62,171 nucleotides of DNA. Source: a virus. Lineage: Duplodnaviria; Caudoviricetes. Positions 1-62,171 of the stretch are shown in pieces. Under the pieces are notes generated by a model, which was not told the DNA's origin, did not search any database, and saw nothing but the letters and a program-made list of their open reading frames with translations. The stretch is taken from positions 1 through 62,171 of the IMG/VR virus record IMGVR_UViG_3300044613_000656; one strand, given 5' to 3'. Both the position numbers and the translations under genes were made by a program. Position 1 is the first letter of the stretch. Every line of letters begins with the position of its first letter.

Positions 1-22
1 GAGCGCACGGATACCCGTTCCC
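1..22 (-). promoter_or_regulatory. 22-nt repeated element, copy 1 (candidate early promoter/regulatory site)
   Basis: gagcgcacggatacccgttccc matches 790-811 at 20/22; both lie just past a - strand terminator. Confidence 0.45.
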
Positions 23-76
23 GGCGGGAAAATCGGGCCGTAGTACCTGATCGGTCACTTCGTTATTTTTGGGCGC

Positions 77-105
77 AAAAAAACCCCGGAGGGTTAGTCC
101 GGGGT
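77..105 (-). terminator. Rho-independent terminator
   Basis: On - strand ACCCCGGA-loop-TCCGGGGT then T-run, just after stop of 125..643. Confidence 0.8.
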
Positions 106-124
106 GTTAAGGGAGGGTTGAGGT

Positions 125-643
125 CTAGGCGTCGGCCTTGATAACCCCATCCTCGATGCAGGCCTCTTGGAAGTGATCCCAGAGGTTTTTGAGGGCATGG
201 CATTGACCCTCGGCGGTCTTGAAGAGGTGGTTTTGAAGCATCCGCGCGGCCTCCTCAACAAACTTGATCTCCTCCTTACCTGAAGATCCGGCCTTGGGTT
301 TGGCGATCCCTGCGGCCTGTTTGACCTCATCCATGAAACGCTTGAGTTTCATGTTGACATTGACCTCGCCAGCGGCCTTGGCGCGATCCTTGACTTGGGT
401 TGTTACCCAGTCATAGGCCAATTGGGCGGGTTTGTGACCCGTCCGGGTGATCTTCAGGATCCAGCGGCGCTTGACGCCATCATCCTTGTCGAAGATCTCA
501 AGCGCCATCAAGGCCGCTTTTCTGACCGCACCCTGTTCTTTCTTGGATACATCTAACCAAGTGTCGAGGGTTGTTTGAAAGGCCGTCAAGGGGACGGGCT
601 GGGTTGCGCCAATGGCGCTTGCGACTGCGGTTTGATCTGACAT
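125..643 (-). CDS. Hypothetical early protein (172 aa)
   Basis: ORF track 125..691; ATG at 643 has GGAGAG SD; followed by terminator. Confidence 0.75.
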   Translation of the reverse strand: MSDQTAVASAIGATQPVPLTAFQTTLDTWLDVSKKEQGAVRKAALMALEIFDKDDGVKRRWILKITRTGHKPAQLAYDWVTTQVKDRAKAAGEVNVNMKLKRFMDEVKQAAGIAKPKAGSSGKEEIKFVEEAARMLQNHLFKTAEGQCHALKNLWDHFQEACIEDGVIKADA

Positions 644-748
644 TTTACTCTCCAGTATGTTGTCAGGTTGCCCGGTTATCCGGGATGTCATGCGGAATTG
701 CAGGACATAAGATTAAGACCGGGTTGCGGGTTGTTTGTTCCCTAAGAT

Positions 749-762
749 GTCACAACGTGATT
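749..762. promoter_or_regulatory. TCAC-N3-GTGA palindromic box
   Basis: GTCACAACGTGATT upstream of 125..643; same box recurs at 54-61 kb. Confidence 0.55.
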
Positions 763-789
763 GTCTGACGGCATGGAGGCTAGGCGAGA

Positions 790-811
790 GAGCGCACGTA
801 TACCAGTTCCC
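790..811 (-). promoter_or_regulatory. 22-nt repeated element, copy 2
   Basis: gagcgcacgtataccagttccc, 20/22 identical to 1-22. Confidence 0.45.
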
Positions 812-818
812 TAGGGGC

Positions 819-847
819 AATAAAAAACCCGGCGATGTTCTGCCGGG
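819..847 (-). terminator. Rho-independent terminator
   Basis: CCCGGC stem / GCCGGG followed by TTTTTTATT on - strand, after 868..1017. Confidence 0.75.
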
Positions 848-867
848 CCAACTTGGAAATCAGGGAA

Positions 868-1017
868 TCAGGTGAGCATGGAGTATTTTTTGTTGTGGTG
901 CCTGATCATCTGCCATGCCACGAATATTGCCCACAGGTCGTTGCCCATCCAAACACAGTACCAAAACCCGTAATTCCTTAGATCGTCTTGCAATTGCCAT
1001 ATGTTGTAGGTCTTCAT
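868..1017 (-). CDS. Small Trp-rich protein (49 aa), not in ORF track
   Basis: MKTYNIWQLQDDLRNYGFWYCVWMGNDLWAIFVAWQMIRHHNKKYSMLT; AAGGA SD; tightly packed with neighbours. Confidence 0.6.
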   Translation of the reverse strand: MKTYNIWQLQDDLRNYGFWYCVWMGNDLWAIFVAWQMIRHHNKKYSMLT

Positions 1018-1027
1018 ATTGATTCCT

Positions 1028-1180
1028 TTACTCTATTGGATTTTTGGCTATAAATTCGACCATCTTTTGATACATCTCTCCGCCGGTTATCTCTCCGAAT
1101 TCCCATTTGTTATGGAATTCTTGAATCAGGGAAAGGATTTTCTCTGCTAACTCTAGGTCTTTGTCTTTCATATGTCCCAT
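1028..1180 (-). CDS. Small hypothetical protein (50 aa), not in ORF track
   Basis: MGHMKDKDLELAEKILSLIQEFHNKWEFGEITGGEMYQKMVEFIAKNPIE; preceded by the hairpin-split SD repeat. Confidence 0.65.
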   Translation of the reverse strand: MGHMKDKDLELAEKILSLIQEFHNKWEFGEITGGEMYQKMVEFIAKNPIE

Positions 1181-1188
1181 GTTCTAAT

Positions 1189-1214
1189 CGGGCGGGTTTC
1201 CCCGCCCGTCTCCG
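1189..1214 (-). repeat. 26-nt direct repeat copy 1: GGAG + GAAA-tetraloop hairpin before ATG
   Basis: cgggcgggtttccccgcccgtctccg identical to 1446-1471. Confidence 0.9.
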
Positions 1215-1215
1215 T

Positions 1216-1437
1216 TTAGTTTAGTTTTAGAAGAACTACCATGTGCATCTTGTTGTACCGCAACATAATCTTACTGATGCCATCGCGGATTAGATCAGGC
1301 ACTTGGCTTTTGCTAACATATCCACTCAACCGTATGTCCTGAATAACGAAATCCTTGTTGGCATCCCAATCCGCCAGTGCCTTGGCTTTACTGGTGTAAT
1401 CCCTGCCGTATGCGGGACTGATAGTGATTGATCTCAT
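1216..1437 (-). CDS. Hypothetical phage protein (73 aa)
   Basis: ORF with PAYGRDY motif, fits between the two repeats. Confidence 0.75.
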   Translation of the reverse strand: MRSITISPAYGRDYTSKAKALADWDANKDFVIQDIRLSGYVSKSQVPDLIRDGISKIMLRYNKMHMVVLLKLN

Positions 1438-1445
1438 GTATTTAC

Positions 1446-1471
1446 CGGGCGGGTTTCCCCGCCCGTCTCCG
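1446..1471 (-). repeat. 26-nt direct repeat copy 2
   Basis: Identical to 1189-1214. Confidence 0.9.
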
Positions 1472-1472
1472 G

Positions 1473-1751
1473 TTATTGTTGGTTAAAGGCCTTGACCAAA
1501 CGGTTCAAGATTCGGATGGCGTGCTCTGCTTGCCGTTGACGGGCTTTTAACCTATCAGAGTGCATTGCGTCATGGACGATCCAGTCCATAAAGTGTTGAA
1601 CCTCTTCGGCACCGCCGCGAGCATTAGCCTCATGCAGATTCTCCACAAGGCCTTGGATATGTGAGCGAACCCTGCCCTGCTCACGCTTTAGCCCGTCAAG
1701 GGCGTAGAGTAGTTCACCGGTAGTGAACTGAGGTGTATTGCGATCATCCAT
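1473..1751 (-). CDS. Hypothetical helical protein (92 aa)
   Basis: ORF with GGAG SD; first gene of the leftward unit. Confidence 0.7.
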   Translation of the reverse strand: MDDRNTPQFTTGELLYALDGLKREQGRVRSHIQGLVENLHEANARGGAEEVQHFMDWIVHDAMHSDRLKARQRQAEHAIRILNRLVKAFNQQ

Positions 1752-2076
1752 GTTAATTCTCCAAGTTAACGCCTAGTAAATACTAGGTAATGCTAGGACT
1801 GGGCTAAACCCGATTTGTTCCCGGCGACCCCTACCGGTGGGGCATCCCCCCCTATGGCTGTCCGGGCGGGACTCCGCTATAACACATTAATCCGCGCACC
1901 CGATTAGCATTTTTTGAAACCAACTGTCCGTCATAGTTCCCCTTATCCAAACTTCTCTAAACATCTCAACATATCTTTTACTAACCCCCTCCCCTAACTC
2001 GCGGTTTTCCCAAGTCCTTAATTAAGTTCCCACAGACCCACCCCCCTTCTTTTTATTTACCTCCCTACCCCGGGGT

Positions 2077-2132
2077 ACTCCCCCCGGAAACTCACCATTT
2101 TTCAACTCCCCCCGGAAACTCACTATTTTTTA
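2077..2132 (+). repeat. 28-nt tandem repeat x2 upstream of terS
   Basis: actccccccggaaactcaccatttttca / actccccccggaaactcactatttttta (26/28). Confidence 0.85.
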
Positions 2133-2138
2133 AACTTC

Positions 2139-2167
2139 TTCACATTTCCCAATAATTTCTTTACACT
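2139..2167 (+). promoter_or_regulatory. Sigma70-like promoter for terS (probably leaderless transcript)
   Basis: TTCACA (2139-2144), 17 nt, TACACT (2162-2167); ATG 8 nt later with no SD. Confidence 0.55.
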
Positions 2168-2175
2168 CCCCGCTC

Positions 2176-2772
2176 ATGCAACTACTCGAACCCGAGGCAA
2201 ACGTCGATATCCCTTTGAGGGACTACGACTACAAAGATGTTTACGAGAAGGCCAAAATAGCCTGTGCTACGGCGTTGCGCCTAAACGAAATGGGTATGCC
2301 TATAGAACTTGAGGAAGAGGACGATCTCTTTGCTAAACAAGTTATAACCCAAGAGGTAAAGCCCACCACGAAACAAATATTCAAACCCGGGGTGGCAATC
2401 AAGTTAGGGGCACTATTAGAAGAGTACGAAGTGCAAGTGGCAAAAGATGCCGCTCAGTTACGCACAGTCGCTACTAATAAACTAATTGAGATGCTAGACG
2501 ACCCAGATCCCAAGGTGCGTCTTAAGTCTGTGGAGTTAATTGGAAAGATTGCAGACGTTGGGCTTTTTGCCGAGCGCACTCAGATCACGATTATCAATAA
2601 GTCAACCGAAGAGTTAGAGCGAGAGTTAGTTGGCCTATTTAAAGATTACGTTGATGTAGAGGCAAGAGAAGTAACAAAGGTAGAACAGTTAATGTCTGAA
2701 GAAGTGCAAGACGTTGAAGAGATTAAGGCAGAGGAACAAGAAGTAGAAGAAGTGGATGCGGAAGATAAATAG
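2176..2772 (+). CDS. terS: Probable terminase small subunit
   Basis: Immediately upstream of terL; helical core LKSVELIGKIADVGLF and acidic tail. Confidence 0.65.
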   Translation: MQLLEPEANVDIPLRDYDYKDVYEKAKIACATALRLNEMGMPIELEEEDDLFAKQVITQEVKPTTKQIFKPGVAIKLGALLEEYEVQVAKDAAQLRTVATNKLIEMLDDPDPKVRLKSVELIGKIADVGLFAERTQITIINKSTEELERELVGLFKDYVDVEAREVTKVEQLMSEEVQDVEEIKAEEQEVEEVDAEDK

Positions 2773-4287
2773 ATGGGTGCATCCGAACTTAGTCCTGAAC
2801 TACTTGAGCAGGTCTTACCAAAACTACCGATAGATAAACAAGCGGTTGCTAAACAGATCTTGGAGGAACTCTCCAAGCGCAAACGCAAAAATAAAGCACA
2901 AGACAAATTTTTAGATTTTGTCAATGCAATGTGGGAGACATTTATACATGGACGGCATCACGAGATCATGGCAGAAGCCTTCGAGCGAGTGGCTCGCGGG
3001 GAACTTAAACGTCTCATCATCAACATGCCACCCCGACATACAAAATCTGAGTTCGCCTCTTACCTGCTACCCGCGTGGTTCCTTGGAAAATACCCTACAA
3101 AAAAGGTCATTCAGACAAGCCACACCGCAGAACTTGCAACAGACTTCGGACGTAAAGTGCGAAATCTCGTTGACAGTGAAAATTACAAAGCCATCTTCCC
3201 CAAGGTCTCACTACAGTCAGACAGCAAGGCTGCTGGACGATGGAACACTTCCCACGGCGGCACATACTTTGCTATTGGTGTGGGCGGCGCTGTCACAGGT
3301 AAAGGTGCAGACCTCTTGATCATTGATGATCCGCACTCAGAACAAGAAGCGATTCTTGCTGAAGTTAATCCTGACATCTACGACAAGGTATACGAGTGGT
3401 ATTCATCTGGCCCACGTCAGCGTTTGCAACCCGGTGGATCAATCGTGATGGTGATGACACGTTGGAGCAAACGTGATCTAACAGCGCAAGTAATTAAAGC
3501 AAGTGTGCAACGTGGTGGTGAAGAGTGGGAAGTAATTGAACTACCTGCGATCCTACCAAGTGGCAATCCACTGTGGCCTCAGTTTTGGAGCCTAGAAGAA
3601 TTAACTGCACTGAAAGATGAACTACCAATTCACAAATGGAACGCACAGTACATGCAAGCACCAACAGGTGCAGAAGGTGCGTTAATAAAACGTGAGTGGT
3701 GGAAGGTGTGGGAACACGATAAACCACCTAAGTGTGATTACATTATTCAGTCATGGGATACAGCGTTTAGTAAAACTAGCCGCTCTGACTTTAGTGCGTG
3801 TATAACGCTTGGCATTTTTCATCCAGAAGATTCACCGAACCCGCAGATAATTTTGCTCGATGCGTTTAAAGAGCGACTTGAGTTTCCAGAGTTAAAAGAA
3901 AAAGCGCTTGAGTTGTATAAAGACTACGAGCCAGACTGTTGCATCATTGAAGCAAAAGCAGCCGGTGCACCTCTGGTGTATGAACTGCGTTCTATGGGTA
4001 TCCCTGTGCAGGACTACATACCAAGCAGGGGTAATGACAAGATTACCCGGGTCAACTCAATTGCTGATATTTTTGCTTCGGGTCTGGTGTACGCCCCGGA
4101 TGCTCGGTGGGCAGAAGAGGTAATAGAAGAGTATGCTTCGTTTCCAGCAGGCGAGCATGATGACTTAGTGGACGCAATGACACAGGCTCTGATACGCTTT
4201 CGGCATGGCGGGCTTATTCGCCTAGAATCCGATGAGCCGGATGATCCTAGTTTTTTCAAGTCGCGGCGTTCCAAGGGGTATTACTAA
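2773..4287 (+). CDS. terL: Terminase large subunit
   Basis: INMPPRHTKS Walker A variant, LLIIDDP Walker B, nuclease motifs QSWDTA and HDDLVDA. Confidence 0.97.
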   Translation: MGASELSPELLEQVLPKLPIDKQAVAKQILEELSKRKRKNKAQDKFLDFVNAMWETFIHGRHHEIMAEAFERVARGELKRLIINMPPRHTKSEFASYLLPAWFLGKYPTKKVIQTSHTAELATDFGRKVRNLVDSENYKAIFPKVSLQSDSKAAGRWNTSHGGTYFAIGVGGAVTGKGADLLIIDDPHSEQEAILAEVNPDIYDKVYEWYSSGPRQRLQPGGSIVMVMTRWSKRDLTAQVIKASVQRGGEEWEVIELPAILPSGNPLWPQFWSLEELTALKDELPIHKWNAQYMQAPTGAEGALIKREWWKVWEHDKPPKCDYIIQSWDTAFSKTSRSDFSACITLGIFHPEDSPNPQIILLDAFKERLEFPELKEKALELYKDYEPDCCIIEAKAAGAPLVYELRSMGIPVQDYIPSRGNDKITRVNSIADIFASGLVYAPDARWAEEVIEEYASFPAGEHDDLVDAMTQALIRFRHGGLIRLESDEPDDPSFFKSRRSKGYY

Positions 4288-4297
4288 AGGATGAGAT

Positions 4298-6748
4298 ATG
4301 GCAATCGATAAGGCTATAACGCAAGCCCCGTTGGGGTTAGATCAAGAGTTAATGTCCTCTGAGCCGGATATTGAGATCGAGATTGAAGACCCTGAATCGG
4401 TAGAAATACGGGCCGGGGGGCTAGAAATAGAGATTGCCAAGGGCGGGGGCGGCGAGGGTATTGATGAGTTCACCGCCAACCTAGCCGAGTATTTGGACGA
4501 AGGCGCCCTGTCCGACCTAGCAGGGGAAATGCTAGAAAACTTCCAAACGGACAAGGACTCCCGCAAAGATTGGGAAAAGACGTACTTTGACGGGCTAGAG
4601 TTGCTAGGCTTAAACATGCAAGAGCGCATGGAGCCTTGGGAAGGGGCATGCGGGGTGTTCCACCCGATCCTGTCTGAGGCCGTAGTTCGCTTCCAAGCCG
4701 ACTCCATCATGGAGACTTTCCCTGCCAGTGGCCCCGTGCGGACACAGATTATTGGGAAAATCACTAAAACTAAGGAAGATGCAGCCGCCCGTGTCCGTGA
4801 AGACATGAACTACCAACTCACGGTCAAGATGCCTGAGTATCGTGCAGAGCACGAAAGAATGTTGTGGAGCCTAGCCTTGGCGGGTTCGGCCTTCAAAAAG
4901 GTCTACTTTGACCCAAATCTTGATCGTCAAGTCGCTGTTTTCATCCCAGCCGAGGATTTTGTGGTGCCCTATGGGGCCTCAGATCTGCTGACCTGTGAGC
5001 GCTACACCCATGTGATGCGGAAAACAGTCAACGAAGTCAAGAAATTACAGATTGCTGGCTTTTACCGAGACATTGACTTACCCGAACCAGAGTATGGGTC
5101 GGTAGATCGTAGCGATTTAAAGGCTCAAAGTGACGAAGCAAACATTGTTCACGACGACAGATATCAGATTTTGGAGATGCACGTCGATTTGGACATTGAA
5201 GACGACCCGCTTCGGGACGAGAACGGCATCGCTATACCCTATGTAGTGTCTGTCGAGAAGCAAACCCAGACGATACTTGCCATTCGGCGCAACTGGAACC
5301 CTGACGACAAACTAAAAGCCAAGCGTTTACACTTTGTTCACTATGTTTACATTCCCGGTTTTGGGTTTTATGGGTATGGGTTAATCCACCTAATCGGTGG
5401 TCATGCCAAATCCAGCACTTCTATACTTCGTCAACTTGTCGATGCGGGCACTTTGGCGAACTTGCCGGGTGGCTTGAAGACCCGTGGACTGCGGATTAAG
5501 GGTGATGACACCCCGATCTCCCCGGGAGAGTTCCGAGATGTAGACGTTGCAAGCGGGAAAATCAGCGAAAACATCGCTTTCTTGCCTTACAAAGAGCCAA
5601 GTCAGGTGCTATTGGCTCTTATGGATAGGATCGTTGATCAGGGGCGCGGTCTTGCCGCCGTTTCTGAACTAAAGATCACTGACGTAAACAAGGAAACACC
5701 GGTGGGGACTACATTGGCCCTGCTAGAAAGATCTTTAAAGGTGATGTCAGCCGTTCAGGCTCGACTACATGCCTCGATGAAGATGGAATTTGGGCTTTTG
5801 GCGGCAATAATTGCCGAATTTGCCCCCGATGAGTACGAATATGAGCCGCAAACCGATGATGAGATGGTTCCGGCGACCCGAAGCGACTACGAAGTTACAG
5901 AAATCATCCCTGTTTCCGATCCAAATGCGGCAACAATGTCCCAGCGGGTGGTTCAGTACCAAGCAGCCCTCCAATTAGCCCAAACGGCACCCCAGTTATA
6001 CGACATGGCGCAGTTACATAGGCAGATGTTGGAGATTTTGGGGGTACGAAACGTCGCAAAACTGATTCCGACGGCTGAAGATGAGGTTCCAAAGGATCCC
6101 ATCACGGAAAACATGAACGCAATCAACCTAAAACCGCTGAAAGCCTTCATTTATCAGGATCACGAAGCCCATATCCGGGTTCATATGAACTTATTACAAG
6201 ATCCTTTGATGCAACAGATGATTGGGCAGAACCCAGCAGCCCCCCGTATCCAAGCCGCAGCACAGGCACATATTGCCGAGCACTTGGCGTTTGCCTACCG
6301 CCAGCGTATGGAGGAGGCTATGGGTGTTGCCCTGCCGCCGCCTGATATGAAGATGCCTGAGCAGTTTGAGGTTGAGTTGGCCCGTGTCGCGGCCCAAGCC
6401 TCTGACTTGGTGTTGGGTAAGAGTAAGACCGAGATTGCGGCACAGCAGGCTCAGATCGCTGCCAATGACCCGATCACACAGATCCAGAAGCAGGAGTTGG
6501 CGCTAAAAGCAGCGGAAATTGAAAGAAAGTCTAAGAAAGACGCAACGGACGCCGCCGCTAAAGCGGATCAGATCCGCATTGAGGAGGAGCGTATCAAGGC
6601 TCAAGCCGAGATTGAAGGCGCTCGGTTGGGTATAGAAGTTGCCAAGGCCAAAGAAGATATGAAAGGGCGCTTTGAGGCTGAGGGAGTACGTCTAGGGGTA
6701 GACATGGCGCGGTTACGACAAGACAAGTCAAAGCCACCTACCACCTAG
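4298..6748 (+). CDS. Portal protein
   Basis: 816 aa after terL; GSAFKKVY, GFGFYGYGL, ETPVGTTLAL motifs; long Q/A-rich C-terminal barrel. Confidence 0.9.
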   Translation: MAIDKAITQAPLGLDQELMSSEPDIEIEIEDPESVEIRAGGLEIEIAKGGGGEGIDEFTANLAEYLDEGALSDLAGEMLENFQTDKDSRKDWEKTYFDGLELLGLNMQERMEPWEGACGVFHPILSEAVVRFQADSIMETFPASGPVRTQIIGKITKTKEDAAARVREDMNYQLTVKMPEYRAEHERMLWSLALAGSAFKKVYFDPNLDRQVAVFIPAEDFVVPYGASDLLTCERYTHVMRKTVNEVKKLQIAGFYRDIDLPEPEYGSVDRSDLKAQSDEANIVHDDRYQILEMHVDLDIEDDPLRDENGIAIPYVVSVEKQTQTILAIRRNWNPDDKLKAKRLHFVHYVYIPGFGFYGYGLIHLIGGHAKSSTSILRQLVDAGTLANLPGGLKTRGLRIKGDDTPISPGEFRDVDVASGKISENIAFLPYKEPSQVLLALMDRIVDQGRGLAAVSELKITDVNKETPVGTTLALLERSLKVMSAVQARLHASMKMEFGLLAAIIAEFAPDEYEYEPQTDDEMVPATRSDYEVTEIIPVSDPNAATMSQRVVQYQAALQLAQTAPQLYDMAQLHRQMLEILGVRNVAKLIPTAEDEVPKDPITENMNAINLKPLKAFIYQDHEAHIRVHMNLLQDPLMQQMIGQNPAAPRIQAAAQAHIAEHLAFAYRQRMEEAMGVALPPPDMKMPEQFEVELARVAAQASDLVLGKSKTEIAAQQAQIAANDPITQIQKQELALKAAEIERKSKKDATDAAAKADQIRIEEERIKAQAEIEGARLGIEVAKAKEDMKGRFEAEGVRLGVDMARLRQDKSKPPTT

Positions 6749-6757
6749 GAGAACTAA

Positions 6758-6982
6758 ATGTCTACATACATACAAGTAGGGGAAGTTAAGTCTTTTGAGG
6801 AGCAGATTAGAAAAAGACTGCGGGATCACTTAAACAATTCAGCCGACGACCTAGCCACCGGCGGCGCAACGGATTATGCCGATTATCGATTTCGGGTCGG
6901 CGTAATACAAGGACTTGCTATGGCAGAACGGGAAATCCTTGACCTAATCGAAATCGCTAAAAAGGCTGAAGATTCACTATGA
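6758..6982 (+). CDS. Small head-region protein
   Basis: DYADYRFRVGVIQGL motif; AGGAG SD; between portal and GroES. Confidence 0.75.
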   Translation: MSTYIQVGEVKSFEEQIRKRLRDHLNNSADDLATGGATDYADYRFRVGVIQGLAMAEREILDLIEIAKKAEDSL

Positions 6983-7368
6983 CAATAGGCGCAATTGACC
7001 GGGCGGCAACTGAAAACGCTGCTTCCCAAATAGACCCCATAAAGATGCCCGAACCATCGGGTTACAAGATCCTCATCACTCTTCCCAAAGTGGCCGAAAA
7101 CCTCGGAGACTCAGGGCTAGTGCTGGCGGAAGCCACCAAGAAAGCGGAAGAAACAGCATCCTGCTTAGGGTTTGTACTTAAATTAGGATCGCTGGCGTAC
7201 AAGGGTTCCAAGTTTGAAAGTGGCCCTTGGTGTAAAGAAGGCGACTTCATCATCATGCGTAATTATTCAGGCACTCGGTTCAAGATTGACGGACAAGAGT
7301 TTCGCCTGATTAACGACGACCAAGTTGAAGCCGTCGTGGACGATCCTCGTGGTTATACCCGTGCGTAA
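6979..7368 (+). CDS. groES: GroES/Cpn10-like co-chaperonin
   Basis: PSGYKILI...SGLVL...GPWCKEGDFI...YSGTRFKIDGQEFRLINDDQVEAVV. Confidence 0.85.
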   Translation: MTIGAIDRAATENAASQIDPIKMPEPSGYKILITLPKVAENLGDSGLVLAEATKKAEETASCLGFVLKLGSLAYKGSKFESGPWCKEGDFIIMRNYSGTRFKIDGQEFRLINDDQVEAVVDDPRGYTRA

Positions 7369-7378
7369 GGAGAAGTAA

Positions 7379-8440
7379 ATGGCTAATGAAGAAATCGTAA
7401 CAACACTAGAAACAATCAATAACGACCTGAAAGCCAAGGCAGAAGAGTCTACCCCAGACGTTGATTTGGGGTATGAGGAAGCGTCTGCTCAAGTGGCTGA
7501 AGTCAAGGCTTCAAAGGAGACCAAGGGTAAAAAAGCCCCCGATTTTGAGATAGAGATCGTGGACGACACCCCTCCCGAGGATCAGAACCGCAAGCCTATG
7601 AAAACCGCCCCCAAGGAGACGGACGAGATAGATGCGGTCAACGATAAAGTCCAAAAACGCCTAGATGAACTAAAGCGGGCGTGGCATGACGAGCGCAGGG
7701 CAAAAGATAAAGCCTCTCGGGAGCAAGCCGAGGCTCTAGCCTATGCCAAGCAGGTTTTAGAAGAAAATAAACGCCTGAAATCAAAGTTAACAGAGGGCGA
7801 AAAGGTGCTTCTTGAACAGGCACAGGCTCGCACCGATGTTGCACTACAAGCGGCAAAACGTGGTCTCAGGGAAGCCCAAGAATCTGGCGACCCGGATAAG
7901 GTCGCTGAGGCAATGTCTGAGATTAGTCGGGCTACTATGGAGCAGGAAAACTGGAAAAGGTATCAACCCCAGTTTGCGGCCCAAAAAGAAGAGACTTTAC
8001 AACCGGAAGATAATTCAGTACCTTATCAACAGGTTGTGCAACCGCAAGTGCCGCCGCCAGACCAGAAAGCAATCAACTGGTACAACCGCAACACTTGGTT
8101 TGGTGTTGACGAGGAAATGACGGCATTGGCGTATGCACAGCACGAGAAATTAGTTAAGACTGGGTTAAGTCCTCAGTCTGACGAATACTACGAGCGTATT
8201 GATGCTCGGCTTCGGCAAGTTTTTCCCGATAGGTTCGAGGAGAATGATTCTGCAAAAGATGAAACTCCAGAGCCACAGAAGGTAGAAAAACGCCAACAGA
8301 CAACGGTGGTAGCACCGGCGACACGAACGACCTCAAGTAAAAAGATTACGCTCACCAAATCACAGGTGGCTATTGCTCGACGCTTGGGTGTCCCCTTAGA
8401 GGTATATGCGAAACAAGTTGCTATGCAGGAGAATAGATAA
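7379..8440 (+). CDS. Probable capsid scaffolding protein
   Basis: Acidic coiled-coil protein with C-terminal LTKSQVAIARRLGVPLEVYAK, upstream of capsid genes. Confidence 0.75.
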   Translation: MANEEIVTTLETINNDLKAKAEESTPDVDLGYEEASAQVAEVKASKETKGKKAPDFEIEIVDDTPPEDQNRKPMKTAPKETDEIDAVNDKVQKRLDELKRAWHDERRAKDKASREQAEALAYAKQVLEENKRLKSKLTEGEKVLLEQAQARTDVALQAAKRGLREAQESGDPDKVAEAMSEISRATMEQENWKRYQPQFAAQKEETLQPEDNSVPYQQVVQPQVPPPDQKAINWYNRNTWFGVDEEMTALAYAQHEKLVKTGLSPQSDEYYERIDARLRQVFPDRFEENDSAKDETPEPQKVEKRQQTTVVAPATRTTSSKKITLTKSQVAIARRLGVPLEVYAKQVAMQENR

Positions 8441-8886
8441 TGTCAAGAATTGATCGTGCTTTAGAATCTCGTGAACGCGAATCTCGCGCTCAGTCATTTA
8501 CCTATACACCTCCGCAGCAATTGCCGGATCCCGATCCACAAGATGGTTATACCTTCCGTTGGATTCGTACTCATTTCATGGGTCAGAGTGACGCTAGAAA
8601 CGTCTCTATGGCACGTCGTGATGGATATGAGCCTGTACGGATTGAGGATCATCCCGAGATGGCATTTATCGTAGACGACCCCTCTAAGTTAAGTGGAAAT
8701 GTCGAGATTGGCGGCTTGATGCTTTGTAAGCAGTTGGAAGAAAAAACAAAAGCACGACAAGCCTACTATGATGAGTTAAGCCATAGGCAGATTCAGTCTG
8801 TGGATAACAACTTCATGCGGGAAAACGATCCGAGGATGCCTCTCTTTACCGAGAAACGCTCTGAGGTAAGTTTTAACAAACGATAA
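8440..8886 (+). CDS. Head-region hypothetical protein
   Basis: GYTFRWIR / GGLMLCK motifs; coupled to scaffold gene. Confidence 0.8.
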   Translation: MSRIDRALESRERESRAQSFTYTPPQQLPDPDPQDGYTFRWIRTHFMGQSDARNVSMARRDGYEPVRIEDHPEMAFIVDDPSKLSGNVEIGGLMLCKQLEEKTKARQAYYDELSHRQIQSVDNNFMRENDPRMPLFTEKRSEVSFNKR

Positions 8887-8903
8887 ACTCTTAGGAGATT
8901 GAT

Positions 8904-9512
8904 ATGGCAACAGTTCAAGCCCCTTACGGGCTACGTCCAATCAATCTGATCGGCGGACAATCATTTACTGGCGGCACAATCCGCAAGTACGCGATGACCA
9001 CGAACAGTGCGACTGGCATTTTCTTTGGTGACGTAGTGAGCATTTCAGATGGACAACCTTCTGCTTTGACTTCTACCCCCACCACTTCCTCTGTTGGTGT
9101 TGTAGGTGTGTGCGTTGGTGTTCAATACACTGACCCCACCCTAAAATACTCGCAGTGGGCACAGTTTCTCCCTGCTAACGCAGTGAATTCTGGATACACC
9201 AACATTTATGTCAGCGTAATTGATGATCCTGATCAGTTGTATCAGGTTCAGGCTGATGGCCCTGTAACCGCTGCTGATATTGGTAACAACGCTGCTTTAG
9301 GCAACTTTAGCAACGGTTCTGTTACTAGCGGTAACAGTAAAGTAAATGTGTCGGCTACTACGGCTAACACTTCTACTTTGGCAGTACGCATCGTTGACCT
9401 AGTTGATGGTGCTCCTACTTTCTCAACACCCGGCGACTTGTTTACGGACTGCATCGTGAAGTTTAACTTCGGTGTACATTCGTACTATCAGTCTGCTGGT
9501 AGCGGCACTTAA
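8904..9512 (+). CDS. Probable capsid decoration/cement protein
   Basis: Beta-rich, PYGLRP, IFFGDVV, DDPDQLY; directly before major capsid; AGGAG SD. Confidence 0.65.
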   Translation: MATVQAPYGLRPINLIGGQSFTGGTIRKYAMTTNSATGIFFGDVVSISDGQPSALTSTPTTSSVGVVGVCVGVQYTDPTLKYSQWAQFLPANAVNSGYTNIYVSVIDDPDQLYQVQADGPVTAADIGNNAALGNFSNGSVTSGNSKVNVSATTANTSTLAVRIVDLVDGAPTFSTPGDLFTDCIVKFNFGVHSYYQSAGSGT

Positions 9513-9523
9513 GGAGATCTTAA

Positions 9524-10441
9524 ATGGCTATTTCACGTTCGCAACTATTAAAAGAACTCCTGCCCGGACTTAATGCTCTGTTTGGTATGGAGTACGCTCG
9601 CTACGGCGAAGAGCATAAAGAAATTTATGCTTCTGAGACTTCTGAGCGTTCGTTTGAAGAAGAAACCAAACTGTCTGGCTTCTCAGCCGCCCCAGTTAAG
9701 TCTGAAGGCGCTGCGATTGCTTATGACAACGCGCAGGAAGCATTTACGGCTCGCTATACGCACGAAACCATTGCTTACGGTTTTGCGATTACTGAAGAGG
9801 CAATTGAGGACAACCTCTATGACTCACTCAGCGCTCGTTATACCAAAGCATTGGCTCGTTCGATGGCTTACACCAAGCAGACCAAGGCTGCTGCCGTTCT
9901 GAACAACGGTTTCACTAACTCCAGCCAGTATTACGGCGGTGATGGTGTGCCTCTGTTCTCAACTCAGCACCCGTTGATCTCTGGTGGTAACAACTCAAAT
10001 CGTCCCACCACTGGTGCCGACCTGAACGAAACTTCGTTGGAAAACGCTGTTATTCAGATTGCTGCTTGGACGGACGAGCGTGGTCTGCTGATTGCTGCAA
10101 AGCCACGTAAGTTGATCGTGCCGCCCGCATTGATGTTCGTTGCAACTCGTTTGCTAGACACAGAACTACGTGTTGGCACGGCTGACAATGACATCAACGC
10201 TCTGAAATTCATGGGTTCTATCCCCGAGGGTTACACAGTTAACCACTTCTTGACGGATACGAACGCATGGTTCTTGACGACAGACGTACCTAACGGAATG
10301 AAGCACTTCGTTCGTACCCCGATGGCAACATCGATGGACGGAGACTTCGACACCGGTAACGTCCGTTACAAGGCTCGTGAGCGTTATTCGTTTGGCTGGT
10401 CTGATCCGCTCGGAATGTTTGGATCACCCGGTTCGTCCTGA
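9524..10441 (+). CDS. Major capsid protein (Mu gpT-like family)
   Basis: MAISRSQLLKELLPGLNALFG, GGDGVPLFSTQHP, PRKLIVPP, YKARERYSFGWSDP; biased codons; strong SD; terminator after. Confidence 0.93.
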   Translation: MAISRSQLLKELLPGLNALFGMEYARYGEEHKEIYASETSERSFEEETKLSGFSAAPVKSEGAAIAYDNAQEAFTARYTHETIAYGFAITEEAIEDNLYDSLSARYTKALARSMAYTKQTKAAAVLNNGFTNSSQYYGGDGVPLFSTQHPLISGGNNSNRPTTGADLNETSLENAVIQIAAWTDERGLLIAAKPRKLIVPPALMFVATRLLDTELRVGTADNDINALKFMGSIPEGYTVNHFLTDTNAWFLTTDVPNGMKHFVRTPMATSMDGDFDTGNVRYKARERYSFGWSDPLGMFGSPGSS

Positions 10442-10446
10442 TGTAA

Positions 10447-10470
10447 AAGGGGGCTTCGGCCCCCTTGTTT
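10447..10470 (+). terminator. Rho-independent terminator after capsid gene
   Basis: AAGGGGGC-TTCG-GCCCCCTT-GTTT. Confidence 0.85.
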
Positions 10471-10473
10471 AAA

Positions 10474-10550
10474 TCTAGGATTTTTACTCTTATCGACTGA
10501 CCTAGCAGACTTAGTAGAGATGATAAGAGGAAGTGCTACTACACGAGAGG
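10474..10550 (+). ncRNA. Pseudoknotted RNA element, likely the Mu-gpT-DE motif
   Basis: CTCTTATC/GATAAGAG stem; loop CCTAG pairs with upstream CTAGG; TAGTAG pairs with downstream CTACTA; lies directly downstream of a gpT-like gene. Confidence 0.6.
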
Positions 10551-10556
10551 ATTATC

Positions 10557-11297
10557 ATGGCACGTACTACTTTTTCAGGCCCAGTTCGGGCTGGTTATCA
10601 AGGCGGAAACGCAAACGCACAAAATCCGATAACTCCCACCACTATTAACGCTGGTGATGTTATTGAAGTTAATCAAGGCACTGGAGCATATGGCTTTTAT
10701 GCTCGTGTCGAACCTACTGTAGGATTTGGCTCAAGCACTTATTTGACTCCGGGTGAGTCTTATGGTGTTTTTGGGCGTAGTCAATCTGGCGCACCATTTG
10801 CAACCCTTCCCAGCACTACGTTTAACCATGTGGCTGGTGTAGTCGGTAACTTTGCGGTGATCGGTACCTATAACAACAATGGTCTGATGGCTGGTGTAAT
10901 GGGTATTATTAATACCAACACCTTATCTGGCGACGCCGCTGTTATGGCGTTTATGGCTGGTGACTCCGGTGTAACTACCGCTCGTTGTGCCTTTGGTGTT
11001 GCAATGGCTCAAACCACTGGTGGTTCAGGCTTTGACTATGGTATTGACCTGAAGATGCAAGATCCGGTCGCTGATGGTGGTGGCCCTTCCAGCGTTATTC
11101 CCTACAAAAAAGCCAACATCCGTATGGAAGATGACGTTGTAATCATGGTCGATGCGGGTGCTCCAGTTAATGGCACTACGGGTGACAACTTTGCTGGTAC
11201 GGGTTCCCTGTATGTTGATTCGTCATCTGGTGTTCTGTATATCAACACGGGTGCTATCTCCAACCCAACTTGGGTTGTTGTTGGTACTCAGACCTAA
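10557..11297 (+). CDS. Virion structural protein (head fibre/decoration-like)
   Basis: MARTTFSGPV start with GAGAGG SD; Gly/Ala beta-rich; GSLYVD..GVLYIN..W C-terminal motif. Confidence 0.7.
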   Translation: MARTTFSGPVRAGYQGGNANAQNPITPTTINAGDVIEVNQGTGAYGFYARVEPTVGFGSSTYLTPGESYGVFGRSQSGAPFATLPSTTFNHVAGVVGNFAVIGTYNNNGLMAGVMGIINTNTLSGDAAVMAFMAGDSGVTTARCAFGVAMAQTTGGSGFDYGIDLKMQDPVADGGGPSSVIPYKKANIRMEDDVVIMVDAGAPVNGTTGDNFAGTGSLYVDSSSGVLYINTGAISNPTWVVVGTQT

Positions 11298-11473
11298 TGC
11301 TGACTCATAAAGACCCAGAGGTTCAGGCAATGCTTGAACTTCTGGAATCCCAACGAGATCATGTTATGGGCCTAGTGGCTGTTCAAGCAAAGCAAATTTT
11401 GGAATTAAAGACCAAACTTGCTAAGTTAGAAACCACAAATACGGAGAACCAAAATGGCAACAATGCAATATGA
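11297..11473 (+). CDS. Small coiled-coil protein
   Basis: TAATG coupling; heptad pattern. Confidence 0.6.
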   Translation: MLTHKDPEVQAMLELLESQRDHVMGLVAVQAKQILELKTKLAKLETTNTENQNGNNAI

Positions 11474-11768
11474 CGTACTAGCGACAAAACCGCTGGGGCT
11501 TACGGGTAACTTTAAAGATCAAGGCAATAACGACATTCCTCGTTGCCGTGTTAAAACCATTTACTGTAAAAATGGTACTGACGCTGGGTCTGTGGTAGTC
11601 CGTGAAGGTGGTTCTGGCGGCAATGTAATTATGACTATAGAAACCTCAGCGGCTAGTAGCGCGGGTTATACGATCATTCCAATTCCCGGTGAAGGCGTTC
11701 TTGCGAAAGAAGGTGCTTTACATGGAACAGTTACTAACACCGCTTCGGTGACTTTGTTCTATGGCTAA
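11454..11768 (+). CDS. Small beta-rich virion protein
   Basis: GGAG SD; IPGEGVL and VTLFYG terminus. Confidence 0.75.
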   Translation: MATMQYDVLATKPLGLTGNFKDQGNNDIPRCRVKTIYCKNGTDAGSVVVREGGSGGNVIMTIETSAASSAGYTIIPIPGEGVLAKEGALHGTVTNTASVTLFYG

Positions 11769-12015
11769 GACTCCTGCGTGGCAACGCAAAGAGGGAAAGA
11801 ACCCAAAAGGTGGGCTAAATGCCAAGGGTAGGGCATCGTATAACGCTGCTAACCCCGGTAAGCCCGGCCTGAAGGCTCCTCAACCAGAAGGTGGCGCTCG
11901 TAAGAAATCTTTCTGTGCCCGGATGACAGGTATGAAAAAGAAACTAACCAGCGCTAAAACCGCTAACGATCCAAACAGCCGTATCAACAAGAGTCTACGG
12001 GCGTGGAAGTGTTGA
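11761..12015 (+). CDS. Small basic protein
   Basis: AWQRKEGKNPKGGLNAKGRASYN...SFCARM...SRINKSLRAWKC. Confidence 0.8.
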   Translation: MAKTPAWQRKEGKNPKGGLNAKGRASYNAANPGKPGLKAPQPEGGARKKSFCARMTGMKKKLTSAKTANDPNSRINKSLRAWKC

Positions 12016-12016
12016 T

Positions 12017-12250
12017 ATGGAGATGATGCTTTGGAATATGGTGTTGACCGTATTGTTGGGTGTCTTAGCCTATATTGGGCACGAAAAGGCATCTGAAATA
12101 CACAGACTCAACATTTTGATTAACAAAACTAGAGAAGAGGTGGCCCGTGATAACGTCACTCAAGCAGAAATGGACAAGTTTGTTGACCACATTGACCAAC
12201 GGTTTAATAAACTTGAAGCAAAAATTGATCTCCTTATGCAGAAGGGATAA
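12017..12250 (+). CDS. Single-TM coiled-coil protein
   Basis: N-terminal hydrophobic helix then IDQRFNKLEAKIDLL. Confidence 0.7.
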   Translation: MEMMLWNMVLTVLLGVLAYIGHEKASEIHRLNILINKTREEVARDNVTQAEMDKFVDHIDQRFNKLEAKIDLLMQKG

Positions 12251-12253
12251 GAA

Positions 12254-12880
12254 ATGAAAAAGATGAAAACTAAGCGTTATCAGGAAGGGATGAGTGTAGA
12301 AGGTGATTACGAGTCCTCTGATGATTACAAAAATCTAATAAGTGCCGCAGCCCGTGAAAAGGCCGATGCAGAAAAATCAGCCACCCCTGCCGCTCCTGCA
12401 AAAGCAGCCTCTTTTGGCGAAGCATTTAAATCTGCTCGTGGTCGTGGCGATAAGACGTTTGAGTACATGGGTAAAAAGTACACAACGGAAATGGCTGGTG
12501 GTAAAAAGGCCCCTGCTGCTAAATCTTTTGCCGACACTCAGGACAGAGAAGCAGGCGCTAGAGTTACTAGAACTGAACGGCAGAACGCATTGTTTGCTGA
12601 AAATAAGCCGAAGAAATCATCTTCGTATGGTGAAGCCGCTCGTTCAGCCCGTACCCTCGGGGATGTTATGAAAGAAGATTTAGAGCGGTCAGCAGCAATA
12701 AGATCAGGCAAAGAAAAAACCCTTGGTACTCGGTTCCAAGAAGGCATGCGTAAATTTGGTCGTGCTTTAGCAACTGGACAGCCGCAAGGTGGGATGAAAA
12801 AAGGCGGAATGGTTGGTTCTGCTTCCAAGCGTGCCGATGGTTGTGCCCAGCGTGGTAAGACTAAAGGACGGATGGTCTAA
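12254..12880 (+). CDS. Basic protein with C-terminal KKGG...ADGCAQRGKTKG tag
   Basis: ORF; tag shared with next three genes; SFGEAFKSAR...KTFEYMGKKYTT module. Confidence 0.8.
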   Translation: MKKMKTKRYQEGMSVEGDYESSDDYKNLISAAAREKADAEKSATPAAPAKAASFGEAFKSARGRGDKTFEYMGKKYTTEMAGGKKAPAAKSFADTQDREAGARVTRTERQNALFAENKPKKSSSYGEAARSARTLGDVMKEDLERSAAIRSGKEKTLGTRFQEGMRKFGRALATGQPQGGMKKGGMVGSASKRADGCAQRGKTKGRMV

Positions 12881-12882
12881 TC

Positions 12883-13140
12883 ATGGCTGATAAACCACCA
12901 GTTGAGGGTCGCACCGCTTACATCAAAAAGAATATGCCGGATGGCGTGTTAAAAAGTATTTTGGTTAAGGGAAGTGAACTTGTTGATGACATGGGTTTTA
13001 CCCAACAGAAAGAGTACGAAGGGAAAACCCGAGAAGAGGTAGCCAAGAAACCCACGCCCGAGAAAAAGCGGGCTGGTGGTTACGTAAAGGCCGCTGATGG
13101 CTGTGTTCAACGGGGTAAGACCAAAGGAAGGATTGTGTAA
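12883..13140 (+). CDS. Small basic protein with RAGG...ADGCVQRGKTKG tag
   Basis: ORF, shared C-terminal motif. Confidence 0.8.
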   Translation: MADKPPVEGRTAYIKKNMPDGVLKSILVKGSELVDDMGFTQQKEYEGKTREEVAKKPTPEKKRAGGYVKAADGCVQRGKTKGRIV

Positions 13141-13391
13141 TGGTTCGTGACCACGATGAAATCTATGATGAACTTTTGGAAGAAGAGGAACGTAAAAGCG
13201 TTCGTGGTCAACAGAAAAAGGGCACGACAGCAAAACCTCCTGAAAAAAATCCTTCACCTAGTGAAGATATAGAGTACCCCACGCCAACGCCAAAAAAGGC
13301 TAAACCTGTAGTCAAGATTGCGGCGTTGCGTAAGGGTGGTTCGATAGATGGCTGTGCCATCAGAGGGAAAACCCGTGCCAGCCACAAGTAA
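13140..13391 (+). CDS. Small protein with RKGG.IDGCAIRGKT tag
   Basis: TAATG coupling, shared C-terminal motif. Confidence 0.75.
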   Translation: MVRDHDEIYDELLEEEERKSVRGQQKKGTTAKPPEKNPSPSEDIEYPTPTPKKAKPVVKIAALRKGGSIDGCAIRGKTRASHK

Positions 13392-13797
13392 GAAACAAGA
13401 AAGATTTATGCAAGCGGTGGCTAATAACCCAAAGTTTGCAAAAAAGGTGGGCGTACCAACGTCCGTAGGCAAAGAGTTCACTAAAAAGGAAGGTGGAGTC
13501 ATGAAAGAGTCAAAGGCAATGATGAAGAAAGAAGTTTCCTTCATGAAGAAAAAAGGCGCTCCCAAGTCCATGCTCAAGCATGAGATGAAAGAAGCCGGTA
13601 TGAAGAAGATGCGTGCTGGTGGTATGCCGATGGGGCCAGATGGCAAACCCACTTTTGTTGGTGACGGTAAAGGCAAAATGAGATCTGGTGGTCTGGCTGG
13701 TGGTCACAAGTCCGCTGACGGTGTTGCTTCCAAGGGCAAGACTAAAGGCAAGACGGTCAAAATGGCTGGCGGCGGGATGCGCGGCGGGAAGTGCTAA
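13375..13797 (+). CDS. Lys/Met-rich protein with several MxxGG repeats and ADGVASKGKTKG tag
   Basis: ORF track 13348; GTG at 13375 follows GAGGG SD. Confidence 0.8.
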   Translation: MPATSKKQERFMQAVANNPKFAKKVGVPTSVGKEFTKKEGGVMKESKAMMKKEVSFMKKKGAPKSMLKHEMKEAGMKKMRAGGMPMGPDGKPTFVGDGKGKMRSGGLAGGHKSADGVASKGKTKGKTVKMAGGGMRGGKC

Positions 13798-14076
13798 ATG
13801 AGACCGAGCCGGGGCATGGGGGCCATGAACCCCTCTAAGATGCCGAAAGCCAAGACGATCAAGCGGAAAGACAAACCGCAAGACGTTGAAATGTTTGCCA
13901 AAGGTGGTGAGTCTCGGGTTAACGAGGCTGGCAATTACACCAAACCCGGCATGCGTAAGTCTATATTTGAGCGCATCAAGGCTGGCGGCAAGGGGGGTGC
14001 TCCGGGTCAATGGAGTGCCCGTAAGGCTCAAATGCTGGCTATGCAGTATAAAAAGTCTGGTGGAGGCTATAAGTAA
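13798..14076 (+). CDS. Small basic protein (DUF5872-like first half)
   Basis: NYTKP...KGGAPGQWSARKAQMLAMQYKKSGGGYK. Confidence 0.75.
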   Translation: MRPSRGMGAMNPSKMPKAKTIKRKDKPQDVEMFAKGGESRVNEAGNYTKPGMRKSIFERIKAGGKGGAPGQWSARKAQMLAMQYKKSGGGYK

Positions 14077-14429
14077 TGGCTTGGTCAGAAAAGTACAAAC
14101 GCTCTATTGACTGCGATAGTCCCAAAGGCTTTTCGCAAAAAGCGCATTGTGCTGGTCGAAAGAAAAAAATGGCCGGTGGCGGCCTAGCCAAGCCTCAGCA
14201 AAGTCTCAAAGACTGGACTGCTCAAAAGTGGAGAACTAAGAGTGGCAAACCTTCTACGCAAGGATCGAAGGCGACAGGGGAACGGTATCTTCCCTCTGCT
14301 GCAATCAAAGCGTTATCCCCCCAAGAATATGCCGCAACAACCCGAGCCAAGCGTGCAGGGAAAGCCAAGGGAAAACAATTTGTGGCACAGCCTAAGAACG
14401 TGGCTAAAAAGACTGCTGGGTATAGGTAA
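14076..14429 (+). CDS. Small basic protein (DUF5872-like second half)
   Basis: QQSLKDWTAQKWRTKSGK...GERYLP...KQFVAQP preceded by a WSEKYKRSIDC...HCAGRKKK module. Confidence 0.75.
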   Translation: MAWSEKYKRSIDCDSPKGFSQKAHCAGRKKKMAGGGLAKPQQSLKDWTAQKWRTKSGKPSTQGSKATGERYLPSAAIKALSPQEYAATTRAKRAGKAKGKQFVAQPKNVAKKTAGYR

Positions 14430-14434
14430 AAATA

Positions 14435-15382
14435 ATGAGCACAACAACCGGAACCGAACTGTTTAACCTAAACCTCAATGACCTCATTGAGGAGGCGTTT
14501 GAGCGTGCCGGTTCAGAGGTGCGTTCGGGCTATAACGTCCGCACGGCTAGAAGAAGTTTAAATCTGTTGACTATCGAGTGGTCTAACCGGGGCGTAAATC
14601 TTTGGACGATTGAAGAGGGGCAGATCCCGCTCGTTCAAGGGCAGGTAACTTATCCCCTGCCGGTAGACACAATTGACTTGATAGAGCACGTAGTTCGGAC
14701 TAATAACGGGGTGCAGTCTACGCAGACGGATATTAATATCACCCGGATCTCGGTCTCAACTTATGCAACTATCCCTAACAAAATTACACAAGGCCGACCC
14801 ATTCAGGTATGGGTGGATCGTCAGTCTGGAAGTGTTGGAAAGACAGGGTTAACCCTAGCATCAAATATTGTCGCTGCCGACACAACCATTACTCTGTCTT
14901 CGACGCTTGGCTTACCAGCCACGGGTTATGTGACGATTGGTGCTGAAACAATCAACTACACGAATACGACCTCGACTCAACTGCTAAATTGTCTGCGTGG
15001 TCAAAATGGAACCACCGCAGCCTCCCATACGGCTGGGGCTACAGTTACTGCACCTGAACTGCCAAATATCAATGTGTGGCCTGCCCCAGATCAAGGTACG
15101 GCGGCTAGTCCTGTCTATACCTTTGTTTACTGGCGTTTACGCCGGATTCAGGATGCGGGTAATGGCATCAATACCCAAGATATTCCGTTCCGTCTACTGC
15201 CCTGTATGGTGGCTGGGCTGGCCTATTACATAGCCATGAAGATCCCTGAAGGGGCGGCACGGTTAGATATGCTGAAAATGGCATATGAGGAACAATGGAT
15301 GTTGGCCTCTGGTGAAGATCGTGAAAAGGCGTCTGTTAGATTTGTGCCGCGCAATATGTTTGTGACAGGTGGCGGCTATTAA
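14435..15382 (+). CDS. Probable head-tail adaptor protein with inserted beta domain
   Basis: LIEEAFER, ARRSLNLL..EWSNRG.NLW, GLAYYIA; Thr-rich insert with LRGQNGTTAASH. Confidence 0.7.
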   Translation: MSTTTGTELFNLNLNDLIEEAFERAGSEVRSGYNVRTARRSLNLLTIEWSNRGVNLWTIEEGQIPLVQGQVTYPLPVDTIDLIEHVVRTNNGVQSTQTDINITRISVSTYATIPNKITQGRPIQVWVDRQSGSVGKTGLTLASNIVAADTTITLSSTLGLPATGYVTIGAETINYTNTTSTQLLNCLRGQNGTTAASHTAGATVTAPELPNINVWPAPDQGTAASPVYTFVYWRLRRIQDAGNGINTQDIPFRLLPCMVAGLAYYIAMKIPEGAARLDMLKMAYEEQWMLASGEDREKASVRFVPRNMFVTGGGY

Positions 15383-15810
15383 TGGGCAACAAGTTTTCCT
15401 CTGGCAAGTTTTCGATCTCCCAGTGTGATCGGTGTGGGTTTCGGTTCAAACTAAAAGATCTTAGACGGCTAGTTATAAAGACCAAAAACGTAGATATTAA
15501 GGTTTGTCATGAATGTTGGGAGCCAGATCAGCCGCAGTTACAACTTGGAATGTATCCGGTTTATGACCCACAAGCCGTTCGTGAGCCTCGTCCTGATACT
15601 ACGTACTTTCAAGCGGGTCTTAATGGTTTGGAAACAAACCCCGATGGTGGCCCAACTGAAGCGGGTTATGGCGTGCCGACACAGGGCAGTAGGATTGTCG
15701 CGTGGGGGTGGAACCCGGTAGGATTCTATAACCCTCTACTTCTCCCATTCCAACAGAATTTTCTGGTGGCAGACGGGGAGGTAGGGACTGTAACTGTAAC
15801 AACTACATAG
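15382..15810 (+). CDS. Zn-finger virion-region protein
   Basis: CDRC...CHEC, DPQAVREPRPD, C-terminal GEVGTVTVTTT. Confidence 0.75.
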   Translation: MGNKFSSGKFSISQCDRCGFRFKLKDLRRLVIKTKNVDIKVCHECWEPDQPQLQLGMYPVYDPQAVREPRPDTTYFQAGLNGLETNPDGGPTEAGYGVPTQGSRIVAWGWNPVGFYNPLLLPFQQNFLVADGEVGTVTVTTT

Positions 15811-15819
15811 GAGTTGAAG

Positions 15820-16011
15820 ATGGAAAAGACAGCAATGAAAAGGGTGGCTAGGGCCGAAGTTAAGTCACACGAGAAAAAAATGCACGGGGTAAAGAAGATG
15901 CGGGCTGGTGGTAAAACCAACGCCGACATGATGAAATATGGTCGGAACATGGCTAAAGTTATGAACCAGCGCAGCCCGATGCGTGCGCCGTCTAAAAAGA
16001 CAGGGATCTAA
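15820..16011 (+). CDS. Small basic protein with KKMRAGG motif
   Basis: AGGAG SD; HEKKMH and MRAGG motifs. Confidence 0.7.
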   Translation: MEKTAMKRVARAEVKSHEKKMHGVKKMRAGGKTNADMMKYGRNMAKVMNQRSPMRAPSKKTGI

Positions 16012-16013
16012 TC

Positions 16014-16223
16014 ATGGCAAAAGATGACAACAAGTACGTTAAGCCCCAAAAAGACAAGCCGGGGTCAAGCGCAGTAGCCAAGGGCAGTATTGCCGTAAAA
16101 GGTAATGAGGCGTCTTTTGGTTTTAACGGCTACCCCAATGCCATCCCAAGCACTCAGACTGTAAAGACTCGGGGTACGGGCGCGGCTACTAAAGGCACTA
16201 ACTCCAGCACAAAGTTGGGATAA
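16014..16223 (+). CDS. Small basic protein
   Basis: C-terminal KTRGTGAATKG, resembles the RxxGxAxRG tag. Confidence 0.7.
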   Translation: MAKDDNKYVKPQKDKPGSSAVAKGSIAVKGNEASFGFNGYPNAIPSTQTVKTRGTGAATKGTNSSTKLG

Positions 16224-16901
16224 ATGAACTACTCGACGCTATTTCAGACTATTCAGGCGTATTGTGAAAACGACTTTCCAGATACGGTAGTCGCAACCAC
16301 AACGGCTTCGACGACATCTTTTCTCACTAAAGATCAGATTGACACGTTTATCCGGCAGGCTGAACAAAGGATCTTTAATAGCGTTCAACTTCCAGTTGCC
16401 CGGGAAAACGTGACAGGAAACTGTACGGCTAATAACAGATTCTTAACTACTCCCACAGACTGGCTTGCTACGTTCTCGTTGGCTCGGATTGATCCAAGTG
16501 GCTCACAGGAATACCTGCTAAACAAGGATGTTGAGTTTATTCGAGAGTCTTTTCCAAGTCCTACCGATACAGGTGCTCCCACTCACTACGCTATTTTTGA
16601 CGAGAACACATTTATCTTAGGGCCGACCCCCGATGCGGATTACAACATGGAGTTGCATTACTACGCATATCCACCGTCTATTGTCACATCTGGCACGACT
16701 TGGCTTGGCACCAACTTTGACTCTGCCCTACTGTACGGTTCCCTGCTTGAAGCGTATACCTTTATGAAGGGTGAGAAGGATGTTAACGATACTTACATAT
16801 CCCGTTACAATGAAGCACTTGCCATGTTGAAACAACTTGGTGAAGGCAAAGACCGTCAAGATATGTATAGAACTGAACAAGCGAGGTATCCAGTTAGATG
16901 A
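16224..16901 (+). CDS. Probable adaptor/tail tubular protein
   Basis: FIRQAEQRI, GAPTHYA, LGPTPD..Y.MELHYY, ALLYGSLLEA. Confidence 0.7.
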   Translation: MNYSTLFQTIQAYCENDFPDTVVATTTASTTSFLTKDQIDTFIRQAEQRIFNSVQLPVARENVTGNCTANNRFLTTPTDWLATFSLARIDPSGSQEYLLNKDVEFIRESFPSPTDTGAPTHYAIFDENTFILGPTPDADYNMELHYYAYPPSIVTSGTTWLGTNFDSALLYGSLLEAYTFMKGEKDVNDTYISRYNEALAMLKQLGEGKDRQDMYRTEQARYPVR

Positions 16902-17194
16902 GCACAATGAGCGAAGTAGCCTTCCTTTTAGGAGGCTCAAATGTCAAAGTTCTTACAACGCAAGGTCGAGGGTTTACCCCCGAGGAAGTTGCAGAACGAG
17001 CGCTAGACAAAATTATTTCTGTAGGTTCTCAGACGCATCCTGCCATTCGGGATCAGGCAGAGGCGTTTAGAAATCAAATCCGTCAGGTTTTGGTGTTTTA
17101 TATGAAGGAAGCCATTAAGTCGCACCATACGACGTTGGCTATCAAGTTCAGGAAAGCAGGACATCCTGAGTTTATTAAACTTTTAGATGAGTAA
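16898..17194 (+). CDS. Hypothetical tail-region protein
   Basis: ATGA coupling; GFTPEEVAERALDKII, HPAIRDQAEAF. Confidence 0.75.
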   Translation: MSTMSEVAFLLGGSNVKVLTTQGRGFTPEEVAERALDKIISVGSQTHPAIRDQAEAFRNQIRQVLVFYMKEAIKSHHTTLAIKFRKAGHPEFIKLLDE

Positions 17195-17205
17195 AGGAGC
17201 CACAA

Positions 17206-17694
17206 ATGGCGATTACCCAAGCGATGACCACCTCTTTCAAAGCAGAACTTCTGCTTGGTGTTCATGATTTCCGTCCGTCTGCTGATGCTGGTGCAGACAC
17301 GTTTAAACTCGCTCTGTATACATCCTCAGCAACTCTGGATGCAAATACAACTGCTTACACCGCTTCTAACGAAGTTGGTACTTCCGGTACTAACTATTCG
17401 GCTGGCGGTCAGGCTTTGACCAACACGGGTGTAGGCACAACCAACATTAACGCCAACACTGGTACAGGCTTTACTGACTTTTCTGATGAGACATTCACGA
17501 ACGCCAACTTCACGGCTCGTGGTGCGCTGATTTATAACAGCACTCCTTCGGCAAACAGCAACGCTAATACCACGCTGACCAATGCATCGGTCTGTGTGTT
17601 GGACTTTGGTGCAGACAAAACGGCTTCGGACGGTGACTTCACCATCATCTTCCCAACCAATGATGCATCAAATGCGATTATCCGCATCGCCTAA
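17206..17694 (+). CDS. Small structural protein (fibre/tail subunit)
   Basis: AAGGAG SD, biased codons; FKLALYT, YSAGG, ARGALIYN, VLDFG.DK. Confidence 0.8.
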   Translation: MAITQAMTTSFKAELLLGVHDFRPSADAGADTFKLALYTSSATLDANTTAYTASNEVGTSGTNYSAGGQALTNTGVGTTNINANTGTGFTDFSDETFTNANFTARGALIYNSTPSANSNANTTLTNASVCVLDFGADKTASDGDFTIIFPTNDASNAIIRIA

Positions 17695-17703
17695 GAGTCT
17701 TAG

Positions 17704-19077
17704 ATGCCTGCTTGGGGCGAAGGTAGATGGGGGCACGGTGAGTGGGGCGTTGGGCAGGTTGATGTCAACGTTCTTCTCGCTAGTGTCGTCACGACTGGGC
17801 AGGTAGGCAATGTAGCAATAACGATTGGTAAGTCTGTACCTGTAACCGGTTTAGAGGCTACAGGGCAAGTTGGGACAGTTGCATTTAATCAGGTTGCAAA
17901 TGTTTATGTAGTAGGGGTAGAAGGGACTGGTGAGACTGGCACTGCCACGGTTGTAGGTAGGGTCAATGTTTATCTCAGTGGGGTAGAGGCTCATGCTGAG
18001 TTAGACCCTGTTGGAGTCGCTGCGGGTGCTGAGGTTGAGCCTGCTGGGTTCCAGCACACGGTAGATCTTGGACAGGCTTTAGTTTCTGCTGCGGCAAATG
18101 TCCCTGTTACGGGTGTTGAAGGTAGTGGTGAGGTTGGACAGTTAGCACAACGTACTGCTTATTACGTTACCGGAGTACAGGGTAACGGGCAGTTAGGGCA
18201 GGAAGAAGTAGATGCTAAGGCTAACGTATCCCCAACCGGTGTTCATGGTGATGGATTTGTTGGGACGGTAGTAGTAAGGGCTGCGGCTAACGCTCCTGTA
18301 TTTGGGTTGGAAGGTACGGGAGAAGTTGGAACTGAAGTAGTAAGCACTGCGGCTAACGTCCTTGTGTCTGGTTTGGAAGGCACAGGAGAAGTTGGGACTG
18401 TCGATGAAAGTCGTGAAGTAAATGTATTTTTAACTGGAGTTGAAGGAGATACAGCGCTTGGTCAGAGCGCCATCCAGATAATTATTTTTGTACCGGTTAC
18501 AGGAGTTGAGGGTACAGGAGAAGTTGGGACTGTTGATGAAAGCCGAGAGGCTAATGTTTATGTAACAGGCGTTGTTGGCACTGGAGCACTTGGGCAAGAA
18601 GAGGCAGAAGGTGGGGCGCTTGTAGATGTTACGGGCGTAGAAGCAACGGGTGAGGTTGGACAGGTAGCCCAACGGACTGCTTATTACGTAAATGGGGTTG
18701 AAGGTGTTGGAGAGGTTGGGCAGGCGGCGGTAGTTGGCAAGGCAAATGTTTATTTAAATGGTGTTCAAGGAGTAGGACAGACCGGGGAAGCCCGGACAGG
18801 GATTTTAATATTTTTAACTGGGGTTGAAGCCACCAGTGGACTTGGGCAAACGGAAGAAGTAACTTCGGCTAACGTCTACTTAGTAGGGCAACAGGCTACA
18901 GTTTTATTAAATAATGTAATAGCAAGTATCCCGGTATTAGTGCCTGTAACTGGGGTTCAAGCGCAAGGACGTACCGGAAAAGTTCTGATCTGGAGTAAAA
19001 TTAACCCCAACCAGAACCCGAATTGGCAGTTAGTTAATGATGTTCAAACACCAAATTGGATGCCGATAGCGGCATAG
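17704..19077 (+). CDS. Repeat-rich fibre/scaffold protein
   Basis: WGxGxWG start; roughly 20 repeats of about 22 aa with core VTGVEGTGEVG. Confidence 0.8.
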   Translation: MPAWGEGRWGHGEWGVGQVDVNVLLASVVTTGQVGNVAITIGKSVPVTGLEATGQVGTVAFNQVANVYVVGVEGTGETGTATVVGRVNVYLSGVEAHAELDPVGVAAGAEVEPAGFQHTVDLGQALVSAAANVPVTGVEGSGEVGQLAQRTAYYVTGVQGNGQLGQEEVDAKANVSPTGVHGDGFVGTVVVRAAANAPVFGLEGTGEVGTEVVSTAANVLVSGLEGTGEVGTVDESREVNVFLTGVEGDTALGQSAIQIIIFVPVTGVEGTGEVGTVDESREANVYVTGVVGTGALGQEEAEGGALVDVTGVEATGEVGQVAQRTAYYVNGVEGVGEVGQAAVVGKANVYLNGVQGVGQTGEARTGILIFLTGVEATSGLGQTEEVTSANVYLVGQQATVLLNNVIASIPVLVPVTGVQAQGRTGKVLIWSKINPNQNPNWQLVNDVQTPNWMPIAA

Positions 19078-19086
19078 GAGTAACAA

Positions 19087-19848
19087 ATGGCAAGTACATA
19101 TTCAGACCTTAAGATTCAGTTAATGGCAACCGGAGAAAACTCCGGGGCTTGGGGTACTGTTACTAACGTAAATCTTGGCACAGCCCTTGAAGAAGCAATT
19201 GTTGGTAGGGCTACGGCAAACTTTACCTCTGATGCCAATCTAACCCTGACTCTTACGGACACCAACGCCACTCAGGTAGCCCGTAACTTTGTACTAAACG
19301 TCACTTCCGGGGTGTCACTAACCGTTACCCGAGACCTGATCGTCCCTGCGATTGAGAAGCCATACTTAATACAGAACAACACTACGGGCGGTCAGTCAAT
19401 CCGGGTGATTATTGCTGGTAACTCAGTGACCGTCCCGAACGGCAAGACAGCGTTTGTATACAACGACGGCACGAATATCAACATGGCTTCGGATTACTTC
19501 GTAGCCCCCACATTCAGTTCGTTTACCTCTACCGGCGATGGTACGTTTTCCGGTACGGGTCAGATCAAGGTGCCAGCAGGCGCAACCGGTGACAGAAGCG
19601 GTTCCCCAGTAAACGGTATGTTCCGATACAACTCTTCATTAAATCAGTTTGAGGGGTATGCGGCGGGTGTTTGGGGAAGCATTGGTGGTGGCGGTCAGGC
19701 TGGTGGTGCGATCACTATTAATGAAACCACGGCATCGTCAAGTTACACAATCGCTAGTGGTGAGAATGGTTTGAGCGTTGGCCCAATAACTGTTGCATCT
19801 GGCGTGACTATTACGGTCTCGTCTGGTCAGCGCTGGTTAATCCTGTAA
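19087..19848 (+). CDS. Tail fibre protein
   Basis: GENSGAWG, GMFRYNSSLNQFEGY, GPITVASGVTITV motifs. Confidence 0.75.
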   Translation: MASTYSDLKIQLMATGENSGAWGTVTNVNLGTALEEAIVGRATANFTSDANLTLTLTDTNATQVARNFVLNVTSGVSLTVTRDLIVPAIEKPYLIQNNTTGGQSIRVIIAGNSVTVPNGKTAFVYNDGTNINMASDYFVAPTFSSFTSTGDGTFSGTGQIKVPAGATGDRSGSPVNGMFRYNSSLNQFEGYAAGVWGSIGGGGQAGGAITINETTASSSYTIASGENGLSVGPITVASGVTITVSSGQRWLIL

Positions 19849-19858
19849 GGAGCAGAAC

Positions 19859-20389
19859 ATGGCAATAGATATTAATGGTGATGGCCTAATTGCGGTTGGG
19901 GGCACATCTACTACGCAGGGTCGTGTACGGCTTGCAGAAGACACGGATAACGGCACTAACTATGTTGAGTTAACCGCCCCAGCCGCAGTTACGTCCAATA
20001 GAACGGTTACATTTCCTGATGAAACAGGAACAGTTTTAACTGGCGCAAGTGCAATTACAGCCTTTCCATCTACTGTTGGGTACAGAAATATACCCCCCGT
20101 CGGGACTAAAACCGGTTCATATACTTTAACTACAGCAGATGTTGGTGAGTACGTACAAGTTGGCTCTGGTGGTTCGATCACAATCCCAGACGCTACTTTT
20201 GCCGAGGGCGATGCAATATCAATTTTCAATAATACTTCTGGTGGCATTACTATTACCTGCACAATTACAACCGCTTACATTGCTGGTACAGATTCGGATA
20301 AGGCTTCTGTAACTCTAGCCACTAGGGGTGTTTGTACTATCTTGTTTATTTCTGGCACTGTTTGCGTTATTACAGGAAACGTGACATGA
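19859..20389 (+). CDS. Tail fibre subunit
   Basis: NRTVTFPDETGTV; C-terminal LATRGVCTILF...ITGNVT. Confidence 0.7.
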   Translation: MAIDINGDGLIAVGGTSTTQGRVRLAEDTDNGTNYVELTAPAAVTSNRTVTFPDETGTVLTGASAITAFPSTVGYRNIPPVGTKTGSYTLTTADVGEYVQVGSGGSITIPDATFAEGDAISIFNNTSGGITITCTITTAYIAGTDSDKASVTLATRGVCTILFISGTVCVITGNVT

Positions 20390-21126
20390 GTGGTATTCAG
20401 TTAATGTTTGTTGGCGGCGGTGCTGGGAAGACAGTTATTAATCTTTCCATCACATCCAATACAGCAAACTATGACGTTTACGCAAACCGTGGCCCAACCT
20501 ATGTTGCAGGAAACTCTGAAATCACGGTAACAATTGGCCCCGCAGCAATTGTTTATAGTTCGTCTACTGGAACAGCCGCATTTACAGTACCGTCCGCATT
20601 TAACCCCGCAGATACTATTACTGTAGTTAATAACGGTGTAATTCTTGGACGTGGTGGCGGTGGTGGTAACGGTGGGCCTGCTGGAACTGGATTTGCAAAC
20701 CCCGGCGGAGCAGGCACCGCTGCTGGTGGAGCATTTTTAACTCAGCGTGCTGTCACCGTAAATAATTTAAACAGAATCGCTGGTGGCGGTGGCGGCGGTG
20801 GCGGTGGTGGGGGCGCTGTAGGATTTGATCCAGATTCCGGTAATTGGTATCCCGCTCCGGGTGGTTCTGGTGGCCCCGGTATTGGCGCTACTTCATTAAC
20901 TGCACCCACTCCCGGTAGTCCGGGGTCTACAAGTGCTGTGGGAAATCTTGGTGGCCCGGGCGGTGCTGGTGGAACCTACGGGAGTAGTGGAAGTTCTGGA
21001 AGTCCGGGTTCCAACGCCCCAATGTTTGGTAGTGGTGGCGGCGGCGGTGCAGGCGGATATGCAATAAGCGGCAATCCATTTATTACCTACATAAATACTG
21101 GCACCAGAAACGGTGGAATTTCATAA
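20386..21126 (+). CDS. Gly-rich adhesin (T-even gp38-like receptor recognition)
   Basis: ATGA coupling at 20386; NNGVILGRGGGGG, IAGGGGGGGGGG, GGAGGYAISG. Confidence 0.7.
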   Translation: MSGIQLMFVGGGAGKTVINLSITSNTANYDVYANRGPTYVAGNSEITVTIGPAAIVYSSSTGTAAFTVPSAFNPADTITVVNNGVILGRGGGGGNGGPAGTGFANPGGAGTAAGGAFLTQRAVTVNNLNRIAGGGGGGGGGGGAVGFDPDSGNWYPAPGGSGGPGIGATSLTAPTPGSPGSTSAVGNLGGPGGAGGTYGSSGSSGSPGSNAPMFGSGGGGGAGGYAISGNPFITYINTGTRNGGIS

Positions 21127-21136
21127 GGAATTTAAA

Positions 21137-21427
21137 ATGTCTCTACAGTACAAGATTAGAAGTTTTAACGCAGCCTTTGGTCAGATCTCTATAGAGTATT
21201 ACTCTGCAAATGGTCAATATTCACAAGAGTTTGCATTAGACCTGCCTATTAAAGATGACAACACATACCCGGTTGGCGATGAGTTATCCGCTCTTATTAT
21301 GAGCACGGCCCCAACTTGGCACTATGAGAGAACACAAAAAGTTTTGGCTGGGGTGAGCAACTCTGCTGCTATCCAAAGTTTAGTCGAGCCTTACCCACAA
21401 CCAGAGCCAGTAGTTTCTGGGTCGTAA
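21137..21427 (+). CDS. Hypothetical fibre-associated protein
   Basis: ATG 21137 after AAGGA SD. Confidence 0.7.
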   Translation: MSLQYKIRSFNAAFGQISIEYYSANGQYSQEFALDLPIKDDNTYPVGDELSALIMSTAPTWHYERTQKVLAGVSNSAAIQSLVEPYPQPEPVVSGS

Positions 21428-21447
21428 AATTTAGATAGGAGTAAGAA

Positions 21448-22455
21448 ATGCCCACTTCAACAATAATCTCAGATAACGGCGTAACTTCGGGTACGACTGG
21501 CCTAAAGACGGCTGGCGGCGACGACGGCACGTTAGTTCTGCAAACCACGACTGCTGGTGGCACGGCTACCACGGCAGTAACAATCAACACTACGCAAGTA
21601 GTAACTCTGGCAAACGCCCTGCCTGCTGGATCAGGTGGAACAGGCGCAGCAACGCTAACCGCTGAAAACGTGGTGATTGGTAACGGCACAAGCGCAGTGA
21701 AGTTTGTAGCCCCCGGCACCACAGGTAATGTCCTCACTTCCAATGGTTCAGCGTGGTTATCCCAAGCCGCAGCGGCTGGAGGCGGCGATTATGTAATGCA
21801 AGTTTATGGCTCTCCTGCCACATGGACTAAACCCGCATCTGTTAAAGCGGTAAAAGTTACAGTAGTTGGTGGCGGTGGAGGAGGAGGTGGGGGCGGAGGT
21901 ACTTACCGTGGTGGCGGCGGTGGTGGTGGTGGAGTTTCAGTTGAATATCTCGATGCTCCAGCCCTTCCCGGCCCTGTTGCCGTAACTGTTGGCAGTGGTG
22001 GGGGTTCGGCTCAGGCTGGAGGGACTACATCTTTCGGGCCATTTTTATCAGCAACCGGAGGTGCGGCAGGGACAATCACCCCGACAGTCGGCACAGGTGG
22101 TGCAGGTGGTTCTGGTTCTGGTGGACAAATTAACCTAAGTGGTGGTTCGGGAGCAAGGGGAGGTGCCTCTTATGGCAGTGGTGGAGGTGGCGCTGCTGGC
22201 GGTGGAGATGGAGTTAGGGCGGCGGTTTCAGTTGTATGTCCCGTTGATAGCAACCTTAGCGTTGGTGGTGGCGGCGCTTTTGGAAGAGGTGCAAATGGTG
22301 TTCCTCCGGATCCCGGCCCGGGATTTGCCGGAATTCCCGCAGGTGGATATGGAAACGGTGGTGGTGGTGCGTTTGGAAACACTGGCAGTCCTGCGCAGGT
22401 AACTTCCGCTGGTTCAGGATCGGCAGGTTTAGTCATAGTCGAAGAATTTTATTAA
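21448..22455 (+). CDS. Gly-rich tail fibre/adhesin A
   Basis: GNVLTSNGSAW, TWTKPA.VKAVKVTVVGGGG, ends IVEEFY. Confidence 0.8.
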   Translation: MPTSTIISDNGVTSGTTGLKTAGGDDGTLVLQTTTAGGTATTAVTINTTQVVTLANALPAGSGGTGAATLTAENVVIGNGTSAVKFVAPGTTGNVLTSNGSAWLSQAAAAGGGDYVMQVYGSPATWTKPASVKAVKVTVVGGGGGGGGGGGTYRGGGGGGGGVSVEYLDAPALPGPVAVTVGSGGGSAQAGGTTSFGPFLSATGGAAGTITPTVGTGGAGGSGSGGQINLSGGSGARGGASYGSGGGGAAGGGDGVRAAVSVVCPVDSNLSVGGGGAFGRGANGVPPDPGPGFAGIPAGGYGNGGGGAFGNTGSPAQVTSAGSGSAGLVIVEEFY

Positions 22456-22483
22456 TTTGCTATTAAAGCAACAGGAGTAACAG

Positions 22484-23320
22484 ATGAGCAAAATAGCACT
22501 AGAAGGTAACGCAAGCGGTACAGGTACATTTACCATTGCGGGGCCGAATACCAACACTAACTACACCATCACGCTGCCACAAGAAACGGGCACGTTAGTC
22601 ACAACGGGTGTAACTACCGGTTTAAACGGATCGGCTATATCTACCGGTGTTGTTGCGGCAAGTGTGGGTGGTACTGGACTTACATCTGCTGGTACAAACG
22701 GTAACGTACTGACATCGAATGGTTCTGCTTGGGTCTCTCAAGCCGCAGCGGCTGGAGGCGGTGACTATATTATGGTTGCTTATACAAGCCCTGCAACTTG
22801 GACAAAACCCGCAGGATTAAAAGCAGTTAAGGTTACGGTGATTGGCGCTGGTGGTAATGGTGGGACAAATAATTCTGGTACTAACTTCGCTGGTAGTGGT
22901 GGCGGCGGTGGGGGTGCTATTTTATATTTAGATGCTCCCGCAGTGCCCGGGCCTGTAAGTGTAACAGTTGGAAGCGCACCATCTAAAACATCTTCTTTTG
23001 GCCCTCTTGTTTCCGCTACTGGAGGAACTAATGGCACCAATGCTCCTCCCTCTGGTAATGCCCCACAAGGCCCTTATGCTGGTGGTACAGGAAGCGGCGG
23101 AACAATTAATGTCACGGGTGGTCATGGGTATGGAATAGCCTATGAGGCTGGTGCTAGGGGTGGAGAAGCAGCACTTGGATTTGGTACCCCCGGCTCTTTT
23201 GGCGGAGCGCCTGTAATTGGAGGAAATGCTTACGGCGGTGGCGGGATGGCATCAAACAATGGTGCCGCAGTAGGTGGCAATGGTGGCGCAGGAATTGTCA
23301 TAGTCGAAGAATTTTATTAA
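22484..23320 (+). CDS. Gly-rich tail fibre/adhesin B (paralog of A)
   Basis: Same GNVLTSNGSAW, TWTKPA, IVEEFY framework. Confidence 0.8.
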   Translation: MSKIALEGNASGTGTFTIAGPNTNTNYTITLPQETGTLVTTGVTTGLNGSAISTGVVAASVGGTGLTSAGTNGNVLTSNGSAWVSQAAAAGGGDYIMVAYTSPATWTKPAGLKAVKVTVIGAGGNGGTNNSGTNFAGSGGGGGGAILYLDAPAVPGPVSVTVGSAPSKTSSFGPLVSATGGTNGTNAPPSGNAPQGPYAGGTGSGGTINVTGGHGYGIAYEAGARGGEAALGFGTPGSFGGAPVIGGNAYGGGGMASNNGAAVGGNGGAGIVIVEEFY

Positions 23321-23334
23321 TAAGGAGTTTGTAA

Positions 23335-23631
23335 ATGAAAGCATTAATTTCCCCCAATGAGATTTCTAACCACTCATACATTTCTTCTTGGAATGAAGTG
23401 GGTGGTGTATGGAATCCGGTTCGTACTGAGATTCTAAATTGCCAGCGGGTTGCTCAAGTTGAGCCAGACAATCAAACTTTCCCCGTGGCTGAACCTTTGT
23501 ATTGGTTTGACTGCCCTGATAATTGTCAGGCTGATGCTTGGTACTTCAAGGATGGTCAGGTTGCTGTTAAGCCACAAGATGCACCTAATCCTAACCCACA
23601 GCCTGTATCACAAGGCACACAAACACTATGA
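23335..23631 (+). CDS. Fibre-associated/chaperone-like protein
   Basis: MKALISPNE...RVAQVE...FPVAEPLYWFDCPD; AAGGAG SD. Confidence 0.7.
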   Translation: MKALISPNEISNHSYISSWNEVGGVWNPVRTEILNCQRVAQVEPDNQTFPVAEPLYWFDCPDNCQADAWYFKDGQVAVKPQDAPNPNPQPVSQGTQTL

Positions 23632-23909
23632 CGGTATTGGTTGGCCCTAGGCACGTATTCACCTATGACGGTGCAATAATAAATATTTTTCACGCTAACA
23701 GAGGTGAGGGTTTACCACGCCATGAGCACAATTATGCCCATGCAAGTTTTTGTACTGCCGGTAGGTGCGTAGTCCGTAAAGAAAATAAAGAATTAATAAT
23801 GGACAAAACAACAACGCCAGTTAATCTTCTTGAAAATGAATGGCACGAGATTGAAGCCTTAGAAGATGAAACAGTGTTTGTAAATGTGTTTGCCGCTCAT
23901 AAACTATAG
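23628..23909 (+). CDS. Cupin-fold protein
   Basis: GLPRHEHNYAH and WHEIEALEDETVF cupin motifs. Confidence 0.8.
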   Translation: MTVLVGPRHVFTYDGAIINIFHANRGEGLPRHEHNYAHASFCTAGRCVVRKENKELIMDKTTTPVNLLENEWHEIEALEDETVFVNVFAAHKL

Positions 23910-23918
23910 GAGAAGTTA

Positions 23919-25043
23919 ATGTGTGAATCCATGACCCAACTTCATATACAAGGGTATTCGCATCTTTCTGGTTTTCTTAGCAAAGACAGTTGTGCGGAGT
24001 TAACAACAGAACTTAAGCGAATTGTTGCTGAAGGAAAAACTACGAAAGATAATCAATGCCCTTTATCAGAAGCCGTTCATGGAGCAGTCATTTTTGATTC
24101 CTTATTAGAGCAACTTCTCCCTAACTTTGAACTTGCATCAGGCAAGAAACTCTACCCAACCTACGCTTATGCCCGTCTGTATGCCCCCGGTGAAGAGTTA
24201 AAGATCCACACAGATCGTCCATCTTGTGAGATTAGCGCCACCCTAACCCTTGGGTTTGAGGGTGATCCTTGGCCTATCTATATGGGTGATGAGGGCGGTG
24301 CCAATGCTTCCAAGATAATGATGGATGTTGGCGATGCCATCTTATACCGTGGGTGCGACAAGCACCATTGGCGTGAGCCGTATAAAGAGGGTCAATGGCA
24401 GGCTCAGGTATTTCTGCACTATGTAGATGCTAATGGCCCTCATGCTGAGTGGAAGTACGATAAACGACCCAAACTTAGCCATCATGAACAAAGTAAAATA
24501 GATTACACATATTGGTTCTTTGATGATGGGTTAACCCCTGAGTCTTGCAGAAAGATAATTGAGAGTTGTGAGTCTCAATCACAGGGTGAAGATGCTTTAG
24601 TAGGGCAAAGCCTTGGGGGTATCCTTAACAAAAACATTCGGGATGTTAAAAAAATACCTCTTCCAATTTACAGGGGTATCGGTGCAACAATGTCTGGTGC
24701 GGCACTTTCTGCCAACCAGCAGGCTTGGAAGTTTGATGTGACCCGCGCCAACCAGTGCGACTACCTTAAGTACGATGTAGACGGTCACTATCACGCCCAT
24801 GTGGATACCTTCATAAACCCAGAAGAAAAAGAGTGCAGGAAGTTAACGGTTCTTGCTTTCTTAAATGACGACTTTGAGGGAGGTCGTCTGTTCCTACAAA
24901 ACGGGCATGAAAAGATTTACCCACCACAAAAACCCGGAACAATTTTAGTTTTTCCTTCTTTTATGCTTCATGGAGTTGAACCCGTTACAAAGGGTATTAG
25001 AAGATCAATAGTGACTTGGATGGTTGGCCCTTGGTTTAAATAG
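23919..25043 (+). CDS. Tandem 2OG-Fe(II) oxygenase (prolyl-hydroxylase-like)
   Basis: Domain 1 HTDR...HWRE; domain 2 HVD...RKLT...DFEGG...HGVEPVTKGIRRS. Confidence 0.9.
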   Translation: MCESMTQLHIQGYSHLSGFLSKDSCAELTTELKRIVAEGKTTKDNQCPLSEAVHGAVIFDSLLEQLLPNFELASGKKLYPTYAYARLYAPGEELKIHTDRPSCEISATLTLGFEGDPWPIYMGDEGGANASKIMMDVGDAILYRGCDKHHWREPYKEGQWQAQVFLHYVDANGPHAEWKYDKRPKLSHHEQSKIDYTYWFFDDGLTPESCRKIIESCESQSQGEDALVGQSLGGILNKNIRDVKKIPLPIYRGIGATMSGAALSANQQAWKFDVTRANQCDYLKYDVDGHYHAHVDTFINPEEKECRKLTVLAFLNDDFEGGRLFLQNGHEKIYPPQKPGTILVFPSFMLHGVEPVTKGIRRSIVTWMVGPWFK

Positions 25044-25051
25044 GAGAAAAA

Positions 25052-25258
25052 ATGATAGGTATGGGTATGGGCGGTGCTATCCGCCAACACATTGCAATTA
25101 AAGGTATTCAGATGAATCTTGCCGCTGTAGAGGCATTTATGCAGGATTTGTACGCAAACGCTGGCCTGACGTTACCCCCCGGATTTGACCCCGTAGAGGA
25201 AGTCATCAGGGTTGTTAACACATTAAGGGAGCAGGGCAAAAATGAAAACAGTAATTGA
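25052..25258 (+). CDS. Hypothetical protein
   Basis: AGGAG SD, packed in operon. Confidence 0.6.
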   Translation: MIGMGMGGAIRQHIAIKGIQMNLAAVEAFMQDLYANAGLTLPPGFDPVEEVIRVVNTLREQGKNENSN

Positions 25259-25460
25259 AGCGCATAAGGTAGACGGGGTAAAAGTATGCCGTTCAGAAGA
25301 AGTCCATGTCTGTGCCGCTTGTGGGTATGACTTAGATGAGGCTGAATTGGCGGCTGACACTTGCTCCGATTGTGGCGCACCCCTGAAGTTACGAAAGTCC
25401 GTATCGGTCTGGGCTACATCCGTACCTAAAGCCGGTGCTAAGACTTGGGGCCAACAATAA
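25242..25460 (+). CDS. Zn-ribbon protein
   Basis: CAACG...CSDCG. Confidence 0.7.
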   Translation: MKTVIEAHKVDGVKVCRSEEVHVCAACGYDLDEAELAADTCSDCGAPLKLRKSVSVWATSVPKAGAKTWGQQ

Positions 25461-26054
25461 ATGGATGTATCTTTTATTGACATAACAAATAATTTTTCAA
25501 TACCAATCATAGACAACTTTTATTCTGAAACAGAACTTGAAAAAATAAAAGGTGAACTAAAGTTATTAAGTGCTGTAGCAGAACTAAAAATTTTTGTTAA
25601 TAAACCAGCCAAAGATGAAGAAGATAGTCCAAAACAAAAAAGTAATTCTTTCTTTTTAGATAATTTGTATGAAGGTAAAAGAAGTTTATCTAAAATTTTA
25701 AATATAAACAGAAAGTTATTTTCGTCAGAATTAAAAACAAAGTTAGTAGAAAAAAATTTATTTTACGATCATATTTTTCATTCAGATTTTGATACGACAC
25801 TATTAAATTTTTATGGGCCAACTGATTATTACAAACCGCATAGAGATACTTCTTGTTTTACAGCATTGACTTTTTTTAAGTTAGAAGAGTTTAGTGGTGG
25901 TAATTTAGTTTTTCCAGAATACGAAATAGAGATTGAACCAGTAGAGAACAGATTGGTTATTTTCCCGGGGTTTATTTTGCATGGCTCAGAAGAAGTTACA
26001 AAAGGAATACGTGTAAGCATGGCTCAGTTTATAAACTATCGTGCAGGGGATTAG
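25461..26054 (+). CDS. 2OG-Fe(II) oxygenase (AT-rich gene)
   Basis: YKPHRD, FSGGNL, NRLVIFPG..LHG..V...R.S. Confidence 0.85.
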   Translation: MDVSFIDITNNFSIPIIDNFYSETELEKIKGELKLLSAVAELKIFVNKPAKDEEDSPKQKSNSFFLDNLYEGKRSLSKILNINRKLFSSELKTKLVEKNLFYDHIFHSDFDTTLLNFYGPTDYYKPHRDTSCFTALTFFKLEEFSGGNLVFPEYEIEIEPVENRLVIFPGFILHGSEEVTKGIRVSMAQFINYRAGD

Positions 26055-26063
26055 GAGATAAAT

Positions 26064-26474
26064 ATGTTTTCGGATAAAGACTTAAAGAAAGCCAAGATTG
26101 ATGCCCAAGCCGAGTTTCGTAGGCTTGAAATTGCTGCGAGTGCAAAAGAAGTGGCTGGCAAATCAATTGGTAGATACGGCCTTTTTTATATCACGCTAAT
26201 TGTTGTCATTGGGGTTGCGGCAAGCCTGCAACTAGAAGAATCCAAGATGGCAGCGGTTATGGGTCTGTTAGGTGCATCTCTGACCGCCTTGATTTCTATG
26301 ATGAACGGAATTGCTGGGGCAACCCCAAAGCAAGAAAAGCCCGAGTTTGAAGTCATGCGCCAGTTAATTGAGCGTCTTGATCGTATGGCTGACCGTGATC
26401 CAATGTCTGTTGAGGTTGAAGGCGACAAGGTAACGGTTAAAAAAGGTGATAACGAAGTCAAGGCTGGGAGGTAA
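26064..26474 (+). CDS. Two-TM membrane protein (lysis-associated?)
   Basis: Two hydrophobic helices; adjacent to holin and endolysin. Confidence 0.65.
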   Translation: MFSDKDLKKAKIDAQAEFRRLEIAASAKEVAGKSIGRYGLFYITLIVVIGVAASLQLEESKMAAVMGLLGASLTALISMMNGIAGATPKQEKPEFEVMRQLIERLDRMADRDPMSVEVEGDKVTVKKGDNEVKAGR

Positions 26475-26476
26475 TT

Positions 26477-26878
26477 ATGCTACCAATAGCCGCACTACTG
26501 TCGATTGGTGAAAAGGTTTTAGACAAGGTTCTGCCCGACCCAGAGGCTCGTGCCAAGGCGCAGGCCATGCTTATAGAGATGCAACAAAAGGGCGAACTTG
26601 CCAAACTCCAAGCGGACATGAACGAGCAAGATAACCTGACCAAGCGGGTTGAGGCTGACATGAAGTCGGACTCGTGGCTATCCAAGAACATCCGGCCTAT
26701 GACGCTGATCTATATCCTAACTGCCTATTTAGCCCTAGCCGTGATGGATGCTATGGGGCTGGATATTTCTGACAATTTCGTATCTTTGCTGGGCCAGTGG
26801 GGGATGCTGGTGATGTCATTTTATTTTGGCGGACGCACCCTTGAGAAGGTCATGGATATGAAAGCCAAGCAGAAATGA
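26477..26878 (+). CDS. Holin (GTA 3TM-like)
   Basis: DMKSDSWLSKNIRP and FYFGGRTLEK motifs. Confidence 0.8.
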   Translation: MLPIAALLSIGEKVLDKVLPDPEARAKAQAMLIEMQQKGELAKLQADMNEQDNLTKRVEADMKSDSWLSKNIRPMTLIYILTAYLALAVMDAMGLDISDNFVSLLGQWGMLVMSFYFGGRTLEKVMDMKAKQK

Positions 26879-27339
26879 ACCTGACGGCTAACTTTACCCT
26901 TGAAGAACTTGTCAAGAGTGAGACGGCTTTGCGTCACGGTATGGACAACACACCCGGGGAGGCTGAGATTGAGAATCTTAAAAGATTATGTGAACAGGTT
27001 CTTCAGCCTGTTAGAGAGCATTTCAAAACGGGGGTCAAGGTTAACTCCGGTTTCCGCCACCCCGAAGTCAACGCCAAAGTCGGTGGCTCAAAAACCTCAG
27101 ACCACTGCAAAGGGCAAGCGGCGGACATCGAAATCCCCGGCATCCCGAACGCAGACCTAGCCGTATGGATCACAGAAAACCTTGACTTCACGCAAGTCAT
27201 CTTAGAGTTCTACACCCCCGGAGTGCCTGATTCGGGCTGGGTACATGTTTCTTACGATCCTGCTAACTTAAAAAAGCAAGTCTTAACGGCTACCAAGCAA
27301 AACGGTAAAACTGTGTATCTGCCGGGACTTGTAGCGTGA
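26875..27339 (+). CDS. Endolysin, peptidase M15A family
   Basis: NFTLEEL, NSGFR, SDHCKGQAADI, WVHVSY Zn-peptidase motifs. Confidence 0.9.
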   Translation: MNLTANFTLEELVKSETALRHGMDNTPGEAEIENLKRLCEQVLQPVREHFKTGVKVNSGFRHPEVNAKVGGSKTSDHCKGQAADIEIPGIPNADLAVWITENLDFTQVILEFYTPGVPDSGWVHVSYDPANLKKQVLTATKQNGKTVYLPGLVA

Positions 27340-27346
27340 GGAAAAT

Positions 27347-29230
27347 ATGCCGTTCATACCTTTAAAATTTAGACCCGGAGTCAATCGAGACACCACCAAC
27401 TATGCCGGTGAGGGCAATTGGTGGCAGATGGACAAGATCCGTTTCCTGTCGGGTTTCCCTCAAAAGATTGGTGGTTGGGTTAAATCTACGCCAAATACAT
27501 TCCTTGGCACCTGCCGGGGGTTGTGGAATTGGGTTACGACTTTCTCTGATAACTTCTTAGCAGTTGGTTCTAATCTCAAACTTTATATTGAGGCTGGTGA
27601 TTATTTTTATGACATCACGCCTCTACAGGCAACTACTGCCGCCGGAGATGTGACGTTTATTGCCGCCAACGGATCTTCTTCGGTCACGGTGGTAGATGCA
27701 AGTAACCCAGCCAAGGTCGGAAACTATGTGACTTTTAGTGGTGCAACTTCTCTTGGTGGGAACATAACGGATACTATTCTTAATACTAATCACGAGATTG
27801 CCACGCTGGTTAACTCCAATGCATACACAATCGTCGTTCCGGCTACAGCCAATGCATCTGATTCTGGTAATGGTGGCGCAGCCACTATTGGATATTACGA
27901 CATTGACATAGGTGAGGTTTTAACCATTTACGGATACGGCTGGGGTGCTGGCACTTGGGGCCGACTTGGATGGGGCCTTGGGTCAATTGTTCCGGTAATT
28001 ACTCCGGCTAGGGTGTGGTGGTATGACAACTTTGACAATGATTTAGTTGCCAATATTCAGGACGGCCCAATCTACTATTGGGAGCGGGGAGCAACAGTTA
28101 ATCCAACTACAGCGTTAGGAACTCGGGCGGCGCTAATGTCTTCTTTTGGAGGTGCTAGTAATGTACCAGTCAGGGCAGGTCAGGTTCTTGTCTCGCAGCA
28201 GGATAAACATTTGCTCGCTTTTGGGAGTGTGCCTTATGGTAGTTCTAATGTGGATGATTTTGACCCCCTTCTTATTAGGTGGACTAATCAAGACGATCCT
28301 TTCAACTGGACTCCAACCGCGACGAATACGGCAGGCTTTATCCGAGTATCTCGTGGATCAAGGATTGTCAGGGCGATCCCGACACGTCAGGAGATTTTGA
28401 CGTTTACAGATTCACATCTTTACACGCTTCAGTTTACGGGTACAACAGATGTGTTTGCGTTACAAGAGTACGCCGACAATATTTCGATTGCAGGCTCCCG
28501 TGCAGTGGCAACGGCTAATAACATTACATTCTGGATGGGGCAAGATAAGTTCTATGCCTATACTGGTCGAGTAGAAACCTTACCTACAACGCTACGTAAT
28601 CAAGTATTCGGAGATATTAACCTTGATGCTGGGTATGCAATTATTGCCGGTACAAACGAGGGCTGGCAGGAAGTCTGGTGGATGTATCCCAGTGCTTCTT
28701 CTAACTATCCTAACCGGTATGTAATTTTTAACTACAACGAGAAGATTTGGTACTACGGCACGATTGACCGGACAGGCTGGCTGGATTCGCCACTACGTAA
28801 CTTCCCAATGGCTGTTAACACACCGCTTGGTTCAAAGACCGGCACACTCTATTTCCACGAAGATGGGGTTAACGATGATACCCTCCCAATGGAGTCATAC
28901 ATTATTTCAAATGACTTTGACCTCGCTGATGGTGAGCAATTTATGCTTACTCGCCGCATACTGCCCGATATTAACTTTGATGGGTCTACAGCAGCGCAGC
29001 CAGAAGTCAAGATCCAACTCCGCCCACGTCGATTCCCCGGAACCTCGGCTACGGCTAGTCCCACGGATGAAAAACGGGTAGTAGAAGTATCTGCTAATAC
29101 CTACACTGATGAGATCTTTATCCGTGCCCGTGGTCGCCAGATGGGATTTAAAGTTAGTTCCACAGACCTTGGTGTGCAGTGGCAGTTGGGAGTACCGCGC
29201 CTTGATGCAAGACCAGACGGTAAGAGATAA
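27347..29230 (+). CDS. Probable tail nozzle/hub (beta-propeller) protein
   Basis: 627 aa; PQKIGGW, LLIRW, FWMG, EVWWMYPS, IRARGRQ, ends PDGKR. Confidence 0.75.
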   Translation: MPFIPLKFRPGVNRDTTNYAGEGNWWQMDKIRFLSGFPQKIGGWVKSTPNTFLGTCRGLWNWVTTFSDNFLAVGSNLKLYIEAGDYFYDITPLQATTAAGDVTFIAANGSSSVTVVDASNPAKVGNYVTFSGATSLGGNITDTILNTNHEIATLVNSNAYTIVVPATANASDSGNGGAATIGYYDIDIGEVLTIYGYGWGAGTWGRLGWGLGSIVPVITPARVWWYDNFDNDLVANIQDGPIYYWERGATVNPTTALGTRAALMSSFGGASNVPVRAGQVLVSQQDKHLLAFGSVPYGSSNVDDFDPLLIRWTNQDDPFNWTPTATNTAGFIRVSRGSRIVRAIPTRQEILTFTDSHLYTLQFTGTTDVFALQEYADNISIAGSRAVATANNITFWMGQDKFYAYTGRVETLPTTLRNQVFGDINLDAGYAIIAGTNEGWQEVWWMYPSASSNYPNRYVIFNYNEKIWYYGTIDRTGWLDSPLRNFPMAVNTPLGSKTGTLYFHEDGVNDDTLPMESYIISNDFDLADGEQFMLTRRILPDINFDGSTAAQPEVKIQLRPRRFPGTSATASPTDEKRVVEVSANTYTDEIFIRARGRQMGFKVSSTDLGVQWQLGVPRLDARPDGKR

Positions 29231-29232
29231 GC

Positions 29233-30210
29233 ATGGCGTTAGAAAAATTCCGCGCCTCTCCGTTACCTATACCCCCTTCGGAGTACAGCCCAGAGCACTT
29301 TAGGCAACTTATACGGGTGCTGGAATTATATTTTTCACAACTAGACTCGCTTACTCCTAATCAAGCAGAGTCGTACCGTGCAGATAACTTTTATGGTGGC
29401 AACTTTATCGGAGACTTAACTGGAGATGTGGTGGCAGATGTTGCCACAATAAAACTTCTTAACACGATACAAGCCTACATACAGGCCGCAACGATTAGCA
29501 CCCTATCAACTAACTATGCCCGGATCCAATCTCTACTAAATAACCGCATAGTCACCAAAGATATTATGGCTGACCATATGTACGCCGGAGATTTTGAAGG
29601 GTTTGGTGACGGAGTTATATTTCCTCACATAGCCGCATCGGACTCAACAGATCAAGTGGCTGGTGGAGACGATACACCTACAGCAGTAGAATTTAATACT
29701 CTTGATTCTGGATTTGGCTGGACGCTAAACGCACCGGGATCTGCTACGTCTACTTACGCCGGTGTGTATAAAATTACTTATAGTATTCAGTTTATAAATA
29801 CAGCAAACGCTATTCACTACGCTACCGTCTGGCTTAAAGTTAATAATAGCGACATACCTAATTCGTCCACAATTTTTACCGTGCCCGCTCGTAAAAGTGC
29901 TAGTCCGGGTGAAGAAGGTTATGTCTGTGGGTACTCTGAAATTACATTTGAAATAGATGCTGGGGATGAAATTGAGTTGTATTGGGCAACGGATTTGGCT
30001 GGCAACCCTACAACCCCAACAGACGGTGTTTATCTGTATCACGACACTGCTTGGACTACCCCAACCAATCCCTATGCCCGCCCAGCCGTTCCGTCGGTTA
30101 TAGGTTCAATCACGTTTGTTTCGGCTCTAAACAAGGTCAAAGTAGCCCCCCTCCCGGTCTATGGATACGGTCAGGTGGGGGCTGTTACAGTTACCACAAA
30201 TCTAGGATAA
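29233..30210 (+). CDS. Tail-associated protein
   Basis: LPIPP..Y....F.QL...LELYFSQL start, coiled segment, C1q/BclA-like beta C-terminus (GVYKITYSIQF). Confidence 0.65.
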   Translation: MALEKFRASPLPIPPSEYSPEHFRQLIRVLELYFSQLDSLTPNQAESYRADNFYGGNFIGDLTGDVVADVATIKLLNTIQAYIQAATISTLSTNYARIQSLLNNRIVTKDIMADHMYAGDFEGFGDGVIFPHIAASDSTDQVAGGDDTPTAVEFNTLDSGFGWTLNAPGSATSTYAGVYKITYSIQFINTANAIHYATVWLKVNNSDIPNSSTIFTVPARKSASPGEEGYVCGYSEITFEIDAGDEIELYWATDLAGNPTTPTDGVYLYHDTAWTTPTNPYARPAVPSVIGSITFVSALNKVKVAPLPVYGYGQVGAVTVTTNLG

Positions 30211-30217
30211 TCCTAAT

Positions 30218-32512
30218 ATGAACGGTATTTCTTCTCTCTACCAAATGACCCCTACAGGTGTCCCCTTTAGAACCGGGATGCGGGGGGAATCTACTACCGA
30301 GCAAAGATACTTTGTCCCCGGTTTTTCTACTGCCCCCGTTATACCCCTAACCCCCGAGCAACAAGCCAACCAAATGATGGCGGCTCAGAGAAGTAATTAC
30401 GACGGTGGTGGGGGGGATAGCACCGGCGCTCCTTCGGGGCCTACTTCTTCACCTACTATGGGTTCTAGTGGTGGTCTAGGGGGAATAGCCCAAACTCTTG
30501 GGGGTATAACTGCAAGTTTGCAAAATACTTTTGGCCCTTTTGCTCATGCTATCCCCGGTTATGGCCTAATGAACGCTGCGTCAAATATAGGTCAAGATTT
30601 AGCGATAGACGCAAACGCAAGGGCTGACGCCGCTTTAGCCAGAGCCAATGAGCAGGCTAATCAAGCCAGAGTTACATCGCCATTTTTTAGTTTTGGGCCA
30701 CAAGTTACTACTGCTGTTGATATAGCCCCTGTAGCCGGTTCAATCCCCGGAACACAGCAAGTTAGTCCTATAGCCCCTGATGTAGTCGCACCGGGGATTC
30801 CTGTAACAGATTTAGACGTAAATGTTGACCCTACAGCCGCTTTGACGGCTATGAATCAAGCGCAGAAAGCGGAAGAACAAGAGCAATCTAGTGTGCCCGC
30901 CGTAGCCGCTACTGTTGCTGAAGCCCTATCTTTTGCTGACACCCAAGATCAAGAGGCTGGTCAAAACGTAGGCACCCCCGCTGGTACTACCACAACTACC
31001 TCAGATCAAGGCGGAGGGGGTGGAAGTGAGGGTGCTCCCGGTGGCTACAGCACTGAGGCTACCATAGGTGTTGATGCAAATGATACTCCCGGTGATAGCA
31101 CACCTAGCGATGGAGCAGAAAATAGCGGGGTTTATTTTAAGGGTGGTCGGGTTATGAATTACGCACAAGGTGGTGTCGCCTCCCTAGCCAATCAGGTTCA
31201 GTCTCAAGGCCGTGGTCAAGACAAGATGCTTGTCCACATGACCCCTCGGGAAGTCCAAGGATTGCAGTACCTAGCCATGCGGCATGGTGGCTCTCTTAGT
31301 ATTAACCCTAGAACTGGTCTCGTTGAGGCAGGGTTCTTAAGTTCAATCCTCCCAATGGTCGCTGGTGCGGCCTTGGCTGCTACAGGGGTTGGTGCTCCTA
31401 TGGCGGCATTGATGGTAGGTGGTGGCTACGGTCTGGCTACAGGGAGCCTTACAAAAGGTCTTATGGCTGGTCTAGGGGCGTTTGGTGGGGCTGGTCTAGG
31501 GGCTGGGCTTTCTGCGGCTGGAGCCACGGCTTCCCCGGCTTTAACAGGAACTACAACGGGTCTAGCCGGAGCGCCTGAACTTGCGTCTCAAACACTTTCA
31601 CAGGCGGCTCCACAGGCTATTGAACTATCGGGGACTGCGGCTGATGCGTTTGGTATGTACCCAACAACACCTCTTACCTCGTCAGCGGCCTACACGCCTC
31701 AAGGATTACAAACTCTAGCGGCTCAACAACAAGCAGATGCCGCTATGAATGTTATTGCTACCCCATCAAGTACGGTTGTTTCTCCGGGTGGCTTTGGTTC
31801 AACAGTTAAACAAATGGGGACAGGTCTTTCCAACGTAGTCCAAGGCACCGAAGGCGCTCGCGGCGCATTTATGAGTTCCGTTGGTGGCCCGATGGGGTTA
31901 GCCAAATACGGCGGTGCAGCCGCCGCTCCGATACTGGCTGGTGGGTTTGGGGATCAGTCTTCTGGTCTGCCTATCCAAGAGCAGTTTATTCGCCCCTTTA
32001 GATATGGAACAGGTCGGCAAAATGTGCCGTATCGCACGGGTGAGCGTGGGGAATCTACTGCCGAACAAACATATTTTGATTCTCGTTTTACTCCTGTTGG
32101 CGTTTACAAGGCGGGTACTGAACCCGCTTATGGGACATACGCTCAAGGTGGCACAATAGATCCAGACTACAACATGGAAGTTGACCGCAATTCTGGGTTC
32201 TCTGATGACTTTTACGGTGGTGGATTAACGGCCTTGGCTGCTGGCGGTAGTCCCAATAAACCTCGGTTTTTGATGGGCAAGGGTGACGGTATGAGCGACT
32301 CCATCCCTGCCACTATTAACGATACACAACCCGCACGGCTGGCTGATGGTGAGTTTGTCATTCCGGCTGATGTGGTCTCACATCTTGGTAATGGGTCTAG
32401 TAAGGCAGGGGCTGCTAAATTACATTCCATGATGAACCGCATCCGTAAAGCACGGACAGGTAAAAACCGTCAAGCCCCTGAAGTAAGGGCGGAAAGATAT
32501 ATGCCCGCATGA
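30218..32512 (+). CDS. Internal virion/ejection protein
   Basis: GRGQDKMLVHMTPREV, INPRTGLVEA, hydrophobic Gly/Ala segments, C-terminal GDGMSDSIPA...LADGEFV. Confidence 0.75.
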   Translation: MNGISSLYQMTPTGVPFRTGMRGESTTEQRYFVPGFSTAPVIPLTPEQQANQMMAAQRSNYDGGGGDSTGAPSGPTSSPTMGSSGGLGGIAQTLGGITASLQNTFGPFAHAIPGYGLMNAASNIGQDLAIDANARADAALARANEQANQARVTSPFFSFGPQVTTAVDIAPVAGSIPGTQQVSPIAPDVVAPGIPVTDLDVNVDPTAALTAMNQAQKAEEQEQSSVPAVAATVAEALSFADTQDQEAGQNVGTPAGTTTTTSDQGGGGGSEGAPGGYSTEATIGVDANDTPGDSTPSDGAENSGVYFKGGRVMNYAQGGVASLANQVQSQGRGQDKMLVHMTPREVQGLQYLAMRHGGSLSINPRTGLVEAGFLSSILPMVAGAALAATGVGAPMAALMVGGGYGLATGSLTKGLMAGLGAFGGAGLGAGLSAAGATASPALTGTTTGLAGAPELASQTLSQAAPQAIELSGTAADAFGMYPTTPLTSSAAYTPQGLQTLAAQQQADAAMNVIATPSSTVVSPGGFGSTVKQMGTGLSNVVQGTEGARGAFMSSVGGPMGLAKYGGAAAAPILAGGFGDQSSGLPIQEQFIRPFRYGTGRQNVPYRTGERGESTAEQTYFDSRFTPVGVYKAGTEPAYGTYAQGGTIDPDYNMEVDRNSGFSDDFYGGGLTALAAGGSPNKPRFLMGKGDGMSDSIPATINDTQPARLADGEFVIPADVVSHLGNGSSKAGAAKLHSMMNRIRKARTGKNRQAPEVRAERYMPA

Positions 32513-32934
32513 ACTTAGATTTTTCTTTGGTGCCTTATGGGGTGTTATCGACAGCCATCCCAAAAGTCATTAAGTATTTAGAAGTTTCTGAGAGTTGGAC
32601 AAGAGGTAGATCGACAACAGATGACATCTTAAAGTTTTTATTTACCGGTCAGATGCAGTTATGGGTAGTGCTAGACGACAAAGAAATCTACGGTCAAATA
32701 ATTACAGAGATTAAGCAGTATCCGCAGTGCAAGATGTTAGTAATTCAGTATTGCTCGGGTGAGAAGAATCACATGAAGTTTGTAGAAGATAAGGTATACG
32801 ACACCTTAGAGCGATACGCAAAAGATTGTGGTTGTGCTGGTATCGAGTTAATAGGTAGGCCGGGCTGGCACAAACACGTTGTAAAACGAGGCTACGAGAC
32901 AAGAAGTGTGATGTATCAAAAGTTCTTTGGATGA
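32509..32934 (+). CDS. GNAT-like acyltransferase among ejection genes
   Basis: MQLWVV...TEI..YP...GCAGIELIGRPGW. Confidence 0.55.
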   Translation: MNLDFSLVPYGVLSTAIPKVIKYLEVSESWTRGRSTTDDILKFLFTGQMQLWVVLDDKEIYGQIITEIKQYPQCKMLVIQYCSGEKNHMKFVEDKVYDTLERYAKDCGCAGIELIGRPGWHKHVVKRGYETRSVMYQKFFG

Positions 32935-33947
32935 GGCAAAAGATGAGCCGAAATAATTATGCGTTACTAGAATCTGGTTGGATACCGGGACACCCTGATG
33001 CGTTTAAACCAAACGCAGTAGGCAAGATTTGCCTATACGATGGTGGTGGTGGCGGTGGTAGCCCTCAACCTTCTTCAGTTTCTCAAACCACAATCCCTGA
33101 GTATGCCAAACCATACGCCGAACGTGCTCTTGGTAAAGCCGAAGCATTAACGGATTCGCCCTATCAGACTTACGGTGGTGAACGACTTGCAGGGTCTACG
33201 CAAGAGCAATTAGCCGCTCGTCAGTCGGTGGCTGGTATGCAACTACCCGGTCAGTTTGCTGCTGGTACTGGATTGGCTGGTGCGGGAGGACTAAGTGCTC
33301 TAGGTGCTGGACAACAATATATGGGTATGGCTACTGACCCGATGGCGCAGCAAGCCTTTATGTCCCCCTATATGCAGAACGTGGTTGACCTGCAAAAGCA
33401 AGAAGCCATCCGTGATGCACAAAAAGGATTGATAGGACAAAATCTAGCAGCGGCTCGTCAGGGTACATATGGTGGTGCTCGTCAAGAATTAGCAAAGACT
33501 GAAAGAGACCGTAATCTTCAGCAAAATCTAGCCAATATTCAGGCATCTGGCACACAGAAAGCCTATGAAGACGCAATCCGTGGTATGCAGTTTGGCACTC
33601 AGATCGGATTACAAGGCGCAGGTCAAGCCGCGCAAGCCGGTGCTACATTAGGTCAGTTGGGTATCGGTCAGCAACAAACTGGACTGGACTTGGCTAAAGC
33701 ACAGGAAGCCTTTGGTGGCCTTGGTCGTGCGGAGCAACAGGCCAAACTTGACTTGGCATATCAGGACTTCTTACAGCAACAGCGCTATCCGTATGCCCAA
33801 CTTGGATTTATGTCTGACATCTTACGTGGCTCTGGCAATCTTGCCGGGACTGGCGGGCGTGCAGTTTATGAGGCTCCTCCCTCGACAACTCAGAACTTGA
33901 TGCAGTTAGGTCTAGGTGGGCTTGGTTTATACAAAGGACTTGGTTAA
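32931..33947 (+). CDS. Internal virion/DNA transfer protein
   Basis: GGGGGG after leader, FMSPYMQNVVD, GTYGGARQ, Q/A/G-rich, hydrophobic C-terminus. Confidence 0.75.
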   Translation: MRQKMSRNNYALLESGWIPGHPDAFKPNAVGKICLYDGGGGGGSPQPSSVSQTTIPEYAKPYAERALGKAEALTDSPYQTYGGERLAGSTQEQLAARQSVAGMQLPGQFAAGTGLAGAGGLSALGAGQQYMGMATDPMAQQAFMSPYMQNVVDLQKQEAIRDAQKGLIGQNLAAARQGTYGGARQELAKTERDRNLQQNLANIQASGTQKAYEDAIRGMQFGTQIGLQGAGQAAQAGATLGQLGIGQQQTGLDLAKAQEAFGGLGRAEQQAKLDLAYQDFLQQQRYPYAQLGFMSDILRGSGNLAGTGGRAVYEAPPSTTQNLMQLGLGGLGLYKGLG

Positions 33948-33957
33948 GGGGTAAGAC

Positions 33958-35367
33958 ATGGCACAGGCTAGTCCAGCAGTAAATCCGAGTGTTGACTTTT
34001 TGGCGATGTCTCGCCGTATTCCATTTATGGATGAGCAACAGTTGGCTTCACTAACCGCAACCAAAGAGTATGGTTCTTTGGCACTTGCTGAAGTATCTCG
34101 GCGTAATAGAGAGCGGTTGATGGCAGAGGCGGCAAAACAAGCACAGGAAGCGGGTGGTAGCGGTACGGTTGCAGACCGTGAACTTGCTGCACTTGCACAA
34201 CAACAGTTTGCTGATAAGTTAGCCGCAGACGAAAGCATGGGATTAAACAATCTTGTAGCCCAAGCCGAGCAGGGTGGGCTTGAGTTTGGTGAGCCTTACG
34301 GTGAGACTGCTGAGATGGCTGGCGGTGGGATGGTTGCTTTTGACCGTGGTGGTGAAGTACCGGGATTTGCCGCTGGTGTTTTTCTTGGCCCTGCAATTCA
34401 GGGTGCTCGCGCCCTTGGCCCTCTCGCTATGCGTGGCCTTACTGGGCTTCGTGAAGTAATAAGAAGGAACCCTAAGAAAACCACAGCGCTTACGGGTATT
34501 GCCTCTGGTGTCCCATTTGGTCTTGGCATGATGGGTGAAGATGAGGAAGGAGCATTTAGCCCAGAAGAACTACAGCGGCAATACGAAGTCCAAGATATTC
34601 AGGAAGGTCGAGGTGGTAGTGATGTTGCAAGCGCTGGTCAAGGAATTGCCGGAAAGGACATAGTTGCCGCTGCCCGACGCCGTGGTTTAGGTTTAGAAGA
34701 TGACCCAAGAGCGATTTTGAGACAGATTAAAGAGTTGGAAAGAGAACAAGGTCTTGGTGAATTTGGGGCTAAAACAAAAGAATTACAGGCAAAACGCCGT
34801 GGTGATGTTGAAGCCATGTACGCAAAAGCCGGTGAGTCTGAGCCTTTCTTAAGAGCGGCTAAGGCTGTGGGTGGAAAACGCAAGAGTGGATTAGAAGCCC
34901 TAGCGGCTGCGGTGGGTGCTGGTGGTGAGTCTATGGCTGAACTGCGCCGTGAAAAGGCTGGGGCTATGGACAAGTTGGCTCAAGGTGAAGAGCGCATGGC
35001 TTTGGCAGAAGAACAATACCTGCGTGGCAATGTTAAAGACGCTACCACAATGGCAAATCAGGCTAAGAAAGACATATTTAGTGCTGACATTAAGTTGCAA
35101 GAACTTGGCATGAAGCAGTCTTATTACGACGCATTAGGTCTTGCCGCAAAAGCCAAGGCTTCAGGTGGTGCTGGGTTTAAACTTGGAGATGTAACTAGGG
35201 CAACACAAGCCATAAATGAACTACAAACTCAGTTAAGGATGCTTGATCCCAAGAAAGATAAGCAAGCAATTGCCGAAACGCAAAGACTTATTAATATTCT
35301 TAAAGGTGGCGTAGGCATGGCATACGCTCGTGGCACGGGCGCAACCTTAGAAGATACCCCAGACTAA
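33958..35367 (+). CDS. Internal virion/ejection protein
   Basis: MAGGGMVAFDRGG motif, helical Ala/Glu-rich. Confidence 0.7.
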   Translation: MAQASPAVNPSVDFLAMSRRIPFMDEQQLASLTATKEYGSLALAEVSRRNRERLMAEAAKQAQEAGGSGTVADRELAALAQQQFADKLAADESMGLNNLVAQAEQGGLEFGEPYGETAEMAGGGMVAFDRGGEVPGFAAGVFLGPAIQGARALGPLAMRGLTGLREVIRRNPKKTTALTGIASGVPFGLGMMGEDEEGAFSPEELQRQYEVQDIQEGRGGSDVASAGQGIAGKDIVAAARRRGLGLEDDPRAILRQIKELEREQGLGEFGAKTKELQAKRRGDVEAMYAKAGESEPFLRAAKAVGGKRKSGLEALAAAVGAGGESMAELRREKAGAMDKLAQGEERMALAEEQYLRGNVKDATTMANQAKKDIFSADIKLQELGMKQSYYDALGLAAKAKASGGAGFKLGDVTRATQAINELQTQLRMLDPKKDKQAIAETQRLINILKGGVGMAYARGTGATLEDTPD

Positions 35368-35369
35368 AA

Positions 35370-37844
35370 ATGGCTCGGGTACTTAGACACCCAGCGCTGA
35401 AAGAACCGCTGGTGTTCCCCAAAGGAACATCTGATTTTGATATGTATGCCGCCTTGGCAGACAAGTTGTTTCCTGTCGAAGAATTGCCACCACCCCCAAA
35501 GGAAGAGGCTGGGTTTACAGGTGGGTTTGGCGAGGGCATTTCAACCCTTGGGGGTTTACCCGAGTCCGTCAAATATCTATTTAGTCCTACTGCTGAACGC
35601 CGTAAGGCTGCGGCAGAGGCTGGTGAATCTGAATACGATTTTCAACGGCTAAAGGAAATTGAAGGTCTTGGTGGTCTTGGTAGGTTTGTTAAAGAACAGG
35701 CCGGTACTGCGGCTGGCTTTCTTGCCGCTCCTGTCGCTGCTTCCGTTGCCGCCTCTAGGGTTGCTCCTTTACCCCTCAAACCATTTGCCGCCACCGGTGC
35801 TTTTTTAACTGCCGCTGGTGCTCAATACTTAACCGACACCACTACCCGGCAAGCCGCCGTACAAGAAGGAAGAGTCAAAGAAGGCAAAACGGCAGAACCC
35901 CCCGAAGCCACTAAAATAGCCATGACTTCCGCAGCGCAGGCTGGATTAGATGTGGCTGGCTTCCGTCTTTTCCGTCCGTTAGGTGAAATGATTGGTTTGG
36001 CTGGTCGAGAAAACGCAGAGAAGATTGCTAAAGAAGTTGCTGAAACCGCCGCTAAAGACCCAGTAAAAGCCGCTGAGAAACTACTTGGTAAAAAGAGTAT
36101 TGCCGCCGGTGTTGCCACAGGTGCCGCATTTGAAGCCGCCCAAGAGGTCGCGCAACAAGCGCTTGAGCGTTATGGTGCTGGTTTGGACTTGGCTAGTGAC
36201 GATGCCTTAGAAGAATATTTTGAATCTGCGGTAGGCGGTGGAATACTTGGTGGCCCGATAGGTGGCGTCTCTACTTATGCTGGGAACATCCGTAAAGGTG
36301 TTTATAGCAAAGACTACGTTCAGCAAGTCGCTGATGCGGTGCAGGGTAAACAGATAAATCTAGGTCAAGAGTGGGATAACTACAGTAAACAAATACAGGT
36401 TGATGCTCCTGCATTTGATTTAACGGATGATCAAGGTAACTTTTTGCCATACACCCCTGACTTGTTAGAGCGTCTAGGGATTAACCCAGAAGCCAAAGCC
36501 ATCAATATTGGTGGCAAGCAACGTGTCACTATCCCAATGAAAGACGTTCTTGAGGCCGACACTGGTAATGAAACTATTGGCACGGCACTACTTAGTATGT
36601 TCCGTAATGACCGGTTTAAGTTAGGCGAAGAAATTAAGCGTGACTCTAAACGGATGGAGGCAGACGAGTTAGCCCAAAAGATCAAAGACTATGAAACGCT
36701 AACTGCTGCTGTAAAAACTTACGAAGCATTTTTTAATCCAAGACAGGCTGTTAACTCACCAAGTAATTTTGTGGTGCAGCAATCTCCAACAGACCCGAAA
36801 AAGTTTATAGTATTTAACCCTGTCACTGGTAAGAATGTTGCTAACCAAAACTTTGCTAGTGCTGAGAACGCTCAAAAGTATATTGACGGGAAACTAGAGC
36901 AAGAGAAAAAAGGTAAGGTTGGCCCAGAAGTGCTTGTGGCTGGGGACTTAGAGATCCAGCCTGATCCGGTTAAGGCCGGGGTGTTCACCGTCTTTAATAA
37001 AAAGACTAACAAGTACGATACTAAGAAAGAGTTTAAGAGCGAAGCAGAAGCACAAGAGTACATTAATACCAAACTTGGTATCCCTGCTAAACCGACTGCC
37101 CCAACTGCGCCTACAGAAACACCGGAAGATATTGCCGCTCGTCAGGCTAAAGAGGCTAGGGATCAACTCTACAAAGACCTTGCCGGGCGCTATCCACAGA
37201 ATCCAGATGCTGTAAAAGAAATTACACAGATGGCAGAAGATCTGGAGGCTACGATGTCTCCAGCCGAAGCCTTGGCTCAAGCAGAAACAACTTACTTACA
37301 AGACCAAGAGACTACGACAGAAGTTGCCCCTGAAGTTGCCCCTGAAGTTGCCCCTGAAGTTGCCCCTGAAGTTGCCCCTGAAGTTGCGCCAGAAGTTACT
37401 GCCGCACCCGCACCCACACCGGCCTCTCCGCCTAAAGCGCCTCGCACTCGCAAAAAGCCTACGGGTCAGCCATATGAAAAATACACGGCGCAGATGCGGG
37501 AGATGCTGGCTGGGGTAGACCCAGAGAGTGGGTTGGCTGAAGATCTGAATGAGTTTGTTAATCTGGCCGAAGAGTCCAAAGATGCAACCATAGCAAAAGA
37601 ACTTTCACAGTTAGCCCAGACTTATGCTCAGGCCACTAAGGATTCGGTCAATCCTAAGTTGTCGCAAACTGAACAAGATAATGCGACTCAGAGGGCTACT
37701 AATATTTTTAGTATGCTTGATGAACTACGAGATCGGGCTACGCCCAGCAATCCCGCTGAGATAAAGGCGGCTAAAGATGCAACAGGAAACGCTGGTACTG
37801 GTAATAAAGTAGCGGCTAAAGTTACAAAGGATGTTTGTGGCTAA
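35370..37844 (+). CDS. Large internal virion protein, part 1
   Basis: 824 aa; EAAQEVAQQALER..AG motif; duplicated beta module; EVAP linker. Confidence 0.7.
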   Translation: MARVLRHPALKEPLVFPKGTSDFDMYAALADKLFPVEELPPPPKEEAGFTGGFGEGISTLGGLPESVKYLFSPTAERRKAAAEAGESEYDFQRLKEIEGLGGLGRFVKEQAGTAAGFLAAPVAASVAASRVAPLPLKPFAATGAFLTAAGAQYLTDTTTRQAAVQEGRVKEGKTAEPPEATKIAMTSAAQAGLDVAGFRLFRPLGEMIGLAGRENAEKIAKEVAETAAKDPVKAAEKLLGKKSIAAGVATGAAFEAAQEVAQQALERYGAGLDLASDDALEEYFESAVGGGILGGPIGGVSTYAGNIRKGVYSKDYVQQVADAVQGKQINLGQEWDNYSKQIQVDAPAFDLTDDQGNFLPYTPDLLERLGINPEAKAINIGGKQRVTIPMKDVLEADTGNETIGTALLSMFRNDRFKLGEEIKRDSKRMEADELAQKIKDYETLTAAVKTYEAFFNPRQAVNSPSNFVVQQSPTDPKKFIVFNPVTGKNVANQNFASAENAQKYIDGKLEQEKKGKVGPEVLVAGDLEIQPDPVKAGVFTVFNKKTNKYDTKKEFKSEAEAQEYINTKLGIPAKPTAPTAPTETPEDIAARQAKEARDQLYKDLAGRYPQNPDAVKEITQMAEDLEATMSPAEALAQAETTYLQDQETTTEVAPEVAPEVAPEVAPEVAPEVAPEVTAAPAPTPASPPKAPRTRKKPTGQPYEKYTAQMREMLAGVDPESGLAEDLNEFVNLAEESKDATIAKELSQLAQTYAQATKDSVNPKLSQTEQDNATQRATNIFSMLDELRDRATPSNPAEIKAAKDATGNAGTGNKVAAKVTKDVCG
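37320..37397 (+). repeat. 12-nt coding tandem repeat (EVAP x6)
   Basis: GAAGTTGCCCCT x5, GAAGTTGCGCCA, GAAGTT. Confidence 0.95.
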
Positions 37845-40800
37845 GATACCTAAATCCTACTGTGGGCTAAGTGGCTCAACTCCTAGCGTATCCCGTCCGC
37901 GTCAGGCGGTGGGAGAGTTTCTTGCTGGCCCAATCCAGACTGTTCTGGATATGTCTTCAGACACATATAACAAAATAAAGAATGAAAGCCTACAAGCCCT
38001 TAAGTTTACGTGGCACATCGTTGAAAGATTAGAGCAACTAGGTGTACCTCAAGCCGCCAAAATAAATGACTACCTAAAAAGACAGCGTGCTTACAACGAG
38101 AAAATGAAACGCTACGCCGAGACCGTAATTGGCCCGATGGTGCGTATGAACGCTGTAAGTAAAGAAGCCGCCGCTAAACTGGATGAGATAGGCGCCATCG
38201 CTACGATTGCTGAGATTAACCCGTTTAACTCTAAAAGTCGTTATGCCGCTGATAACACAGACTTAAGCGAGGATCTTCGGAAACTTAATCTGGACAAGGT
38301 TGAGATTGATGATGTCAAGATGTCTAAGACTGAGGCTTGGGACTTATTAAATGCAGAACTCAAGAAGGCTGACGATATCTTTAAGCGAGATTGGAAAGCC
38401 CAGAACGGTGCTAAACCTGTACCATCAGAGATTTTGCCGTCTTCAAATTTAAAAAGTCTTTTTGATTCTTATCAATACTTCCGCAGACAATTGTTGCGAG
38501 GCATCATTCAGTCTCTAAAAGACCGTGCCGGTGAGGGCAATCTTAGAGATTCGCAAGTCTCACCTGAGTTGTTTGAGACTATTGAGAAAACCAAGGCGGA
38601 ATTTGCTAAGGCAAATAATGATGCTTATCTCAAGTTAATGCGCTCTGGTCGCTATGTAGTCAACACCTATGAAGTTACAGGAACTGATGAAGATACAGGT
38701 GAGCCACTGCTAACCGTTGGAGAATCTCGCTTTTTTGAAAGCCGGGCTGAGGCCAGAAGATTTGCTCAAGAGCAAGAGCGGTTGCTTGGTAGGGATTTTG
38801 TTAAGGCATTTAAGAAGTCCAACATCGAACAACTCCTCTATACCCCCGGGGGTCGCGCTCCGGTCAATGCTTTCTTTGACAAGATTAAGCCTGCGCTTGC
38901 AGCAATTAAGCCCGTATCTACACCGGGAAGTGCCACTTATAGTCAAGAAATGGAGATGATTGACAGTCTGCGGGAGAAAGTTCATCAGGCGTCTCTCCTA
39001 TTGTTCCCAGAAACTTCGATTCGCCGTGACCTAGTAGCCAAACGTAAGGGTACTGAAGGCTTTATGCGGGATATGCTCAAGGTCTATAGCGCGATGGCTG
39101 ACCGTTATTCCAATCAAATTTCGCAACTAGAATACAGCGGTGCGATTAGCCGTGATTTGACTAATCTAAGCAACATCGTTGAGGAAAAAGGCGAAGAAAA
39201 CAAACAGCGTTTTCGTAGTCGGGATGAGCAGGATGAAGCCATAGAGTTGGCCTCAGAACTTACCCGGCGGGTTATGAAAGTGCAACAGGCCCCTTCGTTA
39301 GGCGATCAACTTGCCAATAGTATTAACCAAGCGGGCTTTTTATGGTATCTAGGTTTAAACCCAGCCTCGGCCTTGGTTAACTTGTTACAGGTTCCGGGGG
39401 TAGCACTTCCTTGGTTAAGTGCTCGATTTGAGGGTCAAGTAAGTAACCTAACTGAACTTACCCGTGCGTACAAAACTTTAACTAAATTTGGTAAAAGTTA
39501 CTTAACTGAAGGTACGGCTAGTGAGCGACTAGATCAACTAAAAGTTCTTGATCAAGGGCAACTAAACACTTTGTTTGGGCCAGAGGCAGTCAAAAATGGC
39601 ACAGCCCTTACGGTTGATGAAGTCCGCATGATGGTGGAACTAGACCAATTGGGTGCGTTGCGCTCTGGGATGCAGATTTATGACATCGGCAGTATTGCCA
39701 ATATAGGCGGTGCTTACCCCGGGTCGTTTTCTCATGGCATGTATCTTTTCCAAAGATGGTCAGGATTTGCTTTTCAAAAGGCTGAGTTAGTTAACCGTGA
39801 ATCCACAGCCTTAACTGCTTATCGTCTTGCCCGTTCAAAACCTATGATTGGCAAAGATAAGCCAATGTCGCACGAGGAAGCCATTAAGTTTGCCGAGCAA
39901 GCCGTAGAGAAGTCTCAAGGCGCATATGCCGCTGATCAAGCGGGTCGGATATTTATGAACCCAGCCTTGCGGGTTATCTTGATGTTTAAGAAGTTTCCGG
40001 CTCACATGGCGACCATCTATATCAGGATGTTCCAAGAGATGTTTGGCAACCTAGATCCAAACCTGACTCCTGAGCAACAAAAGAACATTAGACGTATTGC
40101 ACGGCGGCAGTTTACCGGCATGATGGGTATGACTGCGCTTATGTCTGGCGTGGTGGGCATGCCTTTCTACTACATCATCCGTGATGTGATGAACACTCTC
40201 TTTGGCGACGAAGATGAACCGTATAGTTTTGATGTGAACTTGCAAGAATTTTTGGTTGATAACTTTGGCAACACGGTTGGCAACATGATGTTCCGTGGTT
40301 CGTTAGGCGTATCCGGTGCAGATATTGGTTCTCGGGTGTCCTATGAATCATCGTTCCTCCTTGGCGGCACAGAAAAACTGCCATTCATTGGTGGTGTGCT
40401 GGGGCTACGAGATATCAAACAAGGCAAAACTTCTCAGGAAACTCTCTACAACGCCCTCGGAGAAGCCGCTGGTGCTGGCTTTGGTATCGCAGTGGGGGTC
40501 GCTAGAGGTGGGGAAAAAATGGCGCAAGGCGATGTATTTGGAGGTATAGAGACCGCCGCCCCTGCTTTTATTAGAAGCCCCATGAAAGCCTACCGATTTG
40601 CTACCGAGGGAGTATTAACTTCTCGGGGTGATCCAATCATCGAGGACATAACAACTCGGGAAATTATGTTTCAGGCACTTGGACTAACGCCGCAGCGCCT
40701 CTCCACCCAGTACAAGATTAATAACCGAATCAAGGATATGGAGCAGGAGATATTGCAGCGCCGCATGAGTTTAATGGATCAATACGCCAAAGCCGTGCGG

Positions 40801-41046
40801 GAGCGTGACCGTGAAGAAGCCTCAGAAATTATGGAAGAGATTAGGGAGTTCAACAAACGCAACCCCTACAAGGGTGTAGCAATTACTCCTAATACTATTA
40901 AACGCTCCCTAGACAAGCGGGAATCTATCTCGGAAGAAACCCAGAAAGGTATTTTTGTAGCCAAGGGGTTACGGTCTAAGTTCGCCCCCTACCAACGAAT
41001 TGAGGACTTGCTAATTGAGCAAGACTTACTTGGTGACTTAGATTAA
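37831..41046 (+). CDS. Large internal virion protein, part 2
   Basis: 1071 aa helical; YLKLMRSG (PLxRFG-like), NPASALVNLLQ, MFKKFP; possible GTG start at 37837. Confidence 0.75.
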   Translation: MFVAKIPKSYCGLSGSTPSVSRPRQAVGEFLAGPIQTVLDMSSDTYNKIKNESLQALKFTWHIVERLEQLGVPQAAKINDYLKRQRAYNEKMKRYAETVIGPMVRMNAVSKEAAAKLDEIGAIATIAEINPFNSKSRYAADNTDLSEDLRKLNLDKVEIDDVKMSKTEAWDLLNAELKKADDIFKRDWKAQNGAKPVPSEILPSSNLKSLFDSYQYFRRQLLRGIIQSLKDRAGEGNLRDSQVSPELFETIEKTKAEFAKANNDAYLKLMRSGRYVVNTYEVTGTDEDTGEPLLTVGESRFFESRAEARRFAQEQERLLGRDFVKAFKKSNIEQLLYTPGGRAPVNAFFDKIKPALAAIKPVSTPGSATYSQEMEMIDSLREKVHQASLLLFPETSIRRDLVAKRKGTEGFMRDMLKVYSAMADRYSNQISQLEYSGAISRDLTNLSNIVEEKGEENKQRFRSRDEQDEAIELASELTRRVMKVQQAPSLGDQLANSINQAGFLWYLGLNPASALVNLLQVPGVALPWLSARFEGQVSNLTELTRAYKTLTKFGKSYLTEGTASERLDQLKVLDQGQLNTLFGPEAVKNGTALTVDEVRMMVELDQLGALRSGMQIYDIGSIANIGGAYPGSFSHGMYLFQRWSGFAFQKAELVNRESTALTAYRLARSKPMIGKDKPMSHEEAIKFAEQAVEKSQGAYAADQAGRIFMNPALRVILMFKKFPAHMATIYIRMFQEMFGNLDPNLTPEQQKNIRRIARRQFTGMMGMTALMSGVVGMPFYYIIRDVMNTLFGDEDEPYSFDVNLQEFLVDNFGNTVGNMMFRGSLGVSGADIGSRVSYESSFLLGGTEKLPFIGGVLGLRDIKQGKTSQETLYNALGEAAGAGFGIAVGVARGGEKMAQGDVFGGIETAAPAFIRSPMKAYRFATEGVLTSRGDPIIEDITTREIMFQALGLTPQRLSTQYKINNRIKDMEQEILQRRMSLMDQYAKAVRERDREEASEIMEEIREFNKRNPYKGVAITPNTIKRSLDKRESISEETQKGIFVAKGLRSKFAPYQRIEDLLIEQDLLGDLD

Positions 41047-41077
41047 AAAAAGCCCCGGCAAGGAGACTAGCCGGGGC
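41045..41077 (-). terminator. Terminator at convergence of the two gene blocks
   Basis: GCCCCGGC stem with 10-nt loop followed by T7 on - strand. Confidence 0.8.
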
Positions 41078-41122
41078 AAAAGCCCGGAGGAGTACGGGCT
41101 GGAGAAGCCTCTCCATTGTGGG

Positions 41123-41317
41123 CTACGTCCTCCATACCCGCAAGCCTTGTACCCCGTTTTCCACAACAATTCTGTAGACATAAGTAACTGCTCGCTGCTC
41201 CGCCTCTTTACGAAAAGATCTTAGAGTGTCCCCCGGATTTAGACTAGGTATAAAGATAGACGTACCTAGTGTGAAGTTATCCCACGGTATGACAAATTCA
41301 ATCCTGTCTGAGCGCAT
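41123..41317 (-). CDS. Small DNA-binding-like protein
   Basis: W..F.LG.SIFIP...GLRVWR; likely start 41317. Confidence 0.65.
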   Translation of the reverse strand: MRSDRIEFVIPWDNFTLGTSIFIPSLNPGDTLRSFRKEAEQRAVTYVYRIVVENGVQGLRVWRT

Positions 41318-44141
41318 CTTCCGAAGTATCTGTAGGAATCTCAAAGCCCATTTTCTCCGCATCTAGCACTAACGCACTTACCGGGGGTGTGCCGATAAGA
41401 GTCCCCTTAGACATACCTTTTGGCTTGATGCCAATCAGATAGCCTTTTGTTTCCAAGTCTTTTATAACTTCTTTATACGTAACCTGATTCTTAGCGCACT
41501 CGTCTTTTAACTTAGAAGCCACGATGTAGATACGCTTAGTGTCAGGCTCCATACGGATAGACAACTCATCACGCGGTGTCTGTTTGCTGACCATACCGGT
41601 TCGAGCGTCACACGCATCATCAATAATGAGGGCGTTTTGAGCCATGTATTTGAGGATGAACATCGAAATAAAGACCTCTGAATCCTGACCTTTGCTTAAG
41701 GTAGTCTCTCGGATCTCGTCGATCTGACCGCAGTAGAAGTCAAAGAGCCGTTGCAGGGGGTAGTCAATAAGCCCTAAATCTTGAGCAATTTTGCCACCCG
41801 CTAGGTTGACTGCACCAAGTGCCGAATAGAAACGATAGGAGGGAGATAGGTTTAACTTATCAGTAATAGCATCAAAGTATTTTTTTACTAAATCGATTGT
41901 CGCCGCTTTATTAGACTGAACCGCCGTAATGTACGGATACCAAGCATGCCCGTAGTTCTCCATAAGTATTTCGTCAAACAGGGTTACGCCGTCCTTAGTG
42001 GAGATAATGTTGTTTAGACCCATGTGAAACTCGACGCATCGAAAGATCTCCCCTTTGGGCAAGTCTTTAAGTAAATATAGTTTGTCATGGAATGATGAGT
42101 TACTTGTGGCTACCCCGACTGTGCGCCATGTGGTGGTGTTGACCCGCAGAGTATTGGAGTTAGAGTTCATCCGGTCACGACCTCGCCCTTGGGTAATGCC
42201 GTATAAGAAGTTAGACACCTCCTCCGGTTTGGTATTGGTCATCTCGTCAACAGTTAGCGGGATGTTATTTAGCACCCCCATGCGTAGCACCATAGATGCC
42301 TTTGTGTCATCAGCACTGCGTAATGGTTCTTCAGGATGACCCCAGATTGAGTTGATCACCCGAAGCACAGTTGTCTTACCAGAACCGGAATCTTTGTGAA
42401 TCAGGTTTAGCAAAATACCTTTATGGTTACTTGCGATCTTAAGCAGCGGGGCGCCAAACCCAGTTAGTGCCGCAAATCCCTGTGCCTCCATGCCCTCTTT
42501 GGCGTAGGCATTGAAAACTTTTTTCCATTCTTCGATGTTGCCCTTTTCGTGATACCAATCCACCATGTCTGAGGTGGTTACGGTGGGAGGAACGTAGCGT
42601 CTTTTGCCGCTTTCTAATTCCATATCCCCGACTACAAAGGAACCACGTTTTGTCCAACCAAATTGATGGTGGGCGACTTCGGCTTGTTTTTGCACTTGTA
42701 ACTCACCCGCTGATCTAATTAAATAGGCTTGAATCTCTTTCCAATTCATGGAAATCACACCACGCTTGGAGAGTTCTGTTCGCATAGTGTCAGGCCCCGA
42801 CAGGGTAGCCATAGACACTGTAAAGTTTTTAACACCGTCCCTAGGTAGGTGCAGTCGCATCCATGCACTCTCGCCCTCGTTGGGATCGTAGATTCTTTGT
42901 ACTACGTAGAGGTCATGCGGGTAGACCAGCACTTGGTCATCGTCTTTACCCCGCCTATAGATACCACCCTTGCGACCACGGAAGTAAGGATCGGGTAACT
43001 CTGGGATCTCATAGACTATTTCACTAACCGTACCAGAAGCGCTTTCTTCCTTAACGGTTACTTCGGTTTCTTTGGATTCGGCAATCTCTCGACCAAGTAC
43101 GATAGGGCTTTTAATTTTCCCGAGATGTTTACAACCATCACACCCTCCGGGGCGATATTCCGAAAACGTCGTACAAAGGAAGGGGCCTTTGCCTTCACCC
43201 CGAGTATCAGATGCCTTGTTTTCTGTTTCAGTAGGATCATAGTTTGGATGCTTTTCAGATAATTTATGTATTGCACGATCTCTATCTTCGCAGTGTTCCG
43301 CAACGGATAAAGCCGCTCTCCACATGTTGTAGTCTACCTGAGAAGAGTCATGTTGATTTTGATAGATGTGGGCTAGTTGCTGGCACCCCGTACCTTTTGC
43401 GGTACGCAACATAATGTTTTTAAAGTAACATACCTGATTGCCCATTAGCGCTTTGGTTAAAGGGCTGAGATTCTTTTTGCCACTTAGCCCTGCAAGAGGC
43501 TTAGGTGCAACTTCGGGTAAAACACTTTTTATAATGTCTACGCTATAAGTTGTGTCAGGTGGCGACAGGAGCCGAACCTGCCTTGGTGTCTCCTCCTTGA
43601 AATTGTAGGTGTTAGGAACCCTGAGAATCCGTGCCGCATCTGCCGTGCATCCAGCGTCAATTAGCAGACCTTCTTTTAGGCACAACTCTTTTAGGCCATC
43701 GGCAAGGGGTTGCCACTCCTCGCGGGATAACTCCCGATCAAGCACCCAGTACCCATGTATCCCACCGCCCGAATCAACCAAGGCAGGTTCTGGCAACTTA
43801 GTTTTGATTAGAAATTCTTCAAGCGCAAGTAAAGCGGCCTCCTTGTCGAGGTAGCCTTTTAAGGCTTTGGCCTTTTCTTCACCGCAATCAATATCAATCC
43901 ATAACGACTTTATACGTACTACGTTTTCCTGAGCGCGTGGCTTGGGTGCATTAGGATCTTTGAACGTAGCCAGCGCAAAGTAGACGTCTCTTCGCTCGGA
44001 AAGGAAAGTCTTTATGGCTTGGTCTGTATCTTCTAACTTGTCAAAAAACGACTGTATTGCTGGGTGCTGATCGTTCTTCTTCAGTCCCGTAATGCAATAG
44101 TGTCCTTCCCCGGCAAGAATGGCTCTTAAAAATTCTTGCAT
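41298..44141 (-). CDS. Primase-helicase (AEP/RepB-type primase + DUF927 + P-loop helicase)
   Basis: WIDID, SGGGIHGYW, DAARILRVP; Cys cluster; QFGW; SGSGKTT; LTVDE. Confidence 0.88.
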   Translation of the reverse strand: MQEFLRAILAGEGHYCITGLKKNDQHPAIQSFFDKLEDTDQAIKTFLSERRDVYFALATFKDPNAPKPRAQENVVRIKSLWIDIDCGEEKAKALKGYLDKEAALLALEEFLIKTKLPEPALVDSGGGIHGYWVLDRELSREEWQPLADGLKELCLKEGLLIDAGCTADAARILRVPNTYNFKEETPRQVRLLSPPDTTYSVDIIKSVLPEVAPKPLAGLSGKKNLSPLTKALMGNQVCYFKNIMLRTAKGTGCQQLAHIYQNQHDSSQVDYNMWRAALSVAEHCEDRDRAIHKLSEKHPNYDPTETENKASDTRGEGKGPFLCTTFSEYRPGGCDGCKHLGKIKSPIVLGREIAESKETEVTVKEESASGTVSEIVYEIPELPDPYFRGRKGGIYRRGKDDDQVLVYPHDLYVVQRIYDPNEGESAWMRLHLPRDGVKNFTVSMATLSGPDTMRTELSKRGVISMNWKEIQAYLIRSAGELQVQKQAEVAHHQFGWTKRGSFVVGDMELESGKRRYVPPTVTTSDMVDWYHEKGNIEEWKKVFNAYAKEGMEAQGFAALTGFGAPLLKIASNHKGILLNLIHKDSGSGKTTVLRVINSIWGHPEEPLRSADDTKASMVLRMGVLNNIPLTVDEMTNTKPEEVSNFLYGITQGRGRDRMNSNSNTLRVNTTTWRTVGVATSNSSFHDKLYLLKDLPKGEIFRCVEFHMGLNNIISTKDGVTLFDEILMENYGHAWYPYITAVQSNKAATIDLVKKYFDAITDKLNLSPSYRFYSALGAVNLAGGKIAQDLGLIDYPLQRLFDFYCGQIDEIRETTLSKGQDSEVFISMFILKYMAQNALIIDDACDARTGMVSKQTPRDELSIRMEPDTKRIYIVASKLKDECAKNQVTYKEVIKDLETKGYLIGIKPKGMSKGTLIGTPPVSALVLDAEKMGFEIPTDTSEDALRQD

Positions 44142-44144
44142 TAT

Positions 44145-44381
44145 TTACTCGGCTAAATTTTTTATGAAGTCTTGGATTTCTTTTACAGAAACCTTCCTTG
44201 GCTCACGTTCTCCAGCGAACCAGTAATACACGCCTGATCTTGTCATACCAAAGTAACTTGCCACAGTTTGCACGGGCACGTTCTTCGCAATACATATTCT
44301 GCCCAACTGCACACCAATCTTAGACTGATCTGCCTCGGCGTTCTTTTTTACGATTGAAAGTGTGTAGCCGACCACGGTCAT
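44145..44381 (-). CDS. Small HTH DNA-binding protein
   Basis: VQTVASYFGMTRSGVYYWFAG; start at ATG 44381 or GTG 44375. Confidence 0.75.
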   Translation of the reverse strand: MTVVGYTLSIVKKNAEADQSKIGVQLGRICIAKNVPVQTVASYFGMTRSGVYYWFAGEREPRKVSVKEIQDFIKNLAE

Positions 44382-44476
44382 CCCCAGTAAGTAAAAGGTG
44401 TCGGGATCCACTAACCTCGCCCGACGCGAGTTGAGCCTCACCTAATGGATGGCGTTCCTAGGGGTAGGAAGGGGGA

Positions 44477-44552
44477 GGGGTACTAGCAGGGTGTGTCCAA
44501 CAACCGCATCTCACGCTCATAACATGAAACAGTTATTCCCCTGCTTTCCCCC
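44477..44552 (-). ncRNA. Candidate structured RNA with loop-E/sarcin-ricin motif
   Basis: GGGG-GAA-AGCAGGG ... CCCUGCU-AGUA-CCCC closing two internal hairpins. Confidence 0.55.
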
Positions 44553-44557
44553 ATAAC

Positions 44558-45421
44558 TTAGTCGTCCCACTCGTCCACAAGAGCCGCCGCATCTTTGGCG
44601 GGAACTTCTTCTTGCTTCTTAGTAGGTCGTTTAGTTGGTTCCTCGACTGCTTCAGCGGGTTCAGCCTTAGCAACGGGGCGAGATACAGACAAACGCTTCT
44701 CCACTACGCCATCGGTTTGCGCGACGTTCATAGTGATTGCGTTTTTAGCCTCTTGAGTTTGTGCTTTCAAAGAGCAAATGTTGTGCTCGTTCTCTTCCAA
44801 CGGACGCACAGGTGAGAATGTAAGTTTGGGTGTAGCGCTGTCAGTATCAAAACGCATCTCCGTAACTACATCTTCTACGTTGACGCCATGTGCCGCCAAG
44901 TATTTAACGTAGGCTTCCAAAGGCATCTTGCTATTTTCAACCTTGCCAAAGATTGATTTAGACGGAAGCACCAACTGAAACACATCACCATTCATATCGT
45001 TAGCCAAAACTACAGCAAGACGGCGAGAGAAACGGCAAGCACGGGAATCGCCTTGACCGGAACCAGCCACGTTTTGTGGGCAGTTGGCACAGGTTTGGCA
45101 CTGTGGTTCTTTGATGCTTGCATCAGGACGCACCCCATCAGCAGACCAACAAGCCGGGGGTACTTGCTCTCCCTCCTCATACTGCCCTGCGTAGAAGGTA
45201 CGACTAACGTGTTCAGCCGCAGTCACGATAACAACTTGCATGGTGCGCTCGTCAGACTTCGCAGTTTCTTGACCACCAACCATCATGCGGAATACACCGC
45301 CACGAATGGAGATACGCTTGTTTTGAGACGTACCCATAAGCGCACGGGTGGTAGCCGAGAGGCTACGGTTCTTCAGGTAATCAGGCAAATTGCCTTTAAA
45401 AAGCGTCATTTCTCCGCTCAT
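44558..45421 (-). CDS. Probable single-stranded DNA-binding protein
   Basis: RISIRGG.F, PACWS.DG..P, CQTCANCPQN, RACR; acidic/aromatic tail VDEWDD. Confidence 0.65.
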   Translation of the reverse strand: MSGEMTLFKGNLPDYLKNRSLSATTRALMGTSQNKRISIRGGVFRMMVGGQETAKSDERTMQVVIVTAAEHVSRTFYAGQYEEGEQVPPACWSADGVRPDASIKEPQCQTCANCPQNVAGSGQGDSRACRFSRRLAVVLANDMNGDVFQLVLPSKSIFGKVENSKMPLEAYVKYLAAHGVNVEDVVTEMRFDTDSATPKLTFSPVRPLEENEHNICSLKAQTQEAKNAITMNVAQTDGVVEKRLSVSRPVAKAEPAEAVEEPTKRPTKKQEEVPAKDAAALVDEWDD

Positions 45422-45813
45422 TTGCTTCTCCTTACAGTTGCAGAATAACGGGACTCGTTATTGAGTCCTTCGGGCAAGAGACCGGGATTGTCTTGAATCC
45501 AAGTCTTCATGTTGGTTTGATGGATACGCCGCTCAAGAAGGTCAGGCACTTGATGGTCACGAACAAAGCGGTGCATGGACTCCCAATCGTTAGTCCAATA
45601 CCGGGTTTTGACCGACTTGATGATCGTGCCAAACTGGGTCTTGATGCTGTCTGCACCTGTGGCCTTGCAGACTTCTAGCATGGCTTTCTCTACGACTTCC
45701 ATCTTGCCTTTGAGTTCGGCCTCTTGGGTCTCAAACTCATGGCGCATCTCTTCTAGTTTGTCCCTCATCTTGAGGTAGACCTTGGCAAGTTTATCGGCTC
45801 CAATGTTATCCAT
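45418..45813 (-). CDS. Replication-region coiled-coil protein
   Basis: GGAG SD before 45813; SIKTQFGT, DWES, LLERRI. Confidence 0.75.
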   Translation of the reverse strand: MDNIGADKLAKVYLKMRDKLEEMRHEFETQEAELKGKMEVVEKAMLEVCKATGADSIKTQFGTIIKSVKTRYWTNDWESMHRFVRDHQVPDLLERRIHQTNMKTWIQDNPGLLPEGLNNESRYSATVRRSK

Positions 45814-47398
45814 GATTTTCTCCATTCTCGTTACTGTTGTTTACTTTGTCAACAACATTATGGAAAAGTTCCACGACTTTTGAATGGACATCTTCTTTTC
45901 TTCTAAGCGCCCCGTAGACCTGTGCTTCTACGCCTGATCCTTGCAGATGGACAACGGTTGTTTTGTTGATCTGTCCCTGCCTGTGTACCCGTGCATTGGC
46001 TTGTAGATAGGTTTCTAGGCTCATGGTGGGGCCGAACCAAATGACGGTATCTGCGGCAGTCAGGGTCACTCCGTGAGCCACTGCTTGGGGCTGTATGACC
46101 AGCACGCGGGGGTCTGTCTCCTGTTGAAATCTCCTGAAAATATCTGCTCGTTTAGTCGCACTTACGCTTCCTGAGATGACCTCGTTTGTTATGCCTTCTT
46201 TAGTTAAGGTTTCCGATACCACCTCGATGGCGTGCCGAAATGGCACAAAAATCAAAACTTTATTAGTAGTTTCCCTAATAACTTCCAACATGACGTTTAG
46301 TCGGTTTCTGCCGTCAAAGGCAACGGCCTCGCCACTATCGGAATAGACAACGCCGCATGACAACTGAAGGAGTTTGTTCATAACGGTGGCAGCGTTGACC
46401 GCCGTGATTTGTTCATCAGCCGTCCGAACCAACATCTCGGTCTTTATCTTTTTGTAGTAGTGCGACTGTTGAGCGGTCAGGGGAACTATACGGGTGGTAT
46501 AGGTCATCTCAGGCAAGTCTAGGCATTGGTCTTTAGTAAACCGTATGGCGGGTTGCAGTGCAGCATGAACTAACGCCACGGCATCCCTTCTAGGAATCCA
46601 AGTAAATTGTGTGATCTTTACCATCACTTGGTCTTTCCAAGCCCCTCTAAACTTGGGAACACGCTCGGGGCAGATCAACTTAGCCAAGCCAAAAGCATCC
46701 TCCGGGGACTGTGCCGCCGGGGTTCCGGTCAGCATCCAAAGCCAAGTCTTGGGCATCACCAAGTTCCATAGGCTCTTCCATCTGCGGGTTGTGTTGTTCT
46801 TATAGGCATTTGCCTCGTCCACAATAATCAGGTCAAAGTCAGCCTCTTGAAGTTCTTTTTGGACGATCTCCACCCCGTCATAGTTGATGATTACGAACTC
46901 TGCGTTGCCGTTAATAACCTTCCTTCTTTTCTTGGGTTGCCCGTAGGCAATATCCACGGTGCGGTGCATGGCAAAGGTAAACAAGTCAGAACGCCACGCC
47001 GAGTCCATGATGGAAAGGGGACAGATAATTAGGACACGTTTGATCACGCCTATCGTCATTAGATAGTCAGCCGCCCAAATACAGGAGGCGGTCTTACCCG
47101 TGCCCTGCTCGTTGAAACAAAATGCCTTTTTATTTAGGGTCAGAAACGAAGAGGTCTTGATCTGATGGGCCATCGGTCTGTGGAACCCGGGCCAGTTGTA
47201 GTCCCTACGGATAGGGCTAGGTACGTTCTTTATGCGTAATTGGTTAAGTTGTTGGGACTCTTCTAACCCCCACTTGACTAGCACCTGACTGACTTCTCCA
47301 TCCTGAGAAAGCAGTTTGCTTTTGGGTATGGTGGCTAAAACGGGGTCAGGATTCTTGAGCCTTAACACTAAGGCTCGATTGTTTTGAACAAGTTGCAT
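45806..47398 (-). CDS. SNF2-family (SF2) helicase
   Basis: EQGTGKT, IIVDEA, LTGTP, HGVTLT, QANARVHRQGQ. Confidence 0.92.
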   Translation of the reverse strand: MQLVQNNRALVLRLKNPDPVLATIPKSKLLSQDGEVSQVLVKWGLEESQQLNQLRIKNVPSPIRRDYNWPGFHRPMAHQIKTSSFLTLNKKAFCFNEQGTGKTASCIWAADYLMTIGVIKRVLIICPLSIMDSAWRSDLFTFAMHRTVDIAYGQPKKRRKVINGNAEFVIINYDGVEIVQKELQEADFDLIIVDEANAYKNNTTRRWKSLWNLVMPKTWLWMLTGTPAAQSPEDAFGLAKLICPERVPKFRGAWKDQVMVKITQFTWIPRRDAVALVHAALQPAIRFTKDQCLDLPEMTYTTRIVPLTAQQSHYYKKIKTEMLVRTADEQITAVNAATVMNKLLQLSCGVVYSDSGEAVAFDGRNRLNVMLEVIRETTNKVLIFVPFRHAIEVVSETLTKEGITNEVISGSVSATKRADIFRRFQQETDPRVLVIQPQAVAHGVTLTAADTVIWFGPTMSLETYLQANARVHRQGQINKTTVVHLQGSGVEAQVYGALRRKEDVHSKVVELFHNVVDKVNNSNENGENHG

Positions 47399-47437
47399 AG
47401 GCTCTCAGCATGGGCTACCCGCCCAAGAGGGGTTGAT

Positions 47438-47752
47438 TTAGCGGGACTTGCGTTCTTTCGTACTTATTTCAGACACCAACTTATGGTTAGAGTTCCGTTT
47501 AAAAGACCTGTTTGTACTAGGGGAAACCACTACTGTGCCGTCTTTATTAGAGCCACCCTTGGACAACGCTTTTTTATGGTGGACATCTTTACCTTCCCGG
47601 GCATCAGCCTTGCCGTTGCCATTGGCATCTTTGCCTTTTTTATCTAGGGCACGGCGGGCACGCTGACGCTCCATGCGTTTCTCATGCTCACCTCGGGCAA
47701 CTTGCTGTTCGTATTCTTTCTTATAGGGTCTGGCTTTATTCACATAAGGCAT
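47438..47752 (-). CDS. Small HNH-like endonuclease
   Basis: GKDVHHKKALSKGGSN...NRSF. Confidence 0.7.
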   Translation of the reverse strand: MPYVNKARPYKKEYEQQVARGEHEKRMERQRARRALDKKGKDANGNGKADAREGKDVHHKKALSKGGSNKDGTVVVSPSTNRSFKRNSNHKLVSEISTKERKSR

Positions 47753-47754
47753 GG

Positions 47755-47979
47755 CTAGTCCTCGTAAATTCTATGGGGTCTTGTCCCCAAACTAAATGTC
47801 CTAATAATAGGTACGGTTGGGTTTGCTTTGTAAAACTCGTCTACCGCCATCGATGCTTTTGGTACGAAGTAGGTAAACATCGTTACCTTTTTATCCTTTT
47901 TCATGGGCGGTGTAAACACCACCACCGTGTGTAAATAAACCTCACGATACTTGTCCCCGTTAGCATCGACTTTATACAT
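47755..47979 (-). CDS. Hypothetical protein
   Basis: Fills gap between coupled genes. Confidence 0.55.
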   Translation of the reverse strand: MYKVDANGDKYREVYLHTVVVFTPPMKKDKKVTMFTYFVPKASMAVDEFYKANPTVPIIRTFSLGTRPHRIYED

Positions 47980-48643
47980 TTCGCCCGTTATGTACGCAGT
48001 TTAAAACAGGGCAGTAACTACGGCAAGAGAAGTTAGGCCGTGGATTCCACACATTTTCCTGATACGTCTTGACCAACCAAGAATAGTTTGCCGTGCAGTC
48101 CCGCATTATACCTAGTACATCGTCCCTAGTATAACTTCTTTTTATAAGGTCGTGACATACTAAAAATAATAATCCACCCTTTATTTCATTGACTTGCGGG
48201 AAGTGGGCAAATGTACACAACGCCATTAAATCTAACTGTTTTGTATCGGCATATTTAGCCGACTTCCCGGTTTTATAATCAACAATCCTTGCCTTGTCCC
48301 CATCAACAATAATCAAGTCAGCCACCCCACGGAGCCAAACATTGTCCGAAAAGAACCCTGTCGGCTCACCGCGCTCAGTTATACCCATCTTGTGCTCGCA
48401 GTATTTCTCCCCGGGCACACTTGATAACTTATCTATAACCGGAGCAAACTGTTCAAACTCTGGCGGGATGGGGACACCATCTCTTACATATTTTTCTGCG
48501 GCCTCATGGACTCGTTTGCCGTAGAGTAATACCTCAGTTTCTGGCTCAACAATATCCTTGGCTACTCGGAGATGGTAATACTTCTTAGGGCACTGTTGAA
48601 AAAGGGTGATGCTGCTGTAAGACCAAGATATAGGTTTGCTCAT
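47972..48643 (-). CDS. PD-(D/E)xK exonuclease (Cas4/RecB-like)
   Basis: WSYS...CPKKY, G..VH, GVADL, IVDYKTGK, C-terminal C..C....C. Confidence 0.88.
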   Translation of the reverse strand: MSKPISWSYSSITLFQQCPKKYYHLRVAKDIVEPETEVLLYGKRVHEAAEKYVRDGVPIPPEFEQFAPVIDKLSSVPGEKYCEHKMGITERGEPTGFFSDNVWLRGVADLIIVDGDKARIVDYKTGKSAKYADTKQLDLMALCTFAHFPQVNEIKGGLLFLVCHDLIKRSYTRDDVLGIMRDCTANYSWLVKTYQENVWNPRPNFSCRSYCPVLNCVHNGRNV

Positions 48644-48819
48644 TCTCGTATGTGGCTTTTGACCGCTGTTCTGTAGAGCCTCAATTCTACAATCACTGCG
48701 TCAATAGTGGAAGCAGCAGCCACAAACTCACCGTTTAGTAACAACTCATGGACTTCTTTTAGAAGTTTCTTGGCCTGTAACTCATGTGTTGCGTAATCTA
48801 ATTTTTCATCGACTTTCAT
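48640..48819 (-). CDS. Small helical protein
   Basis: TAATG coupling to polA; GGAG SD. Confidence 0.65.
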   Translation of the reverse strand: MKVDEKLDYATHELQAKKLLKEVHELLLNGEFVAAASTIDAVIVELRLYRTAVKSHIRE

Positions 48820-50657
48820 TAACAATCTCCATAACTTTTGCCTGATCCAATTTCACAGCCAACTGGCAATCCTTGCGCCCAGTCTGGCACTCTAGTCATG
48901 CACCACTTGATATAAGTCTCAGCAACCTCAACTTGGGCATCGGGTACAACACACATTATTGCGTCATGCACGGTCAAGACTACCCTAAACTTCTTGGCTA
49001 TGAGTAGCATTTGCTCACCAATGATGCACCGCGCAAGAGCCTGTACCACGTTCTCCACGACCTTACCGCCATAGATGTAGATACCCTTTTCTCTGCGGGA
49101 ATCATAGGTGTAGACTTTACGACTACCCCCGTTGGGTAAGCCTTCGGTACGCACGGATAAGTTGTTATAGAGCAATTTTAAGTTGTTGGGTAGCGTGAAA
49201 CCATTCTTAATAACCTTGACGACTCCAGCACGACCAAAGTTTGTTCCGCTCGTAGACATCATAGAAGACAGGGCATCGCCACCTTGATTCCAAAGGGTGG
49301 CAATATTTGGGTAGGTAGATCTATAAATAGTGATGATCCTCTCGGCTTCCCCTTCAGGAATGTCTACGCCCTGTAGACGTAGCATCAGGTGAAACTTCTT
49401 AGCACCCATACCGTAGCCCGCGCCAAGAATCACGGTCTTGCCAAAGAACCGCTCTTCCTTAGTAACTTCTTCTACTGGTTTGTCGTATATCTTGCCAGCC
49501 ATTATTTTGTAAACGTCCTCACCGCGAGAGAAGGCATCAACTAAATCTTCCTGCTGGGCCAGCCAAGCCAGAGTTCTTGCCTCAATCTGTGAGGAGTCAG
49601 AGTCAATTAAGGTAAAGCCGGGGGGCGGAACGATTGCCTTCTTAATTAAAGATTTGCCATCACGGGCCGGTAAATTTTGCAGGTTGACCTTATCCGAGCC
49701 ACCCCACCGGCCTGTATGCGCGGCGTAATACTTCAAGGGCACAGGCAAAGTGCCACGCTTGCCGATGTCAATAAACCGTTGCGTCCGGGTCTCCTCAAGA
49801 GTTGTCTTAACACCTAGGCGGGCGGCGACCAAACTTTGCACCTCCTCTCTAGGATGTTCTAGCAAGAGTTTAAAATCCTCATCCGTCTTGGAGAACGCCC
49901 AAGTCATTTTGCCTGTACGGGGAGACTTCTTTCTTGGAGGCTCAACGCCGAGGGACATCAATGCCGTTGCAAACTTCTCATTAGACATGATGATCTCTTT
50001 GTCGGACTCTGCATCCTTTAGTAGCAGTTCTTTCCTAGCCACCACTTCTTGCAGATGTTTCTCCAGAACCGGCACATCAATTCTTAGCACTGGCTCTGAA
50101 AACATCTTAACCGTCAAGTCAATAAGTTTGAGTTCGTTTTTGGGAAAGCCATCGTTTTTAAAGAGACTAAACAGTTTGTAGGTAAGAGCCACATCGTTTT
50201 TGCAATACTCACCGTACTTAGCCAAGTCCTCTTTGCTAAATAACGCACGGCGTTTACCCAAGGCATTGACAACCTCTGTGCCTTTTTCTCCTAACTCATA
50301 CCTCTCGGCAAGTGCTTTTAGTGAGCCACCCGCATCTATCCCATCAATGGGTCGCGCCATGCTGAGAGTATCTAGCCAGCCTTTGGGTGTGATGTTAAAG
50401 ATCCAATTAAGAATCGCCGCATCAAACTGAGCATTGTGTGCCAACGCCAAGGAGTTCTGCCAATTAAACTGCAAAAGAAACTGTTGTATCTCAGAGTGTG
50501 ATCCACTAAACCACTCTGGCTGCTCGTCATTAACTTGCACGGCTACACCTATCACCTCAAACATCGGATGACGGATGTATTCCTCAGTGGTGTATTTGTT
50601 TAGACCAAAATCTTTATCGTAATAGGTTTCAAAGTCTATCGTTAGAATGTGGCTCAT
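48819..50657 (-). CDS. polA: Family A DNA polymerase with 3'-5' exonuclease
   Basis: DFETY, HNAQFD, YCKND exo motifs; TGRW, NLQNLP, DSSQIEAR, KTVILGAGYG, TVHD. Confidence 0.95.
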   Translation of the reverse strand: MSHILTIDFETYYDKDFGLNKYTTEEYIRHPMFEVIGVAVQVNDEQPEWFSGSHSEIQQFLLQFNWQNSLALAHNAQFDAAILNWIFNITPKGWLDTLSMARPIDGIDAGGSLKALAERYELGEKGTEVVNALGKRRALFSKEDLAKYGEYCKNDVALTYKLFSLFKNDGFPKNELKLIDLTVKMFSEPVLRIDVPVLEKHLQEVVARKELLLKDAESDKEIIMSNEKFATALMSLGVEPPRKKSPRTGKMTWAFSKTDEDFKLLLEHPREEVQSLVAARLGVKTTLEETRTQRFIDIGKRGTLPVPLKYYAAHTGRWGGSDKVNLQNLPARDGKSLIKKAIVPPPGFTLIDSDSSQIEARTLAWLAQQEDLVDAFSRGEDVYKIMAGKIYDKPVEEVTKEERFFGKTVILGAGYGMGAKKFHLMLRLQGVDIPEGEAERIITIYRSTYPNIATLWNQGGDALSSMMSTSGTNFGRAGVVKVIKNGFTLPNNLKLLYNNLSVRTEGLPNGGSRKVYTYDSRREKGIYIYGGKVVENVVQALARCIIGEQMLLIAKKFRVVLTVHDAIMCVVPDAQVEVAETYIKWCMTRVPDWAQGLPVGCEIGSGKSYGDC

Positions 50658-51469
50658 CTAATGTTGCCACCTGACTTCAAGATGTCACCGTTGTAGACAT
50701 ACGTTCCAACGTGTTCTAGTTTGATGAATGGGTTGGCGTAGATCTTCCCGCCGTGCTTACGCCACAGATCACAGAAGTGATAGTCCTCAGATAGCAGGGC
50801 GCCTGTCTCATCAATACTTGTGGCAAAGAACTCACTGGTTAAGGGCTTTGTGTACTCTCCCGTTTCGGGATCTTTATTTGTTGATGTGCGGTAAGTGGGT
50901 ACGTGGGGGGCTAACTTCTCAAATACTTGACGCTTAATCATCATAAACCCTGTACCACCGTGGCGTACTTCTAGCACCCTGTCCGCATCGGTCTCTACTT
51001 TATCTAACCCATTGACCATGTTCATCACAAACGCACCGCCGTAGTTCTCAATATCTTCTTTGCCTTCTTTAGCGGCTTTCTTTACTTGCCTCCAATCAAT
51101 TTCTTTCTTGGGGTAAATGCCGCAGACAATGTCCCGGTCAGCCGCCATAAGTTGTGCTACTGCGTTGCCATCAAACGAAATGTCAGCGTCAATAAACATC
51201 AGGTAATCAAATCCTTTCTCCAAGAAAAGACGCACTAACTCGTTACGCCCACGGGTAATCAGACTCTCATTCGTAATCTGCGCCCAGTAGACGGGCACAC
51301 CGACTGACCTCATTTTATTAAGCGTACCCAACAATCCCGCTACGTAGTTACCAAAGCACTGCCCACCGTACATAGGGGTAGCAATCATAATGCTTGGTCG
51401 CTTGTTAGGGTCTGTAATTTCAATCTTCGTTGGTTCAGGGTTTATTGGTTTTTCGTCCCAAGTTGTCAT
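50654..51469 (-). CDS. GT-A fold glycosyltransferase-like protein
   Basis: IATPMYGG, ESLITRGRN, FIDADI (DxD), GTGFMMI, LSEDYHFC, HVG. Confidence 0.8.
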   Translation of the reverse strand: MTTWDEKPINPEPTKIEITDPNKRPSIMIATPMYGGQCFGNYVAGLLGTLNKMRSVGVPVYWAQITNESLITRGRNELVRLFLEKGFDYLMFIDADISFDGNAVAQLMAADRDIVCGIYPKKEIDWRQVKKAAKEGKEDIENYGGAFVMNMVNGLDKVETDADRVLEVRHGGTGFMMIKRQVFEKLAPHVPTYRTSTNKDPETGEYTKPLTSEFFATSIDETGALLSEDYHFCDLWRKHGGKIYANPFIKLEHVGTYVYNGDILKSGGNIR

Positions 51470-51471
51470 AG

Positions 51472-52092
51472 TTAGTCTTTCATTTTTTGAATGATTAGTT
51501 GATAGGCTTTGTGGATTATATGTAATTTTTCTTTGTAGATTTCTGTAAAGGCATCTATAGCAATCTTGGGTTTATGTGTGGGTGGCAGGGGTTCACCCCA
51601 TCCGTAGTCGTCAAATACTAGGACACCACCAACGGCTAGAAGTTCCCACGACATACAAGCATCGGTCAGCACATGGGGTGCTTGATGCGACCCATCTATG
51701 TAGATGAAGTCAAAAGGTTTGCGGGAGTCCGGTGTTAAGGTTAACAGTGCTGCCAGAGTGTTTACTGAGGTATCTCTAAAAGAAGTTACAGAAACTTTCT
51801 TTGTATTAGCCCTACTCCTAGCCAGCGTTATGTTTTTATGAAACCGATCCTCAACCGCCCCCATATCGTGACCTTGCGTGGCGTGTTCTTCGCCACCCTC
51901 CCATGTATCTACGCAGATCAACTCACCACCGTCATCGATGGCATTTTCAATAAGCCACACGGCGCTGCGGCCTTCAAAAGAACCTATCTCTAAAAATCTT
52001 TTACGTTGTGGTAACTGCGCTATTACTTGTGTCCAAATGGGGGGAGACCAAGAAAACCAGTCTGTTGTATATTCATACTCATCGTTGGTCAT
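51472..52092 (-). CDS. Class I SAM-dependent methyltransferase (Methyltransf_24-like)
   Basis: LEIGSFEGRS, CVDTW, FDFIYIDGSH, GGVLVFDDY. Confidence 0.88.
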   Translation of the reverse strand: MTNDEYEYTTDWFSWSPPIWTQVIAQLPQRKRFLEIGSFEGRSAVWLIENAIDDGGELICVDTWEGGEEHATQGHDMGAVEDRFHKNITLARSRANTKKVSVTSFRDTSVNTLAALLTLTPDSRKPFDFIYIDGSHQAPHVLTDACMSWELLAVGGVLVFDDYGWGEPLPPTHKPKIAIDAFTEIYKEKLHIIHKAYQLIIQKMKD

Positions 52093-52228
52093 AAAAATCC
52101 TTATTCTTTATTCCTAAGTCAAGGGACAGCCGCTCGTTCTCGTCTTTAACCCTGTGGTATGCCTGTCTCAACTGCTCAACTTCTTTCTTTAACCGCTCAA
52201 TCTCGGCCTTGTATTCTTCGGGGGTCAT
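52079..52228 (-). CDS. Small coiled-coil protein (49 aa), not in ORF track
   Basis: MTPEEYKAEIERLKKEVEQLRQAYHRVKDENERLSLDLG...; ATGA coupling to upstream gene. Confidence 0.6.
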   Translation of the reverse strand: MTPEEYKAEIERLKKEVEQLRQAYHRVKDENERLSLDLGIKNKDFYDQR

Positions 52229-52431
52229 TCTTTCACCCTATAAAACTTCTTGGTTCCGATGCGTACCAAGTCCGCAATACCGTTTTCAACAAACCTGTTT
52301 AGGGTTCGGGCTACCCTGTTCTCGCTTACGATCCATTCTTTTGCAATTGTTCTTGCCTGAACGGGGGTTTTCTTATGTGAGCACAAATAATCCCACACCC
52401 CCTGCTCAAAGTCAGTCATCTCAACTGCCAC
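52225..52431 (-). CDS. Small winged-helix-like protein
   Basis: TPVQARTIAKEWIVSENRVARTLNRFVENG. Confidence 0.6.
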   Translation of the reverse strand: MAVEMTDFEQGVWDYLCSHKKTPVQARTIAKEWIVSENRVARTLNRFVENGIADLVRIGTKKFYRVKE

Positions 52432-52666
52432 TATTCTTCTCCTTTAGTTTGGCTTGGATGGCTCGGATAAAGTCTGCAATCAACGGCACTTCCACATGGT
52501 CCAGCCGCCCATCAAAATAAAGCAAATCAGAAAATTCTTCTTCCGTCAGCCCAACCCATTCACGCTTTTGTAGCCGTTCAACCTCACACAACAGGCACTT
52601 GCCAACATAATCCTCGTAGCCCTTGTCATGATCTTTGTGGCATACCACAGTGATCTTATCCACCAT
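52421..52666 (-). CDS. Small mosaic protein (REWVGLT module)
   Basis: KREWVGLTEEE...AIQAKLKEKN. Confidence 0.7.
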   Translation of the reverse strand: MVDKITVVCHKDHDKGYEDYVGKCLLCEVERLQKREWVGLTEEEFSDLLYFDGRLDHVEVPLIADFIRAIQAKLKEKNSGS

Positions 52667-53066
52667 TTCTCTCCCTCAATACGTCTTCGGCAAAAAGCAT
52701 TCCGTTATAAAACTCTTCGGTAACCAAACCCAAGCCGGGTATCTCGCCATCCAGCCCAACCCATTCACGTTTTTGTGGTGCGGTGTAGAGTGGATCTTTG
52801 TATTCCTCGTTTTGAAATGAAGCAACGTGCCCGTGCTTGTTCATCCAAACCAAAGGCTCATGGTCACGTTTTGCCGTTTCATCGACACGTTCTTGAGATG
52901 TGTTTACGGCATCGACAGGTTGCGCTAGTGCTTGGCGTAGTGCTGGAATAGTGGCGTTCATTTTTTCTAACCATGCCATACAGTTCTCAATGTTCTCCAA
53001 GTCTGTACCATAGTTCCACTCCAAAGCCTCCAGCGCCATCTCTGCTGCTTTGCGTAGGTCAGTCAT
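52656..53066 (-). CDS. Small mosaic protein
   Basis: Likely start 53066; ALEALE, LRQALAQP, PLYTAP, KREWVGL modules. Confidence 0.7.
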   Translation of the reverse strand: MTDLRKAAEMALEALEWNYGTDLENIENCMAWLEKMNATIPALRQALAQPVDAVNTSQERVDETAKRDHEPLVWMNKHGHVASFQNEEYKDPLYTAPQKREWVGLDGEIPGLGLVTEEFYNGMLFAEDVLRERNGG

Positions 53067-53310
53067 GCTTACCCCTTGCTCGGATTGCTTCAGCACAGGC
53101 GTTTGCGTAGCACCCCTCAAACTTATCTTTTTCTGCTTGCGCATCACAAATCTTCGCACACTCTTCACGCTCATCAGCCCGGACTAACTTATCAAACTTC
53201 TCAACGTCCAGCCCATCGACAAGGTTCATGCACTCGTTGTACATCTTTATGTGCTTCATCTTTGCCTTCATGTATTCCTTAATTCGTTTCTCGTCGTCTA
53301 GGTCTCTCAT
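53059..53310 (-). CDS. Small mosaic protein
   Basis: DEREECAKICD...CAEAIRARG module. Confidence 0.7.
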   Translation of the reverse strand: MRDLDDEKRIKEYMKAKMKHIKMYNECMNLVDGLDVEKFDKLVRADEREECAKICDAQAEKDKFEGCYANACAEAIRARGKHD

Positions 53311-53633
53311 AGTCTAGTACCCCCACGATTAGCACAAGGCCATACTTGGGCTAACGCATTTACCACAAGAGAATCGGCAGAGTAATGTCGTCTCTCAGGA
53401 TTAATCTCTAGGTACTGCTTGACCACATCCCGGGCTTGCCCTGCTGTTACATTTTGTGGGGCGCATACTTTTACTCTTGCATATACATCAGCCACTCCCT
53501 GTACATAACCAAGGGCAACCATCCTTGGAACGGTTTCTGAGTCATTCATCCTCGACAACAGACCATTGCCGTCTAAAAACTCAGCACTCGCCATACATGG
53601 TACGAACAGCAAACCCACGATTAATTTTTTCAT
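53307..53633 (-). CDS. Secreted Rap1a-like immunity protein
   Basis: Signal peptide; GNGLL, GYVQGVAD, CAP..VT.GQ..DVV..YL...PE.RH, AL...WPC. Confidence 0.8.
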   Translation of the reverse strand: MKKLIVGLLFVPCMASAEFLDGNGLLSRMNDSETVPRMVALGYVQGVADVYARVKVCAPQNVTAGQARDVVKQYLEINPERRHYSADSLVVNALAQVWPCANRGGTRL

Positions 53634-53914
53634 AGCAAAGCATCTCCTAGTTCACTTAACATCTTCTGTCTTTCTTCTTTGTCGGTTGTGTTCTTCATTC
53701 GATTGAAATACTTTGCTACAAGTTGTCTTTCCTGTGGTGTTTTGAAGGGCCACTCCCACCGTTCCCACGTTAGCCCTGATGGGTGGCGGGATGTACGGGA
53801 TGTACGGGTTTGAATTGATGACACCGGATTCGATAACTTCGTCTCGCCCTGTGATGGCAAGTTTAGTTGCCCAGTGCTTAAATTCTTCTCGGTTGTGTGC
53901 ATATTTTTTAGCAT
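53630..53914 (-). CDS. Hypothetical protein overlapping 53652..54098; start uncertain
   Basis: C-terminal HPSGLTWERWEWPFKTPQER...LGDALL; ATGA-coupled to Rap1a gene. Confidence 0.5.
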   Translation of the reverse strand: MLKNMHTTEKNLSTGQLNLPSQGETKLSNPVSSIQTRTSRTSRHPSGLTWERWEWPFKTPQERQLVAKYFNRMKNTTDKEERQKMLSELGDALL

Positions 53915-54098
53915 CCTCGGACTTTTTCCATTGTCGCATCGCCCATTTTAAAAACATCTTTTCTATTGTGGTCAGGGGCATCTTATTAATATCTCTCATT
54001 TGAAAGGCTTCAAAAAGCCGCCCACTCACATAAAGAAGTTTTAGTTCTCTACATAAGACCCCATCTGGCAACTTCTTGAAGATTGTGTCTAGTAACAT
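53652..54098 (-). CDS. Hypothetical protein
   Basis: 148-aa ORF, GAGAG upstream. Confidence 0.55.
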   Translation of the reverse strand: MLLDTIFKKLPDGVLCRELKLLYVSGRLFEAFQMRDINKMPLTTIEKMFLKWAMRQWKKSEDAKKYAHNREEFKHWATKLAITGRDEVIESGVINSNPYIPYIPPPIRANVGTVGVALQNTTGKTTCSKVFQSNEEHNRQRRKTEDVK

Positions 54099-54134
54099 GG
54101 CTCTCTCAAAAATGATCCGAATCCATATCAGATA

Positions 54135-54398
54135 CTATTTTTTTACCCTGTTTTTACTGCCTTTCGGTCTACCAACCTTCTTTGGGGCGGTAGTCACAGA
54201 TGTGACTTTCTTGGGTTGTCCCTTTTGTTTGAGTTGCTGACCTAACATCTTAATGATCTCTGCCTTTTCAGCCAGCAAATTATCGCGCCGCTTCATTTCC
54301 CAGTCCCAATAATCGCACTCATCTCTGAGTATGCTTACTTCCCGCGCCAACAAATCAATCAATATGCCCATATTTAGACTATCAATCTTGACCTTCAT
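54135..54398 (-). CDS. Coiled-coil protein with AT-hook-like tail
   Basis: AGGAG SD; KKVGRPKGSKNR. Confidence 0.7.
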   Translation of the reverse strand: MKVKIDSLNMGILIDLLAREVSILRDECDYWDWEMKRRDNLLAEKAEIIKMLGQQLKQKGQPKKVTSVTTAPKKVGRPKGSKNRVKK

Positions 54399-54467
54399 TT
54401 AATTTCTCCTGTATTTTCCCCTGTGGGGAACGGGTTTCAAGGCGGGTATTCCCGCCCTCCTGTGGGT

Positions 54468-54495
54468 AAAAAAAAATCCCACCGCTTGGGTGGGA
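54468..54495 (-). terminator. Rho-independent terminator
   Basis: TCCCACC/GGTGGGA stem then T9 on - strand. Confidence 0.8.
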
Positions 54496-54555
54496 CAAAC
54501 TTGGAGAGTAAAAGTTCCCTATATTTTTAGGGATGGAGTAAAAATCGGTCAGTCG

Positions 54556-54858
54556 TCACAATGTGACTTTCCCATCTAAGAAATCTAAAACCGCAATAAG
54601 TTCCGTAAGATCCTCACGTACCACCAAAGCCAAGCCCTTACACAACCTAATACGCTCTAAGTTGTTTTCCTGTAGGGCAGTTGTTCTGCCGCTGCCAGCC
54701 TTGCACTCAATGCCAATAAACTTTCCCCTATAACAACACACGATGTCGGGGATGCCCGCTGATCCATAACCCGATGCCACCGGGTAGAACCAATAGGCTC
54801 CCCTCTCCGTAAGAAGTTTAGTTACCTTAGTCTTGACTTTCCGTTCCGGAGTTTGCAT
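54556..54858 (-). CDS. VRR-NUC nuclease (resolvase-like)
   Basis: TPE.KVK, GIPDIV, GIECKAG, TALQ. Confidence 0.88.
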   Translation of the reverse strand: MQTPERKVKTKVTKLLTERGAYWFYPVASGYGSAGIPDIVCCYRGKFIGIECKAGSGRTTALQENNLERIRLCKGLALVVREDLTELIAVLDFLDGKVTL

Positions 54859-55819
54859 CTATCGTCACCTGTGGATCTTCCAAATCCTCACCGACAATAA
54901 TATACACCGGAACCTTGTTCTCGACTAGCGTCACAGTACCAACACCCTCTACGCCTTGCGAAGGTTTTTGATTCTTATAATTGCTAGGTTCTATTGACTG
55001 CTGTGCGATCTCAAGCAAACATAACTTACCGAAGATTGCTGGGTGCAAGTCCTCTTTCTTTTCATGTGTTGACATAAAATACTGTGCCACCATGTCGTTT
55101 GAGTTCTCCTTCTTGACAACTCGCCGATGCACCACCCGATAGTCACCATTGTGATTCTTGACGACCATGACTGAATACTTACGTAGTCTGTCTCGGTACT
55201 CTTTGGATTCCTCAAACTCCTTGCGTCTTTCTAAGAACTTAGTACGCAAAGTGTTGACCGCAACGGTATCTCGACCATTGAACAAATCATCGAACAACTC
55301 CAAATTACTATCGACATTGGCATAGGCCACATTACTAAACACGCTCTCAAGAGAACGCTTGTGGGCACTAAACTTTGTTGCCTCCTCGATTACTTCTTTA
55401 GCATCTTGAGCAAAATACTTATGATTGGCTGGAGTCGCAGCCTTGATCAACTTCACACAGTCTAAGATCTTAGCCGTATTGCAAGTCCGCTTGATAGACT
55501 TTGGATCTTTCTTATGCACGTTGTAATTGTATTCAAACTGCAACTGCGTGTTTGTGCGCTCCTCACCCGCAGGGTTATACAAACTAATCTTACAGACCAA
55601 TTGCTCAAAGTCATAGACATGGATGGAATCAAAACAAGCAAAAGAACTATTGTATGCACCCTCTACTTTGAGATCAAACTTCTTGTACGGATGGGTGAAC
55701 ATAAGATGTTCTATTGCATACCCATACATTCGATCAGTCTCCTTGGCCCGATCAATATAATTGATCGCTTCGGCGGGCCGACACCATTTAGTTTCTAGTG
55801 GATTAAGTGGTTGTAACAT
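54827..55819 (-). CDS. Hypothetical protein (330 aa)
   Basis: Long ORF with GGAGG SD. Confidence 0.8.
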   Translation of the reverse strand: MLQPLNPLETKWCRPAEAINYIDRAKETDRMYGYAIEHLMFTHPYKKFDLKVEGAYNSSFACFDSIHVYDFEQLVCKISLYNPAGEERTNTQLQFEYNYNVHKKDPKSIKRTCNTAKILDCVKLIKAATPANHKYFAQDAKEVIEEATKFSAHKRSLESVFSNVAYANVDSNLELFDDLFNGRDTVAVNTLRTKFLERRKEFEESKEYRDRLRKYSVMVVKNHNGDYRVVHRRVVKKENSNDMVAQYFMSTHEKKEDLHPAIFGKLCLLEIAQQSIEPSNYKNQKPSQGVEGVGTVTLVENKVPVYIIVGEDLEDPQVTIDANSGTESQD

Positions 55820-55832
55820 TGTGATTTCCTCC

Positions 55833-56684
55833 TTAGAAATCGAATTTGTTTAGGATTTCATTGACACGACTACGCACGTCCTGACGAACAAGTACGCTAT
55901 CCCTGAGATCTTTGGCTGTGATACCCAACAACGCTTGCTCCAAGTCCTTACGGGCTTGCTCCAACTGCGGGTCATTAGTCACATTGAGATTAGTCAGCAT
56001 CCCACACAACTCGGTTGCATTACCAATCAATGAATCACGAAAGACCTTCTTGGCGCCGTCGTCAGAAGATTCAAGCCGATCAGAAAGATGTGTTAGCGTG
56101 GTATGCAAACGCTTCCAGATATCCGCCATAGCCTCTTTCAACTTGTTGTCGTAGTGACTTGTGTATTGAGTTTGCAGTTCAGCCATCGCCTCGTTGCCAA
56201 CATCAACACGAAAGTCCCCCGCCTCGGGTAGAGGGAAGTAGTTCACGTTGAAGTAAAACTTACGCTCGATCTCGTCTTGGTTCGGATACTCGTCACGGTT
56301 GAATAGACTACCCAACTGAAACGCCATCTGAGATATTAAGGTTGGGTACATAGTCACAAAGTGATTCTTCAGCGTATTAAACTCTTGCATCTTGGTGTTC
56401 ACTTCAGATGTGTAGTTTATGTACTGCTTCAACGTGAGCAAACGAATACCACTATCTGACCAAGGTATGGTCTGCTTGTAGTGCCAATTACGAAAGTTAC
56501 CCACAAAGTTCTTGATGTCCTCAAGTTCTTTGACCCCTGCCAATAAGTTCTTACGGTAGTTACCCGCCTTGACCTTAGTGCCTTTACTGAGATCCACCTC
56601 ATCAGACACCTGACGGTCTAACTTGTTTGCAGTCCAATTACCAATGTTCAACTCCACCAACATCGCTTGATTTGAGATACTCAT
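55833..56684 (-). CDS. DUF3150-like protein
   Basis: W.ANKLD, T.PWSD.G.RLL, LG.LFN..EYP, DFRVD, LNVTNDP.L; partner of AAA/VWA genes. Confidence 0.65.
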   Translation of the reverse strand: MSISNQAMLVELNIGNWTANKLDRQVSDEVDLSKGTKVKAGNYRKNLLAGVKELEDIKNFVGNFRNWHYKQTIPWSDSGIRLLTLKQYINYTSEVNTKMQEFNTLKNHFVTMYPTLISQMAFQLGSLFNRDEYPNQDEIERKFYFNVNYFPLPEAGDFRVDVGNEAMAELQTQYTSHYDNKLKEAMADIWKRLHTTLTHLSDRLESSDDGAKKVFRDSLIGNATELCGMLTNLNVTNDPQLEQARKDLEQALLGITAKDLRDSVLVRQDVRSRVNEILNKFDF

Positions 56685-56700
56685 TTTTACTCTCCTTAGA

Positions 56701-57894
56701 TTAAAGATGAATTACTTTACCAACAACATCTACTGACTTCGCACCACTTACTATCCAAACTGTCGGAGGCATGCCTGACCAATCCGTTGCACTAACCTTA
56801 CCAATGTAACCATCAGTTAAGACAATCATCACCTGAGATGTCACATTGTGATTCCTCATGTAGTTAGCCACACACGTAGGATCAGTACCACCACCACCGG
56901 AGGGCTTCGTGCTACTAGCAATCTCAAGCACTCTGTCCTGCTCATACACCTCATGCTTACACACATTAGTATCCCAATACATGAGATGCACTTTCTGTGG
57001 CATGACCGTACTACAGATATGCGCGGTCTCGGTTAGAAACTCTTGCAACTCTCTGCCACCAATCGAGCCTGATGTATCAATAGCAATCACAATACTGTCG
57101 ATAGCCTCGGCGATCTGCGTTGGCATATAGATATCTTGTGACAAGAACCTACGGCTAGGTCTGCGCCATGAAGAATCACTTCTGTTACTACAGGTCGAAA
57201 TCATGTATTCCCGCAGGAGTTCATAAGGATTGATCTTCGGATTAAGAAGTTCTGCAAAGGCACGGTCTCCACCACTACCGGCCTCACCTTTCTTCTTGAG
57301 CAACACTTCTCCTTGGCGCAGTGCCTGATCGATCTTGCGCTCAACCTCTTTGATCTTTTCCTTATCCCAACTCTTGGCCTCATCCCAGCCATGCTCATCA
57401 AAGCCATCGCCATCACCATCGCCACCTTCGGGATCACCACCCTCTTGTTTCTCCTTCATCAGAATGTTAAAGACCTGTCTTGTGTCCATGCCATCAAACC
57501 GCTCATCCATCAGACCACCTTCGGGCATAACACACACTTCGCCATGCGGGTCGTACTTCTTGATTTGCAGGTTGATCACATAATCGCAAGCCATGTTGGC
57601 AACTTTAGCGTCGATGTCATGTAAGTCACGCCAGATCAAAAGATGTTTGTAAGCCTTGTGCCAATTCTCATGCAAGACCACAAACGCCAACTCTTTCTCG
57701 GACAACTTACTGACGAACTCGCGGCCATACTTGACGTTAAGACCATCCGTATAAGCCGTTTTTGTAGGTGAATCAATAACATCAACATCACCAGACACCA
57801 ACACACCTGACATAAGAATAAACTTCTTATGCGCCATGAGAGACACATGAACTCTGTGCAGTCTCTCTTCCACGCTCAACTTTGTTATATCCAT
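56701..57894 (-). CDS. Metallopeptidase (DUF2201-like)-VWA fusion
   Basis: TAYTDG, LHENWH (HExxH), N.ACDYVIN; MIDAS DTSGS, GGGGTD, LTDG; GAGGAG SD before 57894. Confidence 0.88.
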   Translation of the reverse strand: MDITKLSVEERLHRVHVSLMAHKKFILMSGVLVSGDVDVIDSPTKTAYTDGLNVKYGREFVSKLSEKELAFVVLHENWHKAYKHLLIWRDLHDIDAKVANMACDYVINLQIKKYDPHGEVCVMPEGGLMDERFDGMDTRQVFNILMKEKQEGGDPEGGDGDGDGFDEHGWDEAKSWDKEKIKEVERKIDQALRQGEVLLKKKGEAGSGGDRAFAELLNPKINPYELLREYMISTCSNRSDSSWRRPSRRFLSQDIYMPTQIAEAIDSIVIAIDTSGSIGGRELQEFLTETAHICSTVMPQKVHLMYWDTNVCKHEVYEQDRVLEIASSTKPSGGGGTDPTCVANYMRNHNVTSQVMIVLTDGYIGKVSATDWSGMPPTVWIVSGAKSVDVVGKVIHL

Positions 57895-57939
57895 AAACTT
57901 CTCCTCATAAATCACATTGTGACTACGCCGCTGCTGTTC

Positions 57940-59004
57940 CTACTTAGCAAAGATGTAATTGTTTTGGGTAGCCCACTCAATAAACTCTTTGCACCCTGCT
58001 GACTTGGAATTATTTGAATCAAGCAACTGACGGGCAAATAAGCCTTGGTTCTCTTTCTTCAAACGATTCATGTACGTCACCCACTTCGGCATCTGTTGAG
58101 ATGTAACATGAGCCACCGCTTTGTACACAAGAATACAAACTGCGATAGGATCATCCGGTATGGGAGCCGTATCGGGACTAGCGATCAACGATTCAAAGGT
58201 CGGCAACTTGTCATCGAGATTCACAAACGCATGCAGATCCCTAGCACCCGCTTCACCTAACAAACCAATCAAAGATGCAAGCATCGCCTCATCACCAATA
58301 GCCTTACGCTTCTTCACAATGAAAGATGCTTTCTCAAGGGAACGTGGAGAAACGAAACCTAACTGTTGTTCCTTCGGGTTGTAGACGTACTTGTTCTTGT
58401 CCTGACCGCCATCCATGTACGAATACATGACCTCGGGATACTGATCAACAAATGCCAAAACTTCTTCTGTCACATTGTTATTCATCGCCCACTTTACCCA
58501 TTGTTTAGATGTAGGCTTACGGAACACAACGGGGGCCATACGGTTTTTAGCGTGCGCCTTGAGATGATCACCTACGTTATCCGCAAACAAGTTACCCGTA
58601 GCGAATACAAGAGACCCTTCCGGCAACTTGATGTCACCAATCCTACGCTCTAAGATCAAAGGCAATAGCATGTTCTGCACCGATTGGCTGGCCTTGGTCA
58701 ACTCATCTAGCATGATGATGACGGGCTTGCCTGTATGCAATTTGAAATGCGAGTTCGGATAATACTTAGTGCAGTTCAACTCCCGATCAATAAACGGCAT
58801 CGCAATATCGCCAAGATCAAGGTTTGCACAATCGATGTACGCAACCTCATGGGAAGGGAAACGTGCGCTGAGTGGTTTTAGCATGCTCGATTTGCCAACC
58901 CCCGGCTCGCCTTGAAACAAATAGCAAACGTCACTACCTAGTTCTGCGACCATCGATACTGCTTGGTCATAATCTACTGATACTCCAAATGATACTCGGC
59001 TCAT
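57940..59004 (-). CDS. MoxR-like AAA+ ATPase
   Basis: GEPGVGKS, IMLDE, ATGN, NRM, SPRS. Confidence 0.9.
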   Translation of the reverse strand: MSRVSFGVSVDYDQAVSMVAELGSDVCYLFQGEPGVGKSSMLKPLSARFPSHEVAYIDCANLDLGDIAMPFIDRELNCTKYYPNSHFKLHTGKPVIIMLDELTKASQSVQNMLLPLILERRIGDIKLPEGSLVFATGNLFADNVGDHLKAHAKNRMAPVVFRKPTSKQWVKWAMNNNVTEEVLAFVDQYPEVMYSYMDGGQDKNKYVYNPKEQQLGFVSPRSLEKASFIVKKRKAIGDEAMLASLIGLLGEAGARDLHAFVNLDDKLPTFESLIASPDTAPIPDDPIAVCILVYKAVAHVTSQQMPKWVTYMNRLKKENQGLFARQLLDSNNSKSAGCKEFIEWATQNNYIFAK

Positions 59005-59046
59005 ATAAACTCTCCAAAAGATGTTAATGATTTAACTTCAAAATAA

Positions 59047-59071
59047 AAATCACATATGTGATTTCCCGTCT
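59047..59071. promoter_or_regulatory. Palindromic box AAATCACATATGTGATTT + CCCGTCT
   Basis: Perfect 18-nt palindrome upstream of AAA gene; near-identical to 61113-61137. Confidence 0.65.
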
Positions 59072-59141
59072 ACTGCAAGACAGCAACTGCAAGATCCAAC
59101 AAATACAAAACCACAACTACCTTGATCAACAACATGCTCAT
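59070..59141 (-). CDS. 23-aa hydrophobic peptide, not in ORF track
   Basis: MSMLLIKVVVVLYLLDLAVAVLQ; GGGAG SD. Confidence 0.45.
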   Translation of the reverse strand: MSMLLIKVVVVLYLLDLAVAVLQ

Positions 59142-59209
59142 TTACTCCCATATATATAAGACAACAAACAGGAACTTTAGTTCCCCATCAGGGGCATTTG
59201 GCTCGTCTT

Positions 59210-59416
59210 TTACACCTCCACTAGATTTGTTATTACCTCATTGATTGTGTCTGCCAACTCGGGCCAATCAGTCTTTAAGTGTTCCACGATTACCCGCAGT
59301 CGCTCTACGTCATCACCACCTATGATGTAATCAGAACCTGAATCATTGTCCACCATCAGGGTCTGGTTGTTGTTCTCATACATGGTTGTCCAATTCCTAT
59401 TATTTTTTGCCATCAC
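59210..59416 (-). CDS. Hypothetical protein
   Basis: ORF overlapping upstream gene end. Confidence 0.6.
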   Translation of the reverse strand: MMAKNNRNWTTMYENNNQTLMVDNDSGSDYIIGGDDVERLRVIVEHLKTDWPELADTINEVITNLVEV

Positions 59417-59543
59417 GTTTGTCCTTTCTGATGTCGTTCCATATCAATAAACCAATCCCTACAAAAACAATTACTACAAACCACACTAATCCTTGGGCCG
59501 CTTCTGCCGCCATGCCCGATTCGTACCACCAACTTGTTTTCAT
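59400..59543 (-). CDS. 47-aa single-TM protein, not in ORF track
   Basis: MKTSWWYESGMAAEAAQGLVWFVVIVFVGIGLLIWNDIRKDKRDGKK; GAGGAG SD. Confidence 0.65.
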   Translation of the reverse strand: MKTSWWYESGMAAEAAQGLVWFVVIVFVGIGLLIWNDIRKDKRDGKK

Positions 59544-59554
59544 TTCACTCTCCT

Positions 59555-59833
59555 CTACTGTGCATGCTCACGTTCAAAGTCATCAGGCGGTAAGTGCATC
59601 GACAACCATAAATCCATCTCGTAGGAATCCTCTACCTCTGCCCAAGATTGGTCGTCATCCATAGCCTTCACACACCGCTCTGCCCACACCTCCGCATCTT
59701 TCTGTAGACGGAAAATCCCCGTTGCTACTTTTAAGGGAATCGGAATACTCGGGTATTCTAAGTAGACGTGTGCTGAGAACTTATACTTTGCACGCCCATC
59801 CCCCGTCTGCCCAATCATTGTCTTAATCTTCAT
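59555..59833 (-). CDS. Hypothetical protein
   Basis: AGGAG SD before 59833. Confidence 0.7.
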   Translation of the reverse strand: MKIKTMIGQTGDGRAKYKFSAHVYLEYPSIPIPLKVATGIFRLQKDAEVWAERCVKAMDDDQSWAEVEDSYEMDLWLSMHLPPDDFEREHAQ

Positions 59834-60164
59834 CAGGTAACTCTCCTTTCTCACGCATCTCTTGCAGTACGTGCTTGGCTATCGCTCCGAGATTCTTCTC
59901 GTCATAGTTTTTCTCAGACACATACCGCATGCTTGCCTCGCCCAACTCCATGCGAGCCAACTGTGTCTCAGGTCTGCACAATCCATAGTGATGGATCAAT
60001 GCAGTTAAGTGCGTTACTGTTTTCTTTAACTTCTCATTGTTTGACTTCAACTGCGAGTGATTTATTGTGTCCTCAAACTCCTCCATATCCTTGCCCTCAA
60101 GGTAATGCCTGATCTCAGCGTTGAGATCCACATACGTCTTACCTGTAACACCTTTAATCTTCAT
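59823..60164 (-). CDS. Hypothetical protein
   Basis: GGAG SD; packed operon. Confidence 0.7.
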   Translation of the reverse strand: MKIKGVTGKTYVDLNAEIRHYLEGKDMEEFEDTINHSQLKSNNEKLKKTVTHLTALIHHYGLCRPETQLARMELGEASMRYVSEKNYDEKNLGAIAKHVLQEMREKGELPDED

Positions 60165-60489
60165 TTAGTTTCTCCATGTTTCTTGCACATACCAATTGTG
60201 GTTCATCGTACTGCGGAAAGATGACGTATAAACCTGTGCGCTCAAAGAACCTAGCCACGACCCCAGCACACTTAGTAACACGATCCAAGACAACTTCGCC
60301 AATTGCAAATCTCCTATTAAAATATTTTACGTGCTTATGATCATCGGCGTGCATACACTCCGTCACCACCGCCTTTTCCTCATGGGCATACTTGTGCATA
60401 TAATTTAACTCTGCCTCAGTAAATTTGTCCCACCTCTCCATCTCGGTAAAAATGTGTACTAATTGTATTGGTTCGGCTTCCTCTCTCAT
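60154..60489 (-). CDS. Hypothetical protein with SH3/KOW-like C-terminus
   Basis: FAIGEVV...GVV pattern. Confidence 0.65.
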   Translation of the reverse strand: MREEAEPIQLVHIFTEMERWDKFTEAELNYMHKYAHEEKAVVTECMHADDHKHVKYFNRRFAIGEVVLDRVTKCAGVVARFFERTGLYVIFPQYDEPQLVCARNMEKLNED

Positions 60490-60761
60490 GTTGTCTCCAA
60501 CCTAGAGATCTCACTACACCAACACAACACGCTAGCCTCACTATCAAACACTATCCGAACTGCATCTAGTAAGGGGATGTGTTTTACAACCACACCCTTT
60601 TCACCATTGAACTTCCACACCACAACTTCTCCAACCTGAAAGTCACGTTTGTTATTGTCGGTCACTTCACTACTCCTCTTGATTATTGACGCATCTAAAC
60701 GACCCGCAAACCAATTGAACAACTTGGCCTCCAAGTCCTGACATAAAAACTCATCGCTCAC
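60486..60761 (-). CDS. Hypothetical protein with SH3/KOW-like C-terminus
   Basis: FQVGEVV...GEKGVVV pattern. Confidence 0.6.
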   Translation of the reverse strand: MSDEFLCQDLEAKLFNWFAGRLDASIIKRSSEVTDNNKRDFQVGEVVVWKFNGEKGVVVKHIPLLDAVRIVFDSEASVLCWCSEISRLETT

Positions 60762-60874
60762 TCCTTATCCCCCCTCCCCATCACAATGCACGCTAAGAAG
60801 TAAACGCAAAAGGCAATCAGGATCAGTCCCAGTGCGTCGTTGAACATCCGTAGAAACTCTGCAAACTCTCTCAT
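60758..60874 (-). CDS. 38-aa single-TM protein, not in ORF track
   Basis: MREFAEFLRMFNDALGLILIAFCVYFLACIVMGRGDKE; ATGA and GTGA couplings on both sides. Confidence 0.65.
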   Translation of the reverse strand: MREFAEFLRMFNDALGLILIAFCVYFLACIVMGRGDKE

Positions 60875-61095
60875 TTCACCAACCCTCCCTTGTTATTAAT
60901 CCCTCTAGCCGCCTCAAGGGCAAACTCCCTTGTGAAGAACATCGGCCCTTGCTTATGGGGGGTAAGTACGCACCACCCCTTGCGTTCTTTTACTGCCTCC
61001 TTGTCACCGCAAGCAAGACATGTTTTCTTGCCTATCTCCCACCTCCCTGCGGTTATGTATTCACCGCAAAAGATGCATTGGGTTTCTGTACTCAT
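60871..61095 (-). CDS. C4 Zn-finger protein (DksA/TraR-like finger)
   Basis: CIFCGEYITAGRWEIGKKTCLACG; GGAGAG SD before 61095. Confidence 0.65.
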   Translation of the reverse strand: MSTETQCIFCGEYITAGRWEIGKKTCLACGDKEAVKERKGWCVLTPHKQGPMFFTREFALEAARGINNKGGLVK

Positions 61096-61112
61096 AGAAC
61101 TCTCCAGTCCAA

Positions 61113-61137
61113 AAGTCACATTTGTGATTTCCCGTCT
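61113..61137. promoter_or_regulatory. Palindromic box AAGTCACATTTGTGATTTCCCGTCT
   Basis: Near-identical to 59047-59071, just upstream of an SD. Confidence 0.65.
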
Positions 61138-61303
61138 GATGTAGTGCATCGGTTGACGGGGTCGTAGGGAGCGCATCTTGTCCCATATATGTTAGACAGT
61201 GGGCGGGGGTCTTAGTTCCTAGACGGGGGAGATCTTAGGGGCGGGATTGGTTAAGTTCTCAGGGGTTGTTTGGGTGTTGGGGTGGCTCATCTGGCTCACC
61301 TTT

Positions 61304-61579
61304 TTAGCATCTGTCGTCTTTATCTTCCTCGTTCCACTTCTCTAGCACCTCCTCACGCCTAGCCCTCTCGTTGCGCTCGGCTATCTTTATGGCATCGGAC
61401 TTACTTAGCCTTGCCACCTGCATATCGGGGTGACAGTAGCCAAACTCTTTTTCTAGCGATATCTGCATCCTCACCTGCGCCTCTACATACCTTAGTCGCG
61501 CCATGAGTTCTTCTTTCCTGATCTTCTTGAGTTCGCGGCGCTCCATCTCCTCAAACATCTCGTCTTTCGCGCTACCCAT
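61304..61579 (-). CDS. Charged helical hypothetical protein
   Basis: TAATG coupling to upstream gene. Confidence 0.7.
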   Translation of the reverse strand: MGSAKDEMFEEMERRELKKIRKEELMARLRYVEAQVRMQISLEKEFGYCHPDMQVARLSKSDAIKIAERNERARREEVLEKWNEEDKDDRC

Positions 61580-62130
61580 TATTTCCCCCTTATCGCCTTG
61601 GCAACCATCTCGTCGAACCGCACCCGTATCAGTTCAGCCACCACACCTTCGACTATCGTTTTCTCCACGGCGCGGATCTCTCGGGCCACACCCCTTTGGA
61701 TCTCGCCCACCACCATCTCCACAAGTCTGCCCCCCAGTAGTTCTTTGACTTCCTCAAACTGACTTTTAGATAGCAACGTGCCCCCACTTAGGGTTTCCGC
61801 AAGCCTGACTTTTGACTTGGTTCTTGGGCCGACGGCGACTCGGGAGTGTTCGGGGTTTACGCATAAGTTGTTATTGCAAGTGCGGAATATGCGGCCCGGC
61901 TGGTGGTCAGGCACTTTGTTGATGGTCTTGAAGATGTAGGTCGCGGCTGAGCCGTTCTTGTATCGGGCTACGTTGGTGTTCTTATCGACTGCGCCTTGCC
62001 AATCCCAGCAGTTGGTGACGGTGTTGGGCTTGGTGTTTTGGTGTACCCAATCTATAAAGATGTTTAGGTGTTCTTCGGTCTCGGGCTTGCCGGTGCTTGT
62101 TTGGTAGTTGGGTTCGCGGGTGGTTAGCAT
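61579..62130 (-). CDS. HNH/His-Cys-like Zn-loop protein, probably nuclease-dead, with helical C-terminus
   Basis: CWDWQGA...RTCNNNLCVNPEH; AAGGA SD. Confidence 0.7.
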   Translation of the reverse strand: MLTTREPNYQTSTGKPETEEHLNIFIDWVHQNTKPNTVTNCWDWQGAVDKNTNVARYKNGSAATYIFKTINKVPDHQPGRIFRTCNNNLCVNPEHSRVAVGPRTKSKVRLAETLSGGTLLSKSQFEEVKELLGGRLVEMVVGEIQRGVAREIRAVEKTIVEGVVAELIRVRFDEMVAKAIRGK

Positions 62131-62171
62131 GGTTGGGTTCCTTGGTAGTAACGGTGTGACTGTTGGGGGGT

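Follow-up and report, generated by a model that had tools for sequence, protein, structure and literature searches.

A portable C-terminal peptide tag on diverse basic proteins of aquatic podophages, and its possible role in docking to the phage head

Introduction

In bacteriophage T4, the proteins IPI-III and Alt carry an N-terminal capsid targeting sequence (CTS) of about 10 residues, which is removed by the prohead protease, and this small and basic cargo is injected together with the DNA. The locus described here resembles the T4 system in that a short peptide, which in T4 directs the cargo into the prohead, is common to unrelated proteins; however, the tag is C-terminal, has about 28 residues and does not resemble the CTS in sequence, and a protease gene was not found. 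The cargo-loading peptides of encapsulins are C-terminal, are found on unrelated cargo, and bind the inner face of a shell with the HK97 fold, and the present tag is likewise C-terminal, portable, and tied to a single HK97-type capsid lineage. In this case too there are differences, as there is no common motif, the tag is strongly basic, and its cargo consists of disordered polycations and not of enzymes. In P22, a basic C-terminal element folded as a helix-turn-helix docks the scaffolding protein, which is internal to the head, to the coat by charge, and the protein exits before packaging, but what belongs there to a single protein is here a linear motif, without a confident AF2 fold, on thousands of bodies.

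Other systems share the variability of the cargo or its chemistry. The polymorphic proteins of the MuF/SPP1 gp7 type and the "polyvalent" proteins combine a conserved virion-targeting part with variable delivered parts, and a comparable concatenation exists in a 704-aa cyanomyophage protein that contains two modules of the array described below (DUF6321 and the N-terminal module of the protein at 14076); here, however, the polarity is reversed, the N-terminus being variable and the C-terminus conserved, and there is no MuF, toxin or enzyme domain. In adenoviruses the core proteins are polycationic and associated with DNA, cleavage sites are of the GG type, and pVIc is a basic C-terminal peptide that contains Cys; here, of 232 tagged ORFs, 84 end in Cys and 38% have it at the third tag position, although no adenain-like protease was found here, the virus realm is unrelated, and the likeness is an analogy only. 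The double-glycine leader/C39 system was considered and rejected, firstly, because the GG here lies in a C-terminal element, and secondly, because no C39 or other cysteine peptidase was detected (Pfam, 53 proteins). Finally, T7 also encodes small proteins (gp6.7 and gp7.3) beside its head genes, gp6.7, according to its database record, being injected into the host by the virion, but there is no homology to the tagged proteins (hhalign probability 0.2% for each).

In this work we establish the motif of the tag, its terminal position, its modularity, the diversity of the proteins that bear it, its place in the genome and its association with a single capsid lineage, and we consider what role it may have.

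Results

The window, that is, the whole stretch of DNA analysed (62,171 bases), is a complete podophage genome of 62 kb. A sequence-only reading had pointed to four consecutive + strand genes with a common C-terminal motif, and both the ORFs and the motif were confirmed by regular expression and by profile: the expression DG.{3,4}[KR]GKT[KR], applied in six frames to all the bases, gives exactly four matches, at 12836, 13096, 13347 and 13717, all confined to 12836-13760, against a chance expectation of 0.0 (mean of 200 first-order Markov randomisations), and the tag profile finds the same four places and no others. Tagged protein 1 (12254..12880, + strand) has 208 aa, a net charge of +19 and its tag at 12794-12877 (profile match, E 2e-19); tagged protein 2 (12883..13140, +) has 85 aa, a charge of +7 and its tag at 13066-13137; and tagged protein 3 (13140..13391, +) has 83 aa, a charge of +4 and a tag (13326-13388) whose spacer is short and whose end is atypical (RASHK versus G(R/K)xx) and overlapped by the start of gene 4, its orthologue elsewhere (P0003) having a full and canonical tag. 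None of these three matches a family at E<=0.01 in Pfam-A, PHROGs v4 or NCBIfam 20, and in their genes the D of the DG pair lies 14 residues before the stop.

Tagged protein 4 (13375..13797, +) has an N-terminal SKKQ module and a tag at 13678-13758, followed by the extension ...KMAGGGMRGGKC, so that its D lies 26 residues before the stop, with ...TVKMAGGGMRGGKC after it. The gene most likely starts at the GTG at 13375 rather than at the ATG at 13348, since the product, MPATSKKQ..., has the N-terminus found in relatives, and here the earlier proposal for the start agrees with them; the net charge of +24 was scored on the 13348 ATG form. The protein matches PHROG 16759 (E 3.1e-16, residues 11-48), and the SKKQ module occurs alone, without the tag, in phiKZ-like and other jumbo phages. 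The PHROG families headed by this module carry the label "virion structural protein", a hint at the level of annotation.

The four bodies are unrelated, as had been claimed, no BLASTP alignment among them being better than E=0.16 in any of the six pairs. The 10-codon cores of the tags have a pairwise DNA identity of 50-80% and the third positions are the most changed, which indicates that it is the peptide and not the DNA that is conserved; however, the earlier statement that the differences are mostly synonymous is only roughly true, as the differences per pair amount to 3-6 synonymous and 1-4 non-synonymous codons.

All four genes belong to an array that follows the capsid genes on the + strand. 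The major capsid protein (MCP; 9524..10441; PHROG 371, Pfam Phage_capsid_4) is 73% identical to that of MinM2/Pag-Yong1 and 65% to that of HTVC023P; it is followed by a cement/decoration-like protein (10533..11297), which has its N-terminus in common with a DSL-LC04 protein annotated "cement protein" and which varies among relatives, and by a conserved protein of ~100 aa ending in ...TLFYG (11454..11768), found at the same position in the relatives examined and weakly matched in HTVC023P. The first gene of the array (11761..12015, net +18), untagged here, encodes a DUF6321 protein (Pfam, 8.4e-20; 71.6 bits versus a cut-off of 28.5), a domain that bears the tag at four other loci among the 150 longest tagged ORFs and that forms the C-terminus of the 704-aa multi-module protein of cyanomyophage S-PRM1. 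Next to it lies a small protein that is neither basic nor tagged (12017..12250), hydrophobic at its N-terminus and coiled-coil-like in the rest, with homologues at 38 of 123 tag loci. Beyond the tagged genes are two untagged small basic proteins: a conserved array member (13798..14076, net +16; PHROG 17747, 1e-31), with homologues at 68 of the 123 loci, and the protein at 14076..14429 (net +22; PHROG 14910, 1.8e-35), whose N-terminal Cys module also opens the S-PRM1 protein. The tagged part of the array ends at an adaptor-like structural protein (14435..15382; PHROG 12985), with a weak Pfam SU10_adaptor match under the cut-off (1.5e-05) and homology to a Pag-Yong1 gene annotated "portal-adaptor protein". 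After it come a zinc-ribbon-like CxxC...CxxC protein kept in relatives (15382..15810), a small basic protein containing ...HEKKMHGVKKMRAGG... (15814..16011, net +14), which has no Pfam or PHROG family match, another small basic protein (16014..16223) with a conserved C-terminal RGTGAATKG motif, and the SU10-type head-tail adaptor (16224..16901; Pfam SU10_adaptor, 1.2e-25), with which the module ends; all of these genes are on the + strand.

The strings FAKGG, RGMGA, KMAGGG, KMRAGG and RGTGAATKG, previously taken for partial versions of the tag in neighbouring proteins, are indeed present; in the comparison made, of the tag with the C-terminus of the 16014 family, the likeness is not significant (hhalign probability 3.5%, over 7 columns). 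In the window, the genes of the array abut or overlap, and no promoter-like site was found inside it on the + strand. A position in a late operon is in itself no proof of a structural role.

The sequence-only reading had proposed a profile search for copy number and cargo diversity, and this search extends the observation far beyond four genes, with 8,728 tagged proteins (50%-identity representatives, E<=0.001), which bears out the idea of modularity, with a single C-terminal tag attached to a great many unrelated bodies. The consensus, of about 25-30 residues (~28), is (M/F)(K/R)xGG, often (M/F)KKGG, then 5-9 residues, (A/G)DG(I/C)AxRGKTKG(R/K)xx and the stop. The columns D, G, G, K and T are invariant and R and G nearly so, while the GG, at least 90% conserved, follows a hydrophobic and a basic residue and lies 5-9 residues ahead of DG. 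Counting back from the stop, the D occupies position -14 in most cases: 142 of the best 150 representatives, 158 of 232 unique ORFs, 108 of 135 DNA matches. Such locking to the C-terminus is typical of docking peptides. Sixteen of the best 150 representatives have the tag in tandem, so that the tag does not depend strictly on a free carboxyl end, and the repetition suggests avidity for a repeated target. The Walker A pattern is GxxxxGK[ST], and it is present in 48 of 48 aligned tails, although the pattern that supplied 45 of them already demanded these residues. In P-loop NTPases this loop sits between a beta-strand and a helix of an alpha/beta domain that also has a Walker B motif; such an enzyme was rejected as a candidate, as the protein stops 5 residues past the T and there is neither an NTPase family match in Pfam nor a confident AF2 fold.

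Among the best 150 representatives, 143 bodies form 112 BLAST clusters, and in a separate set 228 bodies form 93. Nor is the tag always joined to the same N-terminal domain, as plain paralogy would have it: it is fused to the DUF6321 and SKKQ modules, and both also occur without it, which makes the tag a portable module. No family model (Pfam-A, PHROGs v4, NCBIfam 20) or paper on the tag was found, in line with the earlier remark that it has no described function, and a comparison with PDB sequences gave a single match (E 0.63), spanning GGSV only.

The tagged proteins are small, strongly basic and, to judge by composition, largely disordered. All 186 complete tagged ORFs have a positive net charge (median +11), K (12.1%), A (12.0%), G and P (7.1%) are abundant in the bodies, and disorder-promoting residues make up 65% of them versus 48% of the other proteins of the window phage; AF2 gave for tagged protein 2 a mean pLDDT of 50.6 (33-row alignment), with no confident fold in the tag region. 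Of the 150 longest tagged ORFs, 142 have no Pfam match and the remaining 8 have only DUFs or one sub-threshold match, the recognisable domains being DUF6321 and DUF6496 (7 ORFs), both of unknown function; the suggestion of injected effectors, in the enzymatic sense, thus finds no backing.

A single hypervariable array, located in the head-neck module between the capsid/cement and the adaptor genes, holds all the tags, with 1-5 in each genome, and its content differs among phages with MCPs about 85% identical. In five complete relatives the 15 matches in the whole genomes all cluster in a stretch of about 2 kb, at a distance of 2-4 kb downstream from the MCP gene; the untagged head-module neighbours of the window recur at 99 of 123 tag loci, and at 51 of 51 among loci of at least 3 kb. 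Of 15 long contigs with tags, 14 (9 of 10 viral contigs and all 5 contigs from MAGs) also encode, a few kb upstream of them, an MCP of 76-88% identity. In the cultured MinM2/Pag-Yong1 group (MCP 73%) there is a single tagged protein, of 308 aa, just after the capsid genes, and HTVC023P, DSL-LC04 and CRP-902 (MCP 55-66%) have no tag within the 13.6-19 kb of structural region examined, DSL-LC04 retaining untagged small basic proteins. A search of 185,579 species genomes gave 17 matches, about 12 of them real, every real one on a MAG contig and none in the cellular genome of any isolate, and the five MAG contigs examined all bear the phage MCP. The hosts implied by MAG bins and habitats, freshwater and marine, are very diverse.

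Discussion

Capsid loading of the tagged proteins is plausible as read from gene context, and our preferred reading, held tentatively, is that the tag could be a docking element that puts polycationic disordered proteins into the head; the presence of these proteins in the virion, a protein receptor for the tag and the function of the bodies are what we infer beyond the genes. The alternative that the tag itself binds nucleic acid, as a minimal phosphate-binding loop clamping protamine- or H1-like polycations onto the packaged genome or onto host DNA without a protein receptor, is unlikely, though its invariant G, G, K and T match the Walker A spacing GxxxxGKT, and direct binding to phosphate or DNA would account for this spacing no less well than a protein receptor. 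The Lys/Arg flanks, the charge of the tag (about +5), the composition of the bodies and the tandem tags are in keeping with such binding, as is the cyanopodophage A4, in which the packaged DNA is reported to follow a positively charged cleft of the ejection proteins (PMC12002296). However, a generic DNA binder needs neither the locking at -14 nor the restriction to one MCP lineage, and the beta-strand/helix context of a P-loop is absent, AF2 giving no confident fold. Moreover, proteins are not known to enter the head bound to DNA during packaging, and thus DNA binding would still have to be combined with a step of targeting to the procapsid.

If the tagged proteins instead worked unpackaged in the infected cell, with the tag attached to a conserved factor of host or phage and the bodies tuning host takeover or counter-defence, the variation of the array at about 85% MCP identity would be like that of many accessory host-interaction genes; yet this is quite unlikely, given hosts so diverse for a tag that is nearly invariant and tracks the phage MCP lineage, the place of every copy amid late structural genes, and the two DUFs as the only recognisable domains of the 150 longest tagged ORFs. 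A fixation of the proteins to the capsid exterior, in the manner of cement or decoration, with variable polycationic tails that would stick to cell surfaces or particles, could be suggested by the array coming directly after the cement-like gene and by the variability of decoration genes in the lineage, but it is very unlikely, as decoration proteins seldom have strongly basic, disordered tails open to proteases, and two modules of untagged array members, DUF6321 and the N-terminal module of the 14076 protein, sit in other phages within large multi-module proteins that are not of the decoration kind. Cleavage after the GG, freeing a basic C-terminal peptide of ~20 residues or the body, had been part of the sequence-only reading, and the conserved GG with its hydrophobic and basic residues does resemble the GG-type sites cut by the adenovirus protease, in ubiquitin-like proteins and in double-glycine leaders. 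Nevertheless, it is highly improbable and is left without support, because no head protease (prohead, C39, adenain-like or other) was found in the Pfam or PHROG scans of 53 and 32 genome proteins, the sole peptidase matches being an M15 endolysin-type peptidase and, in the replication arm, DUF2201 (labelled putative metallopeptidase); in addition, xGG recurs often in the bodies and between tandem tags, as a repeat unit and not as a unique site. As for plain paralogy, in which a single gene was duplicated and the low-complexity N-termini drifted while the C-terminus alone was constrained, such bodies would diverge fast, and single-linkage clustering does unite 95 of 228 of them through weak, partly repeat-driven links, but with the tag joined to independent, well-defined modules and the four window bodies mutually dissimilar, its probability is close to negligible.

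In the docking reading, the tag would be a portable short linear motif that docks onto a conserved part of the head during its assembly, for which the scaffold, the portal and the inner face of the capsid are candidates, and in this way the variable polycationic bodies would be incorporated in the procapsid, where they would rest on the packaged DNA, to exit with it upon infection. As the relatives without the tag presumably assemble normally, the tag would be an accessory feature, outside core assembly, of a podophage lineage that is widespread in the aquatic environment, in lake, river and ocean.

Results

The tag in the genome

Genes 1–4, at 12254-12880, 12883-13140, 13140-13391 and 13375-13797 on the plus strand, are open reading frames as the sequence-only reading had described them, each carrying at its C-terminal end the shared motif of about 28 residues that we call the tag, the part N-terminal to it being the body. 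The pattern DG.{3,4}[KR]GKT[KR] matches the six-frame translation of the whole genome four times, at 12836, 13096, 13347 and 13717, the mean chance expectation over 200 Markov randomisations being 0.0, and a search of the genome with a profile built from 48 tails returned the same four places only. Genes 1–3 have the D of the tag 14 residues before the stop, whereas gene 4 has it 26 residues before, with a short Gly/Met/Lys extension, ending in Cys, after the tag. The start of gene 4 is probably the GTG at 13375, which yields the MPATSKKQ N-terminus found in relatives; with it, the first codons of gene 4 overlap with the degenerate tag end of gene 3. That the bodies are unrelated is borne out by BLASTP among genes 1–4, where the best of the six pairs reached only E 0.16, and the claim that the peptide and not the DNA is conserved also stands: the 10-codon tag cores are just 50–80% identical in DNA and third positions account for most of the changes, so that it is the peptide that is under selection.

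The partial version RGTGAATKG, proposed for the gene family at 16014, gave a kinship probability of 3.5%, and its relationship to the tag is not established. The protein that bears it is small, basic and encoded just upstream of the SU10-type adaptor, and at 16098-16220 its C-terminal motif, (I/M)K(I/T)RGTG(A/C)ATKG...RGPMx, is conserved in 9/9 aligned genomes (equivalents in loci L137-L145). A promoter and terminator scan found nothing exceeding shuffled sequences.

Size and consensus of the family

A profile of the four tails, run against a collection of 5.8 billion proteins, gave at least 5,861 matches at E ≤ 0.1 (8,000 candidates scored, of at least 89 residues), and none of the 120 matches listed contained a Pfam domain. 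The search by HMM for copy number and diversity of cargo, which the sequence-only reading had proposed, was exhaustive over 1.84 billion representatives (50% identity) with the 48-tail profile, and it returned 8,728 proteins at E ≤ 0.001, 1,283 of them at E ≤ 1e-10. Among the best 150 representatives, the D is found exactly 14 residues from the end in 142, two tags stand in tandem in 16, and the 143 bodies of at least 25 aa fall into 112 BLAST clusters. Viral contigs searched with a degenerate DNA pattern gave at least 123 loci, with 108 of 135 matches at −14, and from these loci a looser regular expression drew 232 unique ORFs with a tag, roughly two for every 3-kb locus, 158 of them at −14 and with C (84), V (67) or I (30) as the last residue. 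The original observation as a whole is thus confirmed and greatly extended, to 8,728 representatives and at least 123 viral loci. The consensus of 154 canonical tails is (M/F)-K-K-G-G-k-V-s-S-A-S-K-R-A-D-G-(I/C)-A-Q-R-G-K-T-K-G-(R/K)-(M/I)-(V/C/I)-stop, in which D, G, G, K and T never vary.

No entry of Pfam, PHROG, NCBIfam or PDB covers the tag. The PDB sequence search with the tag profile had no meaningful match, and the NCBIfam and ESM Atlas searches gave unnamed viral clusters only, with DUF6496 (at 0.77) as a lead and nothing more. With tagged protein 1 as the query, tblastn found nothing at E ≤ 0.01 in 50,697 phage records; a 30-aa tail searched at E ≤ 10 led to a protein shared by the phages MinM2, Pag-Yong1 and Pra-JY27 (E 0.8), which was confirmed by reading its sequence, and three further matches in Erwinia jumbo phages were rejected as chance. 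As to the supposition that the tag has no described function, we found in the library searched no paper mentioning it, nor any relevant paper on DUF6321, Pag-Yong1 or Pra-JY27/MinM2. The main text of an article on HTVC023P-type genomics (PMC9599517), whose supplements may list these ORFs, contains none of the terms hypervariable, C-terminal, structural module and basic, and its mentions of motifs and repeats concern curli genes. The tag defines a motif family that is undescribed and very large, carried by phages of a lineage common in the environment.

The bodies and their modules

Net charge is positive in all 186 complete tagged ORFs (median +11), and for the bodies alone the median is +5, 25 of the 186 being neutral or acidic. 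Disorder-promoting residues make up 65% of the bodies and order-promoting residues 18%, versus 48% and 35% in 13 other proteins of the phage, and the bodies abound in K, A, G, E, P, S and M; for tagged protein 2, AF2 with 33 homologues gave a mean pLDDT of 50.6, a single low-confidence helix and no confident fold of the tag. As far as their sequences tell, the bodies are no recognisable enzymes, because 142 of the 150 longest tagged ORFs match nothing in Pfam and the rest belong to DUF6321 (4) or DUF6496 (3) or have a match below threshold (1).

The modular reading of the tag has held, because two modules occur both with and without it: DUF6321 is untagged in the window (11761-12015) and in most relatives and tagged in 4 loci, and the SKKQ module, the N-terminal part of gene 4, is tagged in the window but forms an ORF by itself in one relative (50 aa) and in phiKZ-like phages (58 aa).

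Other combinations were noted beside these. In the Synechococcus phage S-PRM1 (L001:2765-4879) a 704-aa protein has at its N-terminus the Cys module of gene 14076 and at its C-terminus DUF6321, modules that in the window are separate small genes (14076-14170 and 11761-12015), and DNA similarity to DUF6321 was seen in 141 phage records, mostly of cyanomyophages. A His/Met-rich mini-module, D-K-x-M-I-K-K-A-x-x-x-H-(E/D)-x-x-x-H-x-G-...-T-x-L-K-x-GG, recurs in the untagged protein at 15814-16011 and in several tagged bodies (P0077, L007, L013), and may have a role in metal binding. Some bodies (L027, L029, L077, L080, L139; 5/232 by regular expression) begin with a hydrophobic, Gly-zipper-like segment (...LSPxxGxxxGxGxxG...IPxxL...), which hints at a membrane activity.

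The phage and its lineage

The window, of 62,171 bases, is the record of a whole virus, 99% complete by CheckV. Pfam and PHROG scans place the large terminase at 2773-4287, the portal at 4298-6748, the major capsid protein (MCP) at 9524-10441 and the SU10-type adaptor at 16224-16901; a scaffold-like protein lies at 7379-8440, and the genome also encodes a GroES-like protein, tail fibre genes, an M15 endolysin, a leftward replication arm and large putative ejection proteins. The last of this run, the DarB-like protein of 1071 aa at 37831-41046, matches the C-terminal part of very large DarB-like or unknown PHROG families (5.5e-70). Elsewhere, the replication arm holds a MoxR-like AAA ATPase adjoining a DUF2201 protein with a putative metallopeptidase N-domain and a VWA-like domain (56701-59004, minus strand); 53307-53633 (minus strand) matches Pfam Rap1a, a family of type VI immunity proteins (7.4e-20); and among the tail genes, at 23919-26054, are two proteins with 2OG-Fe(II) oxygenase domains, one of them fused to a PHROG ‘ferrochelatase-like’ domain.

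The MCP is 73% identical to that of Synechococcus phage MinM2, Planktothrix phage Pag-Yong1 and Pra-JY27, 65–66% to that of pelagiphage HTVC023P and lake phage DSL-LC04, and 55% to that of roseophage CRP-902. As near-identical DNA occurs in lake, river and freshwater metagenome runs (X1-X14, from at least 12 studies), and exact pieces were confirmed in three DNA runs of lake water by comparing contigs with 9500-17000, the phage is a freshwater podophage of the HTVC023P/MinM2 assemblage; its lineage has relatives in marine data. Conservation of the MCP far exceeds that of the neighbouring proteins: in comparisons with cultured relatives it keeps 65–73% identity, versus about 40% for the portal and about 30–34% for the scaffold-like protein, and across lake and marine contigs 84–88%. 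The records of MinM2 (OQ594354), Pag-Yong1 (OL906435) and Pra-JY27 (PP438419) are all 65,014 bp long and gave the same identity, E-value and bits with two queries, so that, to judge from these values, they may represent one phage, or phages that are all but identical, although the stated hosts differ (Synechococcus, Planktothrix and Planktothricoides, respectively).

The array among the head genes

The window and nine related contigs have a similar array between the MCP and cement genes and an adaptor-like gene, made up of the DUF6321 protein, a small hydrophobic/coiled-coil protein, one to five tagged proteins (4, 4, 2, 5, 1, 3, 4, 2, 1 and 3 in the ten sequences) and the untagged basic proteins of PHROG 17747 and 14910 (in the window, genes 13798 and 14076); downstream of the adaptor-like gene follow a zinc-ribbon-like protein, two small basic proteins and the SU10-type adaptor. 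The array also holds every one of the 15 genome-wide matches to the tag in five complete relatives. Untagged head-module neighbours homologous to those of the window were found in 99 of the 123 viral loci compared and in 51/51 of those of at least 3 kb, and an MCP 76–88% identical lies a few kb upstream in nine of ten long viral contigs, the tenth being 65% complete. Among 185,579 species genomes the pattern occurs in 17 places, about 12 of them genuine and all on MAG contigs, the other five being chance, and on 5/5 MAG contigs checked there is a phage MCP 84–87% identical; the tag is therefore phage-borne rather than cellular, and it tracks one capsid lineage.

At the edge of this lineage, MinM2, Pag-Yong1 and Pra-JY27 (MCP 73%) encode one tagged protein of 308 aa, Pro/Arg/Ala-rich, with the C-terminus ...GRDGCAKRGRTKGRFI, and the tag is absent from the structural regions examined in HTVC023P, DSL-LC04 and CRP-902 (MCP 55–66%). 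Since DSL-LC04 retains small basic proteins without the tag at the position of the array, the array of basic proteins predates the tag.

In four public runs (X1, X5, X10, X15) compared with 9500-17000, many unitigs end at or near tags and conserved modules. Joints that bypass the bodies are few and have low support (one contig, side 25, joins 12251 to 12832), and all this is too weak to argue for an exchange of cassettes. Unitig depth over the MCP, DUF6321 and SKKQ/tag segments is tens-fold above that over the tagged bodies, although the depths of these runs cannot rank genes; depth and breaks near tags fit many co-occurring strains with common modules and different bodies. One run from an RNA library contains part of 9500-17000, which is no demonstration of transcription.

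Discussion

Capsid loading by means of the tag is plausible. The tag would serve as a docking peptide, bringing variable proteins to some conserved component of the head during assembly. We put this reading forward tentatively, at somewhat below even chances. Four features fit it: an invariant and portable terminal motif, at times in tandem copies; bodies that are disordered polycations; a tag encoded among head genes only; and its co-inheritance with one MCP lineage. A more specific form, possible although we rather doubt it, draws on analogy with encapsulins: this podophage lineage, abundant in lakes, rivers and the ocean, would have evolved a C-terminal cargo-loading peptide of its own, of about 28 residues, putting disordered polycations inside an HK97-fold capsid to be co-delivered with the DNA, from a rapidly turning over repertoire of more than 8,000 sequence clusters. 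A complex prediction of the MCP (15-row alignment) with the tag (48-row) scored 0.00 and 0.00, run without controls, and speaks neither for nor against binding.

The strongest rival makes the tag itself a direct binder of phosphate or DNA: the residues that never vary in it are spaced like those of Walker A, although no NTPase context surrounds it, and we consider this unlikely. Slightly less likely still is that the proteins act within the cell and not in the virion, and we would give poor odds to the tag as an anchor for external decoration. Cleavage at the GG, which the sequence-only reading had put forward, has not fared well, as no candidate head protease was detected in the Pfam and PHROG scans of the genome and xGG is a recurring unit, found within bodies and between tandem tags; such processing is very improbable, and plain paralogy of the tagged proteins scarcely credible.

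Returning to the docking peptide, the nearest functional concepts are the T4 capsid targeting sequence, the cargo-loading peptides of encapsulins, the C-terminus of the P22 scaffold and the MuF and polyvalent virion proteins, although the tag belongs to none of them. T7 has analogous small proteins that are ejected, gp6.7 and gp7.3, according to a note in its record, and no homology of the tag to them was found. To our knowledge, how the non-structural proteins packed in tailed-phage heads are chosen has been worked out in very few systems, above all that of the T4 targeting sequence.

In summary, a defined peptide of about 28 residues is found with thousands of natural ‘cargo’ fusions, and, whatever its function, the motif should be annotated and given a family model, as it occurs in about 8,700 protein clusters. 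Should the tag prove to be a loading signal, it would offer a direct experimental handle and a possible tool for packaging proteins in phage capsids, natural and transplantable to foreign proteins if the cargo-loading reading is true, and the tagged proteins would be a new class of virion-delivered, intrinsically disordered polycations.

Follow-up and report, generated by a model that had tools for sequence, protein, structure and literature searches.

The peptide FADTQDxEAG is a short linear motif that lies in disordered regions of otherwise unrelated podovirus proteins, is under selection and moves between genes. We put the probability at about 0.45 that this portable motif works as a docking epitope, through which unrelated packaged proteins would bind a common partner. 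The window analyzed here (the whole stretch of DNA, 62,171 nucleotides) holds two copies, one in a small basic protein, P0001, and one in the N-terminal extension of a putative ejection protein, P0002 (Table 1).

Table 1. Features of the window that carry, contain or flank the motif
Feature	Position	Strand	Basis
77-aa protein, hydrophobic N-terminus, rest helical	12017..12250	+	phrog_7885, E 9e-5
P0001, basic (pI 10.0), 208 aa, small-protein array	12254..12880	+	N-terminal mini-domain, variable linker, C-terminal tag
P0001 variable linker cassette with motif, residues ~89-121	12518..12616	+	Ortholog alignment; coil, pLDDT below 50
Motif copy 1, SFADTQDREAG	12524..12556	+	Translation of P0001; degenerate pattern match
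P0001 C-terminal tag KRADGCAQRGKTKGRMV	12827..12877	+	Common to next three array proteins
Three more tagged small proteins	12883-13140, 13140-13391, 13348-13797	+	Share the P0001 tag
P0002, acidic (pI 4.8), 764 aa, putative internal-virion/ejection protein	30218..32512	+	Two genes upstream of phrog_4287 "DNA ejection protein"
P0002 N-terminal extension, residues 1-314, G/A/T/S/P-rich, pI 4.05	30218..31159	+	Composition, AF2, genome comparison
Conserved block of P0002 extension, residues 206-248	30833..30961	+	Predicted helix 206-221, then Ala/Val-rich stretch ending in motif
Motif copy 2, SFADTQDQEAG	30929..30961	+	D244 invariant, D241 96% (52 family members)
Ejection-module genes P0179 (32931-33947, phrog_4287) and P0178 (33958-35367)	32931..35367	+	PHROG match; counterpart on contig L029

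Motif copies, chance tests and census

The two copies span residues 91 to 101 of P0001 and residues 238 to 248 of P0002. The copies agree at 10 of 11 residues. Their codons match those quoted in the first-pass annotation, and 8 of the 11 differ (seven synonymous, plus the variable codon). Its description of the two genes as otherwise unrelated also stands, since BLASTP of P0001 against P0002 finds the motif match alone, a single 16-residue segment (12/16, E 4e-4), with nothing besides it below E 2. Across all contexts, ten 35-residue segments align without gaps, with D, D, E and G invariant and A at 90%. The wider consensus reads [F/I]-A-D-x-x-D-x-E-A-G, and the third residue beyond the G is usually hydrophobic.

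Both sites are compositionally biased, so a coincidence in low-complexity sequence had to be weighed. When the residues were shuffled 200 times, the best cross-protein 11-mer reached 10/11 once, 9/11 in 31 cases, 8/11 in 161 and less than 8/11 in 7. At the DNA level, however, the fully degenerate pattern for FADTQDxEAG matches twice in the window and in none of 100 dinucleotide-preserving shuffles. It also has 19 further in-frame occurrences, all of them on contigs of related phages; for 596 Gb of genomes the expectation was about 0.5 and the count was 0. These counts, together with the invariance of D244 in the ejection family and the placement of the codon changes described below, refute chance, to which we assign practically no weight. 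Within the window, the remaining matches of at least 10/11 among the 80 proteins come from paralogous tail-fibre-like genes, poly-G runs or the common C-terminal tag. Only two of the 80 match even a loose motif pattern, and the MCP, portal and scaffold are without it.

The 19 public occurrences (10 loci in IMG/VR and 9 in metagenomes, both by the fully degenerate pattern) are all in frame, inside ORFs of four kinds that share no other similarity with one another: 3 P0001-type tagged proteins, 13 tagged proteins with a hydrophobic N-terminus, 2 P0002-type ejection proteins and a single 760-aa protein on contig L029. The same pattern gave 0 matches in the 596 Gb of GTDB bacterial and archaeal genomes; therefore, no host mimicry is seen, and that suggestion of the first-pass annotation is not supported. 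A 35-column motif profile retrieved only two proteins at E <= 0.001 among 1.84 billion, both of the ejection family. Taken as a short linear motif in the ELM sense, the peptide is short, has few fixed positions, lies in disorder, forms a conserved island and recurs in unrelated proteins.

The motif in ejection proteins and in the tagged array

In P0002, an N-terminal extension predicted to be disordered precedes a conserved core, which starts at about residue 315, and the C-terminal domain is conserved as well; the protein has no PHROG match itself. A Pfam hit to RNA_pol_inhib (PF16857, T7 Gp2) on residues 220 to 252 scored 13.3 bits (E 0.08), short of the Pfam gathering threshold of 27, and was rejected as chance. 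AF2 models the motif-containing segments of P0002 (residues 214 to 253) and P0001 (residues 89 to 120) as coil with pLDDT below 50, in agreement with the earlier placement of both copies in linkers; disorder was judged by proxy, from low pLDDT in AF2 models made with alignments. Among 52 ejection-family sequences, D244 is the sole invariant column over residues 150 to 314, followed by D241 (96%), G248 (87%), E246 (77%) and A247 (75%). The skeleton AD..D.E[AG]G is the best-conserved island of the extension, and the AVAA.VA block preceding it is also fairly conserved. Conservation in orthologs, which had been proposed as a check, holds on this side: the exact motif is present in 20 of 51 homologs, and in 18 more the corresponding position has AD..D.E[AG]G or TQDAVDAE[AG]G. 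Thirteen of the 52 are without the skeleton, and several of these thirteen read DAVDADAG or DAVDAATS.

The window copies of P0178 and P0179 are free of the motif. On contig L029, a single 760-aa protein is the counterpart of P0179 and P0178 together, matches phrog_4287 at its N-terminus and carries AFADTQDKEAG at residues 545 to 555, which is its only similarity to P0002.

The same ortholog check fails for P0001, where the exact motif is found in 1 of 120 homologs. P0001 has 627 homologs in databases and matches no Pfam or PHROG family; AF2 predicts a mini-domain at residues 50 to 80 (pLDDT 76 to 83). Only its closest orthologs carry the motif, and the next-closest (74 to 81% BLASTP identity) have a different cassette at this site, which indicates whole-cassette swaps among P0001 orthologs. 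The second tagged family, with a hydrophobic N-terminus, has the motif or a variant in 16 of 113 proteins, at about residues 32 to 41, right after the hydrophobic N-terminus and a Lys-rich stretch. In 16 of 16 tagged-gene loci, the slot after the homolog of the 77-aa gene holds the motif-bearing protein irrespective of its type, the two genes being adjacent in 14 loci and separated by one gene in 2. The three tagged proteins after P0001 in the window have no motif. Gene position and one weak PHROG match of a neighboring array protein (phrog_22033, E 1.8e-6) suggest a virion location for the tagged proteins.

By comparing the nine shared codons of the two window copies, we found that 7 of 27 bases differ, all at third positions and all synonymous; when seven changes were placed at random, the peptide was preserved in 1 of 2,000,000 trials. 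Moreover, tagged proteins that are just 41 to 49% identical overall still read FAD[TI]QDAEAG. Those data support purifying selection on the motif peptide. In one lineage, the ejection gene of L031 and the tagged gene of L005 show no difference over the 30 bases of the motif, so the motif patch also moves as DNA. The earlier claim of a selected motif with a common partner is thus borne out as to selection and recurrence in further unrelated proteins, and the binding may be proposed from sequence. Likewise, the array and the ejection proteins are connected by shared sequence, which in one lineage includes an identical 30-base patch, and a functional link would be a further step.

Proposed docking to a shared partner and the alternatives

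The proposed reading is as follows. In P0002-type ejection proteins, the AD..D.E[AG]G skeleton is an old element of the N-terminal extension. The derived FADTQDxEAG has reached other genes by the copying of a short DNA patch, namely the gene for a second ejection protein and, in the tagged array, slot one or two. Purifying selection has retained the motif in each new setting. There, otherwise unrelated cargo proteins may share one binding site on a common partner, which would most probably be a virion-interior or ejection-apparatus component (portal, adaptor or core), and so be packaged or released together. A bolder version, which we hold only tentatively, is that the motif is a portable address tag: an epitope of about 10 residues, moved between genes of this clade's phages by short-patch recombination, would recruit new cargo, such as small tagged proteins or alternative ejection proteins, to a single portal, adaptor or ejection-apparatus site, as a modular loading code for proteins that enter the host with the DNA.

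Several other readings deserve consideration. The motif could be a docking epitope for a host protein, presented by the disordered Gly/Ser/Thr-rich extension to an envelope or cytoplasmic factor after ejection, in the manner of colicins. Colicin translocation domains, which take proteins across the Gram-negative envelope, hold short conserved epitopes (TolB box, TonB box) in long Gly/Ser-rich disorder; the likeness is a short epitope embedded in a long disordered region, here rich in G/A/T/S/P, and the difference is that by inspection the motif has no sequence resemblance to the TolB or TonB box consensuses. Hydrophobic, glycine-zipper-like segments adjoin it in three of the four contexts (P0002 residues 367 to 402, the N-terminus of the tagged family and the L029 protein), and restriction to one clade is what host-specific adaptation might give. 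However, P0001 is without a hydrophobic segment, and the P0002 relatives in GTDB sit on mis-binned MAG contigs, which come from many phyla. The absence of anything similar in the 596 Gb of bacterial genomes argues against mimicry, yet an epitope can dock without resembling any host sequence. On balance, host docking appears unlikely. A recent paste, in which the motif is constrained in the ejection protein only and sits without function in tagged proteins, having arrived by short-patch recombination too recently to decay, strikes us as similarly improbable. It accounts for the rampant cassette mosaicism of the tagged proteins, most of which have no motif, for the 30/30 identity between an ejection gene and a tagged gene, and for the shallowness of the P0001-type copies (at most one synonymous change among four). 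It does not readily explain why FAD[TI]QDAEAG is kept where hydrophobic N-termini and flanks have diverged, why a second, diverged variant, IAD[MIT]ED[RQ]EAGER[FVL], is retained in the same hydrophobic-N-terminus family, why the array slot is constant, or why a second ejection protein has also acquired the motif.

We regard as rather more doubtful a processing site cut after Glu (D-x-E|A-G) by a maturation protease, which would free an N-terminal propeptide or membrane anchor. The motif does follow the hydrophobic and Lys-rich N-terminus of the tagged family and ends the N-terminal extension of P0002, its variable position is the one before E (R, Q, A or K), and its pairing of E with a following A/G is similar to the E|A junctions at T4-type sites, for which the prohead-protease consensus is L/I-x-E. 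Against this, neither Pfam nor PHROGs gave a protease family in the 46 + 27 + 9 proteins scanned, the 353-aa protein at 7379 to 8440 resembles a coiled-coil scaffold, and P0124 and P0125 had no matches in PDB sequence or Atlas searches. All 52 ejection-family sequences have Asp, not A/S/G/L/I, at the third position before the supposed cut, Glu gives way to Asp in several family members (DAVDADAG, FADTQDADAG), and the motif has just two carriers among the 80 window proteins, with the MCP, portal and scaffold not among them. Giant-phage prohead proteases offer the closest sites, A-x-E for SPN3US gp245 and S/A/G-x-E for phiKZ (PMC10052503); as described there, these are likewise short, end in Glu after a free position and occur in several ejection proteins, and they differ from the present motif in its Asp three before the cut, its occasional Asp for Glu, its two carriers in the window and the lack of a protease found. 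Least probable of these is an acidic cluster acting through charge or metal (divalent cation chelation, or pairing with the basic C-terminal tags) with no specific docking. The invariant residues are indeed acidic (D241, D244, E or D at 246) and followed by small ones, and the carriers include very basic proteins such as P0001. Nevertheless, the D-x-x-D-x-E spacing is by inspection unlike that of DxDxDG or EF-hand loops, conservation extends to the non-acidic positions F/I, A, A and G, and the basic tag is widespread in relatives that have no motif.

For docking to a shared phage partner, the known systems offer partial parallels. In T4, the internal proteins IPI-III and Alt are packaged in the head and later injected; otherwise unrelated, they share a short peptide, the capsid targeting sequence (CTS), which is movable onto other cargo, N-terminal, and removed by the prohead protease gp21. 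The likeness is a short peptide common to otherwise unrelated proteins, the carriers here being putative cargo. The differences are that the present motif is internal (residues 91, 238 and 545; about 32 in the hydrophobic-N-terminus family) and that no gene for a counterpart of gp21 is recognizable here by Pfam or PHROGs. In phage N4, the adaptor lumen contains 12 ordered fragments of the ejection protein gp52 (residues 1 to 16, about 16 residues), and a hairpin of gp51 lies beside the portal (PMC13434306); as reported there, short pieces of otherwise flexible ejection proteins are fixed at one particular place in the portal-tail channel of the virion. N4-like docking of short ejection-protein pieces is the mechanism that we think most likely here, although each N4 fragment belongs to one protein and is not common to unrelated ones, and the likeness proposed is one of mechanism. 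For podovirus homologs of T7 gp14/15/16, mosaic domain swapping between related phages is described (PMC8954989), so that functional pieces move between different ejection proteins as here; there, a folded enzymatic domain moves, whereas here it is a disordered patch of 10 to 13 residues, which also enters small proteins not of the ejection type.

An internal, apparently uncleaved, selected peptide that is mobile as a 30-base patch among unrelated internal proteins would give a simple and testable handle on cargo selection. To our knowledge, outside T4, P22, T7 and N4 there is little understanding of how podoviruses choose and position the proteins to be packaged and injected. If the motif is a docking tag, loading of foreign proteins into capsids could be one use of it; should it prove to be a passive recombination scar, it would still reveal unusually fine-grained mosaicism (cassettes of 10 to 30 residues) in disordered virion proteins.

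Phage type and clade distribution

All carriers are encoded in the virion module of a single clade of uncultured HTVC023P-type podoviruses. None of the four complete related genomes (MCP 86 to 88% identical) has the motif, and their P0002 homologs are missing the N-terminal extension; another 10 relatives, known in part, are also without the motif. The phage type as a whole can therefore do without it. The only two records that cover both loci (the window and G006) have motif-type sequence in the tagged and the ejection protein alike, and the four complete relatives have it in neither, a two-versus-four count that is not phylogenetically independent. HTVC023P-like phages are a type described as very abundant in nature. 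The MCP of the window is 65% identical to that of Pelagibacter phage HTVC023P, which has the same gene order, and 73% to that of MinM2/Pag-Yong1. The head module, with terminase, portal, a GroES-like gene and this capsid protein, fits HTVC023P-type podoviruses, for which GroES has been named as a core gene (PMC9599517).

Two copies of a short motif in the window

The layout of the window, an entire viral record of 62,171 bases whose completeness is estimated at 99%, was drawn from PHROG and Pfam scans and is given in the table. Its capsid protein shares 73% identity with the MinM2/Pag-Yong1 counterpart and 65% with the one from Pelagibacter phage HTVC023P, and the gene order of the head module is the same as in HTVC023P. 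Phages of the HTVC023P type are described in PMC9599517 as Podoviridae, with GroES as one of 13 core genes.

Features of the window, with the basis of the reading where one is recorded
Feature	Coordinates	Remarks
Terminase	2773-4287	head module
Portal	4298-6748	head module
GroES-like co-chaperonin gene	6979-7368	head module; Pfam Cpn10 E 7e-8; phrog_3188
Coiled-coil scaffold-like protein	7379-8440	head module; reading by inspection
Capsid protein	9524-10441	head module
Small-protein array	~11270-14429	
DUF6321 protein, 84 aa	11761-12015	Pfam E 8e-20
P0001, tagged basic protein, 208 aa	12254-12880 (+)	SFADTQDREAG at residues 91-101 (12524-12556)
Basic C-terminal tag copies, array proteins	12827-12877, 13093-13137, 13344-13388, about 13720-13770	
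Tail and fibre genes, two 2OG-Fe(II) oxygenases, holin, endolysin		listed after the small-protein array
Three tail-fibre-like genes with poly-glycine runs	20332-23320	
Paralogous tail-fibre-like genes	21448-22455, 22484-23320	long identical stretches
PF13640-type 2OG-Fe(II) oxygenase genes	23919-25043, 25461-26054	
Run of large virion proteins	27347-41046	includes phrog_4287 "DNA ejection protein" (32931-33947) and a DarB-like protein
P0002, putative ejection protein, 764 aa	30218-32512 (+)	SFADTQDQEAG at residues 238-248 (30929-30961)
Internal repeat of P0002	30242-30337, 32006-32107	residues 9-40, 597-630
141-aa protein between ejection genes	32509-32934	5013-5435 in L011
Replication genes		opposite strand

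When the window was re-read, the coordinates and codons of the two copies of FADTQDxEAG agreed with those of the first-pass annotation, which had reported the motif as common to two unrelated genes. BLASTP between P0001 and P0002 aligned only 16 residues, around the motif (12/16, E 4e-4), with no further similarity below E 2. The fully degenerate DNA pattern for FADTQDxEAG matched the window twice, against no match in 100 dinucleotide-preserving shuffles. Among the 80 window proteins, the other cross-protein matches of at least 10/11 lay in the tail-fibre-like paralogs, poly-glycine runs and the C-terminal tag of the array. By comparison, the best cross-protein 11-mer in 200 residue shuffles reached 10/11 once, 9/11 in 31, 8/11 in 161 and lower values in seven.

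Conservation in the ejection family and among tagged proteins

P0002 (pI 4.8) begins with an extension rich in G/A/T/S/P (residues 1-314); a conserved core follows from about residue 315, and there are a hydrophobic stretch (367-402) and a C-terminal domain that is likewise conserved. Having no PHROG match at E <= 0.1 and no family match, it is called a putative ejection protein from its position and composition; a hit of PF16857 (RNA_pol_inhib) to residues 220-252, with 13.3 bits against a cut-off of 27, was treated as chance. We searched with residues 150-330 only, and 52 proteins were returned; P0126, the window's own protein with an internal Met start, was left out, and the other 51 together with P0002 made up alignment A3. 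D244 is the sole invariant column of residues 150-314, followed in conservation by D241 (96%), G248 (87%), E246 (77%), A247 (75%) and A240 (71%). FADTQD.EAG is exact in 21 of the 52 sequences (20 of the 51 homologs), 11 have another form of AD..D.E[AG]G, mostly ATADAVDAE[AG]G, and seven read TQDAVDAE[AG]G. The remaining 13 show none of these three forms, and several of them read DAVDADAG, DAVDAATS or DAVDTATS. These tallies indicate that an acidic skeleton is old at the P0002 position and that FADTQDxEAG is a derived form within one subclade. The Ala/Val-rich block directly before the motif is also fairly conserved, and thus the motif in P0002 is the end of a conserved block, not an isolated island.

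Relatives of P0002 in GTDB were found at 12 loci, spread over MAGs from unrelated phyla; none of the matches begins before residue 312, which leaves the extension uncovered. These P0002-type C-terminal domains (L143-L154) lie in bins assigned to Microbacteriaceae, Phycisphaerales, Burkholderiaceae, Chlamydiia and others; most simply, they are phage contigs mis-binned into MAGs and uninformative on the host. Near its two ends P0002 also carries copies of a repeat, VP[FY]RTG.RGEST.EQ.YF, of which the N-terminal one was found only in the forms of the window, of contig L013 and of the related record G006. The 141-aa neighbour (P0295) was considered as a motif partner and rejected, because its homologs adjoin ejection genes whether or not these contain the motif. 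By eye it resembles a small acetyltransferase fold, with no Pfam match. It is 100% identical in L011, yet the N-terminal half of the adjoining P0002 gene is replaced there; therefore a recombination breakpoint lies inside P0002.

P0001 (pI 10.0) ends in KRADGCAQRGKTKGRMV, a tag common to the next three array genes, and has no PHROG match at E <= 0.1 and no Pfam family match. The very conserved consensus of the tag, ...S[KSR]RADG[CI]A.[RK]GKT[KR]G[KR]..., closes four or more neighbouring small proteins of the window and terminates hundreds of database proteins, P0003-P0292 among them, with otherwise unrelated N-terminal parts (627 and 277 matches, E <= 0.001); it falls within no family of Pfam or PHROGs.

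The first-pass annotation had made conservation in orthologs the measure of the motif. The ejection family bears this out, with its 21 exact copies and its old skeleton. The P0001 family does not: of its 627 homologs at E <= 0.001, 120 were listed, and among these only P0003 (99% identical) has the exact motif, while P0108 reads ...EDREAG.... The next-closest orthologs, P0004 and P0005 (74% and 81% identical by BLASTP, 86% and 85% in alignment A2), match P0001 on either side, but in A2 STPAPARSRMTGGKSGDADRDIGS replaces the motif cassette. P0008 and P0009 combine the N-terminus of P0001 with a C-terminal half of the second tagged family, the one with a hydrophobic N-terminus. Among 113 newly returned homologs of that family, the exact motif occurs in 11 and FADIQDAEAG in four; a second variant, IAD[MIT]ED[RQ]EAGER[FVL], stands alone in one and also occurs in eight proteins bearing FADTQDAEAG or FADIQDAEAG. 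A further copy, FADTQDADAG, is present in P0189, and P0191 reads FADRQEEAG. Short cassettes of other kinds are found in the remaining members of this family: DTTGDASAGMA, GKSGDADKDIGP, EGRTASGLPREARG and RDTGDETxRLAxRYP, the last occurring four times in P0242. In these tagged proteins a disordered series of short, shuffled cassettes leads from a variable N-terminus to the fixed tag. Repeated cassettes in P0182, P0189, P0191, P0210, P0242, P0247, P0255 and window 12518-12616 include GKSGDADxDIGP and EGRTASGLPREARG, and FADTQDxEAG is merely one among several of this kind.

Occurrence of the motif and its restriction to a clade

The degenerate FADTQDxEAG pattern was found at 10 loci in IMG/VR and nine in JGI metagenome contigs, and all 19 matches are in frame inside ORFs. 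Host mimicry, which the first-pass annotation had raised, found no support in the pattern search: 596 Gb of GTDB genomes gave no match, where our arithmetic from the information content of the pattern predicts about 0.5 by chance. Three of the 19 loci are P0001 orthologs (L001, L006, L032), and thirteen encode another tagged protein, about 175-185 aa long, with a hydrophobic N-terminus (MARKGLRNAALLGGAALLAAKM...), a Lys-rich stretch, FADTQDAEAG and then the same C-terminal tag. Two encode P0002-type proteins (L004, identical with contig L013, and L031). The last, L029, encodes a 760-aa protein with AFADTQDKEAG, whose N-terminus is phrog_4287 (E 3.6e-19) and which is 66% identical to P0179, the phrog_4287 protein of the window, and continues into a part like P0178 (window 33958-35367). 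Its sole similarity to P0002 is the motif (11/15), and its contig is syntenic with the window at about 32-46 kb. This makes four protein contexts for the motif, across which the free position is R, Q, A or K.

Against 1.84 billion protein representatives, a 35-column profile (alignment A4) retrieved only two at E <= 0.001, both from the ejection family, and it reaches no further because it is too short. In 50,697 GenBank phage records, tblastn with two 35-residue motif segments, run with low-complexity filtering, gave nothing at E <= 10, and blastn with the array region gave no match. A literature search for the motif and tag strings found none.

At all 16 tagged-gene loci, the gene order runs from the 84-aa DUF6321 protein through a 77-aa protein with a hydrophobic N-terminus to the motif-bearing tagged gene, whichever of the two tagged types this gene belongs to; a P0001-like gene lacking the motif intervenes before it in L028 and L034. 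The DUF6321 protein is 99-100% identical across 13 related loci and 86-92% identical in four complete relatives, on a par with the conservation of the capsid protein, where its neighbours are at 30-60%. In PHROGs the DUF6321 domain is placed C-terminally in very large proteins.

Close relatives of the capsid protein are encoded on no fewer than 599 IMG/VR contigs. In 14 long ones, including four complete genomes (capsid 86-88% identical), we found no AD..D.E[AG]G with a DNA pattern that is blind to the TQDAVDAE form, and a looser six-frame protein pattern gave no match in the four complete genomes. Homologs of P0002 in these four start only at residue 321 or 648, so they are without the extension; tagged proteins are present in three of them. 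Only the window and G006 (19.5 kb) span both loci, and each has motif-type sequence in a tagged protein and in an ejection protein (in G006, FADTQDAEAG and ATQDAVDAEAG). In five other partial or distant relatives, in which the array is mostly uncovered, the stricter pattern found nothing even with one mismatch allowed. This two-versus-four co-occurrence, among records that are not phylogenetically independent, is consistent with a link between the array and the ejection proteins.

Selection, transfer and a putative docking role

By comparing the nine shared codons of the window copies, we found that 7 of the 27 bases differ, all at third positions and all synonymously; seven random substitutions kept the peptide in 1 of 2,000,000 trials. 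In all pairs of eight motif instances, non-synonymous differences are limited to the free codon and the residue before F. The ejection gene of L031 is identical across the motif to the tagged gene of L005 (30/30 bases) and differs from L009 at one base of 30. With the next Ala codon included, 32 of 33 bases are identical between L031 (108-143) and L005 (2215-2243, minus), which are different contigs with unrelated flanks. As third positions are free to vary in the window pair, this 30/30 identity points to a recent move of a roughly 30-base patch between ejection and tagged genes in the L031/L005 lineage. Thus the motif undergoes exchange as DNA while being kept as peptide.

AlphaFold2 gave P0002 (52-sequence alignment) a mean pLDDT of 42.5, with residues 214-253 as coil below 50 after a helix at 206-221. 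In P0001 (18 sequences) it predicted a small helix-hairpin domain at 50-80 (pLDDT 76-83) and coil below 50 at 89-120. The models thus agree with the low-complexity linkers noted at first pass, with predicted coil of pLDDT below 50 around both copies.

The motif shows the features of a short linear motif: it is short and disordered, has fixed acidic and small residues, sits in unrelated carriers, is selected, and is quickly gained and lost. Every carrier is encoded in the virion module, two of them being of ejection type, and in three of the four contexts the motif adjoins hydrophobic, glycine-rich segments. Together these observations favour a docking epitope, a function that we infer; as such it would gather different cargo proteins at one site, most probably in the virion interior or the ejection apparatus. 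In phage N4, twelve 16-residue gp52 fragments in the adaptor lumen and a gp51 hairpin by the portal are described, both of which exit upon ejection (PMC13434306). The main variant of the docking reading has a host protein as the partner.

Cleavage after Glu is attractive on geometry, but it is weakened on several sides. PHROGs and Pfam reveal no recognisable protease, a prohead protease included, in the head module, and P0124 and P0125 are negative in PDB sequence and Atlas searches; Asp occupies a position that is small or aliphatic in known sites, and it replaces Glu in several members; and capsid, scaffold and portal lack the motif. A passive recombination scar would account for the motif by exchange of DNA, and for P0001 itself this is possible: P0001-type copies are shallow, with at most one synonymous change among four, so that the P0001 copy could be recent. 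Elsewhere the fixed array slot and the conservation of the motif in diverged tagged proteins argue against a scar; constraint in tagged proteins is indicated because members of the hydrophobic-N-terminus family at 41-49% identity keep it.

One of the four nearest known devices is the capsid targeting sequence of T4, an N-terminal element removed by cleavage. The others are the docked fragments of N4, the A-x-E protease motif described for SPN3US ejection proteins (PMC10052503) and the domain swapping described for T7-like ejection proteins (PMC8954989). Unlike each of the four, the motif is internal, apparently uncleaved, present in proteins unrelated to one another and transferred as a patch of 30 bases.

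Homologs of the 2OG-Fe(II) oxygenases are present in the window and G006 and were not detected in the four complete relatives (G010-G013), which also lack the motif. That these enzymes modify the motif is a loose idea, the oxygenases being of the PF13640 type and the motif having no Pro or Lys. The N-terminal part of the first oxygenase matches "ferrochelatase" PHROGs.
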